Below are positions 1 to 64,000 of a stretch of DNA of 64,000 nt, piece by piece. Made by a program: the position numbers and the translations under genes. The stretch covers positions 84,198 through 148,197 of the IMG/VR virus record IMGVR_UViG_3300033145_000529; one strand, given 5' to 3'. How positions within the stretch are numbered: the first letter of the stretch is position 1; each line of letters begins with the position of its first letter. The stretch is from a virus. Under the pieces are notes generated by a model, which was not told the DNA's origin, made no database searches, and saw nothing but the letters and a program-made list of their open reading frames with translations.

Positions 1-187
1 TTTATCCCGCTTTTGCTTTTAAGTTTAAGTTCACTCAACAGAATGGTATGAGTAAGATGGTCGTAATCCCATTTCCAGTAATGGAGAGAGTTCTGCGTGA
101 GGCTAATAATGTATATGAGGAATTAGAAGAGCTAAAAAGAGAGTTGGTTATGTGGCAAAAAGGAATTAAAACAAGGAAGGACGAATA

Positions 188-805
188 ATGGAGATTATAG
201 AACCATCTGTTGAGATTATTGACGATATAAATGAGTTGCAAATTATCACCAAGCTTGAGTTGTGCGGTAGGACTGCTTATAAGTCAGAGGATAAAATTAC
301 TAAAGGTTCTGCGGAGAAGTTTATTCGTAGTATAATTAAATCGGGACACGGTAGTGTTTTAGAGCATACTAATATCACAGTAAAGTTTATATGTGATAGA
401 GGTGTGACACATGAACTCGTTAGACATCGTATAGCTTCTTATACTCAAGAGTCAACGAGATACTGTAATTACAGTAAAAAGGGTGTAATGTTTATCCGTC
501 CTCTTTTTTGGGACGAGGGTTCACTGGAATGGGGACTGTGGTATAGAGCAATGCAGGAAGCTGAGATTAGATACAATAAACTAATTAAGCTAGGAGCAAC
601 ACCTCAAGAGGCTAGAAGCGTATTACCTAATTCCCTAAAGACTGAAATTGCAACTACTATGAATATCAGAGAGTGGAGACATGTTCTTGGTTTGAGAACG
701 CAACCAAATTGTCATCCGCAAATGCGGCAACTTATGTATATACTTTTATTAGAGTTCAGGAAGAAGTTACCCGTTCTATTTGAAGATGTGGGAGTATTAG
801 AATAA
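188..805 (+). CDS. thyX: FAD-dependent thymidylate synthase
   Basis: GHGSVLEH, RGVTHELVRHRIASYTQESTRY (RHRx7S ThyX motif), ARSVLPNS. Confidence 0.97.
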   Translation: MEIIEPSVEIIDDINELQIITKLELCGRTAYKSEDKITKGSAEKFIRSIIKSGHGSVLEHTNITVKFICDRGVTHELVRHRIASYTQESTRYCNYSKKGVMFIRPLFWDEGSLEWGLWYRAMQEAEIRYNKLIKLGATPQEARSVLPNSLKTEIATTMNIREWRHVLGLRTQPNCHPQMRQLMYILLLEFRKKLPVLFEDVGVLE

Positions 806-950
806 TAATGCGAAGAAATCGCTTCTATAATTTGTTCACAAAGGAAGAAGAGGAACGTAGAGCAGTAAATTGTTATTATGCTGATTTAATTATTTGTGAC
901 AAGAGAGTTGCGAGTAGGTGTAGGCAGGAGTCGTATAGGTTGTGGCGTAA

Positions 951-2036
951 ATGCCCGAAACACAGAGGAGAAGAAAGTGTATGATTGATTGGATTTTTGA
1001 CAAGTCAAGACGTTTGACCGAACTTGTTTGTGACCCCGAAAGATACAGCGAAAGTCAAATAGCTAAGATAATGACTGAAGAGTTCGGGGAAGAGTTTTCT
1101 AGAGATGCTGTTCATAATAAAATTTTGCGGCTTAGTGTGAGGTCACTTCTTGATAGACCAATACCAAATAGGATGCCATACTATTCCGCTTACAAGGACA
1201 TCATAGAAGGTATTGAGGATGAACCAGATAAGGTACTTGAGCTTCAACCGAATCAAATGTACCTAGAACTACCAAAGGAAAACTTAAAAATTCTGCATCT
1301 TGGTGACCCCCATATCCCATTTCAGTGTGATGACCAGGTACAGATTGCTATGAATAGAAATGCGTCTGCGGATGTTGTACTAACAACTGAAGTCATTGAT
1401 TGCTACTCTATTTCAAGGTTTAATAAGAATCTAAGCGTTCCTTTTGAGGTAGAGATAGACAATGCGGTTAGGTATTTTGAAACCCTGAGTGAGAACTTTC
1501 CCTTAGTTATTGTCACATCGGGCAATCATGACAAAAGGATAGATAAGGCTTTCATGAAAGGTGTTCCACCATCCTTACTGTGGTTGGTTAAAGGCAGTAT
1601 CCTGAAGCTGTTAGCGAAACCTTTCCCCAATATTATAGTGTCTGAGACACCTGTTTTACAGATAAATGATGCTGTATTTGCTCATGCAGAGTTCTTCTCA
1701 AAAGTTGATTTGAAGGCGGCAATGAATGTTAGAAGTTTCCTTGATGAATGGAAAGATACGTTAAGTTTACGTGACTTCCGTCTTGTAATAGAGTCTCATA
1801 CTCATATGGTAGGTGCAACTTACAGAAGTGGTAATCTGAAGGTAATGGAAAGTGGATGTCTTTGCAGAGTTCCAGATTATGCTGTTATGGGGTTTTATAG
1901 TAAACCTCAGACTAATGGATATGTTGTTGTGGTTCAAAAAAATGGGGTTACTGACTTTAATCTTACTAGAGAGTATGTGTTCCCAACAGAGAGGTATACA
2001 CCAAATGTCTTCACAGGAGTGAGGATGGAGATATAA
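951..2036 (+). CDS. Calcineurin-like metallophosphoesterase with N-terminal HTH-like region (true start possibly 981)
   Basis: GDPHIPF, GNHD, AH, SHTH metallophosphoesterase motifs. Confidence 0.8.
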   Translation: MPETQRRRKCMIDWIFDKSRRLTELVCDPERYSESQIAKIMTEEFGEEFSRDAVHNKILRLSVRSLLDRPIPNRMPYYSAYKDIIEGIEDEPDKVLELQPNQMYLELPKENLKILHLGDPHIPFQCDDQVQIAMNRNASADVVLTTEVIDCYSISRFNKNLSVPFEVEIDNAVRYFETLSENFPLVIVTSGNHDKRIDKAFMKGVPPSLLWLVKGSILKLLAKPFPNIIVSETPVLQINDAVFAHAEFFSKVDLKAAMNVRSFLDEWKDTLSLRDFRLVIESHTHMVGATYRSGNLKVMESGCLCRVPDYAVMGFYSKPQTNGYVVVVQKNGVTDFNLTREYVFPTERYTPNVFTGVRMEI

Positions 2037-2365
2037 TGTATAGAATAGAGGGTGATGGTAGTTATCAGCATACTGTAATTTGGAGAGATGGTGAGCAAAT
2101 TTCCTATGAACAATGTGAATTTAGGATAAACCAAGAGGAAGAATGTGTTGCAGTTGTTGATGGTGTATTTGGTACTCTTGACCGTATGTTATTAACTGGT
2201 ATTTACATGATAGTAAGCGATGGTAAGTTTACCAATTCTAAGCTGTTCTATATGACAGAAATACTTCACGGTGTTCAGTGGTTGAAAGGTATTATAAAGC
2301 AAGAGGGACATCCTGAGCTACGGTTGGGTACTATATTGTTACCTAATTTTATTGAGGAAGAATAA
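2036..2365 (+). CDS. Hypothetical protein
   Basis: ORF coupled by TAATG overlaps on both sides. Confidence 0.6.
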   Translation: MYRIEGDGSYQHTVIWRDGEQISYEQCEFRINQEEECVAVVDGVFGTLDRMLLTGIYMIVSDGKFTNSKLFYMTEILHGVQWLKGIIKQEGHPELRLGTILLPNFIEEE

Positions 2366-2790
2366 TGTTTGAAGTGTGGGTAGATGGGTCTGTAAGAAAT
2401 GGTAACCCAGGTTTTGGTGGGGTTGGTGTTTACGTAGAACACGATGGTATTGAGGTGTGGAGATACTCTTCACTGTGGGGTGAAGATGTTTCTAATAATC
2501 AAATAGAATATGCGGCTATGATATATGCTTTAGAGTATTTGCAAGGTATTAATACTACAAATGAACCTTGTAAAATATATACAGACAGTGCCCTTGTTCA
2601 CGGTCACGTAGTGAAAAGGTGGAAATGTAATTTTGAGCATCTTAGAATTTTACGAAATGAGGTTATTATGCTAATACGAACTGCGTCTTTTAAGGTGGAG
2701 ATAGTTTGGAATGGCAGACTCAGTAATGAAATAGCTAATGAGTTAGCTCAAGCGGTTACAGAAAAGGAGAAATTGGCAAGGAGAGGATGA
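2365..2790 (+). CDS. rnhA: Ribonuclease HI
   Basis: VDGSVRNGNPG, SNNQIEYAA, IYTDSALV, NEIANELA. Confidence 0.9.
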   Translation: MFEVWVDGSVRNGNPGFGGVGVYVEHDGIEVWRYSSLWGEDVSNNQIEYAAMIYALEYLQGINTTNEPCKIYTDSALVHGHVVKRWKCNFEHLRILRNEVIMLIRTASFKVEIVWNGRLSNEIANELAQAVTEKEKLARRG

Positions 2791-3197
2791 TGGCAGAGTT
2801 TGACAAAGTTAAAGATAGCGGCAAACATCAAGAATTTGAAACTGGTAGTAAAAGAGATACTAGGGACGGGAAGGGACGTTTTGACCTTATCCCATCATAT
2901 GCTTTAACTAGGCTTGCTAGGCACTATGAGAATGGTGCTAAGAAATATGGTGATAGAAACTGGGAAAGGGGGCAACCCCTGGCTCGATATTTGGATTCTA
3001 TGATTCGGCATGCTTATAAGTTTTTGGGTGGCAGCCAAGAGGAAGACCATCTTGCGGCTGTTGCTTGGAATGCTCTTGCTTATATTGAAACAGAGCATAG
3101 AATAGAACAGGGGATTCTATCAGTAGACCTTGATGACATAGAATTAGTGAGGAAGATGTTAAATGGAGGGAATAATAAAACTGAACAGAAAACTTAG
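2787..3197 (+). CDS. dATP/dGTP diphosphohydrolase domain protein (DUF5664-like)
   Basis: GKGRFDLIP, GAKKYGDRNWERG, SMIRH, EDHLAAVAWNAL. Confidence 0.88.
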   Translation: MMAEFDKVKDSGKHQEFETGSKRDTRDGKGRFDLIPSYALTRLARHYENGAKKYGDRNWERGQPLARYLDSMIRHAYKFLGGSQEEDHLAAVAWNALAYIETEHRIEQGILSVDLDDIELVRKMLNGGNNKTEQKT

Positions 3198-3199
3198 GA

Positions 3200-3430
3200 A
3201 CGATGGTCGTAAGTTTTGTTCTTCTTGTAATAGAGAGGTATCATTAGACTTATTTTCTGGTAATACCGCTTCGTGTAAAGATTGTAAGAATAAAAGAGGA
3301 TAGATTGATACCAGAAAAAGGTTATACTCAAGGTAACGTGGTTTGGTGTGTTTGGTGGGTTAACAGGATGAAGTTTGAAATGGATAGTGGTACGTTTTAT
3401 AGTAGAGTTCAATTGATTATGGAGCACAGA
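3200..3430 (+). pseudogene. Decayed HNH-type homing endonuclease remnant
   Basis: Fragment IDTRKGYTQGNVVWCVWWVNRMK in a broken frame. Confidence 0.6.
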
Positions 3431-3431
3431 T

Positions 3432-3836
3432 ATGAGCAGTAAACATAAAAGTCATAGCTTAGATAAGGAATGTCTTTGTCCAAAGTGTCATTTACGGTTC
3501 GTTTGTTTTACTGAGGAACGAGTGTTCTCTGACCCCATATATCAGGGGTTGTTTGAAGCATTGATGGCTCAAGGGAAGTCTAGGGAAAAAGCTCTTGACG
3601 AAGTGACGGCTGAAATTAAGTTTAGGATGAATAACCCTATCGAAATAGGTGGTGGAAGTAATGGTACAATGTACCCACTTCCAACTACAATACCAGCTAT
3701 CACACCAAATATTCAACCAGATGTACAACCTTGGATAGTGATTTCCGAGTATTCTGATACTGTTAATGACAAAGGAGAAGTGCAGGTGAATTATACTATG
3801 TATGATGGGAAGGAAGTTAGCTGGTTATGCAAATAA
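3432..3836 (+). CDS. Hypothetical protein with N-terminal CxxCxxRFxCxT module
   Basis: CLCPKCHLRFVCFT. Confidence 0.7.
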   Translation: MSSKHKSHSLDKECLCPKCHLRFVCFTEERVFSDPIYQGLFEALMAQGKSREKALDEVTAEIKFRMNNPIEIGGGSNGTMYPLPTTIPAITPNIQPDVQPWIVISEYSDTVNDKGEVQVNYTMYDGKEVSWLCK

Positions 3837-5815
3837 ACTTAGACAATTATGAACTCATTGAGAAAAATGCAGAAATACCTTTAATCTTGGTAGAGGCGGA
3901 ACAGTGCAAGTATATAGGTCTTGATACTGAGAATAAGGGCGGACTTGACATTCTTGCACCAGGAGTTAAGCTACTTCTTGTTCAGCTTGAAATAAAGGGC
4001 AAAGCATATATTATTGATGCCCGAAAGGTTGATATATCTCTTTTAAGTGACTTATTAATGAACAGGAAGCGATGGATTAAAATTGTCCAAAACGCTAACT
4101 ATGATTACAAAATTTTGAAAGTGCTACGTGGAATTCCTCTTCGTGGAGTCTTTGACACTAAGATAGCGGAGTCATTATTGCATATGGGAATAGGAAAAGG
4201 GGGAAATTCTCTTGATAATCTTTCACTCAAGTACCTAGACTACAAGATGGATAAGGATATTGTGTTAACATTTGTTAACCATCCTGATGATGCACCGTTT
4301 ACAGAGGAACAACTTCGCTATGCGGCTGGCGATGTTCTTGTTCTCCCAGGAATACGTAAACGACAACAAATGTATTTGAATCAGTATAGGCTTAATCCAA
4401 TTGCTGAATTGGAGTTTGCTTTAGTTGAATCAGTGGCGGAAATGGAACTTGCTGGTATTACTCTAGATTCTGAGATGTGGAATAAAAGCTTAGATAACAC
4501 TAAGAAGAAGTTATTTAAAATAAGTACTGAATTGAGGCAGGTTTTACCAGATCCACCAGTACCACCTCCCAAACTAGTGAGATTGAAGAAGGATGGTACT
4601 CCATATGCCAATACACCCAAATCAAAACCACCACCAGTTCTTAATCTCGATAGTTGGCAACAGCTTGTACAGGCTTTTAATGAAATTGGTGTAGACTTAC
4701 GGGAGGTCAATAAGAAGACGAGGAAAGGTCCAACTAATAGTGGAACTATAAAAGTCGCTCAAAGTGTCTACAATAGTGATTCTGTGAAAGCTACCACGCT
4801 TAAAAACCTAATAAAATATAGGGGACTTAATCAGGTCAAGAAAACTTTTGGTGATAATCTTATTAATTGTATTAGAGATGATGGAAGAATCCATGCGAGA
4901 TTTCATCAGAATGGAACTGAAAGTGGGCGGTTTAGTAGCTCTGCCCCCAACCTTCAAAATATTCAGAAGAAGGGCAAGGAAGGAGAGATATTAAGGTCTT
5001 GTTTTGTTCCAGCACCAGGTTATAAATTTGTCATTGCTGATTATAGTCAAATTGAATTAAGAATAGTTGCGGAGTTGAGTGGTGACCCTGTAATGTTGGC
5101 TATGCTTCAAGACCCGAAAGGGGACATTCATCGGGCTACTGCATCTCAAATGTACAAAGTTTCATATGACAGCGTTTCTACGGTATTGAGGAGAGCGGCT
5201 AAAACCTTGAATTTTGGTATTATTTATGGGATGATGATAAAGACACTTGCAGAGCGTCTTAATTGTTCTTCCACTGAGGCAGACGGTCACCTACGAAGGT
5301 ATAATGAGACATACTCTACTTTGATGGAATGGTTAAAAGATGAGGGTGATGCTGCATATAAGAGAGGTTGGACTAGAACAATTGGTGGTAGAATCAGGTG
5401 GTTTCCCACATTAAATGAGAAAGATTTTGAGACGAAGCGAGAATTTAATAATATGGTTGACTTCTTCAAGCGAGTAGGAAGGAATCACCCTGTTCAGGGG
5501 ACATCTGCTGATATGACCAAGACGTCTATTGTTCTGCTTTATTTTCCTTTGTTACACTTTACATCTAAATTAGTCAATACTATTCATGATGAACTTTGCA
5601 TTGAGACACCAATTAAGCATACTATAGAGGTGGCGCATATAGTAAAAGAGAGAATGATTCATGCAGGAGAGCAGTTCTTACACAAAGTTCCTGTCCTAGT
5701 AGATGTTAAAATAAGAGATTCTTGGTGGGTAAGTGACGATGTACCTGATGATGAAAGTGGGCAACAATTGTGGTTAATGCCACAAAGGTATGGATTGGAT
5801 GGTAACGGGCAGTAA
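3827..5815 (+). CDS. polA: Family A DNA polymerase (3'-5' exonuclease + polymerase, no 5'-3' exonuclease)
   Basis: LDTE exo I, YAAGD exo III, SGRFSSSAPNLQNI, ADYSQIELR, RRAAKTLNFGIIYG, NHPVQGTSAD, IHDEL. Confidence 0.97.
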   Translation: MQINLDNYELIEKNAEIPLILVEAEQCKYIGLDTENKGGLDILAPGVKLLLVQLEIKGKAYIIDARKVDISLLSDLLMNRKRWIKIVQNANYDYKILKVLRGIPLRGVFDTKIAESLLHMGIGKGGNSLDNLSLKYLDYKMDKDIVLTFVNHPDDAPFTEEQLRYAAGDVLVLPGIRKRQQMYLNQYRLNPIAELEFALVESVAEMELAGITLDSEMWNKSLDNTKKKLFKISTELRQVLPDPPVPPPKLVRLKKDGTPYANTPKSKPPPVLNLDSWQQLVQAFNEIGVDLREVNKKTRKGPTNSGTIKVAQSVYNSDSVKATTLKNLIKYRGLNQVKKTFGDNLINCIRDDGRIHARFHQNGTESGRFSSSAPNLQNIQKKGKEGEILRSCFVPAPGYKFVIADYSQIELRIVAELSGDPVMLAMLQDPKGDIHRATASQMYKVSYDSVSTVLRRAAKTLNFGIIYGMMIKTLAERLNCSSTEADGHLRRYNETYSTLMEWLKDEGDAAYKRGWTRTIGGRIRWFPTLNEKDFETKREFNNMVDFFKRVGRNHPVQGTSADMTKTSIVLLYFPLLHFTSKLVNTIHDELCIETPIKHTIEVAHIVKERMIHAGEQFLHKVPVLVDVKIRDSWWVSDDVPDDESGQQLWLMPQRYGLDGNGQ

Positions 5816-5993
5816 AGTTGATGACGCTATTACTTGTATTGTAGCGATATACCGCACTTGTCGGCAAGCTGTCATCTACAAATATACTAGAAAGATACCC
5901 GCATAATGAAGAATTGCCAGGATTAGAGGAGGAGTGCGAAAAATGTGAATTTAGTTTTTTGCGTGCTTCTTCTAGGAGTAGAAGTCATGTATC

Positions 5994-6587
5994 ATGGGGG
6001 TAAGTAAGGAGAGGTTAATGAAAGAACATACAAGTCAACATGAGTGGGATTTACATTTTATGAGAGAGACTAAGCTTTGGATGGGGAGGAGCAAATGTCT
6101 TTCCAGACAAATCGGTGCTGTTTTAGTTCAAGGTAAGCATATTATAGCAAGTGGGTACAATGGACCTCCAATGGGTGTTCCCCATTGTGACCATAGAAAT
6201 AATCAAGGATACTACACTAATTTTGTTGAGGAGAAGTGTCCACGACAAAGAATGGGGTTTAAGAGTGGTGAGGGTATGGAGCATTGTGTTGCTGTTCATG
6301 CAGAGATAAACCCCATTATGCAGGCGGCAAAAATGGGCATCTCAACTAGAGGTGCAACGCTCTATTGCTATTGTGGTACACCTTGCATTAACTGTACAAA
6401 AGAGATTATACAAGCTGGAATAACGAGAATAGTTTGTCTTGGCAAAAGTGGAACTTCTCATGCACAAATAAAAGATGGGGATAACCCCACAAAGAGAGGA
6501 TACAACTTTCCATTGTCGGAGAAGATACTTGAACTGGTTGGAGTTAAATTAGATGTAATTACCGAAGAAGAGGTAAATAGTGGCTAA
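5994..6587 (+). CDS. dCMP deaminase
   Basis: SKCLSRQIGAV, GYNGPP, HAEIN, PCINC. Confidence 0.93.
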   Translation: MGVSKERLMKEHTSQHEWDLHFMRETKLWMGRSKCLSRQIGAVLVQGKHIIASGYNGPPMGVPHCDHRNNQGYYTNFVEEKCPRQRMGFKSGEGMEHCVAVHAEINPIMQAAKMGISTRGATLYCYCGTPCINCTKEIIQAGITRIVCLGKSGTSHAQIKDGDNPTKRGYNFPLSEKILELVGVKLDVITEEEVNSG

Positions 6588-7590
6588 GGATATTAAGGAA
6601 CTTGTTGACCTAATCTTAAAGAAAACAGACAAAATATTTGTTCCTGAAGGTAAAACGACTTGGAGATTGCCTATGGGCATCCCATCACTAGACCGTATTC
6701 TTGGTGGTGGATTTCCTGGTGGAGCAATTGTTCAGATTTATGGTCCAGAAGAAGCAGGAAAGACAACACTTGCTTATCATGTTGCGGGACAAGCGGTTAA
6801 GTTGGGGTATCCCACATTATACATTGGTTTGGAAGGGTATAGTGAGCAATATGCCAAAGCATGCGGAGTTGATGTAGATAGTGATAAATTTCACCCTGTT
6901 TCGGGGGACTTTGCTGAAGAGGTATTCAATATGTGTATTGAGGGATTACGGAACTATGACTTAAAGGTAGTAGTTATGGATTCCATCACTGCGGCTATAC
7001 CTAAAGCTAATATTGAAAAAAAGCAACCTACTGATGCTATGGACAAAGGTCCAAGTCTTGGGGCAAAAGCCCGAACTGTTGGTTATTTTGTGGAACAACT
7101 ACAACACCCCATTAGAAGAAAACACGGTCTTTTTGTCACAGTAAATCAGCTTAGGTCTAATATTGGTAAATTTACTTCGGGATTAAAGCCTTCTGGTGGA
7201 ATGGCTTTACAATACTACACGGATGTTAAGATTTCAATGTGGGGTAGTAAGGATAGGTCTACAGGAATCATTGAGAGTAAAGTGACCGTCAACAAAGGTA
7301 AAGAATGGGATGTCGTTCCTTGGGGTGCTACTACTTTGTATATAGAACACGGTAAAGGGATTAGTGTTAACCATGATATTATTACTATCTGTGAGAAGGT
7401 AGGTATAATTAAGAAGAGCGGTTCTTGGTATAATTACGATGATGGGAAGCAGGAGTATAAGTTCCAAGGGATAGCCAAATTTGCAGATGAGTTAGAAAAT
7501 AACTTAGCACTTCGAGAGGAACTTTATAATAAGGCTACCCAGTCACAAGTAGAGGTCGAAGTGACTGAGGAGAATGAAGATGATAAATAA
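6580..7590 (+). CDS. recA: RecA/UvsX-like recombinase
   Basis: GIPSLDRILGGGFP, Walker A GPEEAGKTT, VVMDSI, NQLR, SGGMALQYY, KKSGSWY. Confidence 0.93.
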   Translation: MAKDIKELVDLILKKTDKIFVPEGKTTWRLPMGIPSLDRILGGGFPGGAIVQIYGPEEAGKTTLAYHVAGQAVKLGYPTLYIGLEGYSEQYAKACGVDVDSDKFHPVSGDFAEEVFNMCIEGLRNYDLKVVVMDSITAAIPKANIEKKQPTDAMDKGPSLGAKARTVGYFVEQLQHPIRRKHGLFVTVNQLRSNIGKFTSGLKPSGGMALQYYTDVKISMWGSKDRSTGIIESKVTVNKGKEWDVVPWGATTLYIEHGKGISVNHDIITICEKVGIIKKSGSWYNYDDGKQEYKFQGIAKFADELENNLALREELYNKATQSQVEVEVTEENEDDK

Positions 7591-7758
7591 TCTTAGTGAC
7601 CTTTGGGTTAAAGCTTGTGAAGAACTTCGGTGTTTATCTAAAGATAGACCTTATATACGTAGTGAAGCCACGTTATGGGATGCTTTTAAATTTATGTATA
7701 TGCGTAGAGTTAATGGGGGCAAAACAGATGGTCGCAAAGTTTATGGTGAGGTAAAATA

Positions 7759-8124
7759 ATGTTACCAGAAAGACCGAACATTGAAGAGTTTATAAAGCTT
7801 GTTGACGACCTTGCAGATATACAAGATGAATTAAACAAGCTGGAATATCAATACAGTAAGAAAGTTGCTACTAATGTTCGTAGTGCTATGGAACGTGGTG
7901 CAAAAACTAGGGAGCTTGATTGTGTAAAAGTTCTCGGTAATACCGAGGAAGAGCAAAAAGTTATGGATGGTTTGATGAATTCAATTCATGACAGGAAAAA
8001 AGCGGTAAGGATGTTATGGGGGAAAATAGAGGCATGGAAAGCGAAGAAGGAGCTATATAGGACTGACAGTTATCATCAGATTACTGGTAAACCTGATAAG
8101 AGTTTCTTTTCAGAAGAGGGGTAA
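7759..8124 (+). CDS. Hypothetical coiled-coil protein
   Basis: In-operon ORF with GAGG RBS. Confidence 0.6.
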   Translation: MLPERPNIEEFIKLVDDLADIQDELNKLEYQYSKKVATNVRSAMERGAKTRELDCVKVLGNTEEEQKVMDGLMNSIHDRKKAVRMLWGKIEAWKAKKELYRTDSYHQITGKPDKSFFSEEG

Positions 8125-8131
8125 GACATTT

Positions 8132-8875
8132 ATGGAAATAAGTTATACTATGCTCCATTCTTTAATGGAATGTGAATACAGTTACTACTTGAGATATGTT
8201 GAGAGAGTTCCTATTAGGGAGTCGTCAGCTTCAGTTTATGGGACTGCTGTTCACAGAGCTATACATACAGGATATGAGAATAATCTAGCTAGAGATGACT
8301 GGGCAAAGGTATTTAAACATGAATGGGTAGTTTTAACATCAAGCAAAGATATAGCTTTTTATAATGAGAACGAATATCTGAAGAAGTTCAAGGATGGGCA
8401 ACAACTTCTTTTAGATTATTATGATACATTTGTAAAAAAAGAAAAAAAACCGCCCCAAATGTTAGAATACTTTTTTGGGAGAGATAAAGCTGTAAAGCTT
8501 GGAAAGCATGTTATCATAGGAGTCCTCGACCAAATAGATGCCAGGAGTAGAATTATTGATTATAAAACTGGTATTAAACCAACACAAGCGAAGTTAGACC
8601 TTGATTTACAGTTTACAATTTACAGCTATGCTTATAGACAACTGTTTGACCGAGAAGAAAGTGGTCTTGTTTTGAGGCATCTTGGTACTATGAAAGATAT
8701 GAAAACAAAACGTACTGAAGAAGATTTTGAGCTTGTCAAGGAAGAAGTTGATAAGGTTGAGAGAAGATTGAAAGGTAAAATATTTGTTAGGAATTTAGGT
8801 AGGGGGTGTGCTAATTGTTATTTTATTGAACACTGTCTAGGCAAGGAGAGGAAAATTGGGAGAAGTTGGGCATAA
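8132..8875 (+). CDS. PD-(D/E)XK (RecB/AddB-like) exonuclease
   Basis: ISYT..C, GTAVHRAI, GVLDQID, IIDYKTG, QFTIY, C-terminal CANCYFIEHC. Confidence 0.88.
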   Translation: MEISYTMLHSLMECEYSYYLRYVERVPIRESSASVYGTAVHRAIHTGYENNLARDDWAKVFKHEWVVLTSSKDIAFYNENEYLKKFKDGQQLLLDYYDTFVKKEKKPPQMLEYFFGRDKAVKLGKHVIIGVLDQIDARSRIIDYKTGIKPTQAKLDLDLQFTIYSYAYRQLFDREESGLVLRHLGTMKDMKTKRTEEDFELVKEEVDKVERRLKGKIFVRNLGRGCANCYFIEHCLGKERKIGRSWA

Positions 8876-9314
8876 GATTATGTCAACCCTTGTTAAAGAG
8901 TTATTACGGAATTACTATAATATAGATGATAGCTCTAAACTTGACTTAGATATGGCAATAAAAGCTCTTATTGATAGTGGCAAGTTTAGTGAAGATGAGC
9001 GTATCATCCTTAAGCTTACTATCGAGCAAGTTCATCATAGTGGTATTTCTAGAGTTGTGGGGCGGCAAAAGAGTGCTGTTAATGCTAAGATTAATAAGAT
9101 TGCTAAGAAAATTGCTGATTATTTAGGTGCTGAATACCAAGATGAAAAGATTTTAAAAGAAGTTGAATTTAGATTAGGTCGAGCACTTACCCCTGACGAA
9201 GAAAAATTTTGTTGGAAAATTATTCGGGCTGGTCGTCCAATAAAGGGGATAAACATTTTTAACTTTAAGGCTAGGAAGTATGCAAAGAGAGGAAAGGATA
9301 AAGCAAAGGGATAG
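8856..9314 (+). CDS. Putative HTH DNA-binding protein (sigma region 4-like)
   Basis: FSEDERIILKL..HHSGISRVVGRQKSAVNAKINK pattern. Confidence 0.5.
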   Translation: MGEVGHKIMSTLVKELLRNYYNIDDSSKLDLDMAIKALIDSGKFSEDERIILKLTIEQVHHSGISRVVGRQKSAVNAKINKIAKKIADYLGAEYQDEKILKEVEFRLGRALTPDEEKFCWKIIRAGRPIKGINIFNFKARKYAKRGKDKAKG

Positions 9315-10095
9315 GTGGGTTTGTAAAAGGTGCGGGAAGAAGTTTGAAGGTTTGGTTCTCTGTAAGTTTGACCTTACTGCTGACACTGATAATTGCTATA
9401 TTACCTTCTGTACGGAATGTTTAAAGTGGGCATTTGATAATCTAGAGGAAACAAAACAACTATGCACAAAACTTTTACGACGTAATAAGATTGTGTTGGT
9501 TGGAGATTGTCATGGCAATTTCGAGAAATTAGACGCTGTTCTGACTGCTGAAGAACCATTTGACTTTTTCATTTCGGTAGGTGATGTTGGTTCTCTAAAT
9601 GACGTAACTCCACAAAACATTTCACTAATTGAGAAGTGGCAAAATGGGTACTTTGTTCGTGGTAATCACGATGATGTGGAATTCTTCAAACCCCTTGAGA
9701 TTGTGCAAACTATAAATGGGGTACAAGTAGCAGCATTAAATGGGATGCTAAAGTCACGAACGTTCCTCAAGGAACAATTAAATAATATTTCATTTCGTGA
9801 AGTTCTTTACTTATCACACTTGAACGATATTGACATATTGGTTACGCATCAACCACCAACAGGTCTATTTGGAGGAGTAGGTGAAGCTGTTCTTGAAGAG
9901 ATGTTAAATTATCTCGTCCCCAAGATTTATATTTGTGGGCATATTCATAGATACAAACTGAGATTTCATCTTAAAACCTTCGTAATATCACTACCAATGA
10001 TTCATAGAGGTCATGCAGTTGCGTATTTTCAAGGTAGAGATTTGAGAAATTTAGAGGTAGTGTTGAAGAAGGGAAAGAAGTTTATTAGAGTATAA
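9280..10095 (+). CDS. Metallophosphoesterase with N-terminal Cys-rich (HNH-like) segment
   Basis: GDCHG, VGDVG, RGNHD, THQPP, CGHIH; N-terminal RDRWVCKRCG..CTEC. Confidence 0.85.
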   Translation: MQREERIKQRDRWVCKRCGKKFEGLVLCKFDLTADTDNCYITFCTECLKWAFDNLEETKQLCTKLLRRNKIVLVGDCHGNFEKLDAVLTAEEPFDFFISVGDVGSLNDVTPQNISLIEKWQNGYFVRGNHDDVEFFKPLEIVQTINGVQVAALNGMLKSRTFLKEQLNNISFREVLYLSHLNDIDILVTHQPPTGLFGGVGEAVLEEMLNYLVPKIYICGHIHRYKLRFHLKTFVISLPMIHRGHAVAYFQGRDLRNLEVVLKKGKKFIRV

Positions 10096-10109
10096 GGAAC
10101 AATTATATA

Positions 10110-10366
10110 ATGATAATTAGAACAGCATTTACATTCGGGGAAAACAACACTAGCAAAGATGGTATCGGCTAGACTAAACCTTAAAGGATATATTCCAGCA
10201 CTGATTCATGAGTATGCTAGGGACTATCACAAAGTGTCATGTAAGACCTAATACCGTGGCGGAGCAGTTCTTAGTGTTCTACAGACAATTGGAGCGGGAA
10301 GATGAGATGTGCTCTAGTAGCACACAAATTATGTGTACGGATTGTCCAGTCAGGCATTGTAGTTAA
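10110..10366 (+). pseudogene. Frameshifted NadR/AAA_28-like P-loop kinase remnant
   Basis: Fragments SGKTTLAKMVSARL..IHEYARDY and EQFLVFYRQLERED..CTDCP split across frames. Confidence 0.6.
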
Positions 10367-10413
10367 AGCTTGACACCGAGGGAAACAGAGATTGTTGTTA
10401 AAGGAGAGGAATA

Positions 10414-10611
10414 ATGCCAGTAGATAAACTTGAAAAACTAAGAAAGACAGACATAGACCTTAGTAGCATAACATTAAATGTATTCATGCATAGAGTTATT
10501 TGTTGTTCTGAGTGCGGGGAAACTCAATTTACCTTACGTAGAGTGAGGGATAAAGAAGGCAAGAAGATTAAACCTTCGAAATTCATTTGTGTGGAGTGCT
10601 ATAAAGGGTGA
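10414..10611 (+). CDS. Small zinc-finger protein
   Basis: CSECG..CVEC; RBS GAGGA. Confidence 0.6.
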   Translation: MPVDKLEKLRKTDIDLSSITLNVFMHRVICCSECGETQFTLRRVRDKEGKKIKPSKFICVECYKG

Positions 10612-10844
10612 AGAGATTATTTATAGAGTGCTCCAGTTGTCATTATATAATCTTACCGAATCCAGAGAAGATTCCTGTACTTGTTGAAGTTTTGGACAGT
10701 AATAAACTTTACAAGTGTAAGAACTGCGATACTGTGATGGATTTTTATTCTATCCATATTTGTTATAGAGACCTCACTGACGAATGTAACGATTGCAGAT
10801 TCCGTTTCTTATGTTACACAAACGATGCCACAAAAAAGGCTTGA
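10608..10844 (+). CDS. Small Cys-rich protein with C-terminal CxxCxxRFxCxT module
   Basis: CYRDLTDECNDCRFRFLCYT. Confidence 0.7.
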   Translation: MKRLFIECSSCHYIILPNPEKIPVLVEVLDSNKLYKCKNCDTVMDFYSIHICYRDLTDECNDCRFRFLCYTNDATKKA

Positions 10845-10869
10845 CTTATTGATTGGCTTATGATACAAT
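10841..10869 (+). promoter_or_regulatory. Sigma70-type promoter with extended -10
   Basis: TTGACT-N17-TACAAT with TATG. Confidence 0.75.
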
Positions 10870-10886
10870 AGTAGGAGAAGTGGTAA

Positions 10887-11144
10887 ATGTTTAATAATAT
10901 TAAGAATGCATATAGGGTTTTGACTAATAAATTATATGAACAATACGAACATCATGGAAGTGTTGTTTGGGTTAGAAAGGACTTAAAAGGTAAGCATAGA
11001 GATTATTGTCTTTGTCATAGTTGCGAGAGGTTTAAACCCGCAGAAAAAAATTGTGTGACTGCTAATCTAGTGTTTGCTGTATGTAAAGAATGTGATATGG
11101 TTCTACCAGTTTGGGAATGCCCTTTCTTTGCTAAAAAGGCTTGA
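10887..11144 (+). CDS. Cys-rich hypothetical protein
   Basis: Lies between two promoters; CLCHSC..C..WECP. Confidence 0.65.
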   Translation: MFNNIKNAYRVLTNKLYEQYEHHGSVVWVRKDLKGKHRDYCLCHSCERFKPAEKNCVTANLVFAVCKECDMVLPVWECPFFAKKA

Positions 11145-11169
11145 CAACTAGTCTTTTATGTGGTATAAT
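11141..11169 (+). promoter_or_regulatory. Sigma70-type promoter with extended -10
   Basis: TTGACA-N17-TATAAT with TGTG. Confidence 0.85.
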
Positions 11170-11180
11170 ATAAGTAGAGA

Positions 11181-11630
11181 ATGAAGAAATTAGTAAAATG
11201 TATAGATTGTGGTGTGGAGAGGTTGGTAAGAATTAGGAATGGTAAACCTGTTCATGAAAGATGTTGTAAATGTTCAAACGAATTGAAAGCGATGTTTGGT
11301 GAGAGTAACCCTAATTGGAGGGGTGGACGTATTGAACACGATGGTTATACTATGATTAGGGTTTATCCTGAAGATAGGTTTTATTGTATGGTAAAATCAG
11401 AATCATTTCCCTATGTTATGGAGCATCGTTTATTACTGGCTGAGTCTATTGGTAGACCATTGAGACCAGATGAGAAGGTTCACCATGATAATGAGCTACG
11501 GAAGGATAATAGAGTGGCTAACTTTGAATTGACAGATAATGGTGGTCATGCTGTCATTCATAATTTGGGGCATCATCCCAAAGCAAATCGGATTCCACCA
11601 AATAATTTTGGTAAGAGGTACAATAAGTGA
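11181..11630 (+). CDS. HNH homing endonuclease
   Basis: NPNWRGG, YVMEHRL, GRPLRPDEKVHHDNELRKDNRVANFEL. Confidence 0.85.
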   Translation: MKKLVKCIDCGVERLVRIRNGKPVHERCCKCSNELKAMFGESNPNWRGGRIEHDGYTMIRVYPEDRFYCMVKSESFPYVMEHRLLLAESIGRPLRPDEKVHHDNELRKDNRVANFELTDNGGHAVIHNLGHHPKANRIPPNNFGKRYNK

Positions 11631-11905
11631 AAATTAGTCAGGCATTACAAGCACAAAAAGCTCTCAATGCGGAGATTTCACACTTGAGAGGGTTAGAGTC
11701 CCAAAAAGCATGGTCGTATAGGTCATTAGAGACACCTAACGCTGAAATGAAATCAAATTTTGATTTTGACAAGAACCATGAGACCATCAAGAAACTGTCC
11801 CGTTTGCACACAAAGCTTGGACAGGCAATTTCGAGAACGAATCTTGAGTTGGACTGTATTGGTCTTGATGTAAAGGACCTTGTGGAACTGGGGGAGTGGA
11901 TCTAA
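11627..11905 (+). CDS. Small helical protein (weak resemblance to DIP1984-like family)
   Basis: MKISQAL..K.L..EI..L and C-terminal AISRTN pattern. Confidence 0.55.
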   Translation: MKISQALQAQKALNAEISHLRGLESQKAWSYRSLETPNAEMKSNFDFDKNHETIKKLSRLHTKLGQAISRTNLELDCIGLDVKDLVELGEWI

Positions 11906-11921
11906 AGTCTACTTCTCTACC

Positions 11922-12075
11922 AGCCTACTGATGGGGGAATTGTAGATTTTTGCACTGTTACAGTTATCTACTGTGTAGCACATCGGTAAAGAGGCGAAGC
12001 AGAAGGGTTTCTCGTGTATGCGTGTAATTGTGTATTCGTGTTTAGCGAGAATCTCTCTTCTTTCCACAGTAGGCT
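11922..12075 (+). ncRNA. Putative structured ncRNA
   Basis: Closing stem AGCCTACTG/CAGTAGGCT, internal hairpins, four tandem 8-mers in a loop; ends 4 nt before tRNA-Gly. Confidence 0.6.
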
Positions 12076-12079
12076 CAAT

Positions 12080-12155
12080 GCGTCTATAGTGTTTAATGGT
12101 TTTAGCACATCACGCTTCCAACGTGATAGTCAGAGTTCGAATCTCTGTAGACGCT
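12080..12155 (+). tRNA. tRNA-Gly(TCC)
   Basis: Cloverleaf; TCACG-CTTCCAA-CGTGA; GTTCGAATC. Confidence 0.92.
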
Positions 12156-12159
12156 CGAA

Positions 12160-12639
12160 ATGATTGGAGCAGTAGGTTATTGGGAGTCAAATGAGCGAAG
12201 TCCCTTTTCTGGTCGAATAGCGGATTTTGGACGTTGGGTTAATCAGTTGTATGCCTTTGGGCTAGATGCATTGCTTCTAATTGGAGCTGAGGGAGCAAAA
12301 ACACTTGGGTCAGTACAATCTGGTGCAGTTGTTGTCAGTTGGATGCAAAAATTAGAAGAAGCATCAATTACTTATCCCCAAGCAACAAGGGTTTTTGTGG
12401 AGCACAGAGGAATAATTCCAGGAGATATCAAGTATGAATTTCTCCATAATTTTAATCATCCACAAGGAGATGTAATTTATTTCTTTGGTGCGGATTCAAT
12501 GGTAACTGGTTTACCTGTAATTACAAAAAAAGATAAAGTTGTAACTATTTCATATCCGCATGAGGATGTCGCTCTATATGCTCAAGAGGCGTTGACTTGT
12601 GTCTTATATGATAGGATGGTAAAGAGTTTAAGTGGTTAA
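12160..12639 (+). CDS. SPOUT (SpoU/TrmL-like) RNA methyltransferase-like protein
   Basis: FLHNFNHP..VIYFFGADS..GLP..VVTISYP..LYAQEALTCVLYDR. Confidence 0.6.
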   Translation: MIGAVGYWESNERSPFSGRIADFGRWVNQLYAFGLDALLLIGAEGAKTLGSVQSGAVVVSWMQKLEEASITYPQATRVFVEHRGIIPGDIKYEFLHNFNHPQGDVIYFFGADSMVTGLPVITKKDKVVTISYPHEDVALYAQEALTCVLYDRMVKSLSG

Positions 12640-12916
12640 AAGGTTGAAAGAAATCCAAATTCGACCTAAAATAGCGGAACATGACTTCCAAACTAAGCTT
12701 CGTGCAATAAGAAGAATTTTGACCAGGAGCGAGGTTAAAGTTCAAATTTTCTTTCGTGGCAGGGAATTTACTCACCTCGAAATTGGAATTAATCTATTGC
12801 GTAGAGTTATCGAAGAGACTAGGGATATCGCTAAGGTAAAGGCAAGGCACGAGAAGGACAACCGATTTTTTATTATTTTGGTGTCCAATGGTCAAGAAAC
12901 CTTGCGAACAGTATGA
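12632..12916 (+). CDS. infC: Translation initiation factor IF-3, C-terminal domain only
   Basis: KEIQIRPKIAEHDFQTK, VKVQIFFRGREFTH. Confidence 0.9.
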   Translation: MVKRLKEIQIRPKIAEHDFQTKLRAIRRILTRSEVKVQIFFRGREFTHLEIGINLLRRVIEETRDIAKVKARHEKDNRFFIILVSNGQETLRTV

Positions 12917-13208
12917 AATAGATAAGAGTATTTGTCCCGAACCTGGGAATTGTTTTAAGTGCCAAATTAGTAAGGCAGATTGTTCTTATTGGTGGATGGT
13001 GGAAGCTATGAGTGTTGTATCTGAGCAGTATTTTTATAAATGTAATAATTGTGGTGAGTTTTTTAGTAGTTCACAAAAAGTGAAATCACCTGGTGCTTTG
13101 CTATCACTTCCTGGAGCATTTGTTAAATGTCCCAAATGTGGGAGCAAGGATATAGATGAAAGTGAGGATATAGATGACAAACCATCTAGTGACCATACTT
13201 GGGGGTAA
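12888..13208 (+). CDS. Zinc-ribbon protein
   Basis: YKCNNCG..VKCPKCGS. Confidence 0.6.
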   Translation: MVKKPCEQYEIDKSICPEPGNCFKCQISKADCSYWWMVEAMSVVSEQYFYKCNNCGEFFSSSQKVKSPGALLSLPGAFVKCPKCGSKDIDESEDIDDKPSSDHTWG

Positions 13209-13548
13209 GATAATTATGGGTGTTTATGATATGTTACCAAAAGGTAGTCAAGTAAAACTTTGGTCTAGCGAGATGGAAATCAAACGAGTAGGAGACGCTG
13301 TTCCCGATTATGGTTTGGATAGGTATGCTGTTCTTCTACGTGAGGGTGGTCATGTTCTGGTGGAAAAAGGTACAATCACCAAGATTATAGAAAACCATGG
13401 AAGGAAATATTACTACCCCGAAGATTTCCCCAACATTATCTGTTTTGATAAATGGGGATGTGAAATAGGTTCTCGTAGTGATTTAATTGGACAATTCCAA
13501 GGAATGATGGGAATGGATGACCCATATTATTTTAGGAGTAAAGAGTGA
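13174..13548 (+). CDS. Hypothetical protein (start probably 13216)
   Basis: In-operon ORF. Confidence 0.55.
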   Translation: MTNHLVTILGGKIIMGVYDMLPKGSQVKLWSSEMEIKRVGDAVPDYGLDRYAVLLREGGHVLVEKGTITKIIENHGRKYYYPEDFPNIICFDKWGCEIGSRSDLIGQFQGMMGMDDPYYFRSKE

Positions 13549-13961
13549 AATACTGGTCTAATGTTTGCGTTGAAGGTCATTGTTTTGGAGAACAGGATAA
13601 AAACGGGAATAACCCATGTGGTAGGAGTGTTCCCTCATCTTTCTGTCTTGGCAATGGGAGAACTAAAGTTTGCCCTCATTTTGCTTGGTCTGATGCTACT
13701 GAGCGTGATGTAGCACGCTTTGTTCGTATCCGCTATATACTAAAGGATAGAATGGGTATATGGGCTGAGGAAGTCTGGTGTGAGCTACAATGGTGGTTTT
13801 GGGATAGGCTTTGGTTCAACAGACGCAAAGTTGATGAATTTTTTAACAATATAAAAGTAATTGATGACAATGACCCTTGTAGGCAAAGTTGGAAAGAGGA
13901 AGAACGTAAACAGCAAGAGAAATTCGAGAAGTGGTTTCCAAAGGCTAAGAAAGAGTGGTAA
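13545..13961 (+). CDS. Hypothetical protein
   Basis: In-operon ORF, RBS AGGAG. Confidence 0.55.
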   Translation: MKYWSNVCVEGHCFGEQDKNGNNPCGRSVPSSFCLGNGRTKVCPHFAWSDATERDVARFVRIRYILKDRMGIWAEEVWCELQWWFWDRLWFNRRKVDEFFNNIKVIDDNDPCRQSWKEEERKQQEKFEKWFPKAKKEW

Positions 13962-13967
13962 ATTGTA

Positions 13968-14231
13968 ATGCCTATTTATGAGTACATTTGTAGTGGGTGT
14001 GGTAAAGAGTTTGAGGAGAGAGTGACTGAATTTAAACCATTGGGTCGTTGCCCATTCTGCAAAAGAAGTAAACTGAGGCAAAAATGGTCTGTTCCAACTG
14101 CTATCTACAGAGGTTCTGGGTTTGCTACCACAGAAGCTAGGGGTATAACTGGTAGAAAGCGTAGACCGAACATAAGAGTTGGAAATGTGAGTGATTTACC
14201 ATCAGAGGAACGAGAGAAGTGTGTTGGATAA
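13968..14231 (+). CDS. FmdB-family zinc-ribbon protein
   Basis: MPIYEYICSGCG..CPFC..YRGSGF. Confidence 0.85.
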   Translation: MPIYEYICSGCGKEFEERVTEFKPLGRCPFCKRSKLRQKWSVPTAIYRGSGFATTEARGITGRKRRPNIRVGNVSDLPSEEREKCVG

Positions 14232-14805
14232 ATGGAAGGTAAGTCTAGTTTTAGTAGAAGGTGATGTTCAACGTAAATTAGTTAAGTCAATTATTGAGAA
14301 TTATCATTCTTACATTCCAACATATAAGTCAGTTGGTAGAAGGATTGATTGGCTTATTTTATATGATAATGAGATTATAGGAATGATAGGAATTGGGTCA
14401 TCTACTTACCCACCATCAAAGGATTTATTAGCTTATTTAAATGTGTCCAAGTCTGAATATAGAAATTTATTTAATACTATTGCTAATAATTGGAGATTTT
14501 GTTTAATTAAACAAATAAAGAATATTGGAACAGTTATACTAAAGAAACTAAGAAGACTTGCACCCATAGAGTGGAAAAAGAAGTATGGGAATGATTTGAA
14601 ATATTTAACAACTTTTGTTGGTGGTGGACATAATGGTGCTGTCTATAGAGCTGATAATTGGAGCTTTATTGGACAAACATCTGGACTTCCTCCTCACAAA
14701 AGTAGCTCGATGAAATGGAATTCAGCGAAGGAACTAAAGACTTTGTTTGTAAAACCTACGGGTGAGAATAAAAAATTAATTTTTATAACAACGCTATCAA
14801 AGTGA
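14191..14805 (+). CDS. Mom/DUF4338-like putative DNA-modification protein
   Basis: HSY..VGRRIDW, NNWRF, HNGAVYRADNWSFIGQT. Confidence 0.65.
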   Translation: MIYHQRNERSVLDKWKVSLVLVEGDVQRKLVKSIIENYHSYIPTYKSVGRRIDWLILYDNEIIGMIGIGSSTYPPSKDLLAYLNVSKSEYRNLFNTIANNWRFCLIKQIKNIGTVILKKLRRLAPIEWKKKYGNDLKYLTTFVGGGHNGAVYRADNWSFIGQTSGLPPHKSSSMKWNSAKELKTLFVKPTGENKKLIFITTLSK

Positions 14806-14953
14806 GAAGTGTAAAAAGCAAGAATTACTAGAGGCTAAGGAAGAATATAAAAAGCTCAAAAGCCTTCACAAGTATGCTACGAGAGAAGTTAATTGAAGCA
14901 CAGAAACCTTAGATAGTTTGTTGTAAGTAACCAATATGTGCCCGTGATTAGGC

Positions 14954-14982
14954 TTGACATCCTGCTTGGCTTGTGGTATAAT
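14954..14982 (+). promoter_or_regulatory. Sigma70-type promoter with extended -10
   Basis: TTGACA-N17-TATAAT with TGTG. Confidence 0.85.
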
Positions 14983-15019
14983 AAAGGTAGAATTAGAGTA
15001 TTCTAACTAAAGGAAAGGA

Positions 15020-15280
15020 ATGGAAATGATGGAACTTTTGGAAACCAAAAATAAAAACTATGACCAAGTATTATTTAAAGTGGTTGCAGATGCAAAGGTA
15101 TGTTTAGTATGCCAAAGACTTCTAACTTTTGACCATTTTAGTAATGATAAGTCACGTACCAGAGATGGTCATAAGACAATTTGTGCAGATTGTATGAAAA
15201 AGGGTATCAAACATTATGACCCACTTGACCATGAAACACAGATAATTATTGCCAGGAAGTACTGTAGAACAAATGAATGA
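15020..15280 (+). CDS. Small Cys-containing protein resembling a homing-endonuclease N-terminus
   Basis: KVCLVC..F..DK..RDGHKTICADC. Confidence 0.55.
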   Translation: MEMMELLETKNKNYDQVLFKVVADAKVCLVCQRLLTFDHFSNDKSRTRDGHKTICADCMKKGIKHYDPLDHETQIIIARKYCRTNE

Positions 15281-16215
15281 ATAAGGATAAATTGCGAGAA
15301 AAATTACTGGTTGCCAAGGGGCAGTACGTAGATAAAAATGCGGACAGATTGGTCAAGATAAAACCTATTTGGGATAAGGTTCAGTCCGCTGTCCCCAAAG
15401 TCGAGGCATTAGAGCCGTATATTGAGTTTTGTACTAATAATGATTTGTGGTGGTATGGTAGAGTATCTGTAAGTAGTGCCCCATTGTCTGGTGAGGTGGG
15501 TAGGCGTATTCATTATCTTGTTCGTGATAAGAAAACAGGATTTATCCTTGGGGTTGTTGGGTTAGCCTCTGATTTAACTATTCCTATTAGAGATAAATAT
15601 ATTGGTTGGACAAATGATAACAAGTGGAAGGGTAAACGTATGAATTATCTAATGAATGTCCAACATTGCGTGGCAACTCCAGAACTAAGCAATTATTTAA
15701 CTGGCAAATTGTGTGCCCTATCTGTTTTGAGTAGTGAAGTACAAGGTTATTTTGAACAAAAATATAGTCACCCTCTTGCTATGATGACGGTAACTTCCTT
15801 GTTTGGTAAGAGTTCTATGTATAATAGATTAGAAGGGTTTGAGTATCTTGGGACAACAAAAGGTTATTCATCTATACTTATTCCCCTTGAAGTAAAACAA
15901 CAAATGCGGGATGATTATAAACGAGAAAAAGGTAAATATTCAGAAATCTATTACAATGAAGATGGTTCAGTCCGTGAAAAATATGGGGTCGTAAAAGGTT
16001 ACCAAAAACTTTCTAAGTATGGGAAGGTTCAAAGCGTAGAGAATTTTCGTGGGGTATACGTTATTCCTCTATCGTTTAACTATAGAGAATTCTTACGGCA
16101 AGAAACTGATAAGTTGAACAAGATTGAACATAAAACATTTGAAGAATTATTTATTTATTGGAAAGATAGATGGATGCTACCACGATACCAAAGAATAGTT
16201 AATGGCGAAATATGA
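15277..16215 (+). CDS. DUF4338 / DruA-like protein
   Basis: VGRRIHYLVRDK, RDKYIGW, GKLCA, TVTSLFGKSSMYNRL, YLGTTKG. Confidence 0.75.
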   Translation: MNKDKLREKLLVAKGQYVDKNADRLVKIKPIWDKVQSAVPKVEALEPYIEFCTNNDLWWYGRVSVSSAPLSGEVGRRIHYLVRDKKTGFILGVVGLASDLTIPIRDKYIGWTNDNKWKGKRMNYLMNVQHCVATPELSNYLTGKLCALSVLSSEVQGYFEQKYSHPLAMMTVTSLFGKSSMYNRLEGFEYLGTTKGYSSILIPLEVKQQMRDDYKREKGKYSEIYYNEDGSVREKYGVVKGYQKLSKYGKVQSVENFRGVYVIPLSFNYREFLRQETDKLNKIEHKTFEELFIYWKDRWMLPRYQRIVNGEI

Positions 16216-16720
16216 ATGGAACTAAAGTTACAGAAAATGAAGTTAAGTTGTGGCAACAAAAAGCAGATGAGGGTTTATCTGCCAGGAAGATAGGTAACCT
16301 CTTTGGCAGACAACATAGTACAGTTCTTTCTTATGTTGACATCCCCAAAGAAAATTCAGTGCTACATCAAGCACATCGTGGTACGCATTAGTCTAAATAT
16401 GCTGATATGAGTGAGGAAGAAATCGAAGTAACTACTTTCGGTGAAACCGAAAAGCAGTTTATCAGATATACGGTTTGTGGTCGTGGTGAGGTAATTGACG
16501 AACCTCATAGATGTGGTTTCTACGATTAACGGAACGGAAGTAGTTAATATATACAAATGTAAGGACAAATTATATTTACATAGGGTGTGGTTCTCCTTTT
16601 GGTAACCCACTTGTTGTTGGCAAAGATGGGACAAGAGGAGAAGTCATAGAGAAGTATAGGAGTTACTTTAAGGGTAAACTTGAAGACCCGATGTTTGCAC
16701 TTATGGTTTCTCGTTTGTAA
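16212..16720 (+). pseudogene. Decayed HTH-bearing homing endonuclease
   Basis: MNGTKVTENEVKLW..GRQHSTVLSYV parallels MNGKPVKQDEIDLW..GRSTATIYKYV at 18142; downstream frame broken. Confidence 0.55.
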
Positions 16721-16761
16721 ACCACAAGCTTGTCATGGAGATGTTATAAAGGAATATTTGG

Positions 16762-17568
16762 ATGGTTCTTAGCATAAGAGAGCATGATAAAGTTGAGTGT
16801 ATTGATTTTGTTCAGGCTCATCATTATTCAAAAGTAATGCCAAAGTTAACTAAACACTATTTAGGTTTGTTCAATGGTGAGGAGCTTGTGGGGGTTGTTA
16901 CGTTAGGATGGGGGACTCAACCATTAGCTACTATTAATAAGCTATTTCCTGGTTACACTACTAAAGATTACTATGAGCTTGGCAAACTATGTGTTCACGA
17001 TAAAATGCCACGCAATACAGAAAGTCAGTATATTTCACTTCTGATTAAATGGTTGAAAGATAACACCGATAAGAAATTGCTTTACACGTTAGCTGATGGG
17101 GTTGTTGGAAAGGTAGGATATGTTTATCAAGCTAGTAATTTCTATTATGGTGGGTTCTTTTGGACTGATGTTTATATCGGGGTAGATGGCGAAAAGATTC
17201 ATCCTAGATCCGCAAGACAATTATGTAAAGAAAATGCTGAATTTGTGGGTAAGGATATGGTGTTCTGGTTAACTCCTGAGTATATGCAGGTGAAGGGGAT
17301 AAGAAGGATAAGAGGAAAGATGTATCGTTATGTTTATCCTCTTAATAAGAAAATTAGAAAAGAAGTAGAGGCAAGAGGATGGAATAGGGAGTATCCTAAA
17401 GATGGCTCATTGGTGTGGAGAGAACAAGTAGCAAAAAATAAGTATGTGGTATTACCTGAAATTCCACAATTTGCATTAGATGTAGTTAATGTTAATGCTA
17501 ACAATGTCAATAGGCATAGGAAGGAGAGGAGAGGACGTGAGAAAAATAATTGGTTACCATTATACTAA
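16762..17568 (+). CDS. Mom-like adenine-modification (GNAT-fold) protein
   Basis: HHYSKVMP, LGWGTQP, YELGKLC..MPRNTES, LADG..GYVYQASNFYYGG. Confidence 0.75.
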   Translation: MVLSIREHDKVECIDFVQAHHYSKVMPKLTKHYLGLFNGEELVGVVTLGWGTQPLATINKLFPGYTTKDYYELGKLCVHDKMPRNTESQYISLLIKWLKDNTDKKLLYTLADGVVGKVGYVYQASNFYYGGFFWTDVYIGVDGEKIHPRSARQLCKENAEFVGKDMVFWLTPEYMQVKGIRRIRGKMYRYVYPLNKKIRKEVEARGWNREYPKDGSLVWREQVAKNKYVVLPEIPQFALDVVNVNANNVNRHRKERRGREKNNWLPLY

Positions 17569-17724
17569 TAAGGAACTTCTTAACTTTTTTGGGATCGGTG
17601 AGGATTACGTTATACGAAGTGTTTTGGTGATAGAGGCAGATGATGATGAATCTGCTTCATATTGGTCAATAGAGGCAACGATTGAGGAAGTACCTAAGCG
17701 AAGGGGGAAGAGTAAGGAGAGGGT

Positions 17725-18723
17725 ATGTTCGGGGCAATAGGTACAATAACAGTTCTCTGTTTAGCGTTTGGGTTGGTTGCTTATTTTGCAATTAAGTATA
17801 TTCGTGAAGTTGCGAAGGTAAGAACTATTGAGCAAGAACATCGGATTGACATAAGAGAGCAACGAACAGATGCGGTTAAGAGGAGTCGTTCAGTAATCGA
17901 GGGGCAAGTGGCAGAACAACTTGTACCGCATTTCCCTGAGTGGAAATATGTTCCTTCAGAAGCCAGATTTCTAGCATCACCCCTTGATTACGTTGTTTTC
18001 GAGGGGTTGTCTAAGGATGAAGTAGATAGTATTAAATTTGTTGAAGTTAAAACTGGTAAAGGTAAACCAAACAAACGCCAAATTAGTACGAGAAAAGCGA
18101 TTGAGGATGGTAGAGTAGGTTATGAATTATTAGAGGTAGATATGAATGGCAAACCTGTAAAACAAGATGAAATAGATTTATGGATTGATAGAGCTAGTGT
18201 TGGAAAAACTATTGATGAGGTATCATTAGAATTTGGCAGAAGTACAGCAACAATATATAAGTATGTGCCAAAGGGGGTTTTTAATTCCAGTGGTGGACTG
18301 CGGAATGGTAAGAAGGTAATTTTATCTGACATTGATTCTGCTTATTTGGCTGGTATTATAGATGGGGAAGGTAGTATTGGGTTGTCTAAGTTAAACAGAA
18401 AAGGTAGAACATTTATTAGTCCAGTAATAACTATAACAAACACTAGCAAAAATTTAGTTGATAAAGTGTCATCAATCTATCCTAATGGCACTTGGAGAAC
18501 GAGGCAGAGGTCGTACAAGAATAAACCTATTAACGAATGGGTGTTAAATAAGACTAATAATGTAGCAGATTTGCTTCAACAAATAATACCTCATTTATCT
18601 GCTAAATTAGACAAAGCTAATTTGGTTTTAGATTTTTGTAAATATAGGCAAGAGAAAAAACCCTATTCAGAGATAGATTTGGAGTTTTTCAATAAACTTG
18701 AGGAGATTAAAAATGAGAAATAG
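17725..18723 (+). CDS. Holliday-junction-resolvase-related endonuclease fused in frame to an HTH-LAGLIDADG homing endonuclease
   Basis: TM helix, SRSVIEGQVAEQLVP, RFLASPLDYVVF, FVEVKTG; then YLAGIIDGEGSI. Confidence 0.8.
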   Translation: MFGAIGTITVLCLAFGLVAYFAIKYIREVAKVRTIEQEHRIDIREQRTDAVKRSRSVIEGQVAEQLVPHFPEWKYVPSEARFLASPLDYVVFEGLSKDEVDSIKFVEVKTGKGKPNKRQISTRKAIEDGRVGYELLEVDMNGKPVKQDEIDLWIDRASVGKTIDEVSLEFGRSTATIYKYVPKGVFNSSGGLRNGKKVILSDIDSAYLAGIIDGEGSIGLSKLNRKGRTFISPVITITNTSKNLVDKVSSIYPNGTWRTRQRSYKNKPINEWVLNKTNNVADLLQQIIPHLSAKLDKANLVLDFCKYRQEKKPYSEIDLEFFNKLEEIKNEK

Positions 18724-18970
18724 ATGGTTTAGGAGAACATTTGGGATTGGTAGAGGACAAATGGTTATGTTACAAGGGGTAGACCAATTTGGTATGCCGA
18801 GGTGTTCCTTCTCTCAAGGTACAGGCAAAAATCAAGGAGATAAACCAGGGGTGGGTCCTGGTGGCAAGTGTGTTTGTCCCGATTGTGGAGCAAAGGTTGC
18901 ACATACTGTAAATACTCCTTGTAATCAAATGAAATGCCCTAAATGTGGGGCTACTATGACAAGGGAATAA
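18698..18970 (+). CDS. Small Cys-rich protein (GPGGxCVCPxCG type)
   Basis: GPGGKCVCPDCG..H..PCNQMKCPKCG..MTRE. Confidence 0.7.
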   Translation: MRRLKMRNRWFRRTFGIGRGQMVMLQGVDQFGMPRCSFSQGTGKNQGDKPGVGPGGKCVCPDCGAKVAHTVNTPCNQMKCPKCGATMTRE

Positions 18971-20323
18971 ATGCTTTATAATTGTGATTGTTTAAAAGGA
19001 ATAAAAACTCTTAATGATAACAGTGTTGACTTAGTAGCCACCGACCCACCTTATGGTATAGGGTTTATGGGTAAGGACTGGGATAAGGCGTTACCTGATA
19101 AAGAGATATGGGCTGAGTGTCTGAGGGTGTTAAAGCCTGGAGCATTTGCCTTTGTAATGAGCATACCGAGAAGCGACTGTCTGAGCAGGATGATTATCAG
19201 CCTAGAGGATGCTGGATTTAGGGTAGACTTCAGTCCGATATATTGGGTTTATGCGTCAGGATTTCCAAAGGCAAAGAATATAGGGAAGGCGGTGGATAAG
19301 AGAATGGGGGCTGAGCGTGAAAGAACCCACCCTGATAATGAAAAGAGGTTTAAGGAATACAAAGAGCAAGACGGTAATGAGCGGAAAACTTTTGGTGAAT
19401 TAGATACTATGCCACTGACACCCCAAGCCAAAGCCCTAGATGGTAGTTATGGTGGGTTTCAACCCAAACCCGCAGTAGAAGTAATAATAGTCTGTATGAA
19501 GCCCTTGTCTGAAAAGACCTTTGTTGACCAATCCCTGAAGAACAGGAAGGGTATAACTTGGCTGGATGATTGTAGGATACCGTACGGTGGTGAAACCCCG
19601 AATATGGGTGGCAGGAAGAATGCCAAGATGGGTGGTGACCAACCCTATGGCTTCAAAATAGAGGGCAGACCTGATACACCAAATACAGTAGGTCGTTTCC
19701 CAGCCAATCTATTAGTCTCAGATGATGTGCTGAATGATGGGGGAGTAACAAGGAGTGGATTTATGAAGGGGAAGCATATAGCACCCAATTCTTATGGTGG
19801 ATTTAACACTCCTACTGAAACTCAGACCTACCCCGATTCAGGCTCATTTTCCCGCTACTTTGATTTAGATAAATGGTGGGAAGAAAGGGTAAAGGAACTC
19901 CCCAAACCTGCTCAACAGACCTTTCCATTTCTAATAGTCCCCAAAGCTAGTAAAAGTGAGAAGAATAGGGGGTTAAAAGGTGGTTCAGGTAGCAATACAT
20001 ATAATCGCAAGTGCCTTAATTGTGGCAAGTGGGAACGCAAACAGGGGTTGTCTGATAACTATACTTGCTATTGCGAGAAGCCAGATTGGGAACAACCATC
20101 GGGCAACAATCATCCCACAGTAAAACCCATCAAACTAATGTCTTACTTAATAACATTAGGCAGTCGTGAAGGTGATATCATTCTAGACCCGTTCTTAGGT
20201 TCAGGAACTACAGCAATTGCTTGTGAGATTGTGGGTCGTGATTGTATCGGTTATGAAATAGATAAAGGCTATTTTGATATAGCGATAAAAAGAGTGGAGG
20301 CATTTAAAAGTGCAAGAAATTAG
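18971..20323 (+). CDS. N6-adenine/N4-cytosine DNA methyltransferase (beta class)
   Basis: TDPPYG, HPTVKPIKLM, LDPFLGSGTT. Confidence 0.93.
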   Translation: MLYNCDCLKGIKTLNDNSVDLVATDPPYGIGFMGKDWDKALPDKEIWAECLRVLKPGAFAFVMSIPRSDCLSRMIISLEDAGFRVDFSPIYWVYASGFPKAKNIGKAVDKRMGAERERTHPDNEKRFKEYKEQDGNERKTFGELDTMPLTPQAKALDGSYGGFQPKPAVEVIIVCMKPLSEKTFVDQSLKNRKGITWLDDCRIPYGGETPNMGGRKNAKMGGDQPYGFKIEGRPDTPNTVGRFPANLLVSDDVLNDGGVTRSGFMKGKHIAPNSYGGFNTPTETQTYPDSGSFSRYFDLDKWWEERVKELPKPAQQTFPFLIVPKASKSEKNRGLKGGSGSNTYNRKCLNCGKWERKQGLSDNYTCYCEKPDWEQPSGNNHPTVKPIKLMSYLITLGSREGDIILDPFLGSGTTAIACEIVGRDCIGYEIDKGYFDIAIKRVEAFKSARN

Positions 20324-20747
20324 AGGAGATATTTGGGAACAGCATAAACTTGGAAGATGGGCAATTATCACTACTAATAGTGATGTCAGAAAAGATGGAG
20401 CTTGTATTATGGGGCGTGGTATTGCAAAACAAGCAGCTGAAAGGTTTCCCAATTTACCATATAAGCTTGGTAACGCATTAAAAGCTAGTGGAAATAAGGT
20501 TTATGTCTTTGATGATTTGAAAATAATTACTCTACCTGTTAAGCACCATTGGAGAGGAAAAGCAGATCTTGGTCTTATTGAGAAATCCTTGCAACAGCTT
20601 GTTGCTTGGGTGGATACTCCACCACGAAAGCATGGTAAGTTTTATTTGCCAAGAGCGGGGTGTGGAAACGGTAGTCTTAATTGGTTTGATGTAAAACCGC
20701 TCTACGAGAAGTATTTAGATGATAGGTTTGTAGTAGTGCAACTATGA
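20310..20747 (+). CDS. Macro-domain (ADP-ribose processing) protein
   Basis: ITTN..MGRGIAKQ, PVKHHW, PRAGCGNGSLNW. Confidence 0.85.
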   Translation: MQEIRGDIWEQHKLGRWAIITTNSDVRKDGACIMGRGIAKQAAERFPNLPYKLGNALKASGNKVYVFDDLKIITLPVKHHWRGKADLGLIEKSLQQLVAWVDTPPRKHGKFYLPRAGCGNGSLNWFDVKPLYEKYLDDRFVVVQL

Positions 20748-20759
20748 AAGGTTTAAGAA

Positions 20760-21017
20760 ATGGTTTACGTTAAGATAAACAAATTAGAAGAAGATTTGTG
20801 CCGCAGGGGAGACAAGATGGGGGCGATAAGTTCTATGCTTGCTAGGTTTCATCATCAAATTCAGGCTTCGGGAATATTTAAAGATTTGAAAAAGCACGAA
20901 TCTTATGAGAAACCATCTCTAAAAAGACGTAGGAAAAAGAGAGAAGCGATGCTTCGAAGGATTAGAAAGGAGAGGAAAGATACCTTATATAAAACGGGAA
21001 ATAAGGGAAGAAGTTGA
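20760..21017 (+). CDS. rpsU: Ribosomal protein bS21
   Basis: LARF..SGIFKDLKKHESYEKPSLKRRRKKREA. Confidence 0.85.
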   Translation: MVYVKINKLEEDLCRRGDKMGAISSMLARFHHQIQASGIFKDLKKHESYEKPSLKRRRKKREAMLRRIRKERKDTLYKTGNKGRS

Positions 21018-21049
21018 CGAGGATGTAGACAACCTGCTTTCGGTGATAA

Positions 21050-21250
21050 GGAGTGTCAAAGACCCGAACGATACAGTGATTGATGGGATGCAAAACAGTA
21101 AAACAAGATTGTGTAGACTATGATAGTGAGACAGGTGAGGTTAGAGGACTGCTGTGCGGTTTTTGCAATGTTGGAATTGGACATCTTAGGCATTCCGCCG
21201 ATTTACTAAAACATGCAATCGAATATTTACAAGGAGAGGAATGTGTATGA
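21050..21250 (+). pseudogene. Endonuclease VII-like homing endonuclease remnant
   Basis: LCVDYDSETGEVRGLLCGFCNVGIG..AIEYL with degenerate DH motif and no intact start. Confidence 0.65.
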
Positions 21251-21615
21251 AATAAGTGGAATTTATGCTGTTAAGTTCTATCCTGACGGTTCATTAAGTA
21301 GGAACAAGAAAGCATTCAAAATGGTAGTCAATTCAGAGCGGGGTGTAATGGCTTTTGTTGATGAACAGAAACCTTTTGAGAGCATTAAAATAAAAGACCC
21401 CGATACTAAAGAGGACTTTACGGAATATTTTTTAGGTACAAAATAATGAAAGACCAGACTGGAAAAGAAATAAAGAGAGATTTTGCTCCCCGTAAAAGAA
21501 ATCCTAGTGATAAGTACAAGGTTAAGATTGTCGAGAAAAAACCTGATTATGATGTAACTAAAGACCCTCAAACTAAAAGACCTATTGTCATTAGAAAGAA
21601 AGGGGATAAGAACTA

Positions 21616-22074
21616 GTGAGAATTTCTTTTGACTTAGATGGTGTTATAGCTGACGGGCATCATTGGTTCTTCAGTATTCTAGAACCAATTAGAGGGATTG
21701 ACCGAGAGCGAGCTGAGTATGCAGAGTTGGAATATTATTCATCTCGTCCTTTAAAGTATCATCCTCACTTGTTCTTAGCGTCCGATGATGAGGCTATTAT
21801 TGTTACGGCACGTAAACCGAAAGCACAGGCAGTGACTTGTGCATGGTTGAAGATGTACGGTATTAACTTACCTACCTATTTTGTTGACCCCGATGATTGT
21901 ATAAATTGGGGGTCGTATGACGAAGCAGCAAAAGAGTCTGCAAGGTTAAAGTCAATAGTTATAAAGGAACAAAGGATAGCTGTTCATTTTGATAATAGTC
22001 CAATTTTAGTCGCAACATTAAGAAAAATCCTACCTGGAGTGAGGGTAATTCTAGTTGGTGGGGAAATGTCTTAA
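21616..22074 (+). CDS. HAD-superfamily hydrolase
   Basis: FDLDGVI, IVTAR, HFDNS. Confidence 0.8.
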   Translation: MRISFDLDGVIADGHHWFFSILEPIRGIDRERAEYAELEYYSSRPLKYHPHLFLASDDEAIIVTARKPKAQAVTCAWLKMYGINLPTYFVDPDDCINWGSYDEAAKESARLKSIVIKEQRIAVHFDNSPILVATLRKILPGVRVILVGGEMS

Positions 22075-22102
22075 AAATTATTGAAAAAACCTTAAAAAAG
22101 GC

Positions 22103-22131
22103 TTGACAATTCTTGTTTTATATGCTATAAT
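22103..22131 (+). promoter_or_regulatory. Sigma70-type promoter at the head of the tRNA array
   Basis: TTGACA-N17-TATAAT with TATG. Confidence 0.85.
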
Positions 22132-22148
22132 ACAAGTAGAGGATTAAG

Positions 22149-22283
22149 ATGGCTTATACTCCCCCTCCTGTACCACTAACAAAAGCGGAATTTTACAGAA
22201 AGTGTAAGGAACGACAAACTAAGACAGCATGTAAAGAGTGCGATAGGTGTCCTAGTAGGTTTGTATGCTGGACTATAAAGTAG
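22149..22283 (+). CDS. 44-aa protein consisting mostly of the CxxCxxRFxCxT module (below the ORF-track cutoff)
   Basis: MAYTPPPVPLTKAEFYRKCKERQTKTACKECDRCPSRFVCWTIK; RBS GAGG; follows a promoter. Confidence 0.7.
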   Translation: MAYTPPPVPLTKAEFYRKCKERQTKTACKECDRCPSRFVCWTIK

Positions 22284-22554
22284 GTATGATAGAATTATTA
22301 GAGAGGGTTCAGAGTCGCTGTTTGTTTATGCATCTGCCGTGCGGTTTAATGTTACAAGCAATACTACTAAAAATGGCAAGGAGTTGAAAAGAAAGTATGC
22401 TCCTAATGAGATAGATTACTTCATGGTATATTGTACAGATTTGGGTAGGATTTTCCTAATATCTGTAAAAGAGGCAACAAGTACGCTTCGGGTGGAAGCA
22501 ACAAAAAATAATCAGGATAAGGGCATTAAAGGGGGCACACGACTACGAATTTAA
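22282..22554 (+). pseudogene. PD-(D/E)XK homing endonuclease remnant
   Basis: RYD.., YAPNEIDYFMVYC..LR.EATKNNQ.KGI, frameshifted AHDYEF tail. Confidence 0.7.
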
Positions 22555-22561
22555 AGGTTTT

Positions 22562-22635
22562 GGGGGTGTGGTGTAATGGTAACATAGCAATCTGATAAGT
22601 TGCTGTAGGAGGATCAAAACCTCCCATCCCTACCA
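22562..22635 (+). tRNA. tRNA-Ile(GAT), atypical T loop
   Basis: GCAAT-CTGATAA-GTTGC; T loop ATCAAAA; encoded CCA. Confidence 0.75.
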
Positions 22636-22729
22636 ATTAAAGTGGTGACTTCTTATTTTAAGTGATATTACGAATGCAAAATGTAGGTTGAGAGACTACG
22701 AAATGCACTGTAAAGATAATAAAACATTA

Positions 22730-22801
22730 AGAGGCGTAGCTAACAGGTAAAGCAGTTGGTTTACACCCAACGAAAAAGGAGTTCGAATCTCCTCGCCTCT
22801 A
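22730..22801 (+). tRNA. tRNA-Val(TAC)
   Basis: GTTGG-TTTACAC-CCAAC; GTTCGAATC. Confidence 0.88.
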
Positions 22802-22861
22802 CCCAAGGTTGAGGTAAGTCACATCCAGGGCATTCTCACCAATAGCTACGGATTTGTACAG

Positions 22862-23053
22862 GTGGTGTCTGTACCAACCTCAACCTCTAGGAAAGTAGAT
22901 TTTGTTCTTTGTTGCATAATACCTCTAGATGTTTGGTATATAATTCCAATTGAAGACCTTGGTAGTAAGCACAATGTTCGTCTCTTTCTTGACATGATTG
23001 ATTCTAAATCTAAGTATTCTAAATATAAAGAAAATTGGGCAGTATTGGAGTAG
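22862..23053 (+). pseudogene. C-terminal remnant of a PD-(D/E)XK homing endonuclease
   Basis: VDFVLC..WYIIP..KYSKYKENW. Confidence 0.6.
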
Positions 23054-23134
23054 TGCCTGAGTGGTTTAAGGGGACGGTTTGCTAAACCGTTGGGCGTAAA
23101 TGTCCCGTAAGTTCGAATCTTATCTACTCCGCCA
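23047..23134 (+). tRNA. tRNA-Ser(GCT)
   Basis: ACGGT-TTGCTAA-ACCGT; long variable arm; GCCA end. Confidence 0.92.
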
Positions 23135-23144
23135 CATAAAAGGC

Positions 23145-23173
23145 TTGACTTGCTTAAAGGCTTATGATATAAT
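23145..23173 (+). promoter_or_regulatory. Sigma70-type promoter with extended -10
   Basis: TTGACT-N17-TATAAT with TATG. Confidence 0.8.
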
Positions 23174-23528
23174 GGAAGAGAAGTGGGTAACTGTCAGCAG
23201 CGAATATCTTAATAGAAAGTCTAAGTATAAGCATTGGGTACTTGGTTGTTGTGTTAAATGTAGAAATATTCAGGTCTACAGAGTTACAGATAGTGTAGTA
23301 GAAGCAAAGAAGTGGTGGGCTGTTGAGAAATGTGATAAGTGTGGAGGTCTTTGTGGTGTTTGTATCTTGAGTAAATACCAAAAACCACCTGGGTTTGCTA
23401 GAAAGTGTAAGAAGTGTAATTTTAGGTTCACTTGTGCTACTATTAGGATAAAGGAAATACCCTCTGTCTTAGTGGGGTTAACGACAGTAAGATTTGAATC
23501 CGAGGATGTTATAAAAGAGGATGTGTAG
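23172..23528 (+). CDS. Cys-rich protein with CxxCxxRFxCxT module (start uncertain)
   Basis: RKCKKCNFRFTCAT. Confidence 0.6.
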   Translation: MEEKWVTVSSEYLNRKSKYKHWVLGCCVKCRNIQVYRVTDSVVEAKKWWAVEKCDKCGGLCGVCILSKYQKPPGFARKCKKCNFRFTCATIRIKEIPSVLVGLTTVRFESEDVIKEDV

Positions 23529-23593
23529 CTCGATTTTGGTAGAGCCTCGGTCTTTTAAACCGAACGGTGTGGGTTCGAGTCCCATCACATCCA
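23519..23593 (+). tRNA. tRNA-Lys(TTT)
   Basis: TCGGT-CTTTTAA-ACCGA; GGTTCGAGTCC. Confidence 0.9.
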
Positions 23594-23595
23594 CG

Positions 23596-23928
23596 ATGGA
23601 TGAATACAAACATAAACAAGTAAAAATTAAAATACCTCCGTACAATTACTATGGTTATGTTGATGAGGGTATCGTTGATCTTGTGCAGTCTTTGTGGCGA
23701 CAAAAAATTATGACTGGCATGAGTTGCCAAGAGATTGATGGTAACATATGGTTAATGTTTGACTCCAAGAAGGATTTTGTTAAGTTCTTGGGGAAGGTTG
23801 ATTTTGTTGATATAACATTAAGTGATATTAGGTTGCGGAGACGAGATAAACGTATAGCTTATGAGTATGTGTCAGTTAGATTTCCAATTGATTTAAAGAA
23901 TAAAATTAAAAAGAGAATAGATGATTAG
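23596..23928 (+). CDS. Hypothetical protein
   Basis: VDEGIVDLVQSLW..TGMSCQ; start placed after the tRNA. Confidence 0.6.
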   Translation: MDEYKHKQVKIKIPPYNYYGYVDEGIVDLVQSLWRQKIMTGMSCQEIDGNIWLMFDSKKDFVKFLGKVDFVDITLSDIRLRRRDKRIAYEYVSVRFPIDLKNKIKKRIDD

Positions 23929-23931
23929 ATT

Positions 23932-24008
23932 GGGTGTGTAGCTAAATTGGTTAAGGCACTGGTCTCTTAAACCAGACATTAAGGGTTCGAGCCCCTTCAC
24001 ACCCACCA
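23932..24008 (+). tRNA. tRNA-Lys(CTT)
   Basis: CTGGT-CTCTTAA-ACCAG; ACCA end. Confidence 0.92.
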
Positions 24009-24160
24009 AAGGACATAAGTAGTTCCTATTAAATAACACAGAGGTCTACTTCGGTAGGCTTCTGTATTGAAAAAAGTACTACTCGTCCTTTAATAATCGG
24101 TATAATGGCATAAGCAGTTCCTATTAAAAAGTTGATTGAACAAATTTACTGCTCGCCATT
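24008..24160 (+). ncRNA. Two tandem homologous structured RNA units (Y-RNA-like bulged closing stems)
   Basis: GGAC-ATA-AGTAGT..ACTACT-C-GTCC (24008-24091) and TGGC-ATA-AGCAGT..ACTGCT-C-GCCA (24104-24160) with compensatory changes. Confidence 0.7.
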
Positions 24161-24175
24161 TAGGGAAGGGAAAGC

Positions 24176-26137
24176 ATGGAGTCAACAATTAAATTATTTA
24201 GAGCACTACCAATAACAACTAAGGAAAAGAAGTTTGATGAAAAATTGATGGAAGCAACCATTAAGCATGGCTTTGTATTTGCACCAGAGATTGTTGCTAA
24301 CTATTCTAACTATGATGAATTGATTGAAAAAGTTGAAAGATTAGTTGGGGTAAGCTCTGAGCAAATGAATAGTTCGTTCCACAAGGCTTGGGCTAAGGTT
24401 AGAAACACAGGTATGGAACAATTAGTAGTAGAACAGATAGCACACTATCTGACTACCTATGGCAAAGAGAACCCTGAAGCATATCTGATTGAAAAGGGTA
24501 TACAGTGGGGTGTTGATGACCTTTCTGATAAGGTGTCAAATCTAGATGACATAGAATTAGATAAAGTCCAAGATGCTAACTATGTTTATATCCCTAACGA
24601 GGTACTTGACATACCAGATGTAGAGTTGGATACGATTAAACTTATCGTAATCAAAGGATACACAAAAGCTGAACTAAAGGGCAAGCTGCTTGCTTTGTTA
24701 GGACTTGGAGTTGCTTTGGGGGAAGATACGATACAAGCTGTTGTAGAGGTAGCCACGTTTGTCGGAGTTGATGACAAAGATATTGAAAAGGTTAAGAACA
24801 AGGAAGTAAATACCGCCTTGTATGACTACTTAGGTCTTTTTCCAGAAAATCCAGTTGCGTTTTTAAGGTTTATTGTTTTCAAAGCAGCAAGTAAAACGCT
24901 TTTGATAAAAGATTATAATTTGATTCAAGCGATTAGGGAAAGCAATAACTTGAATGTAATTAAACTATTTGATGACTACGAAAAGAAATATGGATTAGAA
25001 AGGTTAGCTGAGATATTTAATAGGTTCAAACCACTTTTCTTAGCTTTTAGAACAAATGAAAGACTCAAGGTAGTAGTTAATAGGATAAGAAGACTTGCTG
25101 TGAGATACCACAAACCTCTTCCAGAAGATTTCCTTAACACTGTTACAGCTAGGGTAGGAAATAGTGAGAAGATAACCCAAGGTAAATTACAATCTGAACT
25201 GAGGAGAGTAAATGTCTTCAGGAAGATACGATTAGCTTATGCACTAAAATTTAGGACAAAAGACGTGGATTCTATTTTATATAGGATAAGGAATGGTAAG
25301 GGATATGCTACTGAGTTCACCTTCGGCAATCAGACTGAAGCTCAAAGAGTATTGGACATTGTATTAGACTCAATTGCCCGTGATGTTAGTAAGAATGTAA
25401 AGGACAAGAAAATATACATTCCAGAGCATATAAATTATAGTCTACCCGCAACTGAGAAGCAGTTTACTGGTAATTTCCCATCAGGAACTTGTGTGTCACT
25501 AACTGATAATATGATTGCTGGTATCAATTGGCATAACGTTAAACACAATAGGATTGACCTTGACCTGTCTTTATTATCAGTTACAGGTAAAATTGGTTGG
25601 GATTCTTCTTATAGAACAGAAGAAGGTGATGTGCTATTCTCTGGTGATATGACTGATGCTTGTAACGGAGCATCGGAACTTTTCTATGTTAAGAAGCAGA
25701 CTAAGAAATCGTTTATAATATTCGTTAATTACTATAATTTTGACGAGGCTATAAAAGTACCGTTCAAGATATTAGTTGCACATGAGGCTACTAAGAATCT
25801 TAGAAAAAATTATATGGTTGACCCTAATAATGTTGTAGCAATTACCGAATCAAAAATTGACCAGAAGCAAAAAATACTGGGGTTGCTAATCGTTACAACA
25901 ACAGGAAGCAAGTTTTATTTTGTTGAGGCAAATATAGGCAGGTCAATAACATCAAGTGGTACTGAATTTGCCACACGAAGCAGAAAGTATCTACTAGACT
26001 TTTATGAAAACACTATTATGTTAAGTGATGTTCTTACTAAAGCTGGTGCTAAACTTGTTGGTGACAGGGATGAAGCAGATATAGACTTATCACCAGAAAC
26101 GCTTGAAAAGGATACCATATTAACTATGCTTAGGTAA
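24176..26137 (+). CDS. Large helical protein with TerD-like C-terminal domain (possible divergent TROVE/Ro-like protein)
   Basis: QIAHYLTTYG; C-terminal GINW..RIDLDLS..KIGWD..FSGDMTDA..GASELFY. Confidence 0.6.
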   Translation: MESTIKLFRALPITTKEKKFDEKLMEATIKHGFVFAPEIVANYSNYDELIEKVERLVGVSSEQMNSSFHKAWAKVRNTGMEQLVVEQIAHYLTTYGKENPEAYLIEKGIQWGVDDLSDKVSNLDDIELDKVQDANYVYIPNEVLDIPDVELDTIKLIVIKGYTKAELKGKLLALLGLGVALGEDTIQAVVEVATFVGVDDKDIEKVKNKEVNTALYDYLGLFPENPVAFLRFIVFKAASKTLLIKDYNLIQAIRESNNLNVIKLFDDYEKKYGLERLAEIFNRFKPLFLAFRTNERLKVVVNRIRRLAVRYHKPLPEDFLNTVTARVGNSEKITQGKLQSELRRVNVFRKIRLAYALKFRTKDVDSILYRIRNGKGYATEFTFGNQTEAQRVLDIVLDSIARDVSKNVKDKKIYIPEHINYSLPATEKQFTGNFPSGTCVSLTDNMIAGINWHNVKHNRIDLDLSLLSVTGKIGWDSSYRTEEGDVLFSGDMTDACNGASELFYVKKQTKKSFIIFVNYYNFDEAIKVPFKILVAHEATKNLRKNYMVDPNNVVAITESKIDQKQKILGLLIVTTTGSKFYFVEANIGRSITSSGTEFATRSRKYLLDFYENTIMLSDVLTKAGAKLVGDRDEADIDLSPETLEKDTILTMLR

Positions 26138-26139
26138 GT

Positions 26140-26215
26140 GGGAGTATCGTCTAGGGGTTTAGGACACCAGTTTCTCAGACTGGTAACGGGAGTTCGATTC
26201 TCCCTACCCCTACCA
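26140..26215 (+). tRNA. tRNA-Glu(CTC)
   Basis: CCAGT-TTCTCAG-ACTGG; GTTCGATTC; CCA. Confidence 0.85.
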
Positions 26216-26500
26216 TGTGGGTATACATTTATGGAGATAAGATTAAACGAGTTGTGTATGGGTGGGTATGCCCCCATTGTGGCACGACTTGGATAGGTAA
26301 TTTTCTAAGTACTTGTCCAAAATGCAAATCTACACTTTGTCTGAGTCAAGAATTTATAACAAAAGCTAATGAAAAAGCGTGGAAAGCGTATGATTTACAA
26401 AAGATTAGTGCGAAACTTCATTAGGAGGTTATGTGATGAAACTATTTAGTTACTTTGGTGTAAATAACAAGAAATGATGGGTATGAAGCTTTTATAGGTG

Positions 26501-26574
26501 GGGAACGTAGCTCAACGTGGAGCAGTGGTCTTATATGCCAAAGGTTGTAGGTTCAAATCCTACCGTTCCTACCA
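26501..26574 (+). tRNA. tRNA-Ile(TAT)
   Basis: TGGT-CTTATAT-GCCA; GGTTCAAATCC; ACCA. Confidence 0.8.
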
Positions 26575-26575
26575 T

Positions 26576-26652
26576 CCCCCTATAGTCTAATGGAATTAAA
26601 ACGGTGGGCTACGAACCCACAGTTGCGAGTTCGAATCTCGCTAGGGGGTCCA
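26576..26652 (+). tRNA. tRNA-Arg(ACG)
   Basis: GTGGG-CTACGAA-CCCAC; CCA. Confidence 0.9.
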
Positions 26653-26834
26653 GTAAACCCATTTCGGGGGTGTGAGTAGTCTCACTATACGTGTAGGGAG
26701 TATGAGAAGCCGTGTACAGAGTGTACATTGATGTTACGAAACTATCATACGACAGCCTTGCTGTTGAAGTAAGCGTTCGCTTAATTGTATGACAATAAAC
26801 AAAAGAGCTTACTCACCCACCGAAATAGGTTTAC
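26653..26834 (+). ncRNA. Putative structured ncRNA (about 180 nt)
   Basis: Long closing stem GTAAACCCATTTCGG..GTGAGTA / TACTCAC..CCGAAATAGGTTTAC; starts immediately after the tRNA CCA. Confidence 0.65.
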
Positions 26835-26836
26835 GA

Positions 26837-27025
26837 ATGGAGAAGGTAGTACCATTAAGACAACAAATAACTAAGGTTGTTCAGAATAATCCTCATTTAG
26901 ATAATAGTTTTCTTGTGTCAGGTTGTCTTTGTTCTCATTGGAACGACCTTGAAGAATGCGATAAATGTCTTGTAAGATTTTATTGTTATACTCATTTTAG
27001 AGTGAAAATTGCCCCTGTAGTGTAA
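26837..27025 (+). CDS. Small protein with CxxCxxRFxCxT module
   Basis: CSHWNDLEECDKCLVRFYCYT. Confidence 0.65.
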   Translation: MEKVVPLRQQITKVVQNNPHLDNSFLVSGCLCSHWNDLEECDKCLVRFYCYTHFRVKIAPVV

Positions 27026-27086
27026 ATGGAGAACACATTAGTCTTCTAAGCTAATAGTCCGAGTTCAAATCTCGGCAGGGGTGCCA
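27011..27086 (+). tRNA. tRNA-Arg(TCT)
   Basis: TTAGT-CTTCTAA-GCTAA; GCCA. Confidence 0.9.
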
Positions 27087-27088
27087 GA

Positions 27089-27242
27089 GTACTTAGGATG
27101 CGGTAGCGTTTACAAGGTGAAAACTGATAGGTATTAGCTGAAATAACGTCAAAAGCACTTTGATAGAAAAGCTAATAGTGTGGAATACCGAGAACTATTA
27201 GCTAGGCACAGAGGAAAAACCGATAGCCTTTATCCTAAGTAC
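27089..27242 (+). ncRNA. Putative structured ncRNA between two tRNA-Arg genes
   Basis: Perfect 11-bp closing stem GTACTTAGGAT/ATCCTAAGTAC; internal stem AGCTAATAGT/ACTATTAGCT. Confidence 0.6.
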
Positions 27243-27249
27243 CCTTTAT

Positions 27250-27330
27250 CTCGCTGTAGTCGGGGCGGTTTCCTAAACCGTTATCCGTAAATCGGAACTG
27301 TAACTGTGGGTTCGAATCCCATCAGCGAGT
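27250..27330 (+). tRNA. Non-canonical tRNA-Arg(CCT)-like RNA lacking a normal D arm
   Basis: Acceptor CTCGCTG/CAGCGAG, GCGGT-TTCCTAA-ACCGT and T arm intact; only 8 nt in place of the D arm; extra hairpin after the anticodon arm. Confidence 0.65.
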
Positions 27331-27364
27331 CGTATGCTAGTGTAGTCGAATTAGGCAAGTCATA

Positions 27365-27660
27365 ATGAATGATTTAGAAAAGAGAGAATACCAAAGGAAT
27401 TGGTATCATAATCATAAGAAGCAAGCTAGAGCTTGCAGGAATAGACGCAAAGACAAGATAATGGTATAAAGAATATAAGAGTACGCTATTTTGTCATGAA
27501 TGTGGAGAGAATCACCCATGTTTAACCATGATAGCCACATCCAATGTTTTATCATCATTTGGATGATGAAAGCTCAAGCAAGCAGGTTGGTCTATTGAAC
27601 GTATAAAAGAGGAAATAGATAAATGTGAGAATTGTCATAGAAAAGGTTCTTGGGGGAAAT
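27365..27660 (+). pseudogene. Decayed HNH endonuclease (paralog of 34707..35036)
   Basis: MNDLEKREYQRNWY.., WYKEYKSTLFCHECGENHPCL, IKEEIDKC..NCHR in broken frames. Confidence 0.7.
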
Positions 27661-27665
27661 GTTTT

Positions 27666-27743
27666 GCTGGTGTAGCCCAATAAGGTAGAGGCAACAGCCT
27701 TAGAAGCTGTTCAGTGAGAGTCCGAATCTCTCCACCAGTACCA
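27666..27743 (+). tRNA. tRNA-Leu(TAG), short variable loop
   Basis: ACAGC-CTTAGAA-GCTGT; ACCA. Confidence 0.85.
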
Positions 27744-27756
27744 AAAGAGAATAAGA

Positions 27757-28145
27757 TGTATTTATACACGACAACTGACAATAGAACGATGAAAAGACAC
27801 TGGCATTTTGGTGGGAGAGAGTGTGATGGGTGTCAATATAGGTTTGAATGCTTTACTAGTAATAGAATCCATATTAAACTTGTGAAGGTGGATGTTACAG
27901 AGATACCTCACCTTTACCAACAGTGTGATAGATTCAAAGCGGAATTCCATTTACCAAAGTGTTTAAGACTTGGACTCTATAAACAAATAGCGGATTGTGG
28001 TTTTTGGAGTAGGAGTTACAGACAAAATTTCGGTGATGGATTCAAACTAGGAGCAATAATTGAAGAAGAAGATGAATATATTGATATAGAACGTGCGTGG
28101 GTGAAGTTTCCAGTTACTCTGTTTATAACTGGTACAATGAGATAA
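27757..28145 (+). CDS. Hypothetical protein with CxxCxxRFxCxT module
   Basis: WHFGGRECDGCQYRFECFT. Confidence 0.65.
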
Positions 28146-28146
28146 T

Positions 28147-28219
28147 GGTCTATAGGTGTTAATGGTGAGCATGCATCCCTGTCAAGGATGAGGGACGGGC
28201 TCGAAACCCGTATAGACCG
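28147..28219 (+). tRNA. tRNA-Asp(GTC)
   Basis: CATCC-CTGTCAA-GGATG. Confidence 0.85.
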
Positions 28220-28507
28220 CTATGAAAAATATAGATGACCTTAAAGGAGAGGAACATGAGAGAATTAAAAGTCACAGATGATGAGCTAGATATGTTACAC
28301 GGAGCACTTGTACTTCAATCGTGTTGTAATGGTGTATACTGTGTAAGTTCGTATGAAAAAGCTTTAAATGGTGATAAGGAAGAACTAGATGAGTATAAAT
28401 TTCATGGACATACTTTTGAGCAAATAAAAGAAGGAATTGCTCCACTTCTTTCTGTTATGGAGAAGGTTAAAACACTTTGGGAGTAAGCTAAGAAAGAATG
28501 AGGGTAA

Positions 28508-28583
28508 GGCACTGTAGCTAATTGGCAAAGGCGGTCGCCTGCAAAGCGATTTTAAGTGGGTTCGATTCCCACCAGTGCTTCCA
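28508..28583 (+). tRNA. tRNA-Cys(GCA)
   Basis: GTCGC-CTGCAAA-GCGAT; U73 then CCA. Confidence 0.9.
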
Positions 28584-28593
28584 AAGGAGATAA

Positions 28594-29112
28594 ATGAAAG
28601 ATTATTATAAGATTTTAGGTGTGGCTAGGGACGCTTCTCCAGAGGAGATAAAAAGGGCATATAGGAGACTAGCGAAACAATGGCATCCTGATGTAAATAA
28701 ATCTCTAGAAGCAGAAGCGAAATTTAAAGAAATAAATGAAGCTTACGAATCTTTAACGTCAAAGAGAACGCTGAATGGTACATTTGACCCGTTCGATGTT
28801 TTCTTCAGAGAGTTTAGTTCTTTTGGTGGCATCTTCAGTGGTCAAAATATTAATGTAATTAGAACAAGAAGGATAAGCTTATCTGTTGATTGGTTAACCA
28901 TGATTTTAGGTGGTGAGATTGTTGTTAATTTGGATGGGGAAAGAATTACATTGAAAGCTCCCCCACTATCTCAAGCAGGGCAAACAATTCACATTAAAGT
29001 TTATGGTGTTGATAACTATTTTACTTTGCAACCAAATTTACCAAGGTCATTGAGCGAGGAACAGAAAAAGAGTCTGGAAAATTTGAGAAATACATTGAAA
29101 GATGAATACTAA
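28594..29112 (+). CDS. DnaJ-domain protein (CbpA-like, short)
   Basis: [35 protein letters not shown]. Confidence 0.9.
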
Positions 29113-29346
29113 ACAAATTGGTGATATATCATAAGCTAATATAGAAGTTAAATTACTTTCCAAAGGATATACTGTTTTAGTCCCACGTGATAATGATAGG
29201 TATGATTTAGTAATAGATAAAGATGGTGCGTTTAAAAGGATACAGTGTAAGACTAGTCGTTTAAGGAATGGAGCAATCGTGTTCAAAACGGTCAGTTCTG
29301 AGTACCATAGAGGTGGATGACTTGGGCTAAAGATTATGAAATATAA
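29102..29346 (+). pseudogene. PD-(D/E)XK homing endonuclease with in-frame stop and internal deletion
   Basis: [46 protein letters not shown]..; WAKDYEI tail. Confidence 0.8.
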
Positions 29347-29348
29347 TT

Positions 29349-29424
29349 TCTGGTGTACTACAATTGGTAGTAGAATCGGCTGTTAACCGAGCATATGTTG
29401 GTTCGAATCCAACCATCAGAGCCA
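29349..29424 (+). tRNA. tRNA-Asn(GTT)
   Basis: TCGG-CTGTTAA-CCGA; GCCA. Confidence 0.88.
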
Positions 29425-29428
29425 AAAT

Positions 29429-29500
29429 GGGGGTATCTGCTAGTGGCTAGGCACTCAGGTTTTCACCCTGAAAACGGGAGTTCGATTCTCCCTACCCCTG
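29429..29500 (+). tRNA. tRNA-Glu(TTC)
   Basis: TCAGG-TTTTCAC-CCTGA. Confidence 0.88.
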
Positions 29501-29617
29501 CTCATATTAAACTAGTTCATGAGATTGCTGATGATGTTCTAATAAGAATTATTAATGATATAAATAACTTATTGGCAGTGTGTCCGAATCGTCACAAAAG
29601 AATATGATAATAAGAAT

Positions 29618-29692
29618 AGCGGGGAGATTGTTGGTTATCCGTTAGCTCTCATAAAGCTAACTACGTGGGTTCAATTCCCACCTCCGCCACCA
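29618..29692 (+). tRNA. tRNA-Met(CAT), 1:72 mismatch, atypical D arm
   Basis: TAGCT-CTCATAA-AGCTA; ACCA. Confidence 0.75.
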
Positions 29693-30063
29693 TGAAAATA
29701 TTTATATTAGATGATATGCCTAATAGACAACAATTTTTATCTTGTGCTATGTCTAAAATATACGGTGGTGATTCACATTGTATAGTTGCAGATAGTTTTA
29801 GTAATGCTGTCAAGGTATTTGAAGAACATAAGGAATTTGATATTATGTTTTTAGACCATGATTTGGGTGGGAAGATTTATGTTGATTCAGAAGACCCTAA
29901 TACTGGTTATCAAGTAGTTAAATACATGGCAGAGCATGACATTAAAGGTAAAGAAATTATTGTGCATAGTTTAAACTTTGCGGGAGTTCAAAATATGTTA
30001 GCAATATTACCAAAGCACGCAAAATATGTACCATATACCATTTTACACTCTTCAAGATTATAG
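29692..30063 (+). CDS. Cyclic-phosphate-processing receiver-like domain protein
   Basis: IFILDD..R, MFLDHDLG, TGYQV, IVHSLN. Confidence 0.75.
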   Translation: MKIFILDDMPNRQQFLSCAMSKIYGGDSHCIVADSFSNAVKVFEEHKEFDIMFLDHDLGGKIYVDSEDPNTGYQVVKYMAEHDIKGKEIIVHSLNFAGVQNMLAILPKHAKYVPYTILHSSRL

Positions 30064-30065
30064 AT

Positions 30066-30137
30066 TCTCCTGTAGTCTAATAGGTAGGACGGTTGGTTCT
30101 GAACCAGCTATTTCAGGTTCGAATCCTGACAGGAGAA
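30066..30137 (+). tRNA. tRNA-Gln(CTG)
   Basis: GTTGG-TTCTGAA-CCAGC. Confidence 0.88.
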
Positions 30138-30377
30138 CAGGAAAATAAGGTGTATCGGCAAGGTAGGATAGATGAGGAACTTAAAATACTGTAGTAATAC
30201 TTTGTTGAATGAAAAGATACGCTTGTTTGTATTGTAGTTATATCTATTATAGAGTCAAACCTAGATGGTGCAGAAGGTGTTTTAGTATCAGTATTTATGA
30301 AATAGATACAAATGGTTATGTCAAGAGAGGTTTAGACTTAGGTGATAAGACGCAAGAGAAGTTAAAGAATTGCGTAT

Positions 30378-30453
30378 GGTGACGGTCATTCAATGGTAGG
30401 AAGCCTCGCTGTGACCGAGGTAATGTAGGGTTCGAATCCCTCCCGTCACCCCA
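30378..30453 (+). tRNA. tRNA-His(GTG)
   Basis: CCTCG-CTGTGAC-CGAGG; encoded G-1 and C73; CCA. Confidence 0.88.
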
Positions 30454-30974
30454 TGAATCTAAGAGATAACATAGAAGCTTTAGGTTGCAGAATAGAAGGT
30501 GATTTCACTTTACATTCTGGTGCGAAGAGTAATGTAAAGTGGGATATTGAAAAGCTTTATTCTGATTATGCTTTACACGAGAGATTGTTTTACCTCAGAC
30601 CTTGGCACAGGGAAATCTTAAAATTTATAGGAGGTAGAGATGTCCTTATCGTGGGTATTCCTACTGGTGGAGAGAGATTGATGTATGATTTTGGTAGGCA
30701 CTATAAACTTAGATATGGTGACTCAAAATACCACCTTGCTCCCTGTATGAAAAATTGGGATGCTATTATAATAGATGATGTGTTGACTACTGGAGCAACT
30801 ATTAGGGAATTATTCGATAAAGTTCACATTCTAGGTGTAGCAGTTCTTGTTAACCGTTCAAAGCTAACTAAAATCAATAATAAACCTATTATCTCAGGAG
30901 TTTTTGCTGATGAATTTGATGGGAGATTCAAAGCCTGTAATTGCACCCAAGTATTGCATTGTGGCGGAGGTTAG
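30453..30974 (+). CDS. Orotate phosphoribosyltransferase-like protein
   Basis: GDFTLHSGAKS, GIPTGG, IIIDDVLTTGATI. Confidence 0.8.
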   Translation: MNLRDNIEALGCRIEGDFTLHSGAKSNVKWDIEKLYSDYALHERLFYLRPWHREILKFIGGRDVLIVGIPTGGERLMYDFGRHYKLRYGDSKYHLAPCMKNWDAIIIDDVLTTGATIRELFDKVHILGVAVLVNRSKLTKINNKPIISGVFADEFDGRFKACNCTQVLHCGGG

Positions 30975-30981
30975 CAGAGGC

Positions 30982-31010
30982 TTGACTTTTAACGTGGCTT
31001 GTGGTATTAT
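30982..31010 (+). promoter_or_regulatory. Sigma70-type promoter with extended -10
   Basis: TTGACT-N17-TATTAT with TGTG. Confidence 0.75.
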
Positions 31011-31373
31011 AATAGTGTGGACATAGTAATAGACCAAGAAGATACAATCTACCGTTATAAGTGCAACGAGCAATGTGATAATTGTCCGATGCGGTATGTT
31101 TGCTGGACACACAGGAAAGATGGTAATACTCTCCACTTAAAAGGACAATCCTATTTAGACCCGATGACTCGTGCTAGAGTGGGTTTGTTCGCAGGCAACC
31201 AAGAGACTTTATGTCCTTGGTGTTATCGAATAGAAAAGAAGGATGTAGCACGTAAACTTGGCGAAACTTGTCCCACTTGTGGTCATTATATAACATGTGA
31301 TAGTTGTATCAGAGATTGTAACCTCAGAAATGACCTCTATAACACTGATGGTGATTGCCTTATGACAAAGTAA
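30999..31373 (+). CDS. Cys-rich protein with CxxCxxRYxCxT module (start probably downstream of the promoter)
   Basis: YKCNEQCDNCPMRYVCWT. Confidence 0.65.
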   Translation: MWYYNSVDIVIDQEDTIYRYKCNEQCDNCPMRYVCWTHRKDGNTLHLKGQSYLDPMTRARVGLFAGNQETLCPWCYRIEKKDVARKLGETCPTCGHYITCDSCIRDCNLRNDLYNTDGDCLMTK

Positions 31374-31589
31374 GGAGAGGAATATATGGAAATACACGAA
31401 GGAAAACAGACACGAAATTACAGAATGTTCATCAAAATTGGGACTAAAAAACAATTAGATGCTATTGGAAAAAGTGGTGCTGGTGGGTTTAAGAAGGTTG
31501 AGCTTATGATTACTAGCAACTTTGATTTAATGGTTTCTGATTGCGATAAACCTTATTGGGTGGAACTGAAGTATAAAACTTAATCGAAA

Positions 31590-31666
31590 GCTCAGGTGAT
31601 GCAATAGGCAGACGGACACGTTTCAAAAACGTGGTTTTGAGAGTTCGAATCTCTCTCTGAGCACCA
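31590..31666 (+). tRNA. tRNA-Leu(CAA), short variable loop
   Basis: CACGT-TTCAAAA-ACGTG; ACCA. Confidence 0.85.
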
Positions 31667-31889
31667 TGTGTATAAGAAGATGTTCAAAATGTAACTCCAT
31701 TTGGGTGTGCTGGAACTGGGTGCACGCTTTTGGTGGTGATAGAAAAAGGTATGAAGAAACTAACCCACACATTCCACCAGAAGAATTGTTAGATTGGGGT
31801 CACGAATGTTGGAGTTGCAATAATGTCTTACAGACTAAAGATAAGGTTCACAACGGTATACCTTATTGGTTCTTAAAAAGATTTTATAA

Positions 31890-31963
31890 GGGAGTGTAGT
31901 CTAATAGGATTAAAACAGCAGCCTCCAAAACTGTACTTCGGGGTTCGAGTCCTCGTACTCCCG
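31890..31963 (+). tRNA. tRNA-Trp(CCA)
   Basis: Loop CTCCAAA; GGTTCGAGTCC; G73. Confidence 0.85.
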
Positions 31964-32105
31964 CATGATTGAGCAAAAGGAATATTCAGCATGGGTAGTG
32001 GAACGTTCAGTACTCTATTTGTATAGCATAGATTGGGTTTATGTTTTCGAATTGGAGTCTCTTATGGATCTAGAGGCAAGGTTACAATTAGATAATAATT
32101 AGGAG

Positions 32106-32441
32106 ATGTGTATGCGTGGAGCTAGATTAATTGTTGCTCGGTGTAAAGCTGAAAAGACTTTCAGAAATTACGAGGGATTTTCACCACGTAATAAAAAACA
32201 ATCGAGGTGGCATAGTTACTATGGCAGGTTAGGGTGGGCAGAAGACGAGATACAAAGAATGTTAGGAATTTACCGCAAAACTAAAGTTCCATGTTCTTGT
32301 TATATGTGTGGAAATCCTAGACGGCATTGGGGATATTTACCAATAAAAGAAGTTAGGCAACATCTTAGTGCTGATTCACAGTATGATGAAATACATTGGA
32401 ATCACCGAAAGTTAAGATGGTTGAAAGGATGGTTGGATTAA
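32106..32441 (+). CDS. Hypothetical protein
   Basis: KTKVPCSCYMCGNPRRH; RBS AGGAG. Confidence 0.65.
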   Translation: MCMRGARLIVARCKAEKTFRNYEGFSPRNKKQSRWHSYYGRLGWAEDEIQRMLGIYRKTKVPCSCYMCGNPRRHWGYLPIKEVRQHLSADSQYDEIHWNHRKLRWLKGWLD

Positions 32442-32491
32442 GAGGGGGCACCAAATATACGCAGACGAGACCGTTGTAAGGAATGTATTAA

Positions 32492-32565
32492 GCTCGTGTA
32501 GCCCAATCGGCAGAGGTGATGGATTTAAACTCCATTTAGTGTAGGTTCGACTCCTATCACGAGCA
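32492..32565 (+). tRNA. tRNA-Leu(TAA), short variable loop
   Basis: ATGGA-TTTAAAC-TCCAT. Confidence 0.85.
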
Positions 32566-32579
32566 CAAGGAGGGGTAAT

Positions 32580-32810
32580 GTGAGTTGGGGAATAGAGGCT
32601 ATTGGGATAACTGCTGGTGCTCTTGTTTTTGGAGCAATGGCTGCAAAAAGACTTGTTGTTATTAAAGCTTTTTTGTTAGCGGGGGCTATAGGATTTTTCA
32701 CATATGGTATGCTATTATCCCTTCCAGCAATAATAATTATTAATTCTATAGGTATGGGTGTTGCCATATATGGTTTAGTAAGTGCCATTCGAACCACGAA
32801 AAAGGCTTGA
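32580..32810 (+). CDS. Small membrane protein
   Basis: Three hydrophobic segments. Confidence 0.65.
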   Translation: MSWGIEAIGITAGALVFGAMAAKRLVVIKAFLLAGAIGFFTYGMLLSLPAIIIINSIGMGVAIYGLVSAIRTTKKA

Positions 32811-32835
32811 CATCTACTTTGGTATATGGTATAAT
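32807..32835 (+). promoter_or_regulatory. Sigma70-type promoter with extended -10
   Basis: TTGACA-N17-TATAAT with TATG. Confidence 0.85.
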
Positions 32836-32872
32836 AATAATAGAGTTGGGGAACTCCAAATAAAGGAAAGGA

Positions 32873-33256
32873 ATGGAAAAAATGACTACTGAAAAATTTG
32901 GATTAGTGGAACTTGAACGGTATGAAGCAAAAGTGGGCTTCAAAAAGTCCGATGTGCGGACAATCAAGGGTGTGTGTGCAATTGTGGATTTACCTTTGAC
33001 TGTCGCACCCGAAACTCAGGGAATCATAGCAGCTTGTAATAAGGATATTCTAGCCTCTGAGATACAAATTGCTAAGATTAGAGCTGAGGATGCTAGGAAT
33101 GATGAAGCAACAAAGCAGAACATTGCACGCTTAAAAGCTGAAAGAGAAGCTACCAAGAGGAAGAGTGAGCGGTCTATAACTGTCTCAAAGGTTGAGACTG
33201 GGAATTCCAATAGGGAAATCGCTCGTTTGCAGAAGCTCTTAAAGCATTTTTCCTAA
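32873..33256 (+). CDS. Hypothetical coiled-coil protein
   Basis: Follows a promoter; RBS AAAGGA. Confidence 0.65.
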   Translation: MEKMTTEKFGLVELERYEAKVGFKKSDVRTIKGVCAIVDLPLTVAPETQGIIAACNKDILASEIQIAKIRAEDARNDEATKQNIARLKAEREATKRKSERSITVSKVETGNSNREIARLQKLLKHFS

Positions 33257-33261
33257 TTAAA

Positions 33262-33444
33262 AACCTGAGCTAATAAGTAGGTATTGTCTAACTAGCCCGT
33301 GTGGACTTGCCCTTAACTCAAAGAGTTAACTCCACAAGGCAGAGCGGGGAAAATCTAACCAGAGTTATTGGATTAGGTGGTACAGCCACCCTGCTGTTAA
33401 TCTAGACTCTGTGGAAGGTAGACAGTCTGCCGAAAGCTCAGGTT
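33262..33444 (+). ncRNA. Putative structured ncRNA (about 185 nt)
   Basis: Closing stem AACCTGAGCT/AGCTCAGGTT plus nested stems; ends 4 nt before tRNA-Phe. Confidence 0.65.
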
Positions 33445-33448
33445 ATTT

Positions 33449-33521
33449 GCCGAGATAGCTCTAATGGTAGAGCGATAGGTTGAAGCCCTATGCGTTGTTG
33501 GTTCGAATCCGACTCTCGGCA
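33449..33521 (+). tRNA. tRNA-Phe(GAA)
   Basis: ATAGG-TTGAAGC-CCTAT. Confidence 0.9.
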
Positions 33522-33602
33522 CATAAATCTAAGACGGAGGTCTAAGATGAACGCTAACGAAAGAAAAGATACCCAATTAGGCATATCACACGGTACAGAT
33601 GG

Positions 33603-33676
33603 GGGGGCTTAGTTCATTGGGAGAACAACTCCCTTGCAAGGAGTAAAGACGAGTTCGACTCTCGTAGCCTCCACCA
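33603..33676 (+). tRNA. tRNA-Ala(TGC)
   Basis: ACTCC-CTTGCAA-GGAGT; G3:U70; ACCA. Confidence 0.92.
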
Positions 33677-33683
33677 ATAAGTT

Positions 33684-34301
33684 ATGAAGATAGTTTTAAT
33701 AGCAGACACGCATAACTGCACTCCTGAACTTCCTGATGGAGACATCTTAATTCATGCTGGTGATGGCACATCAAGAGGAACTAGAGAAGAAGCTGAACAG
33801 TTTGATGAGTGGCTTGGCACTTTAAAATTTAAACAAATTCTATTCACACCAGGTAACCATGACTTCTGTTTTGAGAAGAATAGAGATATATTAAAGAATG
33901 CTACAACACTGATAAACGAAGGTATTGTAATTGATGGTGTTTCATTTTGGGCATCACCATATACATTAACCAAGTTCAATTGGGCATTTATGAAACCTGA
34001 GAATGAATTAGCAGAGATTTGGCGTTATATTCCAGATAAGGTTGATGTTCTTATCACACACGGTCCACCTAGAGGAATATTAGACAGAACGATTAGTGGG
34101 GAAAACGCTGGTTCACAATCCTTGCTTGACCGCTCAAGGATAGTTAAACCTAAAGTGCATGTTTTTGGACACATACACGAAACATACGGGTCACAGTATA
34201 ATCGTGGGGTACATTATATCAATGTTTCTGTCCTCAATGAGTATTACCAGAACGTGAATAAACCAGTTGTGGTTGACGTTGGTGTGTGGCTCAGTCAATG
34301 A
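33684..34301 (+). CDS. Metallophosphoesterase (MPPED-like)
   Basis: ADTH, HAGD, GNHD, THGPP, FGHIHE. Confidence 0.9.
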   Translation: MKIVLIADTHNCTPELPDGDILIHAGDGTSRGTREEAEQFDEWLGTLKFKQILFTPGNHDFCFEKNRDILKNATTLINEGIVIDGVSFWASPYTLTKFNWAFMKPENELAEIWRYIPDKVDVLITHGPPRGILDRTISGENAGSQSLLDRSRIVKPKVHVFGHIHETYGSQYNRGVHYINVSVLNEYYQNVNKPVVVDVGVWLSQ

Positions 34302-34447
34302 CGGAGGTCTAAAAATGAGCACAAATAAAGATAAGTTTTAGGGATGCCTTTTGGCACTGCTTCAAATACACTAAGGAAGAACTTTTTATTTCATGTATTA
34401 AACAAAGGTTGCTTCAAAAAGCTCGGCAAGAGGATAGAATAAATAAA

Positions 34448-34525
34448 CAGTCTATAGCTCAATAAGGTAGAGCACCACGTTTGGGGTGTGGGGGGTTGGT
34501 GGTTCAATTCCACCTAGACTGACCA
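34448..34525 (+). tRNA. tRNA-Pro(TGG)
   Basis: CCACG-TTTGGGG-TGTGG; C1:G72, A73. Confidence 0.88.
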
Positions 34526-34628
34526 TGCACCACGTTGCTTGGAATTTGGTGTTGGGTATTGAAACTATGAGTTTCAACCAAACGTACAAAGACTTAGAGG
34601 AAGCGATACCAAGCCATTTGCTTCCCTA

Positions 34629-34704
34629 CAGGGTGTACGTCAGTGGACAGACTACCTAGCCTGGACCTAGGAGGACGGCGGTCCGAATCCGCCCACCCTG
34701 ACCA
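34629..34704 (+). tRNA. Second tRNA-Pro(TGG), atypical loop (C33, A37)
   Basis: CCTAG-CCTGGAC-CTAGG; ACCA. Confidence 0.7.
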
Positions 34705-34706
34705 TC

Positions 34707-35036
34707 GTGGGGTATAAAAATAAAGAAAAACAGAAAAAAGCACAACACGAGTCATATCTAAGACTTAAAGATATTTACCGTGAAAACAACCGTAGAAGGC
34801 GTAAAGAGCTTAAAGAGTGGTTTGCTGAAATCACAAAGGACGATGTTTGTTTATTTTGTGGAGAGTCTTGTAAGATTTGTTTAGACTATCATCACAGAAA
34901 TCCAGAAGAAAAGGTAGCCAACGTAAGCACATTACTTGCAAATATGAGAAGTAGAAAAATGATACTGGCTGAACTAGCAAAGTGTGATTGTATGTGTTCT
35001 AATTGTCATAGAAAGCATGAAGCTGGATTGATATAA
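34707..35036 (+). CDS. HNH endonuclease
   Basis: CLFCGE..LDYHHRNP..KCDCMCSNCHRK. Confidence 0.8.
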   Translation: MGYKNKEKQKKAQHESYLRLKDIYRENNRRRRKELKEWFAEITKDDVCLFCGESCKICLDYHHRNPEEKVANVSTLLANMRSRKMILAELAKCDCMCSNCHRKHEAGLI

Positions 35037-35335
35037 TGGAAAAGTATGAAAGACGAGAACAAAAATTAGAGGCTAAGAAAACTAGAGTACCTAAACACGG
35101 TAGAAACATAGGAGTAGTTTATAGAAATGCCTTGGAGAAAAGAACTAGCAAAGAAGATAGATAGCTTCCTAAAACTAGAACATGATTGGGATAGCCGTTG
35201 ATTTGATACTTGACCACATTGATGGCAACTCATTTGATAATTTACCTAATAACTTAAGATGTGTTTGTTCTAATTGTGATGCTAATTTACCGACCTATAA
35301 ATCAAAGAATAGAGGAAATGGCAGGGGATATAGAC
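35037..35335 (+). pseudogene. Decayed HNH endonuclease
   Basis: LILDHIDGNSFDNLPNNLRCVCSNCD..TYKSKN; upstream half broken. Confidence 0.7.
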
Positions 35336-35411
35336 GCCAGCAAAGCACATTTGGAAGTGCAGGCGATTTGTAATCGTCAGGAAGGTTTGGGTTCGAATCC
35401 CCCTGCTGGCT
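35336..35411 (+). tRNA. tRNA-Thr(TGT)
   Basis: GGCGA-TTTGTAA-TCGTC. Confidence 0.8.
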
Positions 35412-35420
35412 CATTGAGTC

Positions 35421-35492
35421 GCCACTGAAGCTCAAAGGTTGAGCAACTACTTCGTAAGTAGGAGATTGTGAGTTCGAATCTCACCTGTGGCT
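35421..35492 (+). tRNA. tRNA-Thr(CGT)
   Basis: CTAC-TTCGTAA-GTAG. Confidence 0.8.
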
Positions 35493-35501
35493 CATAGTAT
35501 T

Positions 35502-35584
35502 GGAGAAGTGTCCGAGTGGTTTATGGTGCTGGCTTTGAATCCCAGTGAGCTAACGCTCCGAAAGTTCGAATCCCACACCTTCCG
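35502..35584 (+). tRNA. Degenerate tRNA-Ser(TGA) (probable pseudo-tRNA)
   Basis: Ser-type D arm and variable arm, but mispaired acceptor and T stems. Confidence 0.55.
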
Positions 35585-35593
35585 CTAGTTAAA

Positions 35594-35860
35594 ATGGAAT
35601 TAAAAGTTTGCGAAACTAAAAAACGTTCTCTAGTAAAGGCAATATCGTTTAGGATTATTGAAGTTGCTATTGATACGCTTATACTTTCTTTCTTTATTCC
35701 CGTACCAATAGCCTTTGTATTGGCAATGGCTGTTGAGGGAATTTGTTTCGCTTTACATTTTGCGTTTGAGAGAGTCTGGAATAAAATAGATTATGGGAGA
35801 CACATATACAAACGCAAAAATAAGCAAACTAAATGGATGTTATATAAGCAGACTGAGTGA
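35594..35860 (+). CDS. DUF2061-like membrane protein
   Basis: ETKKRSLVKAISFR..FERVWNKIDYG. Confidence 0.75.
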   Translation: MELKVCETKKRSLVKAISFRIIEVAIDTLILSFFIPVPIAFVLAMAVEGICFALHFAFERVWNKIDYGRHIYKRKNKQTKWMLYKQTE

Positions 35861-35867
35861 ACGGCTT

Positions 35868-36113
35868 ATGGGTCTGCTTATGATATTAGAAATAGAATTA
35901 TCGTGGGGCAAGAGATTGGCATTTAATACATGGGGCGTAGAGACTGCTAGTTTTATTTGTGAAGGTGAAAGAAAGTGTAGTGATTGTGAGTTTCGTTTTG
36001 CTTGCTATACCACCAACACCGTAATTAAGATTAAACGTGAGTTCACCGATTATCATAGTGCGATAAAATATAGAAACAACCTTAAAAAAAGGTTTAAGTG
36101 CCGAGTAGTCTAG
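35868..36113 (+). CDS. Small protein with CxxCxxRFxCxT module (start uncertain)
   Basis: ICEGERKCSDCEFRFACYT. Confidence 0.6.
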   Translation: MGLLMILEIELSWGKRLAFNTWGVETASFICEGERKCSDCEFRFACYTTNTVIKIKREFTDYHSAIKYRNNLKKRFKCRVV

Positions 36114-36176
36114 ATTGGTTTGGACGTCAGCCTTTGAAGCTGGAGTTTGGTGGTTCGAATCCACCCTCGGCAACCA
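36099..36176 (+). tRNA. tRNA-Gln(TTG)
   Basis: TCAGC-CTTTGAA-GCTGG; CCA. Confidence 0.85.
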
Positions 36177-36747
36177 ATGGGTTGACTGCTGTATCAAGGG
36201 GGTTGCTATTAAATTAGAGTTAGGTGATATCCTTATATGCGTCAATGATAGGACTGATGCATGGTCAAGATTAAACAGAGTCATAGCAGGAAAATATGAC
36301 CATGTTCTTATGTACATTGGAAAATTCCATGACATCCCTATGGTTTACGAGAGTGATGGTCGAGGGGTGGTAATTCAAAACTTAACACACCAAACAGGTA
36401 AACAAGTTTTGGTTATGCGTTCCACTCTTGGGCAGGAAGCTAAACGTAGAGTTATAGCCAAAGCGATTGAAATAGCCAGTAGAGATGGTGCTTATTACGA
36501 TTATTTTGCGGTTGTTTATTCTTGTATTCCGAGAATACTTAAAGAGAAATTCCCATTCTTACCAATACCTTCCCACTATGTTCGTGATAAGATGATGATT
36601 TGCTCCGAAGCGATTGCAGAAGCTTTTTGGGAAAACAAGATTCCAGTTCTTCCACAAGGTATCGTTCCATTACCCGAAGATTTTAAGACTAGCAAGATTC
36701 TACATCAAGTTCTGCAAGGGAGTTTATTAAAAGATGTTTTGCCGTAA
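36115..36747 (+). CDS. Permuted papain-like NlpC/P60 (YiiX/YaeF-like) protein (true start lies after the tRNA)
   Basis: GDIL..YDHVLMY..YESDGRGV..YYDY..ICSEAI. Confidence 0.75.
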   Translation: MVWTSAFEAGVWWFESTLGNQWVDCCIKGVAIKLELGDILICVNDRTDAWSRLNRVIAGKYDHVLMYIGKFHDIPMVYESDGRGVVIQNLTHQTGKQVLVMRSTLGQEAKRRVIAKAIEIASRDGAYYDYFAVVYSCIPRILKEKFPFLPIPSHYVRDKMMICSEAIAEAFWENKIPVLPQGIVPLPEDFKTSKILHQVLQGSLLKDVLP

Positions 36748-37015
36748 TGGTTTGGTGGTTTAAATGACGAGGCTAAAATGGCAACTTACTGTAAGAGAAA
36801 GTGTCCCGCTTGTAAAAAAGATATGCGAATGGTAACTGAGGTTGATGGAACAATACTATACAAGTGTTATGATTTTGATTGTGGTACGCTAATCCTTTTT
36901 GATAAGGAAGCTGGAACAGAGCTACAAAGGTGGAATAGAAACGGGAAAGAATATTAGGGTAGGGTATATCTACGAACTTGGTAAGTCAGGTAATCATCCT
37001 CTCTCCCAAGGGCAT

Positions 37016-37052
37016 AAAGAAGGCTCAAGGATTAACCTGAGCCTTCTTTTTT
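37016..37052. terminator. Bidirectional intrinsic terminator at the strand-convergence point
   Basis: AAAGAAGGCTCA..TGAGCCTTCTTTTTT between convergent gene blocks. Confidence 0.8.
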
Positions 37053-37127
37053 GCCTACTAATCTCTAAAAACAAATCCGAAAAATTCTATGTCGTCAATA
37101 GTCATCTCTCTCTATCATCTGCCATTC

Positions 37128-37481
37128 TTAAAAAACATTCTCCTCTATTACGCAATATTTAGGAAGTTTAGTTTTTCTATTCTTTAAACTAAGTACCTCG
37201 TTTATCTCCTTATAAATTTTATCAACTTGTGACATTCTTCGGGGTTTGTAGTTTTCCTCACAAGCGGCAGAATCTTTGTGTACAAGCATCCCTGTAACCT
37301 CACAAAAACCTACAGGACGTTGAATTGTTCTGTATCCCTGTGCTTTCATGTCAAATTTGGCGTTCTGACACTTACCACAAGTGTTCTGAATTTTCCAATT
37401 TACTTTCACCCGTTTTGGTCTCTCGTTATTTGCTAGGGTAAAACATATAAAACGATACTCACACTCTTCACACCTAGGCAT
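37128..37481 (-). CDS. Hypothetical protein with N-terminal CxxCxxRFxCxT module
   Basis: MPRCEECEYRFICFT. Confidence 0.7.
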   Translation of the reverse strand: MPRCEECEYRFICFTLANNERPKRVKVNWKIQNTCGKCQNAKFDMKAQGYRTIQRPVGFCEVTGMLVHKDSAACEENYKPRRMSQVDKIYKEINEVLSLKNRKTKLPKYCVIEENVF

Positions 37482-38049
37482 TAACTATCCTCAGCTTTTT
37501 ATTTTCACGTTTACCCCTTTTCCTTAAGACCTCCACTTCCTCTGGTGATACTACTGGTTGTTCTGGTATTTGTGGTTTTGGTGGACTACCTAGAGGTTGA
37601 ATTCTTTTACTTGGTGGTTGTGGCATCTTCTTCCTCTTTTCCAAATTCTGCTCTGATGAATTCTTGTTCTTTCTTCATTAGGATATGAACTTCATCAAAA
37701 CTCTTAGCACTTCGGAGAGCATTTCTTAGGTCTAGCAATCTATCTAAATAGAGGTTAATATAACCTTTGATAAATTGCTCCTTAAATTGCTCCAATTCCT
37801 TTTCTTCGCTCATTCATACTCCTTTGCACAGTTACCTTTTAACTAGGATTATAGCATCTACGCTTCATGTTTACCCATGTGGTCATAAGAGGTTTTCTGA
37901 GATGGTAAGCAATTTTCTTATTTGCCAAATACTCTTTGTGTTGCTCCCTATAACACTGACACCACAAACTTACTTTGTCTTTATTAAGAGCATTCCATAT
38001 CTTGCTATAACAAGATTTACACAATCCATTTGCGTGGTGTTCTCTTTGC

Positions 38050-39447
38050 TTATTGCATTTTGTACATGTCATTAATTTCATTTTTATGCTTAATATACTC
38101 TCTAGCTTTGGCAAACGCTGATTCTCTATCATCTTTATTTAATTTTCCATCTATAACCAAGCTAGTTAAATAATTCTTTATATCACCAATAGCTTTACTA
38201 GGTTTAAGGTTAAACGCTTCCATAATCTCCACACCACTAATAGGTGATGTTAAAGTTTCTGGTTGTTCCTTCATACACTTATTTACTAATCTTGTTAAGA
38301 TAGTTATAAACTTGTAACGTGGGTTCTTTGAAGAACGAATATCACACCTCACTAAATCTAATAGCAGATAAATATTATCCTCCCCGACCTTCCTCACCAA
38401 CCGCATGATGATTCGCTTCCTAATTCTACCATTTCGAATTTCCCTTTGCAAAACAATAGGAGTCATATGATACTTTATCAAGTGGCATACGCTGTTTACG
38501 ATTTCGTTATTGTAACGTAATCTACGTAGAATCTTTCTAGTCTTTCTAGCACCCACATTGTGGTGTCCATAGAAGTGAACACCGTCATCATCTTCTATCT
38601 TTGTCTCTGGTTTTCCAATATCGTGGAAGATACAAGCAAGACGGAAGATTAGATTTCTATTGCCAGCATCTACTTTACTACCTTTGTGTAGAACTAACAA
38701 TGAATGTTCGTAAGCATCTTTCGTGTGATTTTTTCCCTGTGGTATATACCTTAGATCCATAAACTCAGGTGCTACATAATACATCAATCCAGTCTGACAT
38801 AGTTTTCTGACACCAAAAGAAGCTCTATATGAAAGAATAATTTTGGTAAACTCGTCACGTATTCTTTCCTTAGAGATAATTTCCAGTCGTTCTGGATGCT
38901 CAATTCTTATACCTAGAGAGAATCCAAATTGGCAAGCAAACCTAATGGCTCTTAACATTCTTAGCGGGTCGGATGAAAATCTCTCGTTGAAATCTCCCAC
39001 GCATCTAATAACTTTATTTTTAATATCTTCTTGCCCATTAAACGGGTCTATAATGGTGTCTACACCATGGTTAATAGACCTTATCAAATCAATAGCCATA
39101 GCATTAATATTAAAGTCCCGCCGACTCAAATCATCATATATGTTATCACTAAATGTCACTGTTGGATTACGAGAATCAGAAGTGTATTTTTCCCCTCTGT
39201 ATGTAGTTACCTCAATGGTTATGCTTGCTGTATTGAGACCAATTGTTCCAAAAGCTTCTCCAATAGAATAAATGCTACCAAACTCATCCAATAGTTCTTT
39301 TATCTTATCTGGATGAATATTAGTTGCCATATCAATATCGTGTGATTCTCTATTAAGAATAATATCACGAACAGTACCACCCACTAGATACAACTCGGCA
39401 TTATTTTTAGCAAACTTGGTTGCTATTCTTTTTACAATATCTTCCAC
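38050..39447 (-). CDS. cca: CCA-adding tRNA nucleotidyltransferase with HD domain
   Basis: LVGGTVRD, DIDMAT, DLSRRDFNINAMA, DPLRMLRAIRF, ISKERIRDE, FHDIGKP. Confidence 0.93.
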   Translation of the reverse strand: MEDIVKRIATKFAKNNAELYLVGGTVRDIILNRESHDIDMATNIHPDKIKELLDEFGSIYSIGEAFGTIGLNTASITIEVTTYRGEKYTSDSRNPTVTFSDNIYDDLSRRDFNINAMAIDLIRSINHGVDTIIDPFNGQEDIKNKVIRCVGDFNERFSSDPLRMLRAIRFACQFGFSLGIRIEHPERLEIISKERIRDEFTKIILSYRASFGVRKLCQTGLMYYVAPEFMDLRYIPQGKNHTKDAYEHSLLVLHKGSKVDAGNRNLIFRLACIFHDIGKPETKIEDDDGVHFYGHHNVGARKTRKILRRLRYNNEIVNSVCHLIKYHMTPIVLQREIRNGRIRKRIIMRLVRKVGEDNIYLLLDLVRCDIRSSKNPRYKFITILTRLVNKCMKEQPETLTSPISGVEIMEAFNLKPSKAIGDIKNYLTSLVIDGKLNKDDRESAFAKAREYIKHKNEINDMYKMQ

Positions 39448-39807
39448 AATTAACCTCTAATATTAGCGTTTTCTTTCATAGACAACCAGCAACAAAATTC
39501 TGGTGCATAAATTTTTTGTCCTATTATTTGTTTTTTTATCTTTGTCTAAATTGAATCCTCATTAAATTTAACCTCATCCCATCCTTCTAAAATAGACATA
39601 TCCTGTAGGAAACTAGCAAAACAATACCATTTTTTACAGACAGTGATTCCATCTGTCAGTCATTATCTTCTCCTTTGGTTTCTAGCTCATCAATAGCCCA
39701 CCATAGGCGATTTGCCTGATACCATATTTCCTCTTCGCCACACACTCCTCTTATTTCTCTACACAAATCAGTAATCAATTTCAACAATTCAACTTTCTCT
39801 TCATCAG

Positions 39808-40106
39808 TCATTTCTTTACCTTCCGCCTTGCTTCTAACATTTGGTCAATAGTATCTTGCATTGCTTTCGGTAAAGTAACCCACCAATTCTCTGTTAAATC
39901 ACCGTTCTCTCTAACATCCCAAAGAAATAAGGCACAATCATCATGAGCAATACTCATTACTGGTAAGCCACAAATATCCTTTATAGTCATGGTGGAATAC
40001 TCTCGACTATCTAAGGAAGCAAAACGTTCACCATCATACTTTTGCAATTGCTTACTAGAGAATTGCCACGGTGGGTCGGCATATATTATGTTGTATTTTT
40101 ATTCAT
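39808..40106 (-). pseudogene. Truncated MT-A70-like adenine methyltransferase
   Basis: KYNIIYADPPWQF..YSTMTIKDICGLPV..DDCALFLW then unrelated sequence; start codon out of frame. Confidence 0.7.
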
Positions 40107-40976
40107 TTCATATCCCTCAAAATGGCATCACCACCCACTTCCCATAACTCAAAACCAGCTTTGTTGAATTTTTTAGCTATTTTCTTGATTAATTCTCTTT
40201 CACCCATACCGTTTATCTCTAAATCCAAGCTTCCATCCTTCTTTTTTAAATGCAGTAAGTTGCTCAGGATAGATTCTTTTATTTCTCTTTAACATATTAT
40301 GTATATGTATAATAATTATTCATATTTAGGGCAGTCTCCACATTTACACTGATCCCAAAGTAGAGAACTCATAAGTCCTAGTTCTGCGGAGGACTTGGGG
40401 GGATTAAAGTTTTCTCTCTTACCATCATACACTATCCAAGGAATGCTTGGTTCTTTATTTAAGTCCCAGTCACCCTTTTCTAAGTAGGCACAGTACCCGT
40501 TCTCGTGCTTGTGGTGACGCTTGTCTGTTTTCCAATAAGGACACACTCTTACATCACCAGTGTCAAATACTGTGTAGCAATACATTCCCTTCGGTATTAC
40601 GCTTTTATCTTTTTCCATTGTTCCCACAATTCACATTCTTTTTCTTCTGCCTCATCCCTGATTTTCATAATTCTCTTTCTGATTTCTTTCCCTTTCTCCC
40701 AACAAGGTTTACAGATATACTCAGGGTAATCAGAATGGAAATAGGGTTCTAGCAAGTTGCATTCAATATCTACATGTTCCGAACATTCCCAACAAACATC
40801 TTCCTTGCAAATTTTACATTGTTTAATTCCAGTGCATCTCCACTGGTCTTCTTTGCCACAAAAATCACAAGTGACGATGGCTATGGAAGTTGTTTCTATC
40901 TTTGATTCAACTCTTTTCATTCTCCGTACTTTCGAAAGCTCTTCAATTATTGGAGTTAAGCCCAATTTTGGCACAT

Positions 40977-41225
40977 TTACTTCTCAAATTTTGTCTTTCT
41001 CTCTCGTTTAACTTTTATTTCAGTATAGCATCGGAAGCGAAGTTTACAGTGCTCACATTTTTCCCTATCTTTCATAGCGGCAGTTCGTTCTCTACACTCT
41101 TGGATAAAATCAATGAGTGATAAGTCCTCAGCGTTCATTTGCGGATTACTAGGTAGCCTCCTCCAAGCTGTTGATACTGGTATAGCTTGTCGTAGTGCTT
41201 TAATCATATCCTCATTTTCGCACAT
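40977..41225 (-). CDS. Small protein with CxxCxxRFxCxT module
   Basis: ECRERTAAMKDREKCEHCKLRFRCYT. Confidence 0.7.
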   Translation of the reverse strand: MCENEDMIKALRQAIPVSTAWRRLPSNPQMNAEDLSLIDFIQECRERTAAMKDREKCEHCKLRFRCYTEIKVKRERKTKFEK

Positions 41226-41337
41226 TGTTGTACTCTCTCAAGGGCAAGTCGGTGATGCTATAGGTCGTCATCTGAAAAAATAGAGCGTGGTTTAGTCCAG
41301 CACCAACTATTACCACATCATAGTGATTCATTCAAAA

Positions 41338-41742
41338 TTACCTTCTTGTCGTATAACACTTAAATCGTGCATCACACTTCTCACAGTGTTCTGTAGGGAA
41401 CTTTCCATAGCTCCAACAAACCTTAAATGGATTACCACACGTTGAGCAGGTGGGATACTTTCTAACTTCACCCATGTTGTATATAGAAACATCACAAGTA
41501 GGACAATACCATACTATCTTCTTCTGCTCACCAATGTTTCCTTTTATACCAATGAAGTCAAGCCCAAAAGGAGTATTGTTCCACCACAATCCGCAACCCG
41601 CACACTTCACATTAACGATTAGTCCACCGCTTAGACGACCCTCGTAGAACTTTTTACTACCGCAGTTCAGACAAGCTAGTTCCTCTGCTGGCATCTTTTC
41701 CGTGTCAATTATTCTACGTTTTCTTTTTAAGAAGTCAAACAT
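41338..41742 (-). CDS. Zinc-ribbon protein with C-terminal CxxCxxRFxCxT module
   Basis: VCWSYGKFPTEHCEKCDARFKCYT. Confidence 0.7.
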   Translation of the reverse strand: MFDFLKRKRRIIDTEKMPAEELACLNCGSKKFYEGRLSGGLIVNVKCAGCGLWWNNTPFGLDFIGIKGNIGEQKKIVWYCPTCDVSIYNMGEVRKYPTCSTCGNPFKVCWSYGKFPTEHCEKCDARFKCYTTRR

Positions 41743-42082
41743 TTATCGCTTCGTCATCAAATTTCTTTGTCATTGCTTTGCACATCTGATAAGTTAAATT
41801 CGTAAAAGCCTTTGATGCCTCATCCACTGTAATCATTTGTGCTTTCATACATTGCTGTAGCTTCTGTAGTCCTATATGGGTATCTTCAAAGACACTCATT
41901 GATTGCGGTCTACCAGCAGTCCAGCATTGAAATCTTTGGTCACATTTGCTACAATGCCTGTGGTCAACTTCTCTTTCTTTTATTCTGCACTGTTCAAACC
42001 TCCATTCGGGTGTGGTTTTATCTATATAGTAGTCACTGTCTTTCTTAATCATATCAAGTTGTAACTTAGGTAACCTTAACAC
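41735..42082 (-). CDS. Hypothetical protein with internal CxxCxxRFxCxT module
   Basis: QCRIKEREVDHRHCSKCDQRFQCWT. Confidence 0.7.
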   Translation of the reverse strand: MLRLPKLQLDMIKKDSDYYIDKTTPEWRFEQCRIKEREVDHRHCSKCDQRFQCWTAGRPQSMSVFEDTHIGLQKLQQCMKAQMITVDEASKAFTNLTYQMCKAMTKKFDDEAINV

Positions 42083-42286
42083 ACCAACTCCAACAATCCT
42101 ACTCTATCAGTCTTGTAACAAATCATACGTCTAGTAATTACTATCAAAGCATCGTTGAAGTTACCCCTGACCAGATTCGATAAAGCCTTGAAACACGTCC
42201 GCCATCGGATGCTTGCGACTACCAACTTTTCCTTTATGTGCTTCACTTGTTTGTTTATAACCCAGTTTTGGCATGTTCTAATCTAC

Positions 42287-42538
42287 CTATACATTTATCA
42301 ATAATTTACCAATACTATTCGCAACTTCTGATTTGACTATAATATTTTGTCCTTTTGCCGCAAATTTCTTATCGTTCTCGGTCTTCCACACTTGAATTTG
42401 TATGAACTCTGCTCCCCAACATTTTACCTTGGCAACTCTAACCTTGGAGAACTTGTTCTTCTGGATTTCTCCAATAACATCTAAGAGTTCAAAAACCTTC
42501 TTCTTGTCGTATTTCTTGTCCACATCTGAAAAGCTCAC
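42287..42538 (-). CDS. PC4-like ssDNA-binding protein
   Basis: IGEIQKN..KVRVA..FIQIQVW..KG. Confidence 0.5.
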   Translation of the reverse strand: MSFSDVDKKYDKKKVFELLDVIGEIQKNKFSKVRVAKVKCWGAEFIQIQVWKTENDKKFAAKGQNIIVKSEVANSIGKLLINV

Positions 42539-42770
42539 TATTTACCTCCAAGCGATTTTATAGTCTTTTTTAGTGTTGGCTGACAATGTAATCCATTGAC
42601 AATTACCTGGTTCAAACTTTAATTCCACCATACCTACAGCATAGAGCTTAGTATACGATAACAACCGTGTTTCTTGTGCAATGATAATTTTCTTTTATGC
42701 TCTGCTTGTTTTTGAGTGAGAAACTTAAATTTTTTCTGCCCTTTTCTGTTCTCCTATAAGCTCCACCTTA

Positions 42771-42799
42771 ATTATACCACATGCCACAGATTAAGTCAA
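42771..42799 (-). promoter_or_regulatory. Sigma70-type promoter with extended -10
   Basis: TTGACT-N17-TATAAT with TGTG on the - strand. Confidence 0.8.
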
Positions 42800-43341
42800 A
42801 CCTTTATTATCTGCCATTTTACTCTTGAAAAGACGAACCATACACTTAGGAATCCCAAAGTGGTGACACCAATAAGGTGTAGCTTCATACTCCCTTAATC
42901 TTCGCCAACAGTAATCGGGGTCTTTAGTAAATTCTTTTAGTGTCGGGTCTGGGTATGCTATCCTGCATTACTTCTTTTCCTTAAACCTCTTTGCTGCTCT
43001 TTCACCAAAGTATTCTACTACAATAGCAGTTGCTACTGCCTGTAGCTGTAAGGGAACATCCACTTCACATAGCCACATAATACCTAATAGTGTCCATGAG
43101 AATACTATAAGGTAAGGTCTAACCATTCCCTTCCAGAACTCTAAGTCACTAGTCCTTTGCACCTTACTGTTCTCCAAATTATATGTTTCTATTTCTTTAT
43201 CCATTGTATTGAGGATGCTGCCTTACGGGAGCACCAGTATAATCTCCTACCTATTTGTCCAGCTTCAGATACGTATGATTCTGCTAAGGATATTCTCTGG
43301 GTAGCCTCAGATATAAAACCATGTACCACCATAACCCATAA

Positions 43342-43980
43342 CTACCTCTCAAAATGTAACTCCCTCATGTGCCACCGCATCCAGCTACCCATAAAAGGAT
43401 TGTTTGACCTGTCAAGGTATCTACTAAATTTCCTGTGTAATTTTTTGGTGTCTTCATATTCATCCCCAGAGTAATTGCCCCAAATATCAAAGTAAATTAT
43501 GTTGTATTTGCGGTCTGGTGTATAACTATAAATATCATCTTCATCAACCCTTAATTTGTTGATGTAGCTACCGAGATGTTTTGCCAAGTGTGGGAGGACA
43601 AGATGGCACACATCGTGTGAGATTTCTACTACAGTAACACTTTCCACTTCTGGTTTAGGTAAAATGCTACAAAGAATCATACCTAATCCTAAGCCAGCGA
43701 TTAGGATATTACCATGTGCTTCTCTTAGAATTTCCGTATTAGAATATCGTTCACCACCTGAGTCTGACATTATTATACTGCCATTATGTGTAAGCTTACA
43801 AAAACTGCCTGCGAATATTTCCCTACCAAGATAGTCACGATTGTATGTAGCCATTGTTACTGCTAGTCGTGCTTTGTCTTTGGGAATATCATAATGTTCA
43901 ATAGCAAACTTACCTGACTTACCTTCAGGTATAATATCCTTCATCAGAGGAAATCCTCTAAGTTGCCAGTCGTTGTTCAT
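43342..43980 (-). CDS. Class I SAM-dependent methyltransferase (spermidine-synthase-like)
   Basis: IMSD..E, ILIAGLGLG, VTVVEIS, IYFDIW. Confidence 0.8.
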   Translation of the reverse strand: MNNDWQLRGFPLMKDIIPEGKSGKFAIEHYDIPKDKARLAVTMATYNRDYLGREIFAGSFCKLTHNGSIIMSDSGGERYSNTEILREAHGNILIAGLGLGMILCSILPKPEVESVTVVEISHDVCHLVLPHLAKHLGSYINKLRVDEDDIYSYTPDRKYNIIYFDIWGNYSGDEYEDTKKLHRKFSRYLDRSNNPFMGSWMRWHMRELHFER

Positions 43981-45372
43981 TTCTTTTCTCTCCCGCTCAA
44001 GAGTTCCTTTACCAATTCCTGTGTTGATAAGAAGTAAGCTTCATCATCCTCAAATTCAAGCACAACCCCGCTACCATCAGCTAAAACTGACAGAACGAAC
44101 TTCTCTCCATTACTACCGCCGCCCTTCACCAAGGGAACTCTTCCTATTTTTTGGTTGCTGTCAAATTTATCTATTTTCATTTGGTCTCCAACCCCTTTAT
44201 TATATTGCTTCCAACCACGCTTAATAAATATCTTATCTGCATCGGTATCAGGACACGTAATTGCAAATATTTCGTCTAGCTTGGTCTCCAATAATACCTT
44301 CTCTATAAGATAATTTACTATTTGGGTTGCTAATCCTTTATGCCTATGTTTTAGGGTCAGTATATATAGATTGAGGTCGTCCAACCTCATCTGCTCTAAT
44401 CATTTCTTTTTTGTATGCGTAAAATACGCTTATTTATTGACTCTTTTTTCCTTCTAGGAAAGTAAAGGTCTACCGCCACTTTCTTTGCTTTACGGGGGTC
44501 GCAGTTTTTCCAGATTTCGTAGGGAACTTCCCATTCAGCACTCTTTTTGAGCTTTTGGTAGACTTCGTTATCCTCAGTGTAGAGGACAATGGTTTTTCCA
44601 TCCCCATAGTTTCTAAGATCGGTGCGGTGTTCTCTTGCTTCTTTCGTTCTTCCCATTTTTTAGCACTCCAATACCTTGATACTATATCCAAAACACCAGG
44701 TGTTTCACCTGGTTCAATAAATGTCCCCCAATACCTGTCACTATTAAAGAAAACTCGCTCCTGATTTCCCCACTCATCATTAATCCACCTGCCCGATGGA
44801 CTTGCTTGCTGTTCAGTACTCTTCATCTTCCGTTTCTTCTTTGGTTTCAAAGCTTCCTTTCGTACTTCCCTCTCAGCCTTCTCCATCGCCTTCTTGACTT
44901 TTTTACTTGTCTTCATACCATTTCCTCTAATAAGTCTTCACTAATTTGTAGCAAACATCAATTGCCTAAAATCATAGGGAATGGTTTCCATTCTTTAGGT
45001 CAAAAATCAGCTTCTCTGTTGGTGTTAGTTCGGGCATATAATATCCCTTGTAATCACCAAACCTATCTCTCGCTAGGGATAGATGAGCCTTGTCAAACCA
45101 GATACTTCTAGGGTGGTCAAGTCTAATTTCTGCACAATCCTGTTGCCTACCTTTCGCTTCAAGAGCACGATTGCGAGCACATCTTCGACCTTCTGCTTTG
45201 CTAAGGGAATCTAACCTTGAGCATACAGAAATTCCCCTTGCTACGATGTCACCATCTTCTTGAAGTAAGCAAACTGTAGTCCGCCCATCCACATAATAAA
45301 TAGCCCTGTCTTTCATTTTCCTCTCCTATAGTGGTTCTGAACAAATACCCTTTTAAAATTATTTGCGTTGAT

Positions 45373-45558
45373 TTATTTACTTCTAAGTGTATATCTTGAC
45401 TCACTACTATGCTGTCCCATAGAAATCCGCATCCTCGCTCCACCTCTACTTGCCCAACATCTAAAACGCTTGTCACACTTGTTACACTTTTCTTCATCTA
45501 ATCTATGGGCTACATCATAATCAACCTCAATTATTGGTAATTCCGTCTGGTTCATCAA
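45373..45558 (-). CDS. Small protein with CxxCxxRFxC module
   Basis: AHRLDEEKCNKCDKRFRCWAS. Confidence 0.6.
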   Translation of the reverse strand: MMNQTELPIIEVDYDVAHRLDEEKCNKCDKRFRCWASRGGARMRISMGQHSSESRYTLRSK

Positions 45559-45760
45559 ATTTTACCTGTATATCTTTTAATATATCACTTAGTTTAGTAA
45601 CTTCAGCCGAAGACACCCTTGCATCATTCGTTTTAATGCGTTCAGTAAAACATTGAAACCTATACTTACAAGCATTGCAACTTTGTGGTGCGGTTTTTAT
45701 TTTGTCGCATTGCTTTATAACAAGCTCTTTTCCATCCCAATTGAACTCTAATTTACTCAC
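45527..45760 (-). CDS. Small protein with CxxCxxRFxCxT module
   Basis: QCDKIKTAPQSCNACKYRFQCFT. Confidence 0.7.
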   Translation of the reverse strand: MSKLEFNWDGKELVIKQCDKIKTAPQSCNACKYRFQCFTERIKTNDARVSSAEVTKLSDILKDIQVKFDEPDGITNN

Positions 45761-45766
45761 AGTACC

Positions 45767-45795
45767 ATTATATCATATGCCATTTGGAATGTCAA
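45767..45795 (-). promoter_or_regulatory. Sigma70-type promoter with extended -10
   Basis: TTGACA-N17-TATAAT with TATG on the - strand. Confidence 0.85.
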
Positions 45796-46177
45796 GCCTA
45801 GTTATTGGCTGGACAAGTAGTGTTCCTTCAACTGGTAGTGTTCCTCTGGTGTTAACCAAGCGAAAATAAAACCATCATTGATAAGTTGTCCAGCACTGTC
45901 CTTATGACGGTTTAATGTTCGTTCCCTAACATGCTCACGAGCGAACTCATCATCATATTTTGGGTTTAATTTCAGTAACTTTTGAGGTTGGACATAAGTA
46001 AATCCATAAGATGTTGGTTTGAATTCTCGATGACCCCACCCAACTTCACTACCAACACCACGAAAGACACATAACCAAGCATCATAGCCATCCATCCACA
46101 TTACTTTTCTGGATAATTTCGTGAGTCTTCCTTTCCAATTTGGTGCGACCCACGTTAAAGTTCCTTTGGTACTCATT

Positions 46178-46585
46178 TTATTCCTTTTCTATGTAATCTC
46201 GAAAAGCTCCAAAATCTATAAACTTATCTCGAAGCTCTTTAGCAACGGCTTCCGTATCCATTCCCACTTTCTTCAAGAGATAATCAGTGAGGTCATAAGG
46301 ACTGACAGTAGTAAAGGTGCAACAAGGGCAATGCTTCGCAAGTATTTCATGGATTGCATCACAGTAGTCATCGGTATCTTCGCTACCCTCTGCCAGTTTG
46401 TTTAACATTTCCTCAAGTTCTTCCCCATTGATAGCGTGGTCTTTACAGAATATATGACCATTTTCACACTTATACATTTCTGCTTCCTCTAACCCAACAT
46501 CCCAACCAGATACAGTCTCCGCACAGACCTCACAGATAAAGGAAGTTGAACTGCTGTTACTGATAAATCCTTTTCTTATTTTCAT
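46178..46585 (-). CDS. SNSSS-leader protein 5
   Basis: MKIRKGFISNSSSTSF; Cys-rich body. Confidence 0.8.
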   Translation of the reverse strand: MKIRKGFISNSSSTSFICEVCAETVSGWDVGLEEAEMYKCENGHIFCKDHAINGEELEEMLNKLAEGSEDTDDYCDAIHEILAKHCPCCTFTTVSPYDLTDYLLKKVGMDTEAVAKELRDKFIDFGAFRDYIEKE

Positions 46586-46594
46586 CTTCTCTCC

Positions 46595-46894
46595 TTATCC
46601 ATTGTACCAAGCTTGTGAGTGTGTGTTACACACTACATCTGTCCCAAATATCTCAATAAGATTGCGTCTTATAGTTTCCCTAAACTCTCGACCAGTTTCG
46701 TCATCCAGAATAGCGTCCCAACTCCTCCCAACATACCTTTGCTCATCCAAATCTGGTGCGTATTCAATGATGAGGTCAGCATTGCGTATCTTTTGCTCAA
46801 TTTCCTCAGTAATGTCTGCCTTCTCCACTTGAATACCATAAAGCAAAAAACTTTCTGAGGAACTATTACTAACAAATCCTATTCTTACTTTCAC
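46595..46894 (-). CDS. SNSSS-leader protein 4
   Basis: MKVRIGFVSNSSSESF. Confidence 0.8.
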   Translation of the reverse strand: MKVRIGFVSNSSSESFLLYGIQVEKADITEEIEQKIRNADLIIEYAPDLDEQRYVGRSWDAILDDETGREFRETIRRNLIEIFGTDVVCNTHSQAWYNG

Positions 46895-46903
46895 TTCATC
46901 CTC

Positions 46904-47455
46904 CTAATGACAGCTTATTTGTTTGTGGGGAAGATTATTGAATATCCCCCCATGTTCTAGCACAGAGAAATAATCTCTATCATCTCCATATCTAAATATG
47001 TAAATTTTCTGCCCTTTAAATTCTTTTAGTAACTCGTCCACGACTACCTGTGTGTGTTCATCACAAGCTTTAGAGTATGCTTTCCAATCGGTCTGCTCTC
47101 TAACTCTAGCTGTAATAATAGTTTTGTTATCATATTCTAGCTCGGTAATGTGATGTGGTATTATCTTGAAATCATCGTAATTTGGTTGTCCGCTCAACCA
47201 ACCACCCCTGACAGCATCATTAACTCTATTTAGCATTGTTGTGTGCTTCCACCGTTTTTGTGGTTTTATATCCCCCCACACTGTCTGTGCAATCTTCTTC
47301 GTTTCAGTTTTGCCATCATCATAAGGATTGCCCAGAAATGGATGACCATTAAACATCATTTCATGCACATCTTTGATGCTCTTTGGTTCACGTGGAAAAG
47401 CCACCACAAACATAGAGCTAGAACTATTACTTACAAAACCTGTACGTATCTTCAC
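46904..47455 (-). CDS. SNSSS-leader protein 3
   Basis: MKIRTGFVSNSSSSMF. Confidence 0.8.
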   Translation of the reverse strand: MKIRTGFVSNSSSSMFVVAFPREPKSIKDVHEMMFNGHPFLGNPYDDGKTETKKIAQTVWGDIKPQKRWKHTTMLNRVNDAVRGGWLSGQPNYDDFKIIPHHITELEYDNKTIITARVREQTDWKAYSKACDEHTQVVVDELLKEFKGQKIYIFRYGDDRDYFSVLEHGGIFNNLPHKQISCH

Positions 47456-47509
47456 GTTGTTTCCTTACCAGAACTTTTCATTTCCTAGTGATATTTCTGA
47501 CCTTATCTT

Positions 47510-47692
47510 TCATTTTACCCCAATTACCATACACCTTTCGGGTAGTTGTAAACCTTTCTTCAGAGTTACTTCTAAATATTCCGACCCTTCTGTAGTATAG
47601 CAATGAAATTTAATAGGACATTTAGTACACTCTCCATTACACCTAACAGTAGGAAATCCCTGCATACTTATCCACCTTCTATATTTGCCCAT
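47510..47692 (-). CDS. Small protein with CxxCxxKFxCxT module
   Basis: RCNGECTKCPIKFHCYT. Confidence 0.7.
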   Translation of the reverse strand: MGKYRRWISMQGFPTVRCNGECTKCPIKFHCYTTEGSEYLEVTLKKGLQLPERCMVIGVK

Positions 47693-47693
47693 A

Positions 47694-47936
47694 TTACATG
47701 GTCATATCTGCTTGTAAGTTATGCTTTTCCAAAAACGCTGGTATTAGCTTATCGTGCATACTTAGATTACCATGAAAATGTTTCTCACTTTCATAGATAT
47801 AGGTATCACCGCTTTTTGCCTCAGCTTCATGATAAACAAACCGAAAATCTATCATCTGTTCTTTTGTCATACCATCTTTATCAAGGACAAAGGAACAGGA
47901 AGAAGAATTACTTACAAAACCACTTCTAATTTTCAT
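47694..47936 (-). CDS. SNSSS-leader protein 2
   Basis: MKIRSGFVSNSSSCSF. Confidence 0.8.
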   Translation of the reverse strand: MKIRSGFVSNSSSCSFVLDKDGMTKEQMIDFRFVYHEAEAKSGDTYIYESEKHFHGNLSMHDKLIPAFLEKHNLQADMTM

Positions 47937-48298
47937 CTTTTTTCACCTCTATTAGTATAGCATATAAACCTCATTTGACATTCATTACACATTAAGTCAC
48001 ATTCTAAATCATCGGTCTCGGCAGTAGGTTGAATCCCATCACCCCATACTACGTTCTCAACACCAAGTTTTTCCATAAATGCTCCCATATCAAAATTGTC
48101 CATAGAAGTGCTACTGTATAGCACACCTTTTCTTATGGTAATATCCCAAGCATCACTTTTTGCGTATTCTATACCAAGCCTCTCACCCCATATCTGATGA
48201 TTGAGTATTTTACACAGTTGTTCGAGTGATAACTTGCGTAATGATACCACAAAAGACGAACTGCTACTATTACTTACAAATCCATTTCGTATCTTCAT
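47933..48298 (-). CDS. SNSSS-leader protein 1 with C-terminal CxxCxxRFxCxT module
   Basis: MKIRNGFVSNSSSSSF..ECDLMCNECQMRFICYT (ORF track extends to 48376). Confidence 0.8.
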   Translation of the reverse strand: MKIRNGFVSNSSSSSFVVSLRKLSLEQLCKILNHQIWGERLGIEYAKSDAWDITIRKGVLYSSTSMDNFDMGAFMEKLGVENVVWGDGIQPTAETDDLECDLMCNECQMRFICYTNRGEKR

Positions 48299-48482
48299 CG
48301 GTTTAAAATCTATTCCAAATTTTGCTTCTATTCGTTTTAGCTCCATATCGTATCTGACCACCTTGCCTGAAACCAATACCCTGAACCTCTTTTACTATAA
48401 TGGGCTATAATTTGCTCATTATTTGTTATCAACATAGTGTTTCTTATAAATTTGGTAGTGATGCAAACTTATGTTCACATTG

Positions 48483-49562
48483 CTAACTATTTTTTATCCC
48501 TAAATCATATATTAAACATTTGCGACAACCGTTACAATCTATTTCTGCGAGACTTCTCTTTCTATATTTATCAAGCAATGGGTGATTCCAAATGTCTTTA
48601 ACAAAATCATTACAATTCAAGACATCTAATCCTTCAGACCACTCCCCAACACCTTCGGCAAAGCTACAGGGGAAATATTTTCCGTCTACGTTGATATAGC
48701 CAGAAAATAAACCAAATGACTCACAGGATTCTGACATAGTTTTGTATGTCTCAAAGTTTTTATCACCTTCAACTGCCTTCAGAAAAGCTGGTGCAGAACA
48801 ACTATCAAACCCAAACTTGCCACCAGTTTCCATTGCAGTTCCAATTAAATCCTTGAACCTTTTCATCGAATCGAGTTGATTCAAGTGATTCCTTTTACCT
48901 TTTGGTTTTAACCACAAGAATACTACTGCGTTCAAGCCTGCAAGTCGTGAGTCTATTACTTTGTCAAGGAGTGTAGTATAACAATCCATAAAAGTTTCTT
49001 TTGAAAGGAGAGAGTGTATATTTACCTGCTTCATTCCCTTATCTGAAAGCTCCTTAACAGCATTATAACAGGTATCTTTATCATACTTACTAACCGCAAC
49101 AGCTCCACACAGCTCCACTAACTTATCATACAAATCAGATGTCATTCGCTCACCGTTTATGGTAATATTTGGAATAACATTACTTTTTCTACAATACTCC
49201 ATCATCTTCCATAAGTTAGGATTACTGTCAATATCACCTATTCCGAATGCTACTTGTGTCAAGGTCGGTGGCATTTTGTCCAAAATAACCTTGAATGTCT
49301 CAAAGGACATGTTCTTACCCTTGTATGTACCATTACTTTTGTAGCACCAGGGGCACGCTCTAGAACAAATGGTACTTACCTCTATGTCCAATATCTCATT
49401 ACCGAATGGCGAATATTCGGGGTCATCTTTCTTGTTCTTCCCCCACCTAGCAAAGAAACCAGTATTCTTATCAAAATAAGAATTAAAATTTTCGGAACGA
49501 ACTATTTTTTCATCTACAGTATCAGTTACTAGCAACTCTTTTGCACCACCTAATGAACACAT
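48483..49562 (-). CDS. Radical SAM enzyme with C-terminal SPASM/Twitch-like extension
   Basis: CSRACPWCYK (CxxxCxxC); C-terminal SCES..YINVDGKYFPCSF..CRKC. Confidence 0.9.
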   Translation of the reverse strand: MCSLGGAKELLVTDTVDEKIVRSENFNSYFDKNTGFFARWGKNKKDDPEYSPFGNEILDIEVSTICSRACPWCYKSNGTYKGKNMSFETFKVILDKMPPTLTQVAFGIGDIDSNPNLWKMMEYCRKSNVIPNITINGERMTSDLYDKLVELCGAVAVSKYDKDTCYNAVKELSDKGMKQVNIHSLLSKETFMDCYTTLLDKVIDSRLAGLNAVVFLWLKPKGKRNHLNQLDSMKRFKDLIGTAMETGGKFGFDSCSAPAFLKAVEGDKNFETYKTMSESCESFGLFSGYINVDGKYFPCSFAEGVGEWSEGLDVLNCNDFVKDIWNHPLLDKYRKRSLAEIDCNGCRKCLIYDLGIKNS

Positions 49563-49773
49563 CTTCTGTCATCCCCCATTTCATTCTGTTTATATCTCTA
49601 TGTACCCACTGAACATTGCCGATAATGTAACCTTTATTTGTTAATAATAGTCTTTCATTTCCGCAATCACAACTACAAAGCCAAACAGGTTGTTTATGTT
49701 TATTAGTCGTCTTATCTATAACTAACCAACGACCAAATCTTTTATTTAATAAATCCAATCCATAACTATTCAT
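49522..49773 (-). pseudogene. Internally deleted HNH-type homing endonuclease
   Basis: RFGRWLV..WLCSCDCGN joined directly to KGYIIGNVQWVHRDINRMK. Confidence 0.7.
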
Positions 49774-49780
49774 TATCCTT

Positions 49781-49809
49781 ATTATAGCATATGCCGTAAG
49801 TAATGTCAA
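49781..49809 (-). promoter_or_regulatory. Sigma70-type promoter heading the radical SAM operon
   Basis: TTGACA-N17-TATAAT with TATG on the - strand. Confidence 0.85.
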
Positions 49810-49811
49810 GC

Positions 49812-50450
49812 CTAATCTTTAGCTTCGTCATCTTTGAAGAAGGAGAGAAATTCATTGCCAGAAGGAAGATTGTTTAGCTCGAATATTTTCGCAAGCTTTA
49901 CAGGATAGTAGTTTTGCCTTGATTTGATTATATCCTGTCCATTTAGTTCAATGCTTTCATTACGTTTTTCAAATATACTAAATCTTTCATCGCTTTGGAG
50001 TGGTTCTTTATTAAATCCTTTATAGACTTCAAAGGTATTCTTATCCAAGTCAATAACATATACCCACTCACAAAATAATGAGTCACCAGCAAACTCTAAT
50101 TGATTGATTAACCTTATTGGTTTGTCGGAATTTTGGATAATAGAGAGTATTTTTGCTCCCGTGTCACGGTTATTTTCTGGATGTTTTGCAGCGTGCCATT
50201 TAGCAATATCCATTGATACCAAATCTAAGTCTTTACTAGCACCACATTCTACCCATTGGGTTTTGTAGTCCTCATCAGTTATCCATGTCAAGGTTTTAAC
50301 TTTGGAGGTAAAAGCTTGTCTGTCCATCTCATTTGCCAAAAAGTTAAGTATGTCTAAGCCCTGACCGTCAGGATAACCATCCCACTGCCCATATTGAGCA
50401 ACCTTGTATTCACCATCTTTTACTACACAGATTAAATGCCTCGTTCCCAC
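49812..50450 (-). CDS. Hypothetical protein with DGYP motif
   Basis: MGTRHLI..QYGQWDGYPDGQG..CEWVYVIDLD. Confidence 0.75.
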   Translation of the reverse strand: MGTRHLICVVKDGEYKVAQYGQWDGYPDGQGLDILNFLANEMDRQAFTSKVKTLTWITDEDYKTQWVECGASKDLDLVSMDIAKWHAAKHPENNRDTGAKILSIIQNSDKPIRLINQLEFAGDSLFCEWVYVIDLDKNTFEVYKGFNKEPLQSDERFSIFEKRNESIELNGQDIIKSRQNYYPVKLAKIFELNNLPSGNEFLSFFKDDEAKD

Positions 50451-50513
50451 TTTAACCTCCCATATTTCAAATATCCAAAAAATGTTGAAACCAAATTTTC
50501 AAACTTGCCTCCT

Positions 50514-51245
50514 TCATCTAAAGCAATAGAACCTTTGCTTACAATTTTTACACTTATCAGAACTTCCCCACCACCTCTGACAAGCTCTTTTCCTTTGCTC
50601 CAACTCAATTAAAATTGGTTGAAGATGTTCACTAAATTCAACAGGTGCATCAACAAGTCGTAACTGTTTATCTATATGTTTAATGCTTAATGCTTCCTTT
50701 ACCGTTTTCTCAATTTCATCCCTAATCAGTCTGCCCCGTTCAGTACCCGTACCTCCAGAATGTGCAATTGCCGCTGGATGGTATGTTACAATCACACTAT
50801 ACTTCTGTCGCCAAGTAAATTTAGTTCCTACAATATCTTTCATCGCAACCTTTGTATCACCACCCAAAGCAACGTAAGGTATCTTACCCATACAAACAAT
50901 GATTACTGGTTGAAGTGCCTCTACCTCAGCGTACAAGCGGTCATTACAGCATCGTATTTCTACATCAGTTGGTGTGCGGTTGTATGTTTTCCCATCCACT
51001 ACTTTAGTTGGTCTGCACGTAACAACATTTATATAGTTTCCATCTTCCCGTTTTGCACCTAAAGATTCAACGATTCGATTAAAGTCTTGACCTGCCACTC
51101 CAACCAAAGGTCTACCTTCTTGTGCTTCATGGTATCCAGGAGCCTCTGCTAAAAACAATACCTTTGAGTCGTGTAATTCAGACGGTACATAAACATTATT
51201 TTTTAGTGGGCACTCTTCACATTTACCTGATGTAGCTTTTATCAT
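50514..51245 (-). CDS. Uracil-DNA glycosylase family 4 with appended CxxCxxRFxC module
   Basis: CEECPL, AEAPGYHE..GRPLVGVAG, NVVTCRP..NRTP, TYHPAA; tail ACQRWWGSSDKCKNCKQRFYCFR. Confidence 0.9.
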   Translation of the reverse strand: MIKATSGKCEECPLKNNVYVPSELHDSKVLFLAEAPGYHEAQEGRPLVGVAGQDFNRIVESLGAKREDGNYINVVTCRPTKVVDGKTYNRTPTDVEIRCCNDRLYAEVEALQPVIIVCMGKIPYVALGGDTKVAMKDIVGTKFTWRQKYSVIVTYHPAAIAHSGGTGTERGRLIRDEIEKTVKEALSIKHIDKQLRLVDAPVEFSEHLQPILIELEQRKRACQRWWGSSDKCKNCKQRFYCFR

Positions 51246-51904
51246 CGTTTATGCAACTCCCGCATTTTATTATATCCATCTTTTTTCTCTCTTATAAAGG
51301 CATCTACTCCTGTGAGAGCATCAGTCAGGGCTAGTTCTAACCAGAGTTTGTGAGATAGAAGTGCTGTTTTGCACTCCAGTTTTGTCTTTAGTTCGGGAGC
51401 TTCGGGAATATCAAAGCCGTAGTAATCCTTGAAATTCTTTACCCCTTTCACCCTTAATAATTTAGTTCCACAACGTGGACAATAAGACCACCAAACTCTA
51501 TCCTCTTCGTAGTTTAAGTAAGTCATTTTATTACCTCTTTGTCAGGTAGTGGACACCACTCAGGTATCTTCGCATCTCTAAAACTTAGATATTCATCCTC
51601 AATTAACTTACCTGCTCCTCGACAGAAATTCAGAGATATTGTATTGTCAAATGGTCTATTATAGTTGGGGCAAGCATAACAGCTGATTATTTCCTGGTGA
51701 TAGATTTTCATTTTATGTCACCTCTTTACTCCCATTACTTTATCTATATCATCTTCCAATTTCAACCTTTTCATCTCGTCAAGTTCAGGTTTGTCGCAGA
51801 TGGGACAAGCAATCCATATACTCCTTTTGTCTTTGTCCCAAAGCTCCAATAACTTACCTCCACAGTGCGGACAATTCATTTCCTTTCACCTCCTCTTTGT
51901 TTTC

Positions 51905-52243
51905 TCCCTGAGAGGCTGGTGTAACGTCCCCATTAAGAGGAATTATCGTGCAGCCTCTCACCCCACAAGGTTCTTGCCTGAGCCTACTTGGCAGGGTCTA
52001 GTTAACTAGAATATCAATGCCTTTCAGCTCAGGTTTGCCAGCTAGTGTCGGCTAGATTGATACTATCGCTCCCTTGTAGACCTATTACCCTCCCCTGTCG
52101 GGGTAGCTGGCTTGCTGGCTGTTCCCACACACTTCGTGACCAGCGTGCTATGCCTAGACCTGTATCACTCGCCCCTATGGTGACTACGTTAGTTCGTCAA
52201 AGGGACACCAGCATATTCAGTTCTTCAGCTAGGTAACTGGTAC
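51905..52243 (-). ncRNA. Putative long structured RNA or leader
   Basis: GC-richer, largely ORF-free stretch with several stems (GCCAGCTA/TAGCTGGC, CCTGAGC/GCTCAGG, TGAGAGGCTG/CAGCCTCTCA). Confidence 0.55.
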
Positions 52244-52631
52244 TTAGGATACTTCTTTAGGATTTTACCACAATCATCACACACTTCTACATCATTACCA
52301 TAATGCCCTGGTGTCCATGTAAAAGCAGACCTATGGTGCTTGTTATGATGGCACGACTTTTGCAACTGCTCAATTTCTACCTTGTGTCTTTCTCTCATTT
52401 GTTCTATATTCTCTTTCATAACAACTCCTTTGTATCTCTGGTCTTTCTGTCATTTCTTATCCTCATTTTTACTTCTCTGTTCTGCACAATATGCCTGATA
52501 GAGTAACATCATGGATGCAAGTTCATCTCTTCCTGTTCCTTTTCCAATACCAATTACGATGTGACCCCAACAATAATTGATAATCTCTTGAAAGTTCATA
52601 CCCTCAAACACGTCACCATAGTAATGTTTCT

Positions 52632-53009
52632 TCATACCTTCACCCTCATTACAAGTTTAGTTTCAGTTTCGCCAGAAGGAGTAGTGCGTTGCTGTTCTTC
52701 AATTTCATAGGGTATTTTCCCCTCACTAAACATATATTTTGCCACGCTCCTTAAATCTTTTATCTTATATCGTTTTATAGTATCTTGCGGAATTTGTATT
52801 TCGTTCCGTTCTGATAAACATAAAAACCTCAGTCTACAACCATCGCACAGTGATTTTCGCCTACCCCTGCAATCAAACCCATTAAATTCTTGATTACCCT
52901 CAAGTTTGATAGTAACTCCCGTTGACATTACCTTTTCACCACAATAAGTATTATTAATAAGGTTATTAACATAGACACAAAAAAAGTCATTAAAGTTCCC
53001 CATCTCCAA
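52632..53009 (-). CDS. Hypothetical protein with CxxCxxRFxC module (start probably 52928)
   Basis: DCRGRRKSLCDGCRLRFLCLS. Confidence 0.65.
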   Translation of the reverse strand: MEMGNFNDFFCVYVNNLINNTYCGEKVMSTGVTIKLEGNQEFNGFDCRGRRKSLCDGCRLRFLCLSERNEIQIPQDTIKRYKIKDLRSVAKYMFSEGKIPYEIEEQQRTTPSGETETKLVMRVKV

Positions 53010-53042
53010 AACCGTGATAAAATGATAAATTTTGAGCGTAGA

Positions 53043-53885
53043 TTATGTAATCTCCTCTTTTTCATCCTCTGGAGATTTTCTACCGAGCACTTTGCTTAGA
53101 TAGATTTTTCTATAACGATAATAGGTTGCTTGACCTTCACCAGTCTCCGCAATCCATTGTTTTAACCTCTCACCATCCCTCTTATAATTCTTGAACAATC
53201 TTTGGATAGTGAGCAGCCTATGGTCTAGTTCTAACTCAGTCATAATTTCAGCTTCCCAATCAAGATTGGATTTTTTACTCTCAACAGCTTTAACGTATGT
53301 TCTCAATGTTAGTGCTCTGGAAAGCGGAGCATATCCTCTTATGAAATTTATAACCTCTTTATCCTCTGCCCATTTGCCAATATTAAGATAGTTAAAGATT
53401 TCTGAGTCTGGGGGTTCAAAATTGATTGTATGTCCTCTTGACATTATTGCTCTAATGTTCTCATCGGAAGGTATGAGAGTATTGATAAGCATAATTACTT
53501 TAGCTTTTGAGGTTATCTCTTTAGGCAACCCTTTGAGGAGCGGAGTTGTTGACATATATTTAATTATTTTCTCTTTCCTAGTATCACAAAGTAATTTTAA
53601 CATCGTCTTTAATTTGCTGTTTTGAAACATCATTTCCGCCTCATCAATAACAATAAGGCAATCACTTTCCTCTGCCGTCCTCTCTGCTAAAGCTTGGTAA
53701 AAGGAAAGAGGTGTAACATGAGAATTAAAAACAAGTGGGGCTTCTATTTCTAGTTCTTCCTCAACTAGGGAAGTTTTACCCAACCCTGCTCTTGATACAA
53801 TTATAAGCAAACCTATATGCTTTCGTCTAAAAGCTCTAACATACCTTCCTAAGTCATCATAGGTTTTAATTATCAAATAAGACAT
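53043..53885 (-). CDS. P-loop AAA-like ATPase
   Basis: SRAGLGKTS, LIVIDE, AIMSR. Confidence 0.75.
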   Translation of the reverse strand: MSYLIIKTYDDLGRYVRAFRRKHIGLLIIVSRAGLGKTSLVEEELEIEAPLVFNSHVTPLSFYQALAERTAEESDCLIVIDEAEMMFQNSKLKTMLKLLCDTRKEKIIKYMSTTPLLKGLPKEITSKAKVIMLINTLIPSDENIRAIMSRGHTINFEPPDSEIFNYLNIGKWAEDKEVINFIRGYAPLSRALTLRTYVKAVESKKSNLDWEAEIMTELELDHRLLTIQRLFKNYKRDGERLKQWIAETGEGQATYYRYRKIYLSKVLGRKSPEDEKEEIT

Positions 53886-53933
53886 TCACTTCCTCTTGGT
53901 GAAAAATACTTCTCGATTTCCCATGACATCTCT

Positions 53934-54437
53934 TCATTTTTTTACTTCCACCGTAACAATCGTATCTTGGTGAATTCCGCCATGTGGAACAAGCAATATT
54001 CTTGTTATTTCAAATCCCAAAACCTTTCCTATTCCACCGCTGTTCCAACCGAATGAAATTACCTTGCCACCTGGTTTCACAACCCTTGCAATTTCTTTCT
54101 TTATATCAGACCAAAAGTTTGCTCTAGTTGTTGCTTGTGTTACAGGATAACCCACCTGTTTATAGCACTCAGATACTTGTCTTACACTGTAGGGAGGGTC
54201 ATAGAGAATACCATCAGCAGTTTTGTCAGCAAACATTTTTAAGAACTCCACTGCATCCATATTACAATCCGCTTTGATTGTCGGGTTCAAATCATTTGTG
54301 ATGAGTGCGGGACTATTCTCTCCACAGAGTGGATCTACCCATAAACCATCACCAACTTCTTCTTTTAGAAGTTCTGCAATGGGTTTCATCTTAAATGTTT
54401 CTTTATTTGGCATACTCCACACACGTTCAATTCTCAT
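53934..54437 (-). CDS. Adenine-specific DNA methyltransferase-like protein
   Basis: VDPLCG, TNDLNP, YDPPYS, KPGGKVISFGWNS. Confidence 0.85.
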   Translation of the reverse strand: MRIERVWSMPNKETFKMKPIAELLKEEVGDGLWVDPLCGENSPALITNDLNPTIKADCNMDAVEFLKMFADKTADGILYDPPYSVRQVSECYKQVGYPVTQATTRANFWSDIKKEIARVVKPGGKVISFGWNSGGIGKVLGFEITRILLVPHGGIHQDTIVTVEVKK

Positions 54438-54904
54438 CTATCTTTAAACTCCATTTATACCCTCCTGCCGTTTGGCACTTACCATTACAAGCATTATAAA
54501 TAGTACCACTATTGATGCCAGTAAATTTGCTTGCTTGTGATATTGAAGGATAGATAATGAGAGTACCGTCAAGATAATGTTGATTTACTGGCACTTTTTT
54601 AAGCCTTTACTAGAATTCTCAGAAATTGGTATCCACTGGCAAGGTGTCGCATTTTATCCACCCCACTAGAACCTCTAAGGAAATTTTCTTTTCACATTCT
54701 CACCTATTCAAGTCTTAGTATCTAACATAATCTAACATAAAGGTGCGTTGAAGCACATTACTTCAAAGCGTAATCCAAATTTGTATATAACTCATTTTCT
54801 ACTTGCGTTGAGGGACATTCCCCAATACGTTAATAAATATATCCCATTACAAAATTTTCTTTATCAGACCATAGATTATTCCTCCTTATATCCCATCCTC
54901 TATA

Positions 54905-54933
54905 ATTATACCATAAGCCAGAATAAATGTCAA
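54905..54933 (-). promoter_or_regulatory. Sigma70-type promoter with extended -10
   Basis: TTGACA-N17-TATAAT with TATG on the - strand. Confidence 0.85.
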
Positions 54934-55394
54934 GCCCTTTTTGTGGCTAATTTTATCGTCTTTATCACTTTCCAAGTCGCACAGTTCTCATCGTGAGGTA
55001 CTTCGTATACTTCTAACTTATCAGGATGAACAGCGTAAAAGTATTCAATATCACCATGAAAGCCTGTACTGATGCCATATCCTAAAGTTCCTGTAAATTT
55101 TGGTTTTTCTGTCACTACCACATCAGTATTCCATTCTGTCTCAATGTCATCCACCATCTTATCATACTTGTTACACAGATATTGAAGTAATCTAGCAGAA
55201 CAATACTCACAGTCTCCAAGTCCTCTCCCCCTGCTCCACCAAAGTAGGAAAGGAACAATATCTGGAAGAACACCATACTCCAATCCGTTCATTGTGCCAG
55301 GATACCCGTCAGAATGACGATATAAAAGTTGAGACCAATTATTAAGATTTGTTTCTTTTTCCTCATAGAAGGCGATTTGGGCACGGATTGACAT
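54930..55394 (-). CDS. Hypothetical protein with DGYP motif
   Basis: MSIRAQI..LYRHSDGYP..HGDIEYFY. Confidence 0.7.
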   Translation of the reverse strand: MSIRAQIAFYEEKETNLNNWSQLLYRHSDGYPGTMNGLEYGVLPDIVPFLLWWSRGRGLGDCEYCSARLLQYLCNKYDKMVDDIETEWNTDVVVTEKPKFTGTLGYGISTGFHGDIEYFYAVHPDKLEVYEVPHDENCATWKVIKTIKLATKRA

Positions 55395-55598
55395 TATTTT
55401 TTTCCTCCACGTAAGTCTTCTTTTTTGCAATTCTCTTTTAATGGTATCCATTGACAATTACTTGGTTCATAATCACCATCATTTATATGCTTTGTTTGTT
55501 ATTTCAAAACATCGTCTTCTCATATTATCCCAAGTAAAACGAAGTCTTGTGTTGCTCCTTCCACCTATCCAACTTGGATTAGATTTACCATATTTACC

Positions 55599-56159
55599 TC
55601 AATAATGTACGTCAGCAGGTACACAAAATATACTCTTATCCCGCAATTCGGGGTCTGGTTTACCTTCGTGATTACAAGCCCACCTACTCAAAACGTGGTT
55701 TAGGTGTTCATTATCCCTTATTCCCTCACCATCTTGGTCATAAAGAGAGACACAAGGTCCTTTGTATTGCCCAATCTGATAACAACGGAACATAAAACTA
55801 TGGTCTTCAAAAAGCTGGTCATCATTATGCGTGGCAAGGAGTTTCTTCATAGGAGCAAGATTTTCAAGGAACTCTTGTTTAGTTTTCTGCATGGCTTCCT
55901 CTATCATGGAGTTCGTCTGAATGGTATAGCACTTAAAACGTTCAGAACACTTGTCACACTTGTCTGACCCCAAATCAGCACAAACCTTTACTGCTGGTGG
56001 CATTTCACCCCAACGTTCCAAAGCATGTTTATCATTGAATGTGCTAAAATAATCAAAAGGTTCACCCTCTCCACACAACCTATCCAAGACATAGTGAGCC
56101 TCACTTACTGCATCTTCCTCATCCTCTGCAAAAACTAATATTTTGACAATCATGTGCAT
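55599..56159 (-). CDS. Hypothetical protein with internal CxxCxxRFxCxT module
   Basis: VCADLGSDKCDKCSERFKCYT; ends VPADVHY. Confidence 0.75.
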   Translation of the reverse strand: MHMIVKILVFAEDEEDAVSEAHYVLDRLCGEGEPFDYFSTFNDKHALERWGEMPPAVKVCADLGSDKCDKCSERFKCYTIQTNSMIEEAMQKTKQEFLENLAPMKKLLATHNDDQLFEDHSFMFRCYQIGQYKGPCVSLYDQDGEGIRDNEHLNHVLSRWACNHEGKPDPELRDKSIFCVPADVHY

Positions 56160-56302
56160 TTTATTTCAGCCTCAATTTTTTCTTTTAGCTTCAACCATTT
56201 TTCTACAAATTCTGGTTTTATTTTTCTTTCATACATCTCAACCTTGTGATGGCATTTACCACAGAGCTAGACTCCTTCTTCTTCACTCTTTTTCGTAGGC
56301 AT

Positions 56303-56551
56303 TTAAACGACCTCCACATACTCCATCATAAGTTGCAAGGCTTCATCATAACTCTTACATTCATGTAATCGAGTTTGAAATTCTTCTACCAAGTAACAAA
56401 CCCCATCCCGTTCAGTGTAACATTTGAACTTGTGGTGGCAATCTTCACATCTTTCTTCGCTATGTTCAGCCCTTTTAAGAGTTCTAGTTACTATCCCAGC
56501 GAGATTGAAGACGTTGCCATCTTCTTCTGTTAGCTTACACTCTGGTTTCAT
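56303..56551 (-). CDS. Small DGNxFxL-type protein with inserted CxxCxxKFxCxT module
   Basis: EDGNVFNLAG..AEHSEERCEDCHHKFKCYT..SYDEALQLMMEYV. Confidence 0.75.
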   Translation of the reverse strand: MKPECKLTEEDGNVFNLAGIVTRTLKRAEHSEERCEDCHHKFKCYTERDGVCYLVEEFQTRLHECKSYDEALQLMMEYVEVV

Positions 56552-56737
56552 TTCAATAATTACCTACTAGCTTTTTTGGTATAAGATATTTCTCAGCAAT
56601 TTCGTGCATTTCTTTTGCAGTAAATACATCCCAGTAAATACATCCCATTTGACCCTATTACATTTGTGACAAGCTATCACTATATTTCGTATAGAGTAGC
56701 CACTGTCCCTTCACAAATTTCCCTAATTTGTCTCTGT

Positions 56738-57250
56738 TCATTTCTTCCAAGCTAAACTGTCCTTCTTGTGGATATGTATTATTCTCGCTTTATGCCAGGA
56801 CCTAGTTTCCATCAATATTCTTTTCACCAAAATAGTATTTTTAATTGAGGGAGTCGCCAAACAATGGTACATGACGACAAATTTTCCCTCTTTACAAACA
56901 CGGACGGCTTCTGCGGTATATGTTCTGAACCTAAGTTTACCATATTTCTTGGTATCATAGAGCCGTTCAGCATATTCCTCGCTATAAGGTGGGTCTAGTA
57001 TGACCAAATCAAATGTGTTGTCCTCAAATGGTAAATCGTGAGCATCACCCACAAAATCGGGGTTGACCTCTGGGTCTATGTCTACTCGTAACCCGAACTC
57101 CGCTTGCCCTCCAAATGGATGTAATATCTTATGTATGGCAGGGTCTATATTTAATTCCTTTAAGAGCTTTTGCTCGAAGTGGAGAGGAAATGACCCTATG
57201 TATTTACTTTTATTTGGGCGTGGTAAAACCCACGCCAGTGTTTCTATCAT
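56738..57250 (-). CDS. DNA methyltransferase-like protein
   Basis: YIGSFP, LHPFGG, GDAHDLPF..FDLVILDPPYS. Confidence 0.8.
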   Translation of the reverse strand: MIETLAWVLPRPNKSKYIGSFPLHFEQKLLKELNIDPAIHKILHPFGGQAEFGLRVDIDPEVNPDFVGDAHDLPFEDNTFDLVILDPPYSEEYAERLYDTKKYGKLRFRTYTAEAVRVCKEGKFVVMYHCLATPSIKNTILVKRILMETRSWHKARIIHIHKKDSLAWKK

Positions 57251-57477
57251 TTCAAAACTCCTAACAACCGTTTATAGCTATACCTCTTGTCCCTTTCAAA
57301 TTTGAGGGAATAGTCAAAATTTCTCTCAGTGAGGCATTGAAATCTATGATTACATTTGTTACACTTACTAATCTTACCTCTAAATTTACAGAGGCTTTTT
57401 GGTTTGTACCCTGGTGCTGTTGGTGGCATTGGTGGCATCTCATCGCTCCATCCCACTATAAATCTCCAAACATTCAA
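57247..57477 (-). CDS. Small protein with CxxCxxRFxCxT module
   Basis: LCKFRGKISKCNKCNHRFQCLT. Confidence 0.65.
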   Translation of the reverse strand: MNVWRFIVGWSDEMPPMPPTAPGYKPKSLCKFRGKISKCNKCNHRFQCLTERNFDYSLKFERDKRYSYKRLLGVLK

Positions 57478-58096
57478 GACATACCCTATCTTTTTCTTCC
57501 TTACGTAATGTGGAATCTATTGTTCCCAAGCGAGTTATAAAGGTAATTCTATCGTGCTTGTTCTCAAGTGTATGGTCAAGAACTCTGCCGCACAGTCCCA
57601 CATAATACATTTTATCTTCTGTCATACAGGATGTATTATTACGCAGGATGTGAATTACCCAATGAGGGTCTGGCAAAGCATTGTCATCTTCATCTACCAA
57701 CACTCCACCATAGATTTCATCTTCTCCATGGAGTGTAATGTGGTCACCGAGACAAGCAATATCTTTGCCGTTGCGTATTACGATAAGCTTGGTGTGTTCA
57801 TATCCACACCGACCACACATATGACATTCAATTTCTACTTCATCGCTAGTCTCTAGTTTGAGACGGTAACCTTTTATAGTAACTATCGCACTCATTTCTT
57901 AAACCCCATTGGTTGTTTCTTAAATCCTATCAGTTGTTTTTTTTTAGGTGCTTACCTTTGTGTAGAAGTGGTGCTCCACAATCAGGACAGAAACCATTCT
58001 TCTTGGCAACCTCTCTTGCTTTCATCGCACCTTTGGAGAACCAGAACATCATTCCCCAACTGATTATCAAAGCTGTAAAGCTTGCTGTGCCAAATA

Positions 58097-59158
58097 TTAT
58101 CCAGAACATACTTTCTTAAACCTCATAAATGGTTGATAATGTCTACCTATTCGCACGTATTCTCTATCTCGTTCTGATGGCGAAAAAGCTAGGCATTTCT
58201 TTTGTTTCCCTCCCCATCCATATCTCACAAAGAATATATTGCCAATTTGTGCTTGGATGGATTGTAAAACAAGATTGAATATGTCTTTACGAATATGCTT
58301 TTTATTCCCCTTTTTACCTATCTTATAGATATTTGATATTCCATAAATTGATGTTAGTTCTTTAGCAAGTATCCTGAACTCTATCTGTTGACCAAATCTG
58401 TAAACATCAGCCATTACCATTACAACAGTAGCATTTGGAAGTTTTTCTCTTATCGCTAATATCAAACGTGGGCGTTGGGTTTCATATCCAGCACCATTGA
58501 TGTATACTAAACATCTTTTTGTGCTGTGTTTCAATTCTGCTAAAACTTGAAGCATATTACCACGTTTCGTCTTAACATTATGCCCCTGTTCCTCACAATA
58601 CTGTCTTACACGCTCAACTTTTTCCCACTCACTCAAATTATTGAGTAGAATATTCTTTTTAACACTACCCCAATCAATAAGCATCTTTGTTTCCATTTCC
58701 ACTAAATACCCATTTTCACGGGTTAAATCTTCAAGACAAAACAAATATAATGTTTTATAAACTGGCATCTGCTTCAAGAAATCTCTTATTCTATATTTCT
58801 TACTACTACTCAAATCTGGAAGTTTGTTTTTACTTTTATTGCTGCGACCGTGATGTAGCCGTAATGCAGTAACTTCCTCGTCAGCTACTTGTATTAGCTC
58901 TAAATCAGATTTATTAGCATACTCTAAATTATCTCGTAATTCTCTGTATCGTTTTGAGATATATGTTATGGCTTCAATCTTTTCCTTATAACCAACATCC
59001 TTTTTATTAAGCTTAGGGAAAAAGTGCCTTGCAAAATAAATATTAGCTTCTTTCTCCCCAATTAAAAAATCTGCTTTCTCAAGAGACTTTTTAATTTTAG
59101 CTATTCCTGATTTGTCATATCTACTATATTGTTTCAAACAATGAGTGTAGAGTCTCAT
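58097..59158 (-). CDS. Hypothetical protein
   Basis: 353-aa ORF on the coding strand; no motif recognised. Confidence 0.65.
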   Translation of the reverse strand: MRLYTHCLKQYSRYDKSGIAKIKKSLEKADFLIGEKEANIYFARHFFPKLNKKDVGYKEKIEAITYISKRYRELRDNLEYANKSDLELIQVADEEVTALRLHHGRSNKSKNKLPDLSSSKKYRIRDFLKQMPVYKTLYLFCLEDLTRENGYLVEMETKMLIDWGSVKKNILLNNLSEWEKVERVRQYCEEQGHNVKTKRGNMLQVLAELKHSTKRCLVYINGAGYETQRPRLILAIREKLPNATVVMVMADVYRFGQQIEFRILAKELTSIYGISNIYKIGKKGNKKHIRKDIFNLVLQSIQAQIGNIFFVRYGWGGKQKKCLAFSPSERDREYVRIGRHYQPFMRFKKVCSG

Positions 59159-59515
59159 CTAAACAATAGCCCCTTTATTCGTGTAACAGTAGAACCTGTG
59201 TTCACATTCATCGCATTTAACTTTGTTCTCGCACCATAATGGTTGAAAGAACATCTCTAAAAACTCCCCATCTTTTTTCTTTGCCCTGCTGTTCTTCCAT
59301 ACTAACCAGATACCACCCTTATGGTATTCCAGATTAATTAATGCCCACCGATGGGAGACTTTAATCTCTTTACCATCACCACCATCACCAAGAGCTACCC
59401 CATCAACCCTTGAACATTCGGCGTAAATTGGACAGTTGTCACATTTCCTCCGCCAACATTCCATTGCCAGTTGAGTGAGGATTTCTCCACTCATATGTAG
59501 GATGCGTAGATACAA
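59159..59515 (-). CDS. Hypothetical protein with C-terminal CxxCxxRFxCxT module
   Basis: WCENKVKCDECEHRFYCYT. Confidence 0.7.
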   Translation of the reverse strand: MYLRILHMSGEILTQLAMECWRRKCDNCPIYAECSRVDGVALGDGGDGKEIKVSHRWALINLEYHKGGIWLVWKNSRAKKKDGEFLEMFFQPLWCENKVKCDECEHRFYCYTNKGAIV

Positions 59516-60035
59516 ATGTTTTCATTTAATCAAAAGGTTCTTGCTGACCTAACACTTGACGGTCTAGGAATATCTTAACGTCATTCCCAACAATAGTAAG
59601 TGTTCCTGCTTTTTCCGCTTCTTCTAGAGCCGCTTGAATTGCAAGCAATTTACCAAGTGTCAACCCCAACCAAGTGTAGTTATTCTTGTGTTCCGCTTTT
59701 GTTAATTCCATTTCCCCTCCAATGTGTAATGTCTCAACATATCCTGTTGGTTTTTCTCTGCAATAAACTCGTAATAACCCTTGTATCACGCACCCCTCAA
59801 ATAATGTCCCGTAGCCTTTTTCCTCTATCTTATCAGGTTTTAATACCACAGCTTCAATGTCTGAGCACATAATTTTTCTGACCTTCATTCGATGATTAGT
59901 GTGTCCGTTAGCGTAGTATTCCTTACCATCACAGCTAAATAAAAGTTTCTTCATCGTTCTATTTGACAGAAAATGTTGAAGCCAATTTTTCAAACTTGCC
60001 TCTTGGTAGTCACCCCTCTACTACTCATTGTCTAT

Positions 60036-60064
60036 ATTATAACACATGCCGTTTTGTAAGTCAA
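60036..60064 (-). promoter_or_regulatory. Sigma70-type promoter with extended -10
   Basis: TTGACT-N17-TATAAT with TGTG on the - strand. Confidence 0.8.
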
Positions 60065-60156
60065 GCTCCACATACCGCCGCACAAAACCACCTGCTGTTT
60101 TACTCGTTCATTCTTATGCTCTACTTTCCATTGCTTGTTATCAAATTTCAAATACA

Positions 60157-60813
60157 TTATTCCCAAAAAGAATTATTCCCCCAACTACCATACTTTGGTT
60201 TTGGCTCAGGTGCTCCTGTATAACACTTAAATCGTAAGTCACAGTTATTACATTTCTCGCTTTGTTTATTGGTTTCGTAGCAGTATTTTATAGCGAGTGC
60301 CTCGTTCACAACTCGTTCTGGTCTGTCAAATTCCCAATGAGCTTGCTCAACAAAGACCTCATTATCCTTGACAACCAAATTCCACCTATCCTCGTTGTCC
60401 TCACCCTGTGCTTCAATCTCTCCATCACAAATATGCCCCTTTAAGAAAGCAAACTGTTTTGGAAATCTGGTTTTAGCAACAGGGTCAGGTTTGAGGAAAT
60501 TTTGAATAATATACCACATCCATTCGGCTGAACAATAGAACTTCTCAGCTCCATCCCACTCAATATACTTGCCATCTTCGGTTGGTGTCCACTGACACCA
60601 CAAACCTGGTTGTTCAGGGGACGAGGTGTTACAGTCTATTATGTCGGGGTCTTCACCTTGCCCTGCCACACCAGTACCGTCAACGAAATATTCCCCATTT
60701 TTACGCAACATTCTCCTAGTCTTGGAGAACTTCTGTAAATACTCTATCTCCTTGCTGTTCAAGGTTGGTTCAATAGCTATTTCACCCCTAAAGTTTGTTG
60801 TGTATCCCATCAC
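60157..60813 (-). CDS. Hypothetical phage protein with appended CxxCxxRFxCxT module
   Basis: MGYTTNFRG..QPGLWCQW..WDGAEKFY..GEIEAQGED; tail YCYETNKQSEKCNNCDLRFKCYT. Confidence 0.8.
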   Translation of the reverse strand: MMGYTTNFRGEIAIEPTLNSKEIEYLQKFSKTRRMLRKNGEYFVDGTGVAGQGEDPDIIDCNTSSPEQPGLWCQWTPTEDGKYIEWDGAEKFYCSAEWMWYIIQNFLKPDPVAKTRFPKQFAFLKGHICDGEIEAQGEDNEDRWNLVVKDNEVFVEQAHWEFDRPERVVNEALAIKYCYETNKQSEKCNNCDLRFKCYTGAPEPKPKYGSWGNNSFWE

Positions 60814-60932
60814 TTCTCACCTTATTGACGTTCAATTCTTCTTTATCGCATATGGGGCAAGCGTACCAAGGAATACCTTCTCCACAATCTTTGCCACCAC
60901 CTACCCAAATTAAAATCAATCTTGCACCACAT

Positions 60933-61511
60933 TTACACACTTTGTGAACCATATTCCTTATCCCACCTCTCCCAACATTCGTGTTTGTCTTTGAAATGGT
61001 CACATGATGTAAATGAACTGACACCTATCCTACACCAATCCCAACGTGGTTTCTTACTATAATCTGCCAATTGATACCACCATGCGGGACAAACATAGTT
61101 TCTCATTTCAGACTTTGGTGGAAATATTGGATTTTTCAGCCATTCATTATAAGGTATTCCACCAAAATCCTCAAGCTTTAAAGTTTCCCCACCCTTACCC
61201 CCTTCCCCAACCCCAATGCCAGGATTTGTTTGAAATACCCTCTTAATCTTGTCCCTTATTTGCTGTCCTCTAAAATCAATCCATTCTACATGAATATGTG
61301 ACTTGCCAGTTCCTTTACATTTGTTGCAAACAACTCCTGCTCCATCCAATTCACCCATACCTACATAGATACCTGTTCCTTTACAAGCACCGCATTGAGT
61401 ATCAGTATAAAAGGAGAAAACAGTCGAGGTAAAGCACTCGTAACGAAACCTGCAATTATCGCAAGCTTTGTTGCCGTTAGCTTTTTGGACTTCTCTACAG
61501 TTTAGATTAAT
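60933..61511 (-). CDS. CxxCxGxG protein with N-terminal CxxCxxRYxCxT module; probable ATT start
   Basis: Frame open 51 codons upstream of the tracked ATG: INLNCREVQKANGNKACDNCRFRYECFT..CGACKGTG..CNKCKGTG. Confidence 0.7.
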   Translation of the reverse strand: MNLNCREVQKANGNKACDNCRFRYECFTSTVFSFYTDTQCGACKGTGIYVGMGELDGAGVVCNKCKGTGKSHIHVEWIDFRGQQIRDKIKRVFQTNPGIGVGEGGKGGETLKLEDFGGIPYNEWLKNPIFPPKSEMRNYVCPAWWYQLADYSKKPRWDWCRIGVSSFTSCDHFKDKHECWERWDKEYGSQSV

Positions 61512-61994
61512 CTAAATATCCCCTATCTATAGCTACCCTGATATAGAAAATATACCCCACACATGAAGCAAATTCCCCAAGCTACGGTTGCACCAGCTAT
61601 CCATGAAACAGGGAATGTAGCCACCACATGCCCAAATATAAATGATGGGATAACCAGCAAAAATACCCCCTTATCTATTCTCTTCATTTTTCTTCCCTCA
61701 CAAAGTTTTCGTCTATTGGTACTCCCTCTCCATCCTTTCCAACCTTGAAGCCATAATTGAATTGTTTCTGCTTCATATAAAGAAGTAACTCTGTTTCATC
61801 ATCGTAGGAAATAACCTCAAGTAGAGTATCACTGTCAAGTAATGCTAATTTATTGTCGGGGTATTCTTCATATAATACTCTTGCCAACGTTAATCCCAAG
61901 AATACAGACTCCGTTAATATAGGTAGAATACCATATTGTTGGCAAACAAACAGAAGTTCTGAGATATTTGTCGCACATTTAAGTGTTCTTATCA

Positions 61995-63428
61995 TTATCT
62001 ATCTTTATAAATTCCAGCTTCACGTAACTTGTTCACATCGAACTCGGCTTCACGCTGTGTCCAGCAAATAAACCGCATTTTACAAGCATCACATTGTTCA
62101 GGGTAGTTTTTGCACATTATGGGTATCTTTTGTGTACCCCTTCCATAGACATCACTAGTTTCTTCAACCGCCATAATCAGCCGACCCTGACCATTAACAG
62201 TCAAACCCTCATCCCGCAGAGCTATGATATGTTTGCACGTTCTGTTTCTACGAGTATTAAATATCCAAGATGGACAATTGTGAACATAGGCATTAGAAAT
62301 TATATAGTGTGGTTTATCATTGACCTCACAATTATAAACGTTTCCAATATATTTGTAACGTTCAATAGACCTAATAGATGTTGCAATCCAATCAGGCATA
62401 GAGTAATAATGTGTATTTGCCCCCTTTATTGCAAGACTACCACAATATTGAACTTTTGCGTTGCCAGCTCTTCCATTTATAATATAAGTATTGCGACTGT
62501 TACTTAAACACAAGGTATACAACTTGCCAAATCTTGCAGCAAGTAACTGAATTTGTAACGCTAGTGTCCTACTAGTAGTAGAAAACCTAAAACCAGAATT
62601 TGACCCATCCCCTTTAAGATATGCTTCTAAAAATGAGGTAGCTAATAATTCCTCTCCCATCAATATCCAATTAGGTATTTTCTTGTTCTCTGCACCACGA
62701 CCAAAGTGGTCACTCATAAATCGTGCTAATGGTTCATTGTGTATTGTTAAACGATAGCAGTTACCTACAACTTCGTCTGAAGTGCCAATACCCATAGAGT
62801 TGACATAAGATTGTACTTGTAAAGCATCACTTCTATCTTTATTGTTATTAAAATCTAGCGTAAACCCATTGCTATTTTTACTTCCCTCAGCAACATACCA
62901 ACCACACAACATAGCAAAATCCTGCGATAGTTTTATTTGTCGTGTACCACGATTCCGCCACTCTGGTGCTTTTACATACTTTGTCAAATCAAACATTTTG
63001 ACCACGTGTGTAGTTTTAAGTCGTGGTATCAAAAGATAATTACTTTTCTTCCTATTATGATACTCCAATTGTCCAGAAAGCTTCCACAATGGCTCGCTAA
63101 ATCTGTAGCCATTTCCATATCTATAATGTTCTACCACAAAAAATGGGTGTTCACATGTACAGCTAATTGGCAACAACCCAGTGGCTTTTATGCAAAGCAA
63201 ATCCTCATTTACTTGTCGTGTTAATACTTGACTTATTATATCTGTTTTAATATTGACTACGTTATCCCCGACAACTAAATCTTCAATGTTCTTGTTTGCC
63301 CCAAGGATAAATGTACCTTCTGGAAAACAATTACAACTAAACATACCATGTTCATCTACTTTAATAGTATAGTGCTTGTTGGGATTAGATTGAGACGAAA
63401 TTTCTGCAACAAAATTATACTGTTTCAT
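61995..63428 (-). CDS. SWIM zinc-finger protein interrupted by an intein; C-terminal CxxCxxRFxCxT module
   Basis: Predicted spliced product FSCN|CPSWIFNTRRNRTCKHI; tail MCKNYPEQCDACKMRFICWT. Confidence 0.85.
   Translation of the reverse strand: MKQYNFVAEISSQSNPNKHYTIKVDEHGMFSCNCFPEGTFILGANKNIEDLVVGDNVVNIKTDIISQVLTRQVNEDLLCIKATGLLPISCTCEHPFFVVEHYRYGNGYRFSEPLWKLSGQLEYHNRKKSNYLLIPRLKTTHVVKMFDLTKYVKAPEWRNRGTRQIKLSQDFAMLCGWYVAEGSKNSNGFTLDFNNNKDRSDALQVQSYVNSMGIGTSDEVVGNCYRLTIHNEPLARFMSDHFGRGAENKKIPNWILMGEELLATSFLEAYLKGDGSNSGFRFSTTSRTLALQIQLLAARFGKLYTLCLSNSRNTYIINGRAGNAKVQYCGSLAIKGANTHYYSMPDWIATSIRSIERYKYIGNVYNCEVNDKPHYIISNAYVHNCPSWIFNTRRNRTCKHIIALRDEGLTVNGQGRLIMAVEETSDVYGRGTQKIPIMCKNYPEQCDACKMRFICWTQREAEFDVNKLREAGIYKDR
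62277..63329 (-). mobile_element. Intein with LAGLIDADG homing endonuclease (351 aa)
   Basis: Starts CFPEGT; block B CTCEHPF; GWYVAEGS and EAYLKGDGS; VYNCEV; ends VHN followed by Cys+1. Confidence 0.92.
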
Positions 63429-64000
63429 TTCTCCTCACATCAACCATTTTGCATTTTGCAATCTTATCCTACCACACCTAGCACAGATAAACCCCATATC
63501 CCGTTTACCTGTTATTGGATTGTATAGGGCAACAATATCCTCGTGCCCCTTTATAAGACAGATGATGCTCCTCCAAAACCATCTTACTCTAAATTTCATT
63601 TCTCAGCCTCCTTACTGTTATTAAACATCAGTTGTCTCTCCAGGTAATAGTGGCTCGAATTCCCAGCTAAGTTTTTCACGGCGGGCGTTAGTACGCTTCA
63701 GGGCTTCAATGCCTAGTCTATCCGCTTCGGCTATCTCATCAGGGTCAATACTGAGAAGTTCCTCTCTTGTAAGAGATTTGATTTCTATAGCTCTTTCAAT
63801 TTTCATTGTAACCTTCCTTATTGACTGTCATTTCTCCTCCTTACTGTCAGGTAGTGGGCACCACTCAGGTATGTTCGATTCGCCAAGCTTTAGATATACA
63901 TATGGGATAAACCTATCCACTTCCGCACAGTAATTTAGAACCTTCTTTTCATCTGATGAACTGTTATAGTGGGGGGGGGGGGGGGGGGGGGGGGTATTAA

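Follow-up and report, generated by a model that had tools for sequence, protein, structure and literature searches.

A short cysteine-rich module recurs on otherwise unrelated proteins across the window, the 64,000-nucleotide stretch of phage DNA analyzed here. We consider it somewhat probable that this module is an undescribed, portable metal-binding clasp (a Cys4 staple) carried by small phage proteins. The module is far in excess of chance, is selected at the protein level, has been grafted onto preexisting proteins, and is accompanied by a conserved fourth cysteine elsewhere in the same chain.

Abundance, conservation, and spread of the module

The window and the whole genome were scanned in six frames with the pattern C..C..[RK][FYW].C. 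In the window, C-x2-C-x2-[RK]-[FY]-x-C was found in 25 copies, one for each open reading frame (ORF) listed in a preliminary description of this DNA; for four ORFs, only the choice of start codon differs from that list. The 148-kb genome gave 35 matches, 34 of them in open frames. Mononucleotide shuffles of the genome yielded a mean of 0.06 matches (maximum, 1), and shuffling residues within the predicted proteins yielded 0.03, compared with 32 observed. Thus, the motif is real and widespread, as had been proposed, and its chance rate lies far under the observed count.

The consensus is [DE]-x-C-[DEN]-x-C-x-x-[RK]-F-x-C-[YWF]-T-x-[RK], with four non-ligand positions at least 90% conserved over 242 copies in 167 families. 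Acidic residues are favored at position 2 and just before the module; the 12-residue core has a mean net charge of +0.8, and its flanks are neutral. Codons vary between copies, six being used for Arg, four for Thr, and two each for Cys and Phe. Among 56 orthologue pairs, identity was 93% at the fixed positions, 39% at the x positions, and 53% over the remaining protein, while the conserved module residues used the identical codon only 55% of the time. Selection therefore acts at the protein level, in agreement with the earlier suggestion.

In five related IMG/VR sister phages of 54-153 kb, 32-57 copies apiece were counted (32-52 by DNA pattern), and the reversed-pattern control gave 0 matches. 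Carriers made up 241 of 1497 predicted proteins (16%), and 12-25% of genes across the clade bear the module. In prokaryote genomes, only single matches were found, at chance level. Most likely, the module spread within a single clade of uncultured tailed phages of 130-155 kb, in which the carriers sit in the non-structural genome arms among fast-evolving accessory genes. Comparison of the module with Pfam, NCBIfam, PHROGs, and the PDB returned nothing above threshold, and zinc-finger and zinc-ribbon models likewise gave no match above threshold to the carriers. The module is thus unlike any described family, as had been supposed. AlphaFold2 models of carriers reached a pLDDT of 33-47 (about 61 over the module), with no confident structure.

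Carriers in the window and grafting onto preexisting proteins

After masking of the module, the carriers fell into 167 BLAST families, of which 122 were singletons, and the 32 carriers called in this genome belonged to 32 different clusters. The carriers are therefore unrelated, as first described. They are small (median, 106 aa), and predicted transmembrane-like segments were found in 5 of 241 carriers versus 174 of 1256 non-carriers; this solubility favors a cytoplasmic metal site over disulfides. The module may be N-terminal, internal, or C-terminal, starting as early as residue 3 or extending to the last residues, and in 50 of 242 copies it ends no more than 2 residues from the C-terminus. 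Near module-only proteins of 44-60 aa also exist.

On the plus strand, the core at 3477-3506 (residue 16, ORF 3432-3836, 134 aa) is N-terminal to a helical domain and is retained in 33 or more metagenome homologues, and that at 10785-10814 (residue 60, ORF 10608-10844, 78 aa) is kept in the orthologues of genomes G002, G004, and G005. The 44-aa ORF 22149-22283 is almost the module alone (22239-22268, residue 31), and no orthologue of it was found in the compared phage genomes. Further cores lie at 23406-23435 (residue 103, ORF 23100-23528, 142 aa), with Ala at position 11; at 26957-26986 (residue 57, ORF 26789-27025, 78 aa); at 31074-31103 (residue 26, ORF 30999-31373, 124 aa), with Tyr at position 8; and at 35976-36005 (residue 62, ORF 35793-36113, 106 aa). 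Upstream of the core at 27822-27851 (residue 37, ORF 27714-28145, 143 aa), 30 residues are free of Cys, with His at -6 and -8 and an extra Cys downstream. A variant Cx2Cx5C without Arg-Phe occupies the N-terminus of ORF 31666-31899 (31681-31716, +); its G001 homologue shares the variant and adds a strict C-terminal module. The degenerate copy reported near 5936 was confirmed at 5935-5964 (+), where the short frame shows no clear start; it has lost the third Cys and the Arg and seems to be a relative, now decayed, of a metagenomic family.

On the minus strand, the core at 37443-37472 (residue 4, ORF 37128-37481, 117 aa; orthologues in G002, G003, and G004) lies at the extreme N-terminus, with its fourth Cys downstream. 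The core at 41028-41057 (residue 57, ORF 40977-41225, 82 aa) is preceded at a distance of 13 residues by the fourth Cys, which is part of a conserved helix-like motif, and a basic tail follows the module. Others are found at 41356-41385 (residue 120, ORF 41338-41742, 134 aa; C-terminal), 41924-41953 (residue 44, ORF 41735-42082, 115 aa), 45650-45679 (residue 28, ORF 45527-45760, 77 aa), 47600-47629 (residue 22, ORF 47510-47692, 60 aa; Lys at position 7), 52818-52847 (residue 55, ORF 52632-53009, 125 aa; Leu-Ser at positions 11-12), 55929-55958 (residue 68, ORF 55599-56159, 186 aa), 57334-57363 (residue 39, ORF 57247-57477, 76 aa), and 60223-60252 (residue 188, ORF 60157-60813, 218 aa). The copy at 45457-45486 (ORF 45373-45558, 61 aa) is decaying: its fourth Cys is lost, Thr12 is replaced by Ala, and the C-terminal domain of its homologues is absent. 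ORF 59159-59515 (118 aa) has a C-terminal core at 59186-59215 (residue 101) and a degenerate second copy at 59408-59443 (residue 25), which keeps Cx2Cx5C, has lost Arg-Phe, and aligns with a strict module of the G004 homologue. In the frame 60933-61511, the module (61434-61463) is in the N-terminal part, upstream of the first ATG (61358); judging from the sequence, translation probably starts with the ATT at 61511, which follows a Shine-Dalgarno-like AGGGGA.

Grafting was observed directly in two carriers. The family-4 uracil-DNA glycosylase (UDG; ORF 50514-51245, 243 aa, minus strand) carries the module (50523-50552, residue 232) within a 45-residue C-terminal extension, and its G001 and G004 orthologues lack that extension. 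The phrog_1933-type protein (ORF 56303-56551, 82 aa, minus strand; core at 56420-56449, residue 35) belongs to a widespread family of 65-residue phage proteins known from Herelleviridae and mycobacteriophages; here it has an insertion of about 20 residues bearing the module, which is absent from the cultured-phage homologues, and new Cys in the protein body accompany the insertion. These two cases bear out the earlier view of a portable protein-level Cys unit added to unrelated carriers in a lineage-specific manner. Module-free homologues are present in 9 clusters, and a G001 homologue of ORF 47933-48376 (147 aa, minus strand; core at 47960-47989, residue 130; family start MKxRxGFxSNSSS) is without the module-bearing tail. 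Fusions of the module to an L7/L12 C-terminal domain (CTD) and to a SWIM finger occur as well, the latter in a protein of about 125 aa that is split by a LAGLIDADG intein in the window (ORF 61995-63428, 477 aa, minus strand; core at 62064-62093, residue 446) and is intein-free in G001, G002, G004, and G005.

A fourth cysteine and the proposed metal clasp

An extra Cys outside the module was missing in 1 of 241 carriers versus 40.8 expected, and the sole exception is the decaying gene (ORF 45373-45558). It was also present in 152 of 155 database carriers. The commonest Cys total per carrier was exactly four (69 carriers), and the fourth Cys was kept in 33 of 34 aligned homologue pairs versus a background identity of 48%. 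Thus, a fourth Cys outside the module is effectively obligatory. A Cys lies within 13 residues upstream in 20 of the 25 window copies, and a His does so in 3 more. A fourth ligand 1-13 residues upstream, as proposed before, is therefore the commonest case (usually 2-14 residues upstream), but the restriction did not hold, since the Cys can be 40-100 residues off or downstream.

Metal binding, as proposed in the preliminary description, is the natural reading of this pattern, and it gains strength from a fourth Cys that is both obligatory and conserved. We infer that the three module Cys and one further Cys of the same polypeptide chelate one metal center, for which the combination of C-x2-C-x5-C and a distant Cys makes [4Fe-4S] the first candidate and Zn(Cys)4 the alternative. 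With the fourth ligand supplied by the same polypeptide, an intramolecular staple is suggested rather than a site that a partner completes. An oligomerization handle, also put forward earlier, would be another candidate. The metal site would fasten the short module to the carrier body as an intracellular cross-link, which may stabilize small, soluble, fast-evolving phage proteins, and the conserved Arg, Phe, aromatic, and Thr residues may wrap and shield it. Its spread could have proceeded by terminal extension and loop insertion into existing genes and by expansion of small paralogue arrays.

The four near-invariant non-ligand residues and the 44-60 aa module-only proteins would also fit a binding activity of the module's own. 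In addition, 40-50 extra Fe-S proteins would place a heavy load on the host assembly system; no recognizable A-type carrier gene was found in these phages.

The module might be a shared docking or localization tag, the main idea of the preliminary description, in which the metal-folded unit shows one conserved face (Arg7, Phe8, aromatic 11, Thr12, and Arg14) to a single host or phage hub and draws dozens of early proteins to one place or machine. The conservation of non-ligand positions across 167 families, the placement at N-termini, C-termini, and loops, the near module-only proteins, and the location among largely singleton accessory genes in the non-structural arms are all consistent with this, as is the reported docking of WhiB-like proteins on sigma region 4 through the surroundings of their Cx2Cx5C cluster (PMC6954389, PMC13013590). 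Nevertheless, we regard a tag as unlikely: no hub candidate was found, the conserved fourth ligand in cis means that no partner is required to complete the site, carriers such as the UDG and the L7/L12-CTD protein have unrelated destinations, and aromatic, Arg, and Thr residues next to small metal sites can be conserved for structural reasons alone. A redox-, oxygen-, or iron-responsive switch or degron is improbable. In this reading, a labile [4Fe-4S], present on one phage protein in six, would make the folding or half-life of the carrier depend on the oxygen status or Fe-S supply of the host, as loss of the cluster does in FNR. The Cys pattern is that of FNR and of RseC, and many modules are surface-exposed tails; it would, however, require Fe-S as the metal, and it is compatible with the staple as an added property. 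Still less probable is a nucleic-acid-binding knuckle, like the retroviral CCHC or EndoIII/MutY loop, tethering carriers to DNA or RNA. The fusions to UDG and the SWIM finger, the conserved Arg and aromatic residues, and the strongly basic tail behind the module in one family point that way, but the core is barely charged with neutral flanks, acidic residues are preferred at position 2 and before the module, the L7/L12-CTD and many other carriers have no other nucleic-acid features, and the EndoIII-loop model PF10576 matches no module.

The carriers could alternatively be one old paralogous family of small proteins diverged down to a bare metal motif, without grafts. Their small size agrees with this, as does a 12-kb stretch of G001 with 14 C-terminal-module ORFs of <110 aa, most of which share a KFKxGD-type start. 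We consider this very doubtful given the variable module position, the fusions to recognized unrelated domains (UDG, SWIM, and L7/L12-CTD), the module-free homologues, and the insertion into a family of Herelleviridae and mycobacteriophages. As the sole explanation it is ruled out by the UDG extension and the phrog_1933 insertion; because the module was grafted onto unrelated domains, paralogue expansion explains part of the count and not the phenomenon. A recognition or cross-linking site for a phage radical SAM/SPASM enzyme, in line with the earlier suggestion of a radical SAM substrate, has little to recommend it. Thioether-forming Cys of sactipeptides can be spaced Cx2Cx5C, the radical SAM gene in the window (48483-49562) adjoins carriers, and it has orthologues in G001, G002, G003, and G005. 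However, no radical SAM gene was found at E <= 0.001 in G004, whose complete genome has terminal repeats and carries about 36-40 modules; this disfavors the substrate idea. Moreover, the carriers do not cluster beside the enzyme but are dispersed over both arms of the genome, and the fourth-Cys rule better fits metal ligation.

Comparison with known systems

WhiB-like proteins (PF02467) also bind [4Fe-4S] through C-x(n)-C-x2-C-x5-C and are small and often phage encoded. In contrast to the module carriers, they have a full four-helix Wbl fold and a Gly-rich turn, and a genome of Actinobacteria or their phages encodes only one or a few of them, whereas the module is on 16% of genes. PF02467 gave no match at the family cut-off in five genomes; one carrier (ORF 60157-60813) had a sub-threshold match over its Cys region. 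No module scored above threshold with the Pfam models of EndoIII Fe-S, WhiB, or RseC. In RseC, three conserved Cys in CX2CX5C form an oxygen-sensitive Fe-S cluster, and the position of the fourth Cys is not conserved (PMC11729352). RseC differs in being a membrane protein family, and its model (PF04246) had no match anywhere in this genome. Escherichia coli RseC presumably has an Arg between its second and third Cys, positioned as in the module.

FNR and EndoIII/MutY also have C-x2-C-x5-C; in EndoIII/MutY the fourth Cys precedes it by six residues, and in FNR it lies elsewhere. As in the module, this cluster motif is at a protein terminus, but the flanking residues differ, and PF10576 matched only the UDG's own N-terminal Cys pair. 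The Cys motif of IS1182-type transposases (DDE_Tnp_1_6, PF13751) resembles the module as well. Five carriers had sub-threshold matches (9-18 bits versus a 25.1-bit cut-off) to profile positions of about 20-60, the transposase C-x2-C-x2-R-x2-C-T-like stretch; no DDE domain is present in these carriers, and we know of no characterized function for the transposase motif. Zinc knuckles and small zinc fingers (retroviral CCHC and archaeal zinc-finger micro-proteins) are likewise short, self-contained Cys-rich units of many small proteins, with aromatic residues beside the ligands, but zinc knuckles use two ligand pairs, while the module has three ligands within ten residues and one distant.

AddB, Dna2, and Cas4 have a structural [4Fe-4S] site, the "iron staple," with the same CX2CX5C and a fourth Cys of the same chain at a variable, sometimes long distance; it pins parts of the fold together, and ligand mutation destabilizes the protein (PMC3439918, PMC3466216). 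At least one crystal structure of a Cas4-like nuclease shows Zn bound by this Cys arrangement (PMC3466216), so the metal of the module may be Zn or Fe-S. The Cas4-like nuclease of the window (8132-8875) has the classical site without the Arg-Phe...aromatic-Thr signature. Whereas the ligands of the iron staple span one fold, that of the RecB/PD-(D/E)XK nucleases, the module has its own Arg-Phe...aromatic-Thr signature and moves among at least 167 unrelated small proteins.

Abundance and distribution of the Cys module

The Cys module is genuine, is under strong selection, and extends across the clade. The phage record is 148,197 bp long, and the window makes up its final 64 kb. A six-frame scan of the window with the pattern C..C..[RK][FYW].C gave 25 matches, all 25 of which fell in the open reading frames (ORFs) listed in the preliminary description. 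The pattern matched 35 times over the whole record, and 34 of these matches fell in open frames. Mononucleotide shuffles of the genome (n = 50) gave a mean of 0.06 matches (maximum, 1), and shuffling of residues within proteins (n = 300) gave 0.03 expected versus 32 observed. The consensus over 34 copies was [DE]-x-C-[DEN]-x-C-x-x-[RK]-F-x-C-[YWF]-T-x-[RK]. As had been pointed out earlier, codons varied between copies (six for Arg, four for Thr, and two each for Cys and Phe), and conservation therefore lies at the protein level, not in the DNA. Comparison of 56 orthologue pairs gave 93% identity at the seven fixed positions, versus 39% at the five x positions and 53% over the remaining protein, and identical residues used the same codon in just 55% of cases, as elsewhere in the proteins. 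The window also holds a decayed module remnant (5935-5964), a weakened second module copy within ORF 59159-59515, and a dying carrier gene (45373-45558).

A search of IMG/VR with a degenerate DNA pattern returned at least 115 stretches, many on the same few contigs of 54 to 153 kb; among the 115 stretches listed, 61 were chance-like matches. The multi-copy module loci all had a G+C content of 36 to 44%. With a looser pattern, the five sister records gave 52, 46, 32, 40, and 45 matches, and the reversed-pattern control gave 0 in each. When one simple ORF caller was applied to the whole records of the phage under study and its five sisters, 241 of 1,497 predicted proteins carried the strict motif (16%; 12 to 25% per genome). 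Between 48 and 105 of this phage's 279 proteins were shared across the six genomes, which therefore constitute one clade.

No close relatives were found among 50,697 deposited phage genomes; DNA polymerase matched deposited phages at less than 31% identity, and terminase gave one match at 24% identity. In 596 Gb of prokaryote genomes, no multi-copy module locus was found, and the 56 single matches compare with an estimated chance expectation of about 40. Prokaryote matches giving the full in-frame motif were mostly in short frames, and a few matches on short MAG contigs resembled phage DNA. Freshwater Actinomycetota were rejected as a host lead: the recurrent match (four checked genomes) was out of frame and fell by chance within a conserved gene for a sugar-binding protein. 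Small unnamed metagenome or virome proteins of 48 to 193 aa were all that profile searches of 5.8 and 1.84 billion proteins retrieved. The strict motif was present in 74 of the 74 newly retrieved representatives inspected, some of which had two modules. The search of 1.84 billion representatives gave 78 significant matches, which undercount the family, because a 12-residue motif yields only about 35 to 50 bits. The module makes it easy to recognize, from sequence, an uncultured phage lineage without relatives among deposited phage genomes.

Addition of the module to unrelated carriers

Once the module was masked, the 241 carriers fell into 167 BLAST clusters, including 122 singletons, and the 32 carriers called in the phage under study fell into 32. 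When carriers were left unmasked in an all-against-all BLAST, the alignments mostly covered just 12 to 25 residues around the motif. The median carrier size was 106 aa. Of the module copies, 64 started within the first 30 residues, 89 ended no more than 12 residues from the C terminus, and 89 were internal; the position of the module was unchanged among orthologues. Nine BLAST clusters mixed module-bearing and module-less members.

Four cases show the addition of the module to a pre-existing fold. Four conserved cluster Cys residues belong to the family-4 uracil-DNA glycosylase (UDG; 50514-51245) itself. In four orthologues, a 45-residue C-terminal extension bears the module, and the orthologues of sister phages G001 and G004 stop short of this extension. 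The 82-aa protein encoded at 56303-56551 is a member of phrog_1933. Phages of Listeria, Bacillus, and Mammaliicoccus have homologues of about 65 aa, among them the module-less protein of Listeria phage LP-124, and these align with it end to end except for an insert of about 20 residues; this insert is the module, and new Cys residues appear in the body alongside it. Matches of the phrog_1933 type obtained by tblastn include mycobacteriophage homologues. A SWIM finger followed by the module, in a protein of about 125 aa, was kept in all five near-complete genomes and occurred in no deposited phage. In sister phages, the module was appended C-terminally to an L7/L12 C-terminal domain. The UDG and phrog_1933 cases, together with the masked clusters, bear out the original proposal that the module had been added to unrelated carriers.

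Paralogue arrays supply part of the module count. In G001, an array (24.9-35.3 kb of the genome; L123:4900-15400 in our set of sister stretches) comprised 14 ORFs of less than 110 aa with a C-terminal module in a 12-kb stretch. Most of them had a KFKxGD-type (possibly SH3-like) start, and in several the fourth Cys lay about 45 to 70 residues upstream, in the body. Such arrays cannot account for the UDG, phrog_1933, SWIM, and L7/L12 fusions. DNA matches between modules of different families spanned 24 to 44 nt at 89 to 100% identity, of which the motif itself fixes about half of the bases, in an AT-rich genome.

The SWIM plus module protein of the phage under study (61995-63428 (-)) is split within its SWIM zinc finger by a LAGLIDADG intein of about 350 aa, and intein-less orthologues are found in four sister phages. 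One BLAST cluster of this phage ties 61995-63428 to three other large ORFs, a link suggesting that the genome has several inteins or homing endonucleases. The L7/L12 fusion at L148:18435-18941 (-), on another sister stretch, consists of the C-terminal domain (Pfam E = 1e-12) and then the Cys module; it has orthologues in G003 and G005 and none among the carriers of the phage under study. In 60933-61511 (-), the first ATG, GTG, or TTG comes only after the N-terminal part that encodes the module. An ATT (61511), 7 nt after AGGGGA, opens the frame, which suggests that ATT may be the start codon; the body of the protein has DnaJ-like CxxCxGxG repeats. ARAGORN located 27 tRNA genes, including tRNA-Cys(GCA), among module-bearing small ORFs at 12080-35493 (+), and no tmRNA was detected by it at positions 20001-40000 of the genome. 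A CCA-adding tRNA nucleotidyltransferase and a DNA methyltransferase are encoded at 38050-39447 (-) and 18971-20323 (+), respectively. A family of 32 members starting with MKxRxGFxSNSSS (46178-49809 (-) and sister loci) adjoins the radical SAM gene in the phage under study and in G001, G002, G003, and G005. It is missing from G004, as are all radical SAM genes, and a few of its members carry the Cys module.

The fourth cysteine and a candidate metal clasp

Only 1 of the 241 carriers was without a Cys outside the module, versus 40.8 expected from the non-carrier background (Cys content, 1.9%). This lone carrier is the decaying copy at 45373-45558, which has lost the Cys found at position -8 in its homologues, has Ala in place of Thr at module position 12, and is missing the C-terminal domain. 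An extra Cys was present in 152 of 155 database carriers; of the three without one, two were fragment-like. A total of exactly four Cys per carrier was the commonest case (69 carriers). A fourth Cys or His had earlier been placed 1 to 13 residues upstream in most copies, and the fourth Cys did lie upstream in 63 of these carriers, within 10 residues in 41 and 40 to 100 residues away in 12; in 6 it was downstream. Alignment of 34 homologue pairs showed the fourth Cys retained in 33, versus a background identity of 48%. Hydrophobic segments were rare in carriers (5 of 241, versus 174 of 1,256 non-carriers), and the carriers are therefore soluble and cytoplasmic. In such proteins, four conserved Cys residues are more indicative of a metal site than of disulfides.

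Three Cys residues in C-x2-C-x5-C spacing plus a further Cys are also found in FNR, in WhiB-like proteins, and in the cluster loop of EndoIII/MutY. The "iron staple" of AddB, Dna2, and Cas4 is a [4Fe-4S] cluster held by C-x2-C-x5-C and a distant Cys of the same chain; it clamps parts of the fold together, and mutation of its ligands destabilizes the protein (PMC3439918, PMC3466216). In RseC, three conserved Cys residues with the same spacing give an oxygen-sensitive cluster (PMC11729352). From the ligand pattern of the iron staple and RseC, the module is therefore read as a portable clasp. That it binds a metal is probable. An Fe-S cluster would be the likelier occupant because of the C-x2-C-x5-C spacing; Zn(Cys)4 is a possible alternative, and a Cas4-like nuclease with the same Cys arrangement contained Zn in its crystal (PMC3466216). 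For an A-type carrier (PF01521) encoded by the phage, one sub-threshold match was all that was found.

As a whole, the reading that we lean towards is an intramolecular staple. The module and one Cys of the carrier would fold around a single metal centre, which would pin a tail or loop onto the carrier body, and the conserved Arg, Phe, aromatic, and Thr residues would shield the metal site and hydrogen-bond to it. AlphaFold2 models of the SWIM plus module protein (9-sequence alignment) and of an N-terminal-module family (36 sequences) had low to moderate confidence over the module, with no regular secondary structure there. Foldseek comparison of the model with the PDB gave nothing at E <= 0.001, and an ESM Atlas feature search gave no usable match.

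Other readings were weighed against the staple. A shared docking or localization tag would agree with the near-invariant non-ligand face and with the existence of near module-only proteins, but no hub was found and the site is completed in cis, so that such a tag appears doubtful. It is also unlikely that the module is a proteome-wide [4Fe-4S] tag with a role beyond stapling. Such a tag would either make the folding and survival of one in six phage proteins dependent on host Fe-S and redox state, as a global infection checkpoint, or use the Arg-Phe/aromatic-Thr face to dock dozens of effectors on one host or phage hub, as WhiB does on sigma. A redox- or iron-sensitive switch, which would be an added property of the Fe-S version, is quite unlikely. 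A nucleic-acid knuckle is even less to be expected, given the nearly neutral charge and the fusion of the module to L7/L12 as well. A single diverged paralogue family is highly improbable and, as the sole explanation, is refuted by the UDG extension and the phrog_1933 insertion. Least credible is the early suggestion that the module is a substrate of the phage radical SAM enzyme, which G004 speaks against: this complete genome has about 36 to 40 modules and no radical SAM gene (no PF04055 match).

Metal-binding Cys motifs are common, but one 12-residue unit on at least 167 sequence families and 12 to 25% of the genes of a phage clade appears to be without a described phage parallel. If it is a plug-in staple, it would show how phages stabilize tiny, fast-changing proteins without a hydrophobic core, and it would be a cytoplasmic counterpart of disulfide-rich secreted effectors; it could also serve as a compact engineering tag. 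If the site holds Fe-S, the host would be burdened with dozens of extra cluster proteins, and infection would be tied to iron and redox state. If a role beyond stapling is true, the module would be the first short tag described in phages that can be moved between proteins and that targets them or makes their stability conditional.

Relation to described families

No module scored above any family threshold in Pfam, NCBIfam, or PHROGs, where significant matches belonged to carrier bodies only. The module profile matched no PDB chain; the best hit (E = 0.088) was a chance nonapeptide of an RNase P subunit. The early impression that the module lies outside described families is thus upheld for these four resources, and no published description was found in the part of the literature covered. 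A precomputed PF25958 label on the carrier at 55599-56159 did not recur in a direct Pfam scan.

Against WhiB-like PF02467 (cut-off, 23.6 bits), the best scores in five genomes were 16.8 and 14.1 bits, in the Cys region only. The cut-off (25.1 bits) of PF13751 (DDE_Tnp_1_6), the model for the C-terminal region of IS1182-type transposases, was not reached by its four genomic matches, which scored 9.5 to 17.8 bits and covered profile positions 3 to 59 only; no DDE domain was present. These sub-threshold matches show a resemblance of motif type, not membership. RseC/MucC (PF04246) had no genome candidate at E <= 10. The EndoIII/MutY Fe-S loop is a C-x6-C-x2-C-x5-C arrangement at the end of an HhH-GPD glycosylase, and no module matched its model (PF10576; 17 positions; cut-off, 20.5 bits), whose sole match, at 14.3 bits, was the N-terminal Cys pair of UDG.

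The only protein with a PD-(D/E)XK domain is a non-module protein, a Cas4-like nuclease (8132-8875 (+); Pfam E = 5e-24), whose own C-terminal Cx2Cx5C is of the classical type and lacks the Arg-Phe/aromatic-Thr signature. The carriers resemble the AddB/Cas4/Dna2 iron staple in that an extra Cys of the same chain is present in 240 of 241 of them and conserved in 33 of 34 homologue pairs; unlike those enzymes, the 55 carriers scanned with Pfam had no PDDEXK (RecB/PD-(D/E)XK) match. On this comparison, the module is best regarded as resembling the iron staple in its working while standing outside that nuclease family, as a putative new mobile variant of such a site.

What the first reader, a model, noticed from the sequence alone, without database searches (positions are those of the whole stretch)
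24008..26137. Two tandem co-varying Y-RNA-like stems directly upstream of a 653-aa protein with a TerD-like C-terminus
Seen: unit 1 (24008-24091) is AAAGGAC-ATA-AGTAGT-TCCTATTAAA..T-ACTACT-C-GTCCTTT. Unit 2 (24104-24160) is AATGGC-ATA-AGCAGT-TCCTATTAAA..T-ACTGCT-C-GCCATT. The AUA/C internal loop and UCCUAUUAAA are identical, while paired bases co-vary (U-A to C-G; GGAC/GUCC to UGGC/GCCA). Unit 1 carries an extra cUUCGg hairpin and starts at the CCA of tRNA-Lys; the ORF starts 15 nt after unit 2. Known: Ro60/TROVE proteins bind Y RNAs through a bulged terminal stem and are often encoded beside them and beside RNA-repair genes. Inference: this is a phage ribonucleoprotein (divergent Ro/Ter-type protein plus two cognate small RNAs), or tandem autoregulatory operator RNAs.
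Basis: partly seen in the sequence, partly recalled or inferred. Interest (0 to 1): 0.8.

Follow-up and report, generated by a model that had tools for sequence, protein, structure and literature searches.

The report
Phage handle RNAs with TerD-fold partner
Two small folded RNAs in front of an unannotated 653-residue phage gene belong to a large RNA family, absent from Rfam, that sits beside this one protein family in all 79 phage loci and most cellular loci tested, so the pair is probably an RNA-protein particle laid out like Ro60 with its Y RNAs but built from unrelated parts.

Summary
Both units fold as described. A covariance model built from relatives finds only these two sites in the 148-kb phage genome (61.9 and 46.1 bits).

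- **RNA family:** a conserved "handle". It has a 5-bp outer stem, an A-N-A/C internal loop, a 6-bp inner stem ending G-U, then UCCUA...U. The apical part varies.
- **Linkage:** 223 hits in 83 phage loci and 113 in 80 cellular loci, all on the gene's strand. Every one of 79 phage loci with upstream DNA has at least one.
- **Control:** mycobacteriophage Bxz1, which has canonical Ro60 and a tRNA array, has none.
- **Relatives:** eleven units carry a YrlA-type permuted tRNA body.
- **Protein:** a basic helical domain plus a TerD-fold domain (Z 10.7). No Pfam family matches. Comparison with TROVE gives hhalign probability 0.1%, and the fold match to Ro60 is weak (Z about 6).

I read it as a cognate RNA-protein particle that works like Ro60/Y RNA, probably in tRNA or RNA repair, but is not a family member. 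Binding and function are inferred, not shown. This genome also encodes RtcB, an Rnl2-type ligase, a CCA-adding enzyme and a cREC-domain protein.

The scan has found the same system before on other DNA, and my tests agree. No held paper describes it.

The parts
23145..23173 (+). Near-consensus sigma-70-type promoter (TTGACT, 17 nt, TATAAT, with TG). It is the likely start of the transcript that carries the tRNAs, the two RNA units and the gene.
   Evidence: 11 of 12 matches. No promoter-like or terminator-like site lies on the + strand between it and the units. This is a consensus match only.
23932..24008 (+). tRNA-Lys(CUU) with an encoded CCA. Its last A is the first base of the extended outer stem of unit 1.
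   Evidence: ARAGORN; Rfam tRNA 67.6 bits.
24008..24091 (+). Handle RNA unit 1. Outer stem 24008-24014 pairs with 24085-24091. AUA loop at 24015-24017. Inner stem 24018-24023 pairs with 24078-24083. Bulged C at 24084. Invariant UCCUA at 24024-24028. Apical 12-bp hairpin with UUCG loop at 24038-24065.
   Evidence: Sequence; fold at -30.9 kcal/mol, z -5.7; model R1 at 46.1 bits, E 1e-11, and the unit was not in the training set.
24104..24160 (+). Handle RNA unit 2. Outer stem 24104-24109 pairs with 24155-24160. AUA loop at 24110-24112. Inner stem 24113-24118 pairs with 24148-24153. Bulged C at 24154. A 29-nt A/U-rich loop begins with UCCUAUUAAA.
   Evidence: Sequence; fold; model R1 at 61.9 bits, E 1e-16.
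24162..24174 (+). Purine-rich Shine-Dalgarno-like stretch (AGGGAAGGGAAAG), directly after unit 2 and before the ATG.
   Evidence: Sequence. Across 63 related loci the last unit ends a median of 27 nt before the start codon.
24176..26137 (+). Gene for the 653-aa partner protein. Acidic N-terminal part, residues 1-135. Basic helical domain, residues 136-410 (24581-25405). TerD-fold beta domain, about residues 441-606 (25496-25993). Short helical tail.
   Evidence: ORF. AlphaFold2 pLDDT 91.7, pTM 0.89. TerD fold: Z 10.7 and 9.9, Foldseek probability 1.0. 1,427 clusters of relatives. Helical domain pI 9.5, with 17 conserved K/R positions between residues 209 and 375.
26140..26215 (+). tRNA-Glu(CUC), starting 3 nt after the stop codon. 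The gene and its RNAs are embedded in the tRNA operon.
   Evidence: ARAGORN; Rfam tRNA.

Best explanation
The two units are small non-coding 'handle RNAs'. The 653-aa protein encoded just downstream is their cognate binding partner, and together they form a ribonucleoprotein.

**Shown**
- The RNA fold is conserved through covariation.
- The RNA and the gene are linked in both directions, in phages, bacteria and archaea.
- The handle is constant while the apical module varies.

**Inferred**
- The units are transcribed with the tRNA array from the promoter near 23145. They are cut out by the enzymes that process tRNA precursors. Unit 1 starts at the CCA end of tRNA-Lys, and related units are packed about 13 nt apart, like tRNAs.
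- The basic helical domain (residues 136-410) grips the invariant part of the handle: the A-N-A/C internal loop, the G-U/A-C top of the inner stem, and the single-stranded UCCUA...U.
- The apical module is left free to engage other factors.
- In relatives that module is a permuted tRNA body, a T-arm/acceptor minihelix or an anticodon-loop-like hairpin. The particle therefore most likely acts on, or mimics, tRNA, and serves tRNA/RNA surveillance or repair during infection. This is the logic of Ro60 with YrlA and RtcB.
- The unit next to the ribosome-binding site may also let the protein limit its own translation.
For: **Structure**
- The training alignment is 97.6% paired, with 360 double-change cells against 106 +/- 11 in shuffles.
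- An independent set of 106 units from cellular genomes was not picked by my regex. It is 96.1% paired, 10 of 11 pairs change on both sides, and there are 269 double-change cells against 75 +/- 7. Slid controls give 41-53% paired.

**Linkage, gene to RNA**
- 223 hits in 83 phage loci (767 kb, both strands), all on the gene's strand.
- All 79 loci with upstream DNA are positive.
- 113 hits in 80 cellular loci, all on the + strand.

**Linkage, RNA to gene**
- 45 of 91 pattern-selected IMG/VR stretches have the gene just 3' on the same strand.
- Both complete 411-424 kb phages with dispersed units encode one family protein.

**Specificity**
- There are only two hits in this genome.
- There are none in Bxz1, which has Ro60 and a tRNA array.
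- No other gene is conserved nearby.

**tRNA and repair theme**
- Eleven units carry a permuted T arm, closed acceptor and D arm.
- S-CRM01 unit B hits Rfam YrlA at 35.9 bits.
- RtcB lies within 5 kb in 5 loci, and a CCA-adding enzyme lies near in 6 loci, counting this window.
- This genome encodes RtcB, an Rnl2-type ligase, a cREC domain, a metallophosphoesterase and a CCA-adding enzyme.

**Protein**
- The helical domain has pI 9.5 and 17 conserved K/R positions.
Against: - No binding, expression or processing data exist. Everything rests on comparative genomics.
- The protein has no recognised RNA-binding domain, and its TerD-fold domain has no known role with RNA.
- The two units in this window carry no tRNA-like module. 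Unit 1 has a plain UUCG hairpin and unit 2 an unstructured A/U-rich loop, so the tRNA link is borrowed from relatives.
- RtcB is a neighbour in only 5 of 164 loci, and tRNAs lie within 4 kb in only 21 of 83 phage loci.
- The last unit consistently sits 20-36 nt before the start codon. That fits a cis-regulatory role equally well.
Confidence: 0.65

Rival explanations
1. The units are purely cis-acting operators in the 5' leader of the mRNA. The protein binds them only to repress its own translation, and there is no stable trans-acting RNA.
For: - Unit 2 ends 15 nt before the ATG, with the Shine-Dalgarno-like stretch directly after it.
- In 63 related loci the last unit ends a median of 27 nt (quartiles 20-36) before the start codon.
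- Units are always on the gene's strand.
Against: - Units also lie directly downstream of the gene (L009, L016, L035, L066, L074, L080, and S-CRM01 at L001 5829-5880).
- Units lie 1.3-2.5 kb away in L006, S-CBWM1 and Phass-1.
- Units are dispersed over kilobases in 411-424 kb phages, none within the fetched stretches that hold the gene.
- Copy number runs from 1 to 7.
- Apical modules are elaborate tRNA mimics, which an operator does not need.
Confidence: 0.15
2. The protein is a true but extremely diverged Ro60 (TROVE) homologue whose vWA domain was replaced by a TerD domain, and the units are diverged Y RNAs.
For: - Ro60 (1yvp_A) is the only long-range structural match to the helical part: Z 5.8-6.0 with 225-271 residues aligned.
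- Relatives' units carry YrlA-type tRNA-like modules.
- The gene order, RNAs upstream of the gene, is the same as in Thermus phage phiLo Ro60 (PMC12135203).
- GUUCCUA resembles the vertebrate motif GGUCCGA at 5 of 7 positions.
Against: - No TROVE hit at E <= 1 for any of 50 members.
- hhalign against a TROVE profile gives probability 0.1%.
- No sequence hit in the PDB at E <= 10.
- The structural match has rmsd 5-7 A, and its Z is in the range that helical repeats reach by chance.
- The YrlA model matches only the tRNA-like part, not the stem.
- The bacterial Ro-binding motif GNCGAA is absent.
Confidence: 0.1
3. The units are processing or punctuation signals, or insulators, of phage tRNA operons. 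They have no specific tie to the protein.
For: - In this window they fill the gap between tRNA-Lys and the gene.
- Unit 1 abuts the tRNA 3' end, as do units in S-CRM01 and L027.
- Spacing between units is tRNA-like.
Against: - Only 21 of 83 phage loci have any tRNA within 4 kb, yet all have the units.
- This window's tRNA array of at least 27 genes has units at one place only.
- Bxz1, with about 30 tRNAs, has none.
Confidence: 0.03

Closest known systems
Ro60 (Rsr; TROVE + vWA) with bacterial and phage Y RNAs YrlA/YrlB (Rfam RF02553; Chen et al. 2014, PMC4201824; Thermus phage phiLo Ro60 with Yrl1/Yrl2, PMC12135203)
   Same: - A large helical protein is encoded next to one or several small RNAs on the same strand.
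- The RNAs are modular. A conserved interrupted stem formed by the 5' and 3' ends carries a variable module.
- In 11 relatives that module is the same permuted tRNA body as in YrlA (T arm, closed acceptor, D arm).
- The system occurs in phages with tRNA arrays and sometimes beside RtcB.
   Different: - The protein has no detectable TROVE domain (Pfam none; hhalign 0.1%).
- It ends in a TerD-fold beta domain instead of vWA/MIDAS.
- The handle is a different motif (A-N-A/C loop, G-U, UCCUA...U) and lacks GNCGAA and GGUCCGA.
- The window's units score nothing against Rfam YrlA.
- Up to 7 tandem copies occur.
- The four genomes tested with this system have no TROVE gene, and the one Ro60 phage tested has no handle RNA.
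TerD-family proteins (TerD/TerE/TerZ; PDB 2kxt, 2qz7, 3ibz)
   Same: Residues about 441-606 adopt the TerD beta-sandwich (Z 10.7, rmsd 3.1 A, 143 residues aligned). They keep TerD-like acidic motifs: IDLDLS, and SGD-x-TDA followed a few residues later by E.
   Different: - Classical TerD proteins are about 190-aa stand-alone calcium-binding proteins of ter operons, with no RNA link.
- Here the domain is below the Pfam threshold and is fused to a 410-residue N-terminal region.
- It is genetically tied to an RNA.
Autogenous translational operators of phage RNA-binding proteins (T4 RegA, gp32, gp43; MS2 coat protein hairpin)
   Same: A structured RNA sits just before the ribosome-binding site of the gene for the protein that presumably binds it.
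   Different: Those operators are single, lie within the leader and have no modular tRNA-like parts. Here there are 1-7 copies, which can lie downstream of the gene or far from it.

Membership tests
Ro60 / TROVE protein family | TROVE domain detectable by sequence (Pfam PF05731) | tested here: not met
   - No Pfam family at E <= 1 for the window protein, and none at E <= 0.1 for any of 50 relatives.
- hhalign of the family profile against a 25-sequence TROVE profile gives probability 0.1%.
- PF05731 is absent from this genome, S-CRM01, S-CBWM1 and Phass-1, but is found in the Bxz1 control.
Ro60 / TROVE protein family | HEAT-repeat ring (toroid) fold | tested here: inconclusive
   VIA-align against 1yvp_A gives Z 5.8 (rmsd 5.1 A, 271 aligned) for the whole model and Z 6.0 (rmsd 7.2 A, 225 aligned) for residues 1-410. 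This is within the chance range for helical repeats. Foldseek finds no match at E <= 0.001.
Ro60 / TROVE protein family | C-terminal vWA domain with a MIDAS site | tested here: not met
   The C-terminal domain is an all-beta TerD fold, not an alpha/beta vWA fold.
Y RNA, YrlA type (Rfam RF02553) | Match to the Rfam covariance model at its gathering score (69 bits) | tested here: not met
   No YrlA match at E <= 1 anywhere in window 21500-36500. The best relative, S-CRM01 unit B, reaches 35.9 bits, through its tRNA-like part only.
Y RNA, YrlA type (Rfam RF02553) | Ro-binding motif GNCGAAN0-1G (bacterial) or GGUCCGA (metazoan) in the 5' strand of the terminal stem (PMC4201824) | tested here: not met
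   Sequence of both units. The corresponding place reads GUUCCUA, and 184 related units are invariant for GUUCCU.
Y RNA, YrlA type (Rfam RF02553) | tRNA-like module (T arm, acceptor-like stem, D arm) | tested here: not met
   The module is absent from the window's two units. It is present in 11 units of related loci: S-CRM01 unit B (L001 3618-3735), plus L020, L033, L034, L036, L051 x2, L055, L058 and L059 x2.
Y RNA, YrlA type (Rfam RF02553) | Bound by the adjacent protein in vivo | not testable with these tools
   Needs immunoprecipitation or a gel-shift assay.
TerD domain family (Pfam PF02342) | TerD beta-sandwich fold | tested here: met
   2qz7_B gives Z 10.7 (rmsd 3.1 A, 143 aligned) and 2kxt gives Z 9.9. 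Foldseek probability is 1.0 for 2kxt, 3ibz, 2qng and 2qz7.
TerD domain family (Pfam PF02342) | Match to the Pfam model | tested here: not met
   No hit at E <= 1. Only the fold and short acidic motifs remain (D461, D463, D491 and E501 are invariant).
Handle-RNA family defined here (model R1) | 5-bp outer stem, 3-nt/1-nt internal loop, 6-bp inner stem ending G-U/A-C, then UCCU...U, scored by the covariance model | tested here: met
   Unit 2 scores 61.9 bits and unit 1 scores 46.1 bits. Unit 1 was not in the training alignment.
Handle-RNA family defined here (model R1) | Encoded on the same strand as a member of the 650-aa helical + TerD-fold protein family, usually next to it | tested here: met
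   Here it lies 15 nt upstream. It holds in 79 of 79 phage loci with upstream DNA and in about 71 of 76 cellular loci with upstream DNA.

The most novel reading that the evidence does not exclude
This is a new class of ribonucleoprotein, unrelated by descent to Ro60/Y RNA. A TerD-fold protein holds a set of exchangeable RNAs by a common handle. Their free ends imitate parts of tRNA: a whole permuted tRNA body, a T-arm/acceptor minihelix, or anticodon loops such as CUUUUAA of tRNA-Lys. Phages would use it as a decoy or sensor against host tRNA-cleaving defences, such as anticodon nucleases. Alternatively it would bring RtcB and the CCA-adding enzyme to broken tRNAs.
Probability: 0.25. Interest if true: 0.9.

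Novelty: new variant of a known kind. Interest (0 to 1): 0.8.

Why it matters
**Two large unnamed families gain a lead.** The protein family has 1,427 clusters at 50% identity and is mostly viral. The RNA family has hundreds of copies in the loci sampled. Neither has a name in Pfam, NCBIfam, PHROGs or Rfam, and no held paper describes them. Each is the other's only constant neighbour, which gives both their first functional lead.

**If the pair is a particle, three things follow.**
- The Y-RNA design, a handle for the protein plus a free module that imitates tRNA, would have arisen at least twice.
- The TerD fold would get its first link to RNA.
- A common component of the tRNA and RNA-repair regions of large phages would be explained. 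These regions are already thought to counter host tRNA-cleaving defences.

**It is directly testable.** Cultured phages carry the system, including Synechococcus phages S-CRM01 (g174) and S-CBWM1 (gp22).

Tried and rejected
**Database searches that found nothing**
- Rfam at E <= 1 gives nothing at the units.
- Pfam, PHROGs, NCBIfam and PADLOC give nothing meaningful for the protein.
- PDB sequence searches, with a single sequence and with a profile, give nothing at E <= 10.
- The ESM Atlas returns only unnamed viral clusters plus a weak TerD lead.
- Foldseek and VIA-align on residues 1-410 alone give only generic helical bundles.
- BFVD returns only uncharacterised phage proteins, for example from Campylobacter virus IBB35 and Lactobacillus phage LpeD.

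**RNA structure ideas rejected**
- Kink-turn: the pairs after the 3-nt loop are Watson-Crick (G-C or A-U), not tandem G.A.
- Extra pairing between the two flanks of the big loop: no mutual information or pairing signal, best MI 0.13.

**Context searches**
- A conserved third gene: BLAST clustering of all neighbouring ORFs found none, in phage or cellular loci. Neighbours are ordinary replication or nuclease genes.
- tRNA adjacency as a rule: only 21 of 83 loci.
- The 8-mer GTTCCTNT alone is uninformative in the window.
- About half of the exact-pattern hits in IMG/VR were chance matches without the fold.

**Literature**
- Searches for TerD with RNA, and for YrlA with phage, found no description of this system.
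- Burroughs and Aravind 2016 could not be read because it is not held.
Full report
**1. The observation**

- Unit 1 (24008-24091) is AAAGGAC / AUA / AGUAGU / UCCUAUUAAA ... U / ACUACU / C / GUCCUUU. It encloses a 12-bp hairpin with a UUCG loop at 24038-24065.
- Unit 2 (24104-24160) is AAUGGC / AUA / AGCAGU / UCCUAUUAAA ... U / ACUGCU / C / GCCAUU.
- ARAGORN places the CCA end of tRNA-Lys(CUU) at 24008.
- The only long ORF starts at 24176, 15 nt after unit 2, and runs to 26137 (653 aa).
- tRNA-Glu follows 3 nt after the stop codon.

The minimum-free-energy folds give the proposed stems. Unit 1 folds at -30.9 kcal/mol (z -5.7) and unit 2 at -12.7 kcal/mol (z -2.3). The window is part of a 148,197-bp virus record with at least 27 tRNA genes.

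**2. The units belong to a large RNA family tied to one protein family**

The protein has no Pfam, PHROG, NCBIfam or PADLOC family. It does have 1,427 clusters of relatives at 50% identity, nearly all 600-700 aa long.

In annotated phages it matches only 'hypothetical proteins':
- S-CRM01 g174;
- S-CBWM1 gp22;
- a Phass-1 gene.

Reading the DNA upstream of those genes showed the same architecture with different stem sequences: five units in S-CRM01 and one in S-CBWM1.

A structural pattern search over 83 phage loci found about 200 units. All but three lie on the gene's strand.

I aligned 123 short units (A3) and built covariance model R1. The results of searching with R1 were:
- **This genome:** only the two units of the finding, in the window and in the whole genome.
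- **83 phage loci:** 223 hits at E <= 0.01, all on the + strand. Every one of the 79 loci with DNA upstream of the gene is positive. The four blanks are genes cut off by a contig end.
- **80 loci from bacterial and archaeal assemblies:** 113 hits, all on the + strand, almost all within 500 nt upstream of the gene.

The training units were chosen by a rule that demands pairing. I therefore counted covariation again on the 106 cellular hits, which were not chosen that way:
- 96.1% of cells are paired.
- 10 of 11 pairs change on both sides.
- There are 269 double-change cells, against 75 +/- 7 in shuffles.
- Slid registers give 41-53% paired.

Several positions are conserved although the rule did not demand them:
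- the C-G pair that closes the outer stem;
- A at positions 1 and 3 of the 3-nt loop;
- the bulged C;
- the fourth base of UCCU;
- the U before AC.

**3. The link holds in the reverse direction, and a control is negative**

I scanned IMG/VR for the exact 18-nt handle pattern, which gave 91 stretches.
- In 45, the family gene lies just 3' on the same strand.
- Of the other 46, about 21 have true model hits. Most of these sit at the edge of the fetched stretch, or are dispersed over kilobases in very large phages. The remaining stretches are chance pattern matches without the fold.
- Both complete 411-kb and 424-kb genomes with dispersed units encode exactly one family protein elsewhere. The two records without the protein are 5% and 9% complete fragments.

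Mycobacteriophage Bxz1 has a canonical Ro60 and a large tRNA array. It has no R1 hit in 156 kb.

No other protein-coding gene is conserved beside the pair, in phages or in cells.

**4. Anatomy of the RNAs**

The constant part is the handle. The part between UCCUA and U-AC varies. It can be:
- an unstructured A/U-rich loop, as in unit 2 here;
- a stable hairpin capped by a tetraloop, as in unit 1 here;
- a T-arm-like hairpin plus a second hairpin;
- in 11 units, a full permuted tRNA body in the order T arm, closed acceptor stem, D arm.

The last form is the design of the bacterial Y RNA YrlA (PMC4201824). Rfam's YrlA model matches S-CRM01 unit B end to end at 35.9 bits (E 1.7e-4, below the gathering score of 69). 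The match comes through the tRNA-like part and not through the stem.

Among the units, hairpins of at least 4 bp that close a 7-nt loop of the form YU-NNN-RN occur 37 times, against 4.8 expected. Nine of these are T loops. Among the rest, CUUUUAA/G, the anticodon loop of tRNA-Lys(UUU), is the most common, with seven cases. This is a lead, not a result.

Units are packed a median of 13 nt apart. The last one ends a median of 27 nt before the start codon.

Close relatives keep the same two RNA types as here. One type has inner stem AGUAGU and a variable apical hairpin. The other has inner stem RGCAGU.

**5. The protein**

AlphaFold2 with 50 relatives gives a confident model (pLDDT 91.7, pTM 0.89).

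- **C-terminal domain.** Residues about 441-606 are a TerD-fold beta-sandwich. 2qz7_B gives Z 10.7 (rmsd 3.1 A, 143 aligned) and 2kxt gives Z 9.9. Foldseek probability is 1.0. TerD-like acidic positions D461, D463, D491 and E501 are invariant.
- **N-terminal region.** Residues 1-410 are mostly helical and match nothing clearly.
- **Comparison with Ro60.** Ro60 (1yvp_A) is the only hit that spans the helical part. It scores Z 5.8-6.0 with rmsd 5-7 A, which helical repeats reach by chance. A profile-profile comparison with 25 TROVE proteins gives probability 0.1%. I therefore do not file the protein under Ro60.
- **Charge.** The helical domain 136-410 is basic (pI 9.5) and carries 17 conserved Lys/Arg positions between residues 209 and 375. 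This suits an RNA-binding surface. This last step is inference.

**6. Context**

A near-consensus promoter lies at 23145-23173. No terminator-like site lies on the + strand before the gene. The units, the gene and the flanking tRNAs are therefore probably one transcript.

The same tRNA array encodes:
- a cREC-domain protein (cyclic-phosphate-processing receiver domain, 29665-30063);
- a metallophosphoesterase (33684-34301);
- a CCA-adding enzyme with an HD domain (38050-39447, minus strand).

Elsewhere the genome has RtcB, in two adjacent frames, and an Rnl2-type RNA ligase.

Across the 163 related loci and this window, RtcB lies within 5 kb in five (L015, L028, L095, L112, L116). A CCA-adding enzyme lies near in six. 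tRNAs lie within 4 kb in 21 of 83 phage loci, always on the same strand. The repair and tRNA theme is thus recurrent but not obligatory.

**7. Explanation and rivals**

*Best reading, confidence 0.65.* The protein and the handle RNAs form a particle. The protein holds the handle and the apical module is free. The particle works in tRNA/RNA surveillance or repair during infection, on the plan of Ro60/YrlA/RtcB.
- Shown: the fold, its covariation, the two-way linkage and the modularity.
- Inferred: binding, processing and function.

*Rivals.*
- **A purely cis-acting operator (0.15).** This fits the position next to the ribosome-binding site. It does not fit units that lie downstream or far away, or the tRNA-like modules. 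An additional autoregulatory role is compatible with the main reading.
- **A true but unrecognisable Ro60 homologue (0.10).** This cannot be excluded by fold, but it has no sequence support and lacks the vWA domain.
- **A tRNA-operon punctuation element unrelated to the protein (0.03).** The distribution contradicts this.

**8. Novelty**

Neither family is in Pfam, NCBIfam, PHROGs or Rfam 15. No held paper describes the system.

Notes from this scan show that other agents reached the same reading for the same system on other genomes. They gave me two leads, to look at cellular genomes and at RtcB, and I tested both here.

I class the finding as a new variant of a known kind. The design is that of Ro60/Y RNA, but the parts are different.

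Noticed in passing
own genome G000:C1:16690-17744 (minus strand; outside the window, which is 84198-148197): RtcB (PF01139) appears as two adjacent open frames. Model positions 10-211 lie in 17250-17744 and positions 219-420 in 16690-17226. This could be a split gene, a frameshift or an intervening sequence. An Rnl2-type RNA ligase (PF09414) lies at 4181-4696.
   Followed up: no
window 29665-30063, 33684-34301, 38050-39447(-), 28594-29112: Genes embedded in or near the tRNA array: a cREC_REC protein (cyclic-phosphate-processing receiver domain), a calcineurin-like phosphoesterase, a CCA-adding enzyme with an HD domain, and a DnaJ-domain protein. Together with RtcB and the ligase they form an RNA-repair kit.
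   Followed up: partly
L003 (Phage Phass-1, OQ749652.1) 7162-7626: Six handle units stand in tandem directly 5' of the phage's tmRNA gene (7635-8073), 1.3 kb downstream of the partner gene. The annotated CDS at 7169-7468 overlies them and is probably spurious. Three more units lie at 105.6-107.2 kb of the record.
   Followed up: partly
L001 (Synechococcus phage S-CRM01, NC_015569.1) 3791-3937: The annotated minus-strand gene g173c lies entirely over handle units C-E and is probably not a gene.
   Followed up: no
L072 3628-3747: One unit carries a normally ordered, not permuted, tRNA-like insert as its apical module. ARAGORN calls it a tRNA of undetermined identity at 3654-3729.
   Followed up: no
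L112 6972-8624 and L130 6850-8514: In two bacterial loci a 550-aa HEAT-repeat protein is encoded directly after the partner gene. In L112, RtcB lies upstream, with a handle unit right behind it at 3784-3832.
   Followed up: no
window 22103-22131 and 23145-23173: Perfect (12/12) and near-perfect (11/12) sigma-70 consensus promoters with extended -10 TG sit inside the tRNA region. They suggest host-polymerase transcription of the array.
   Followed up: no
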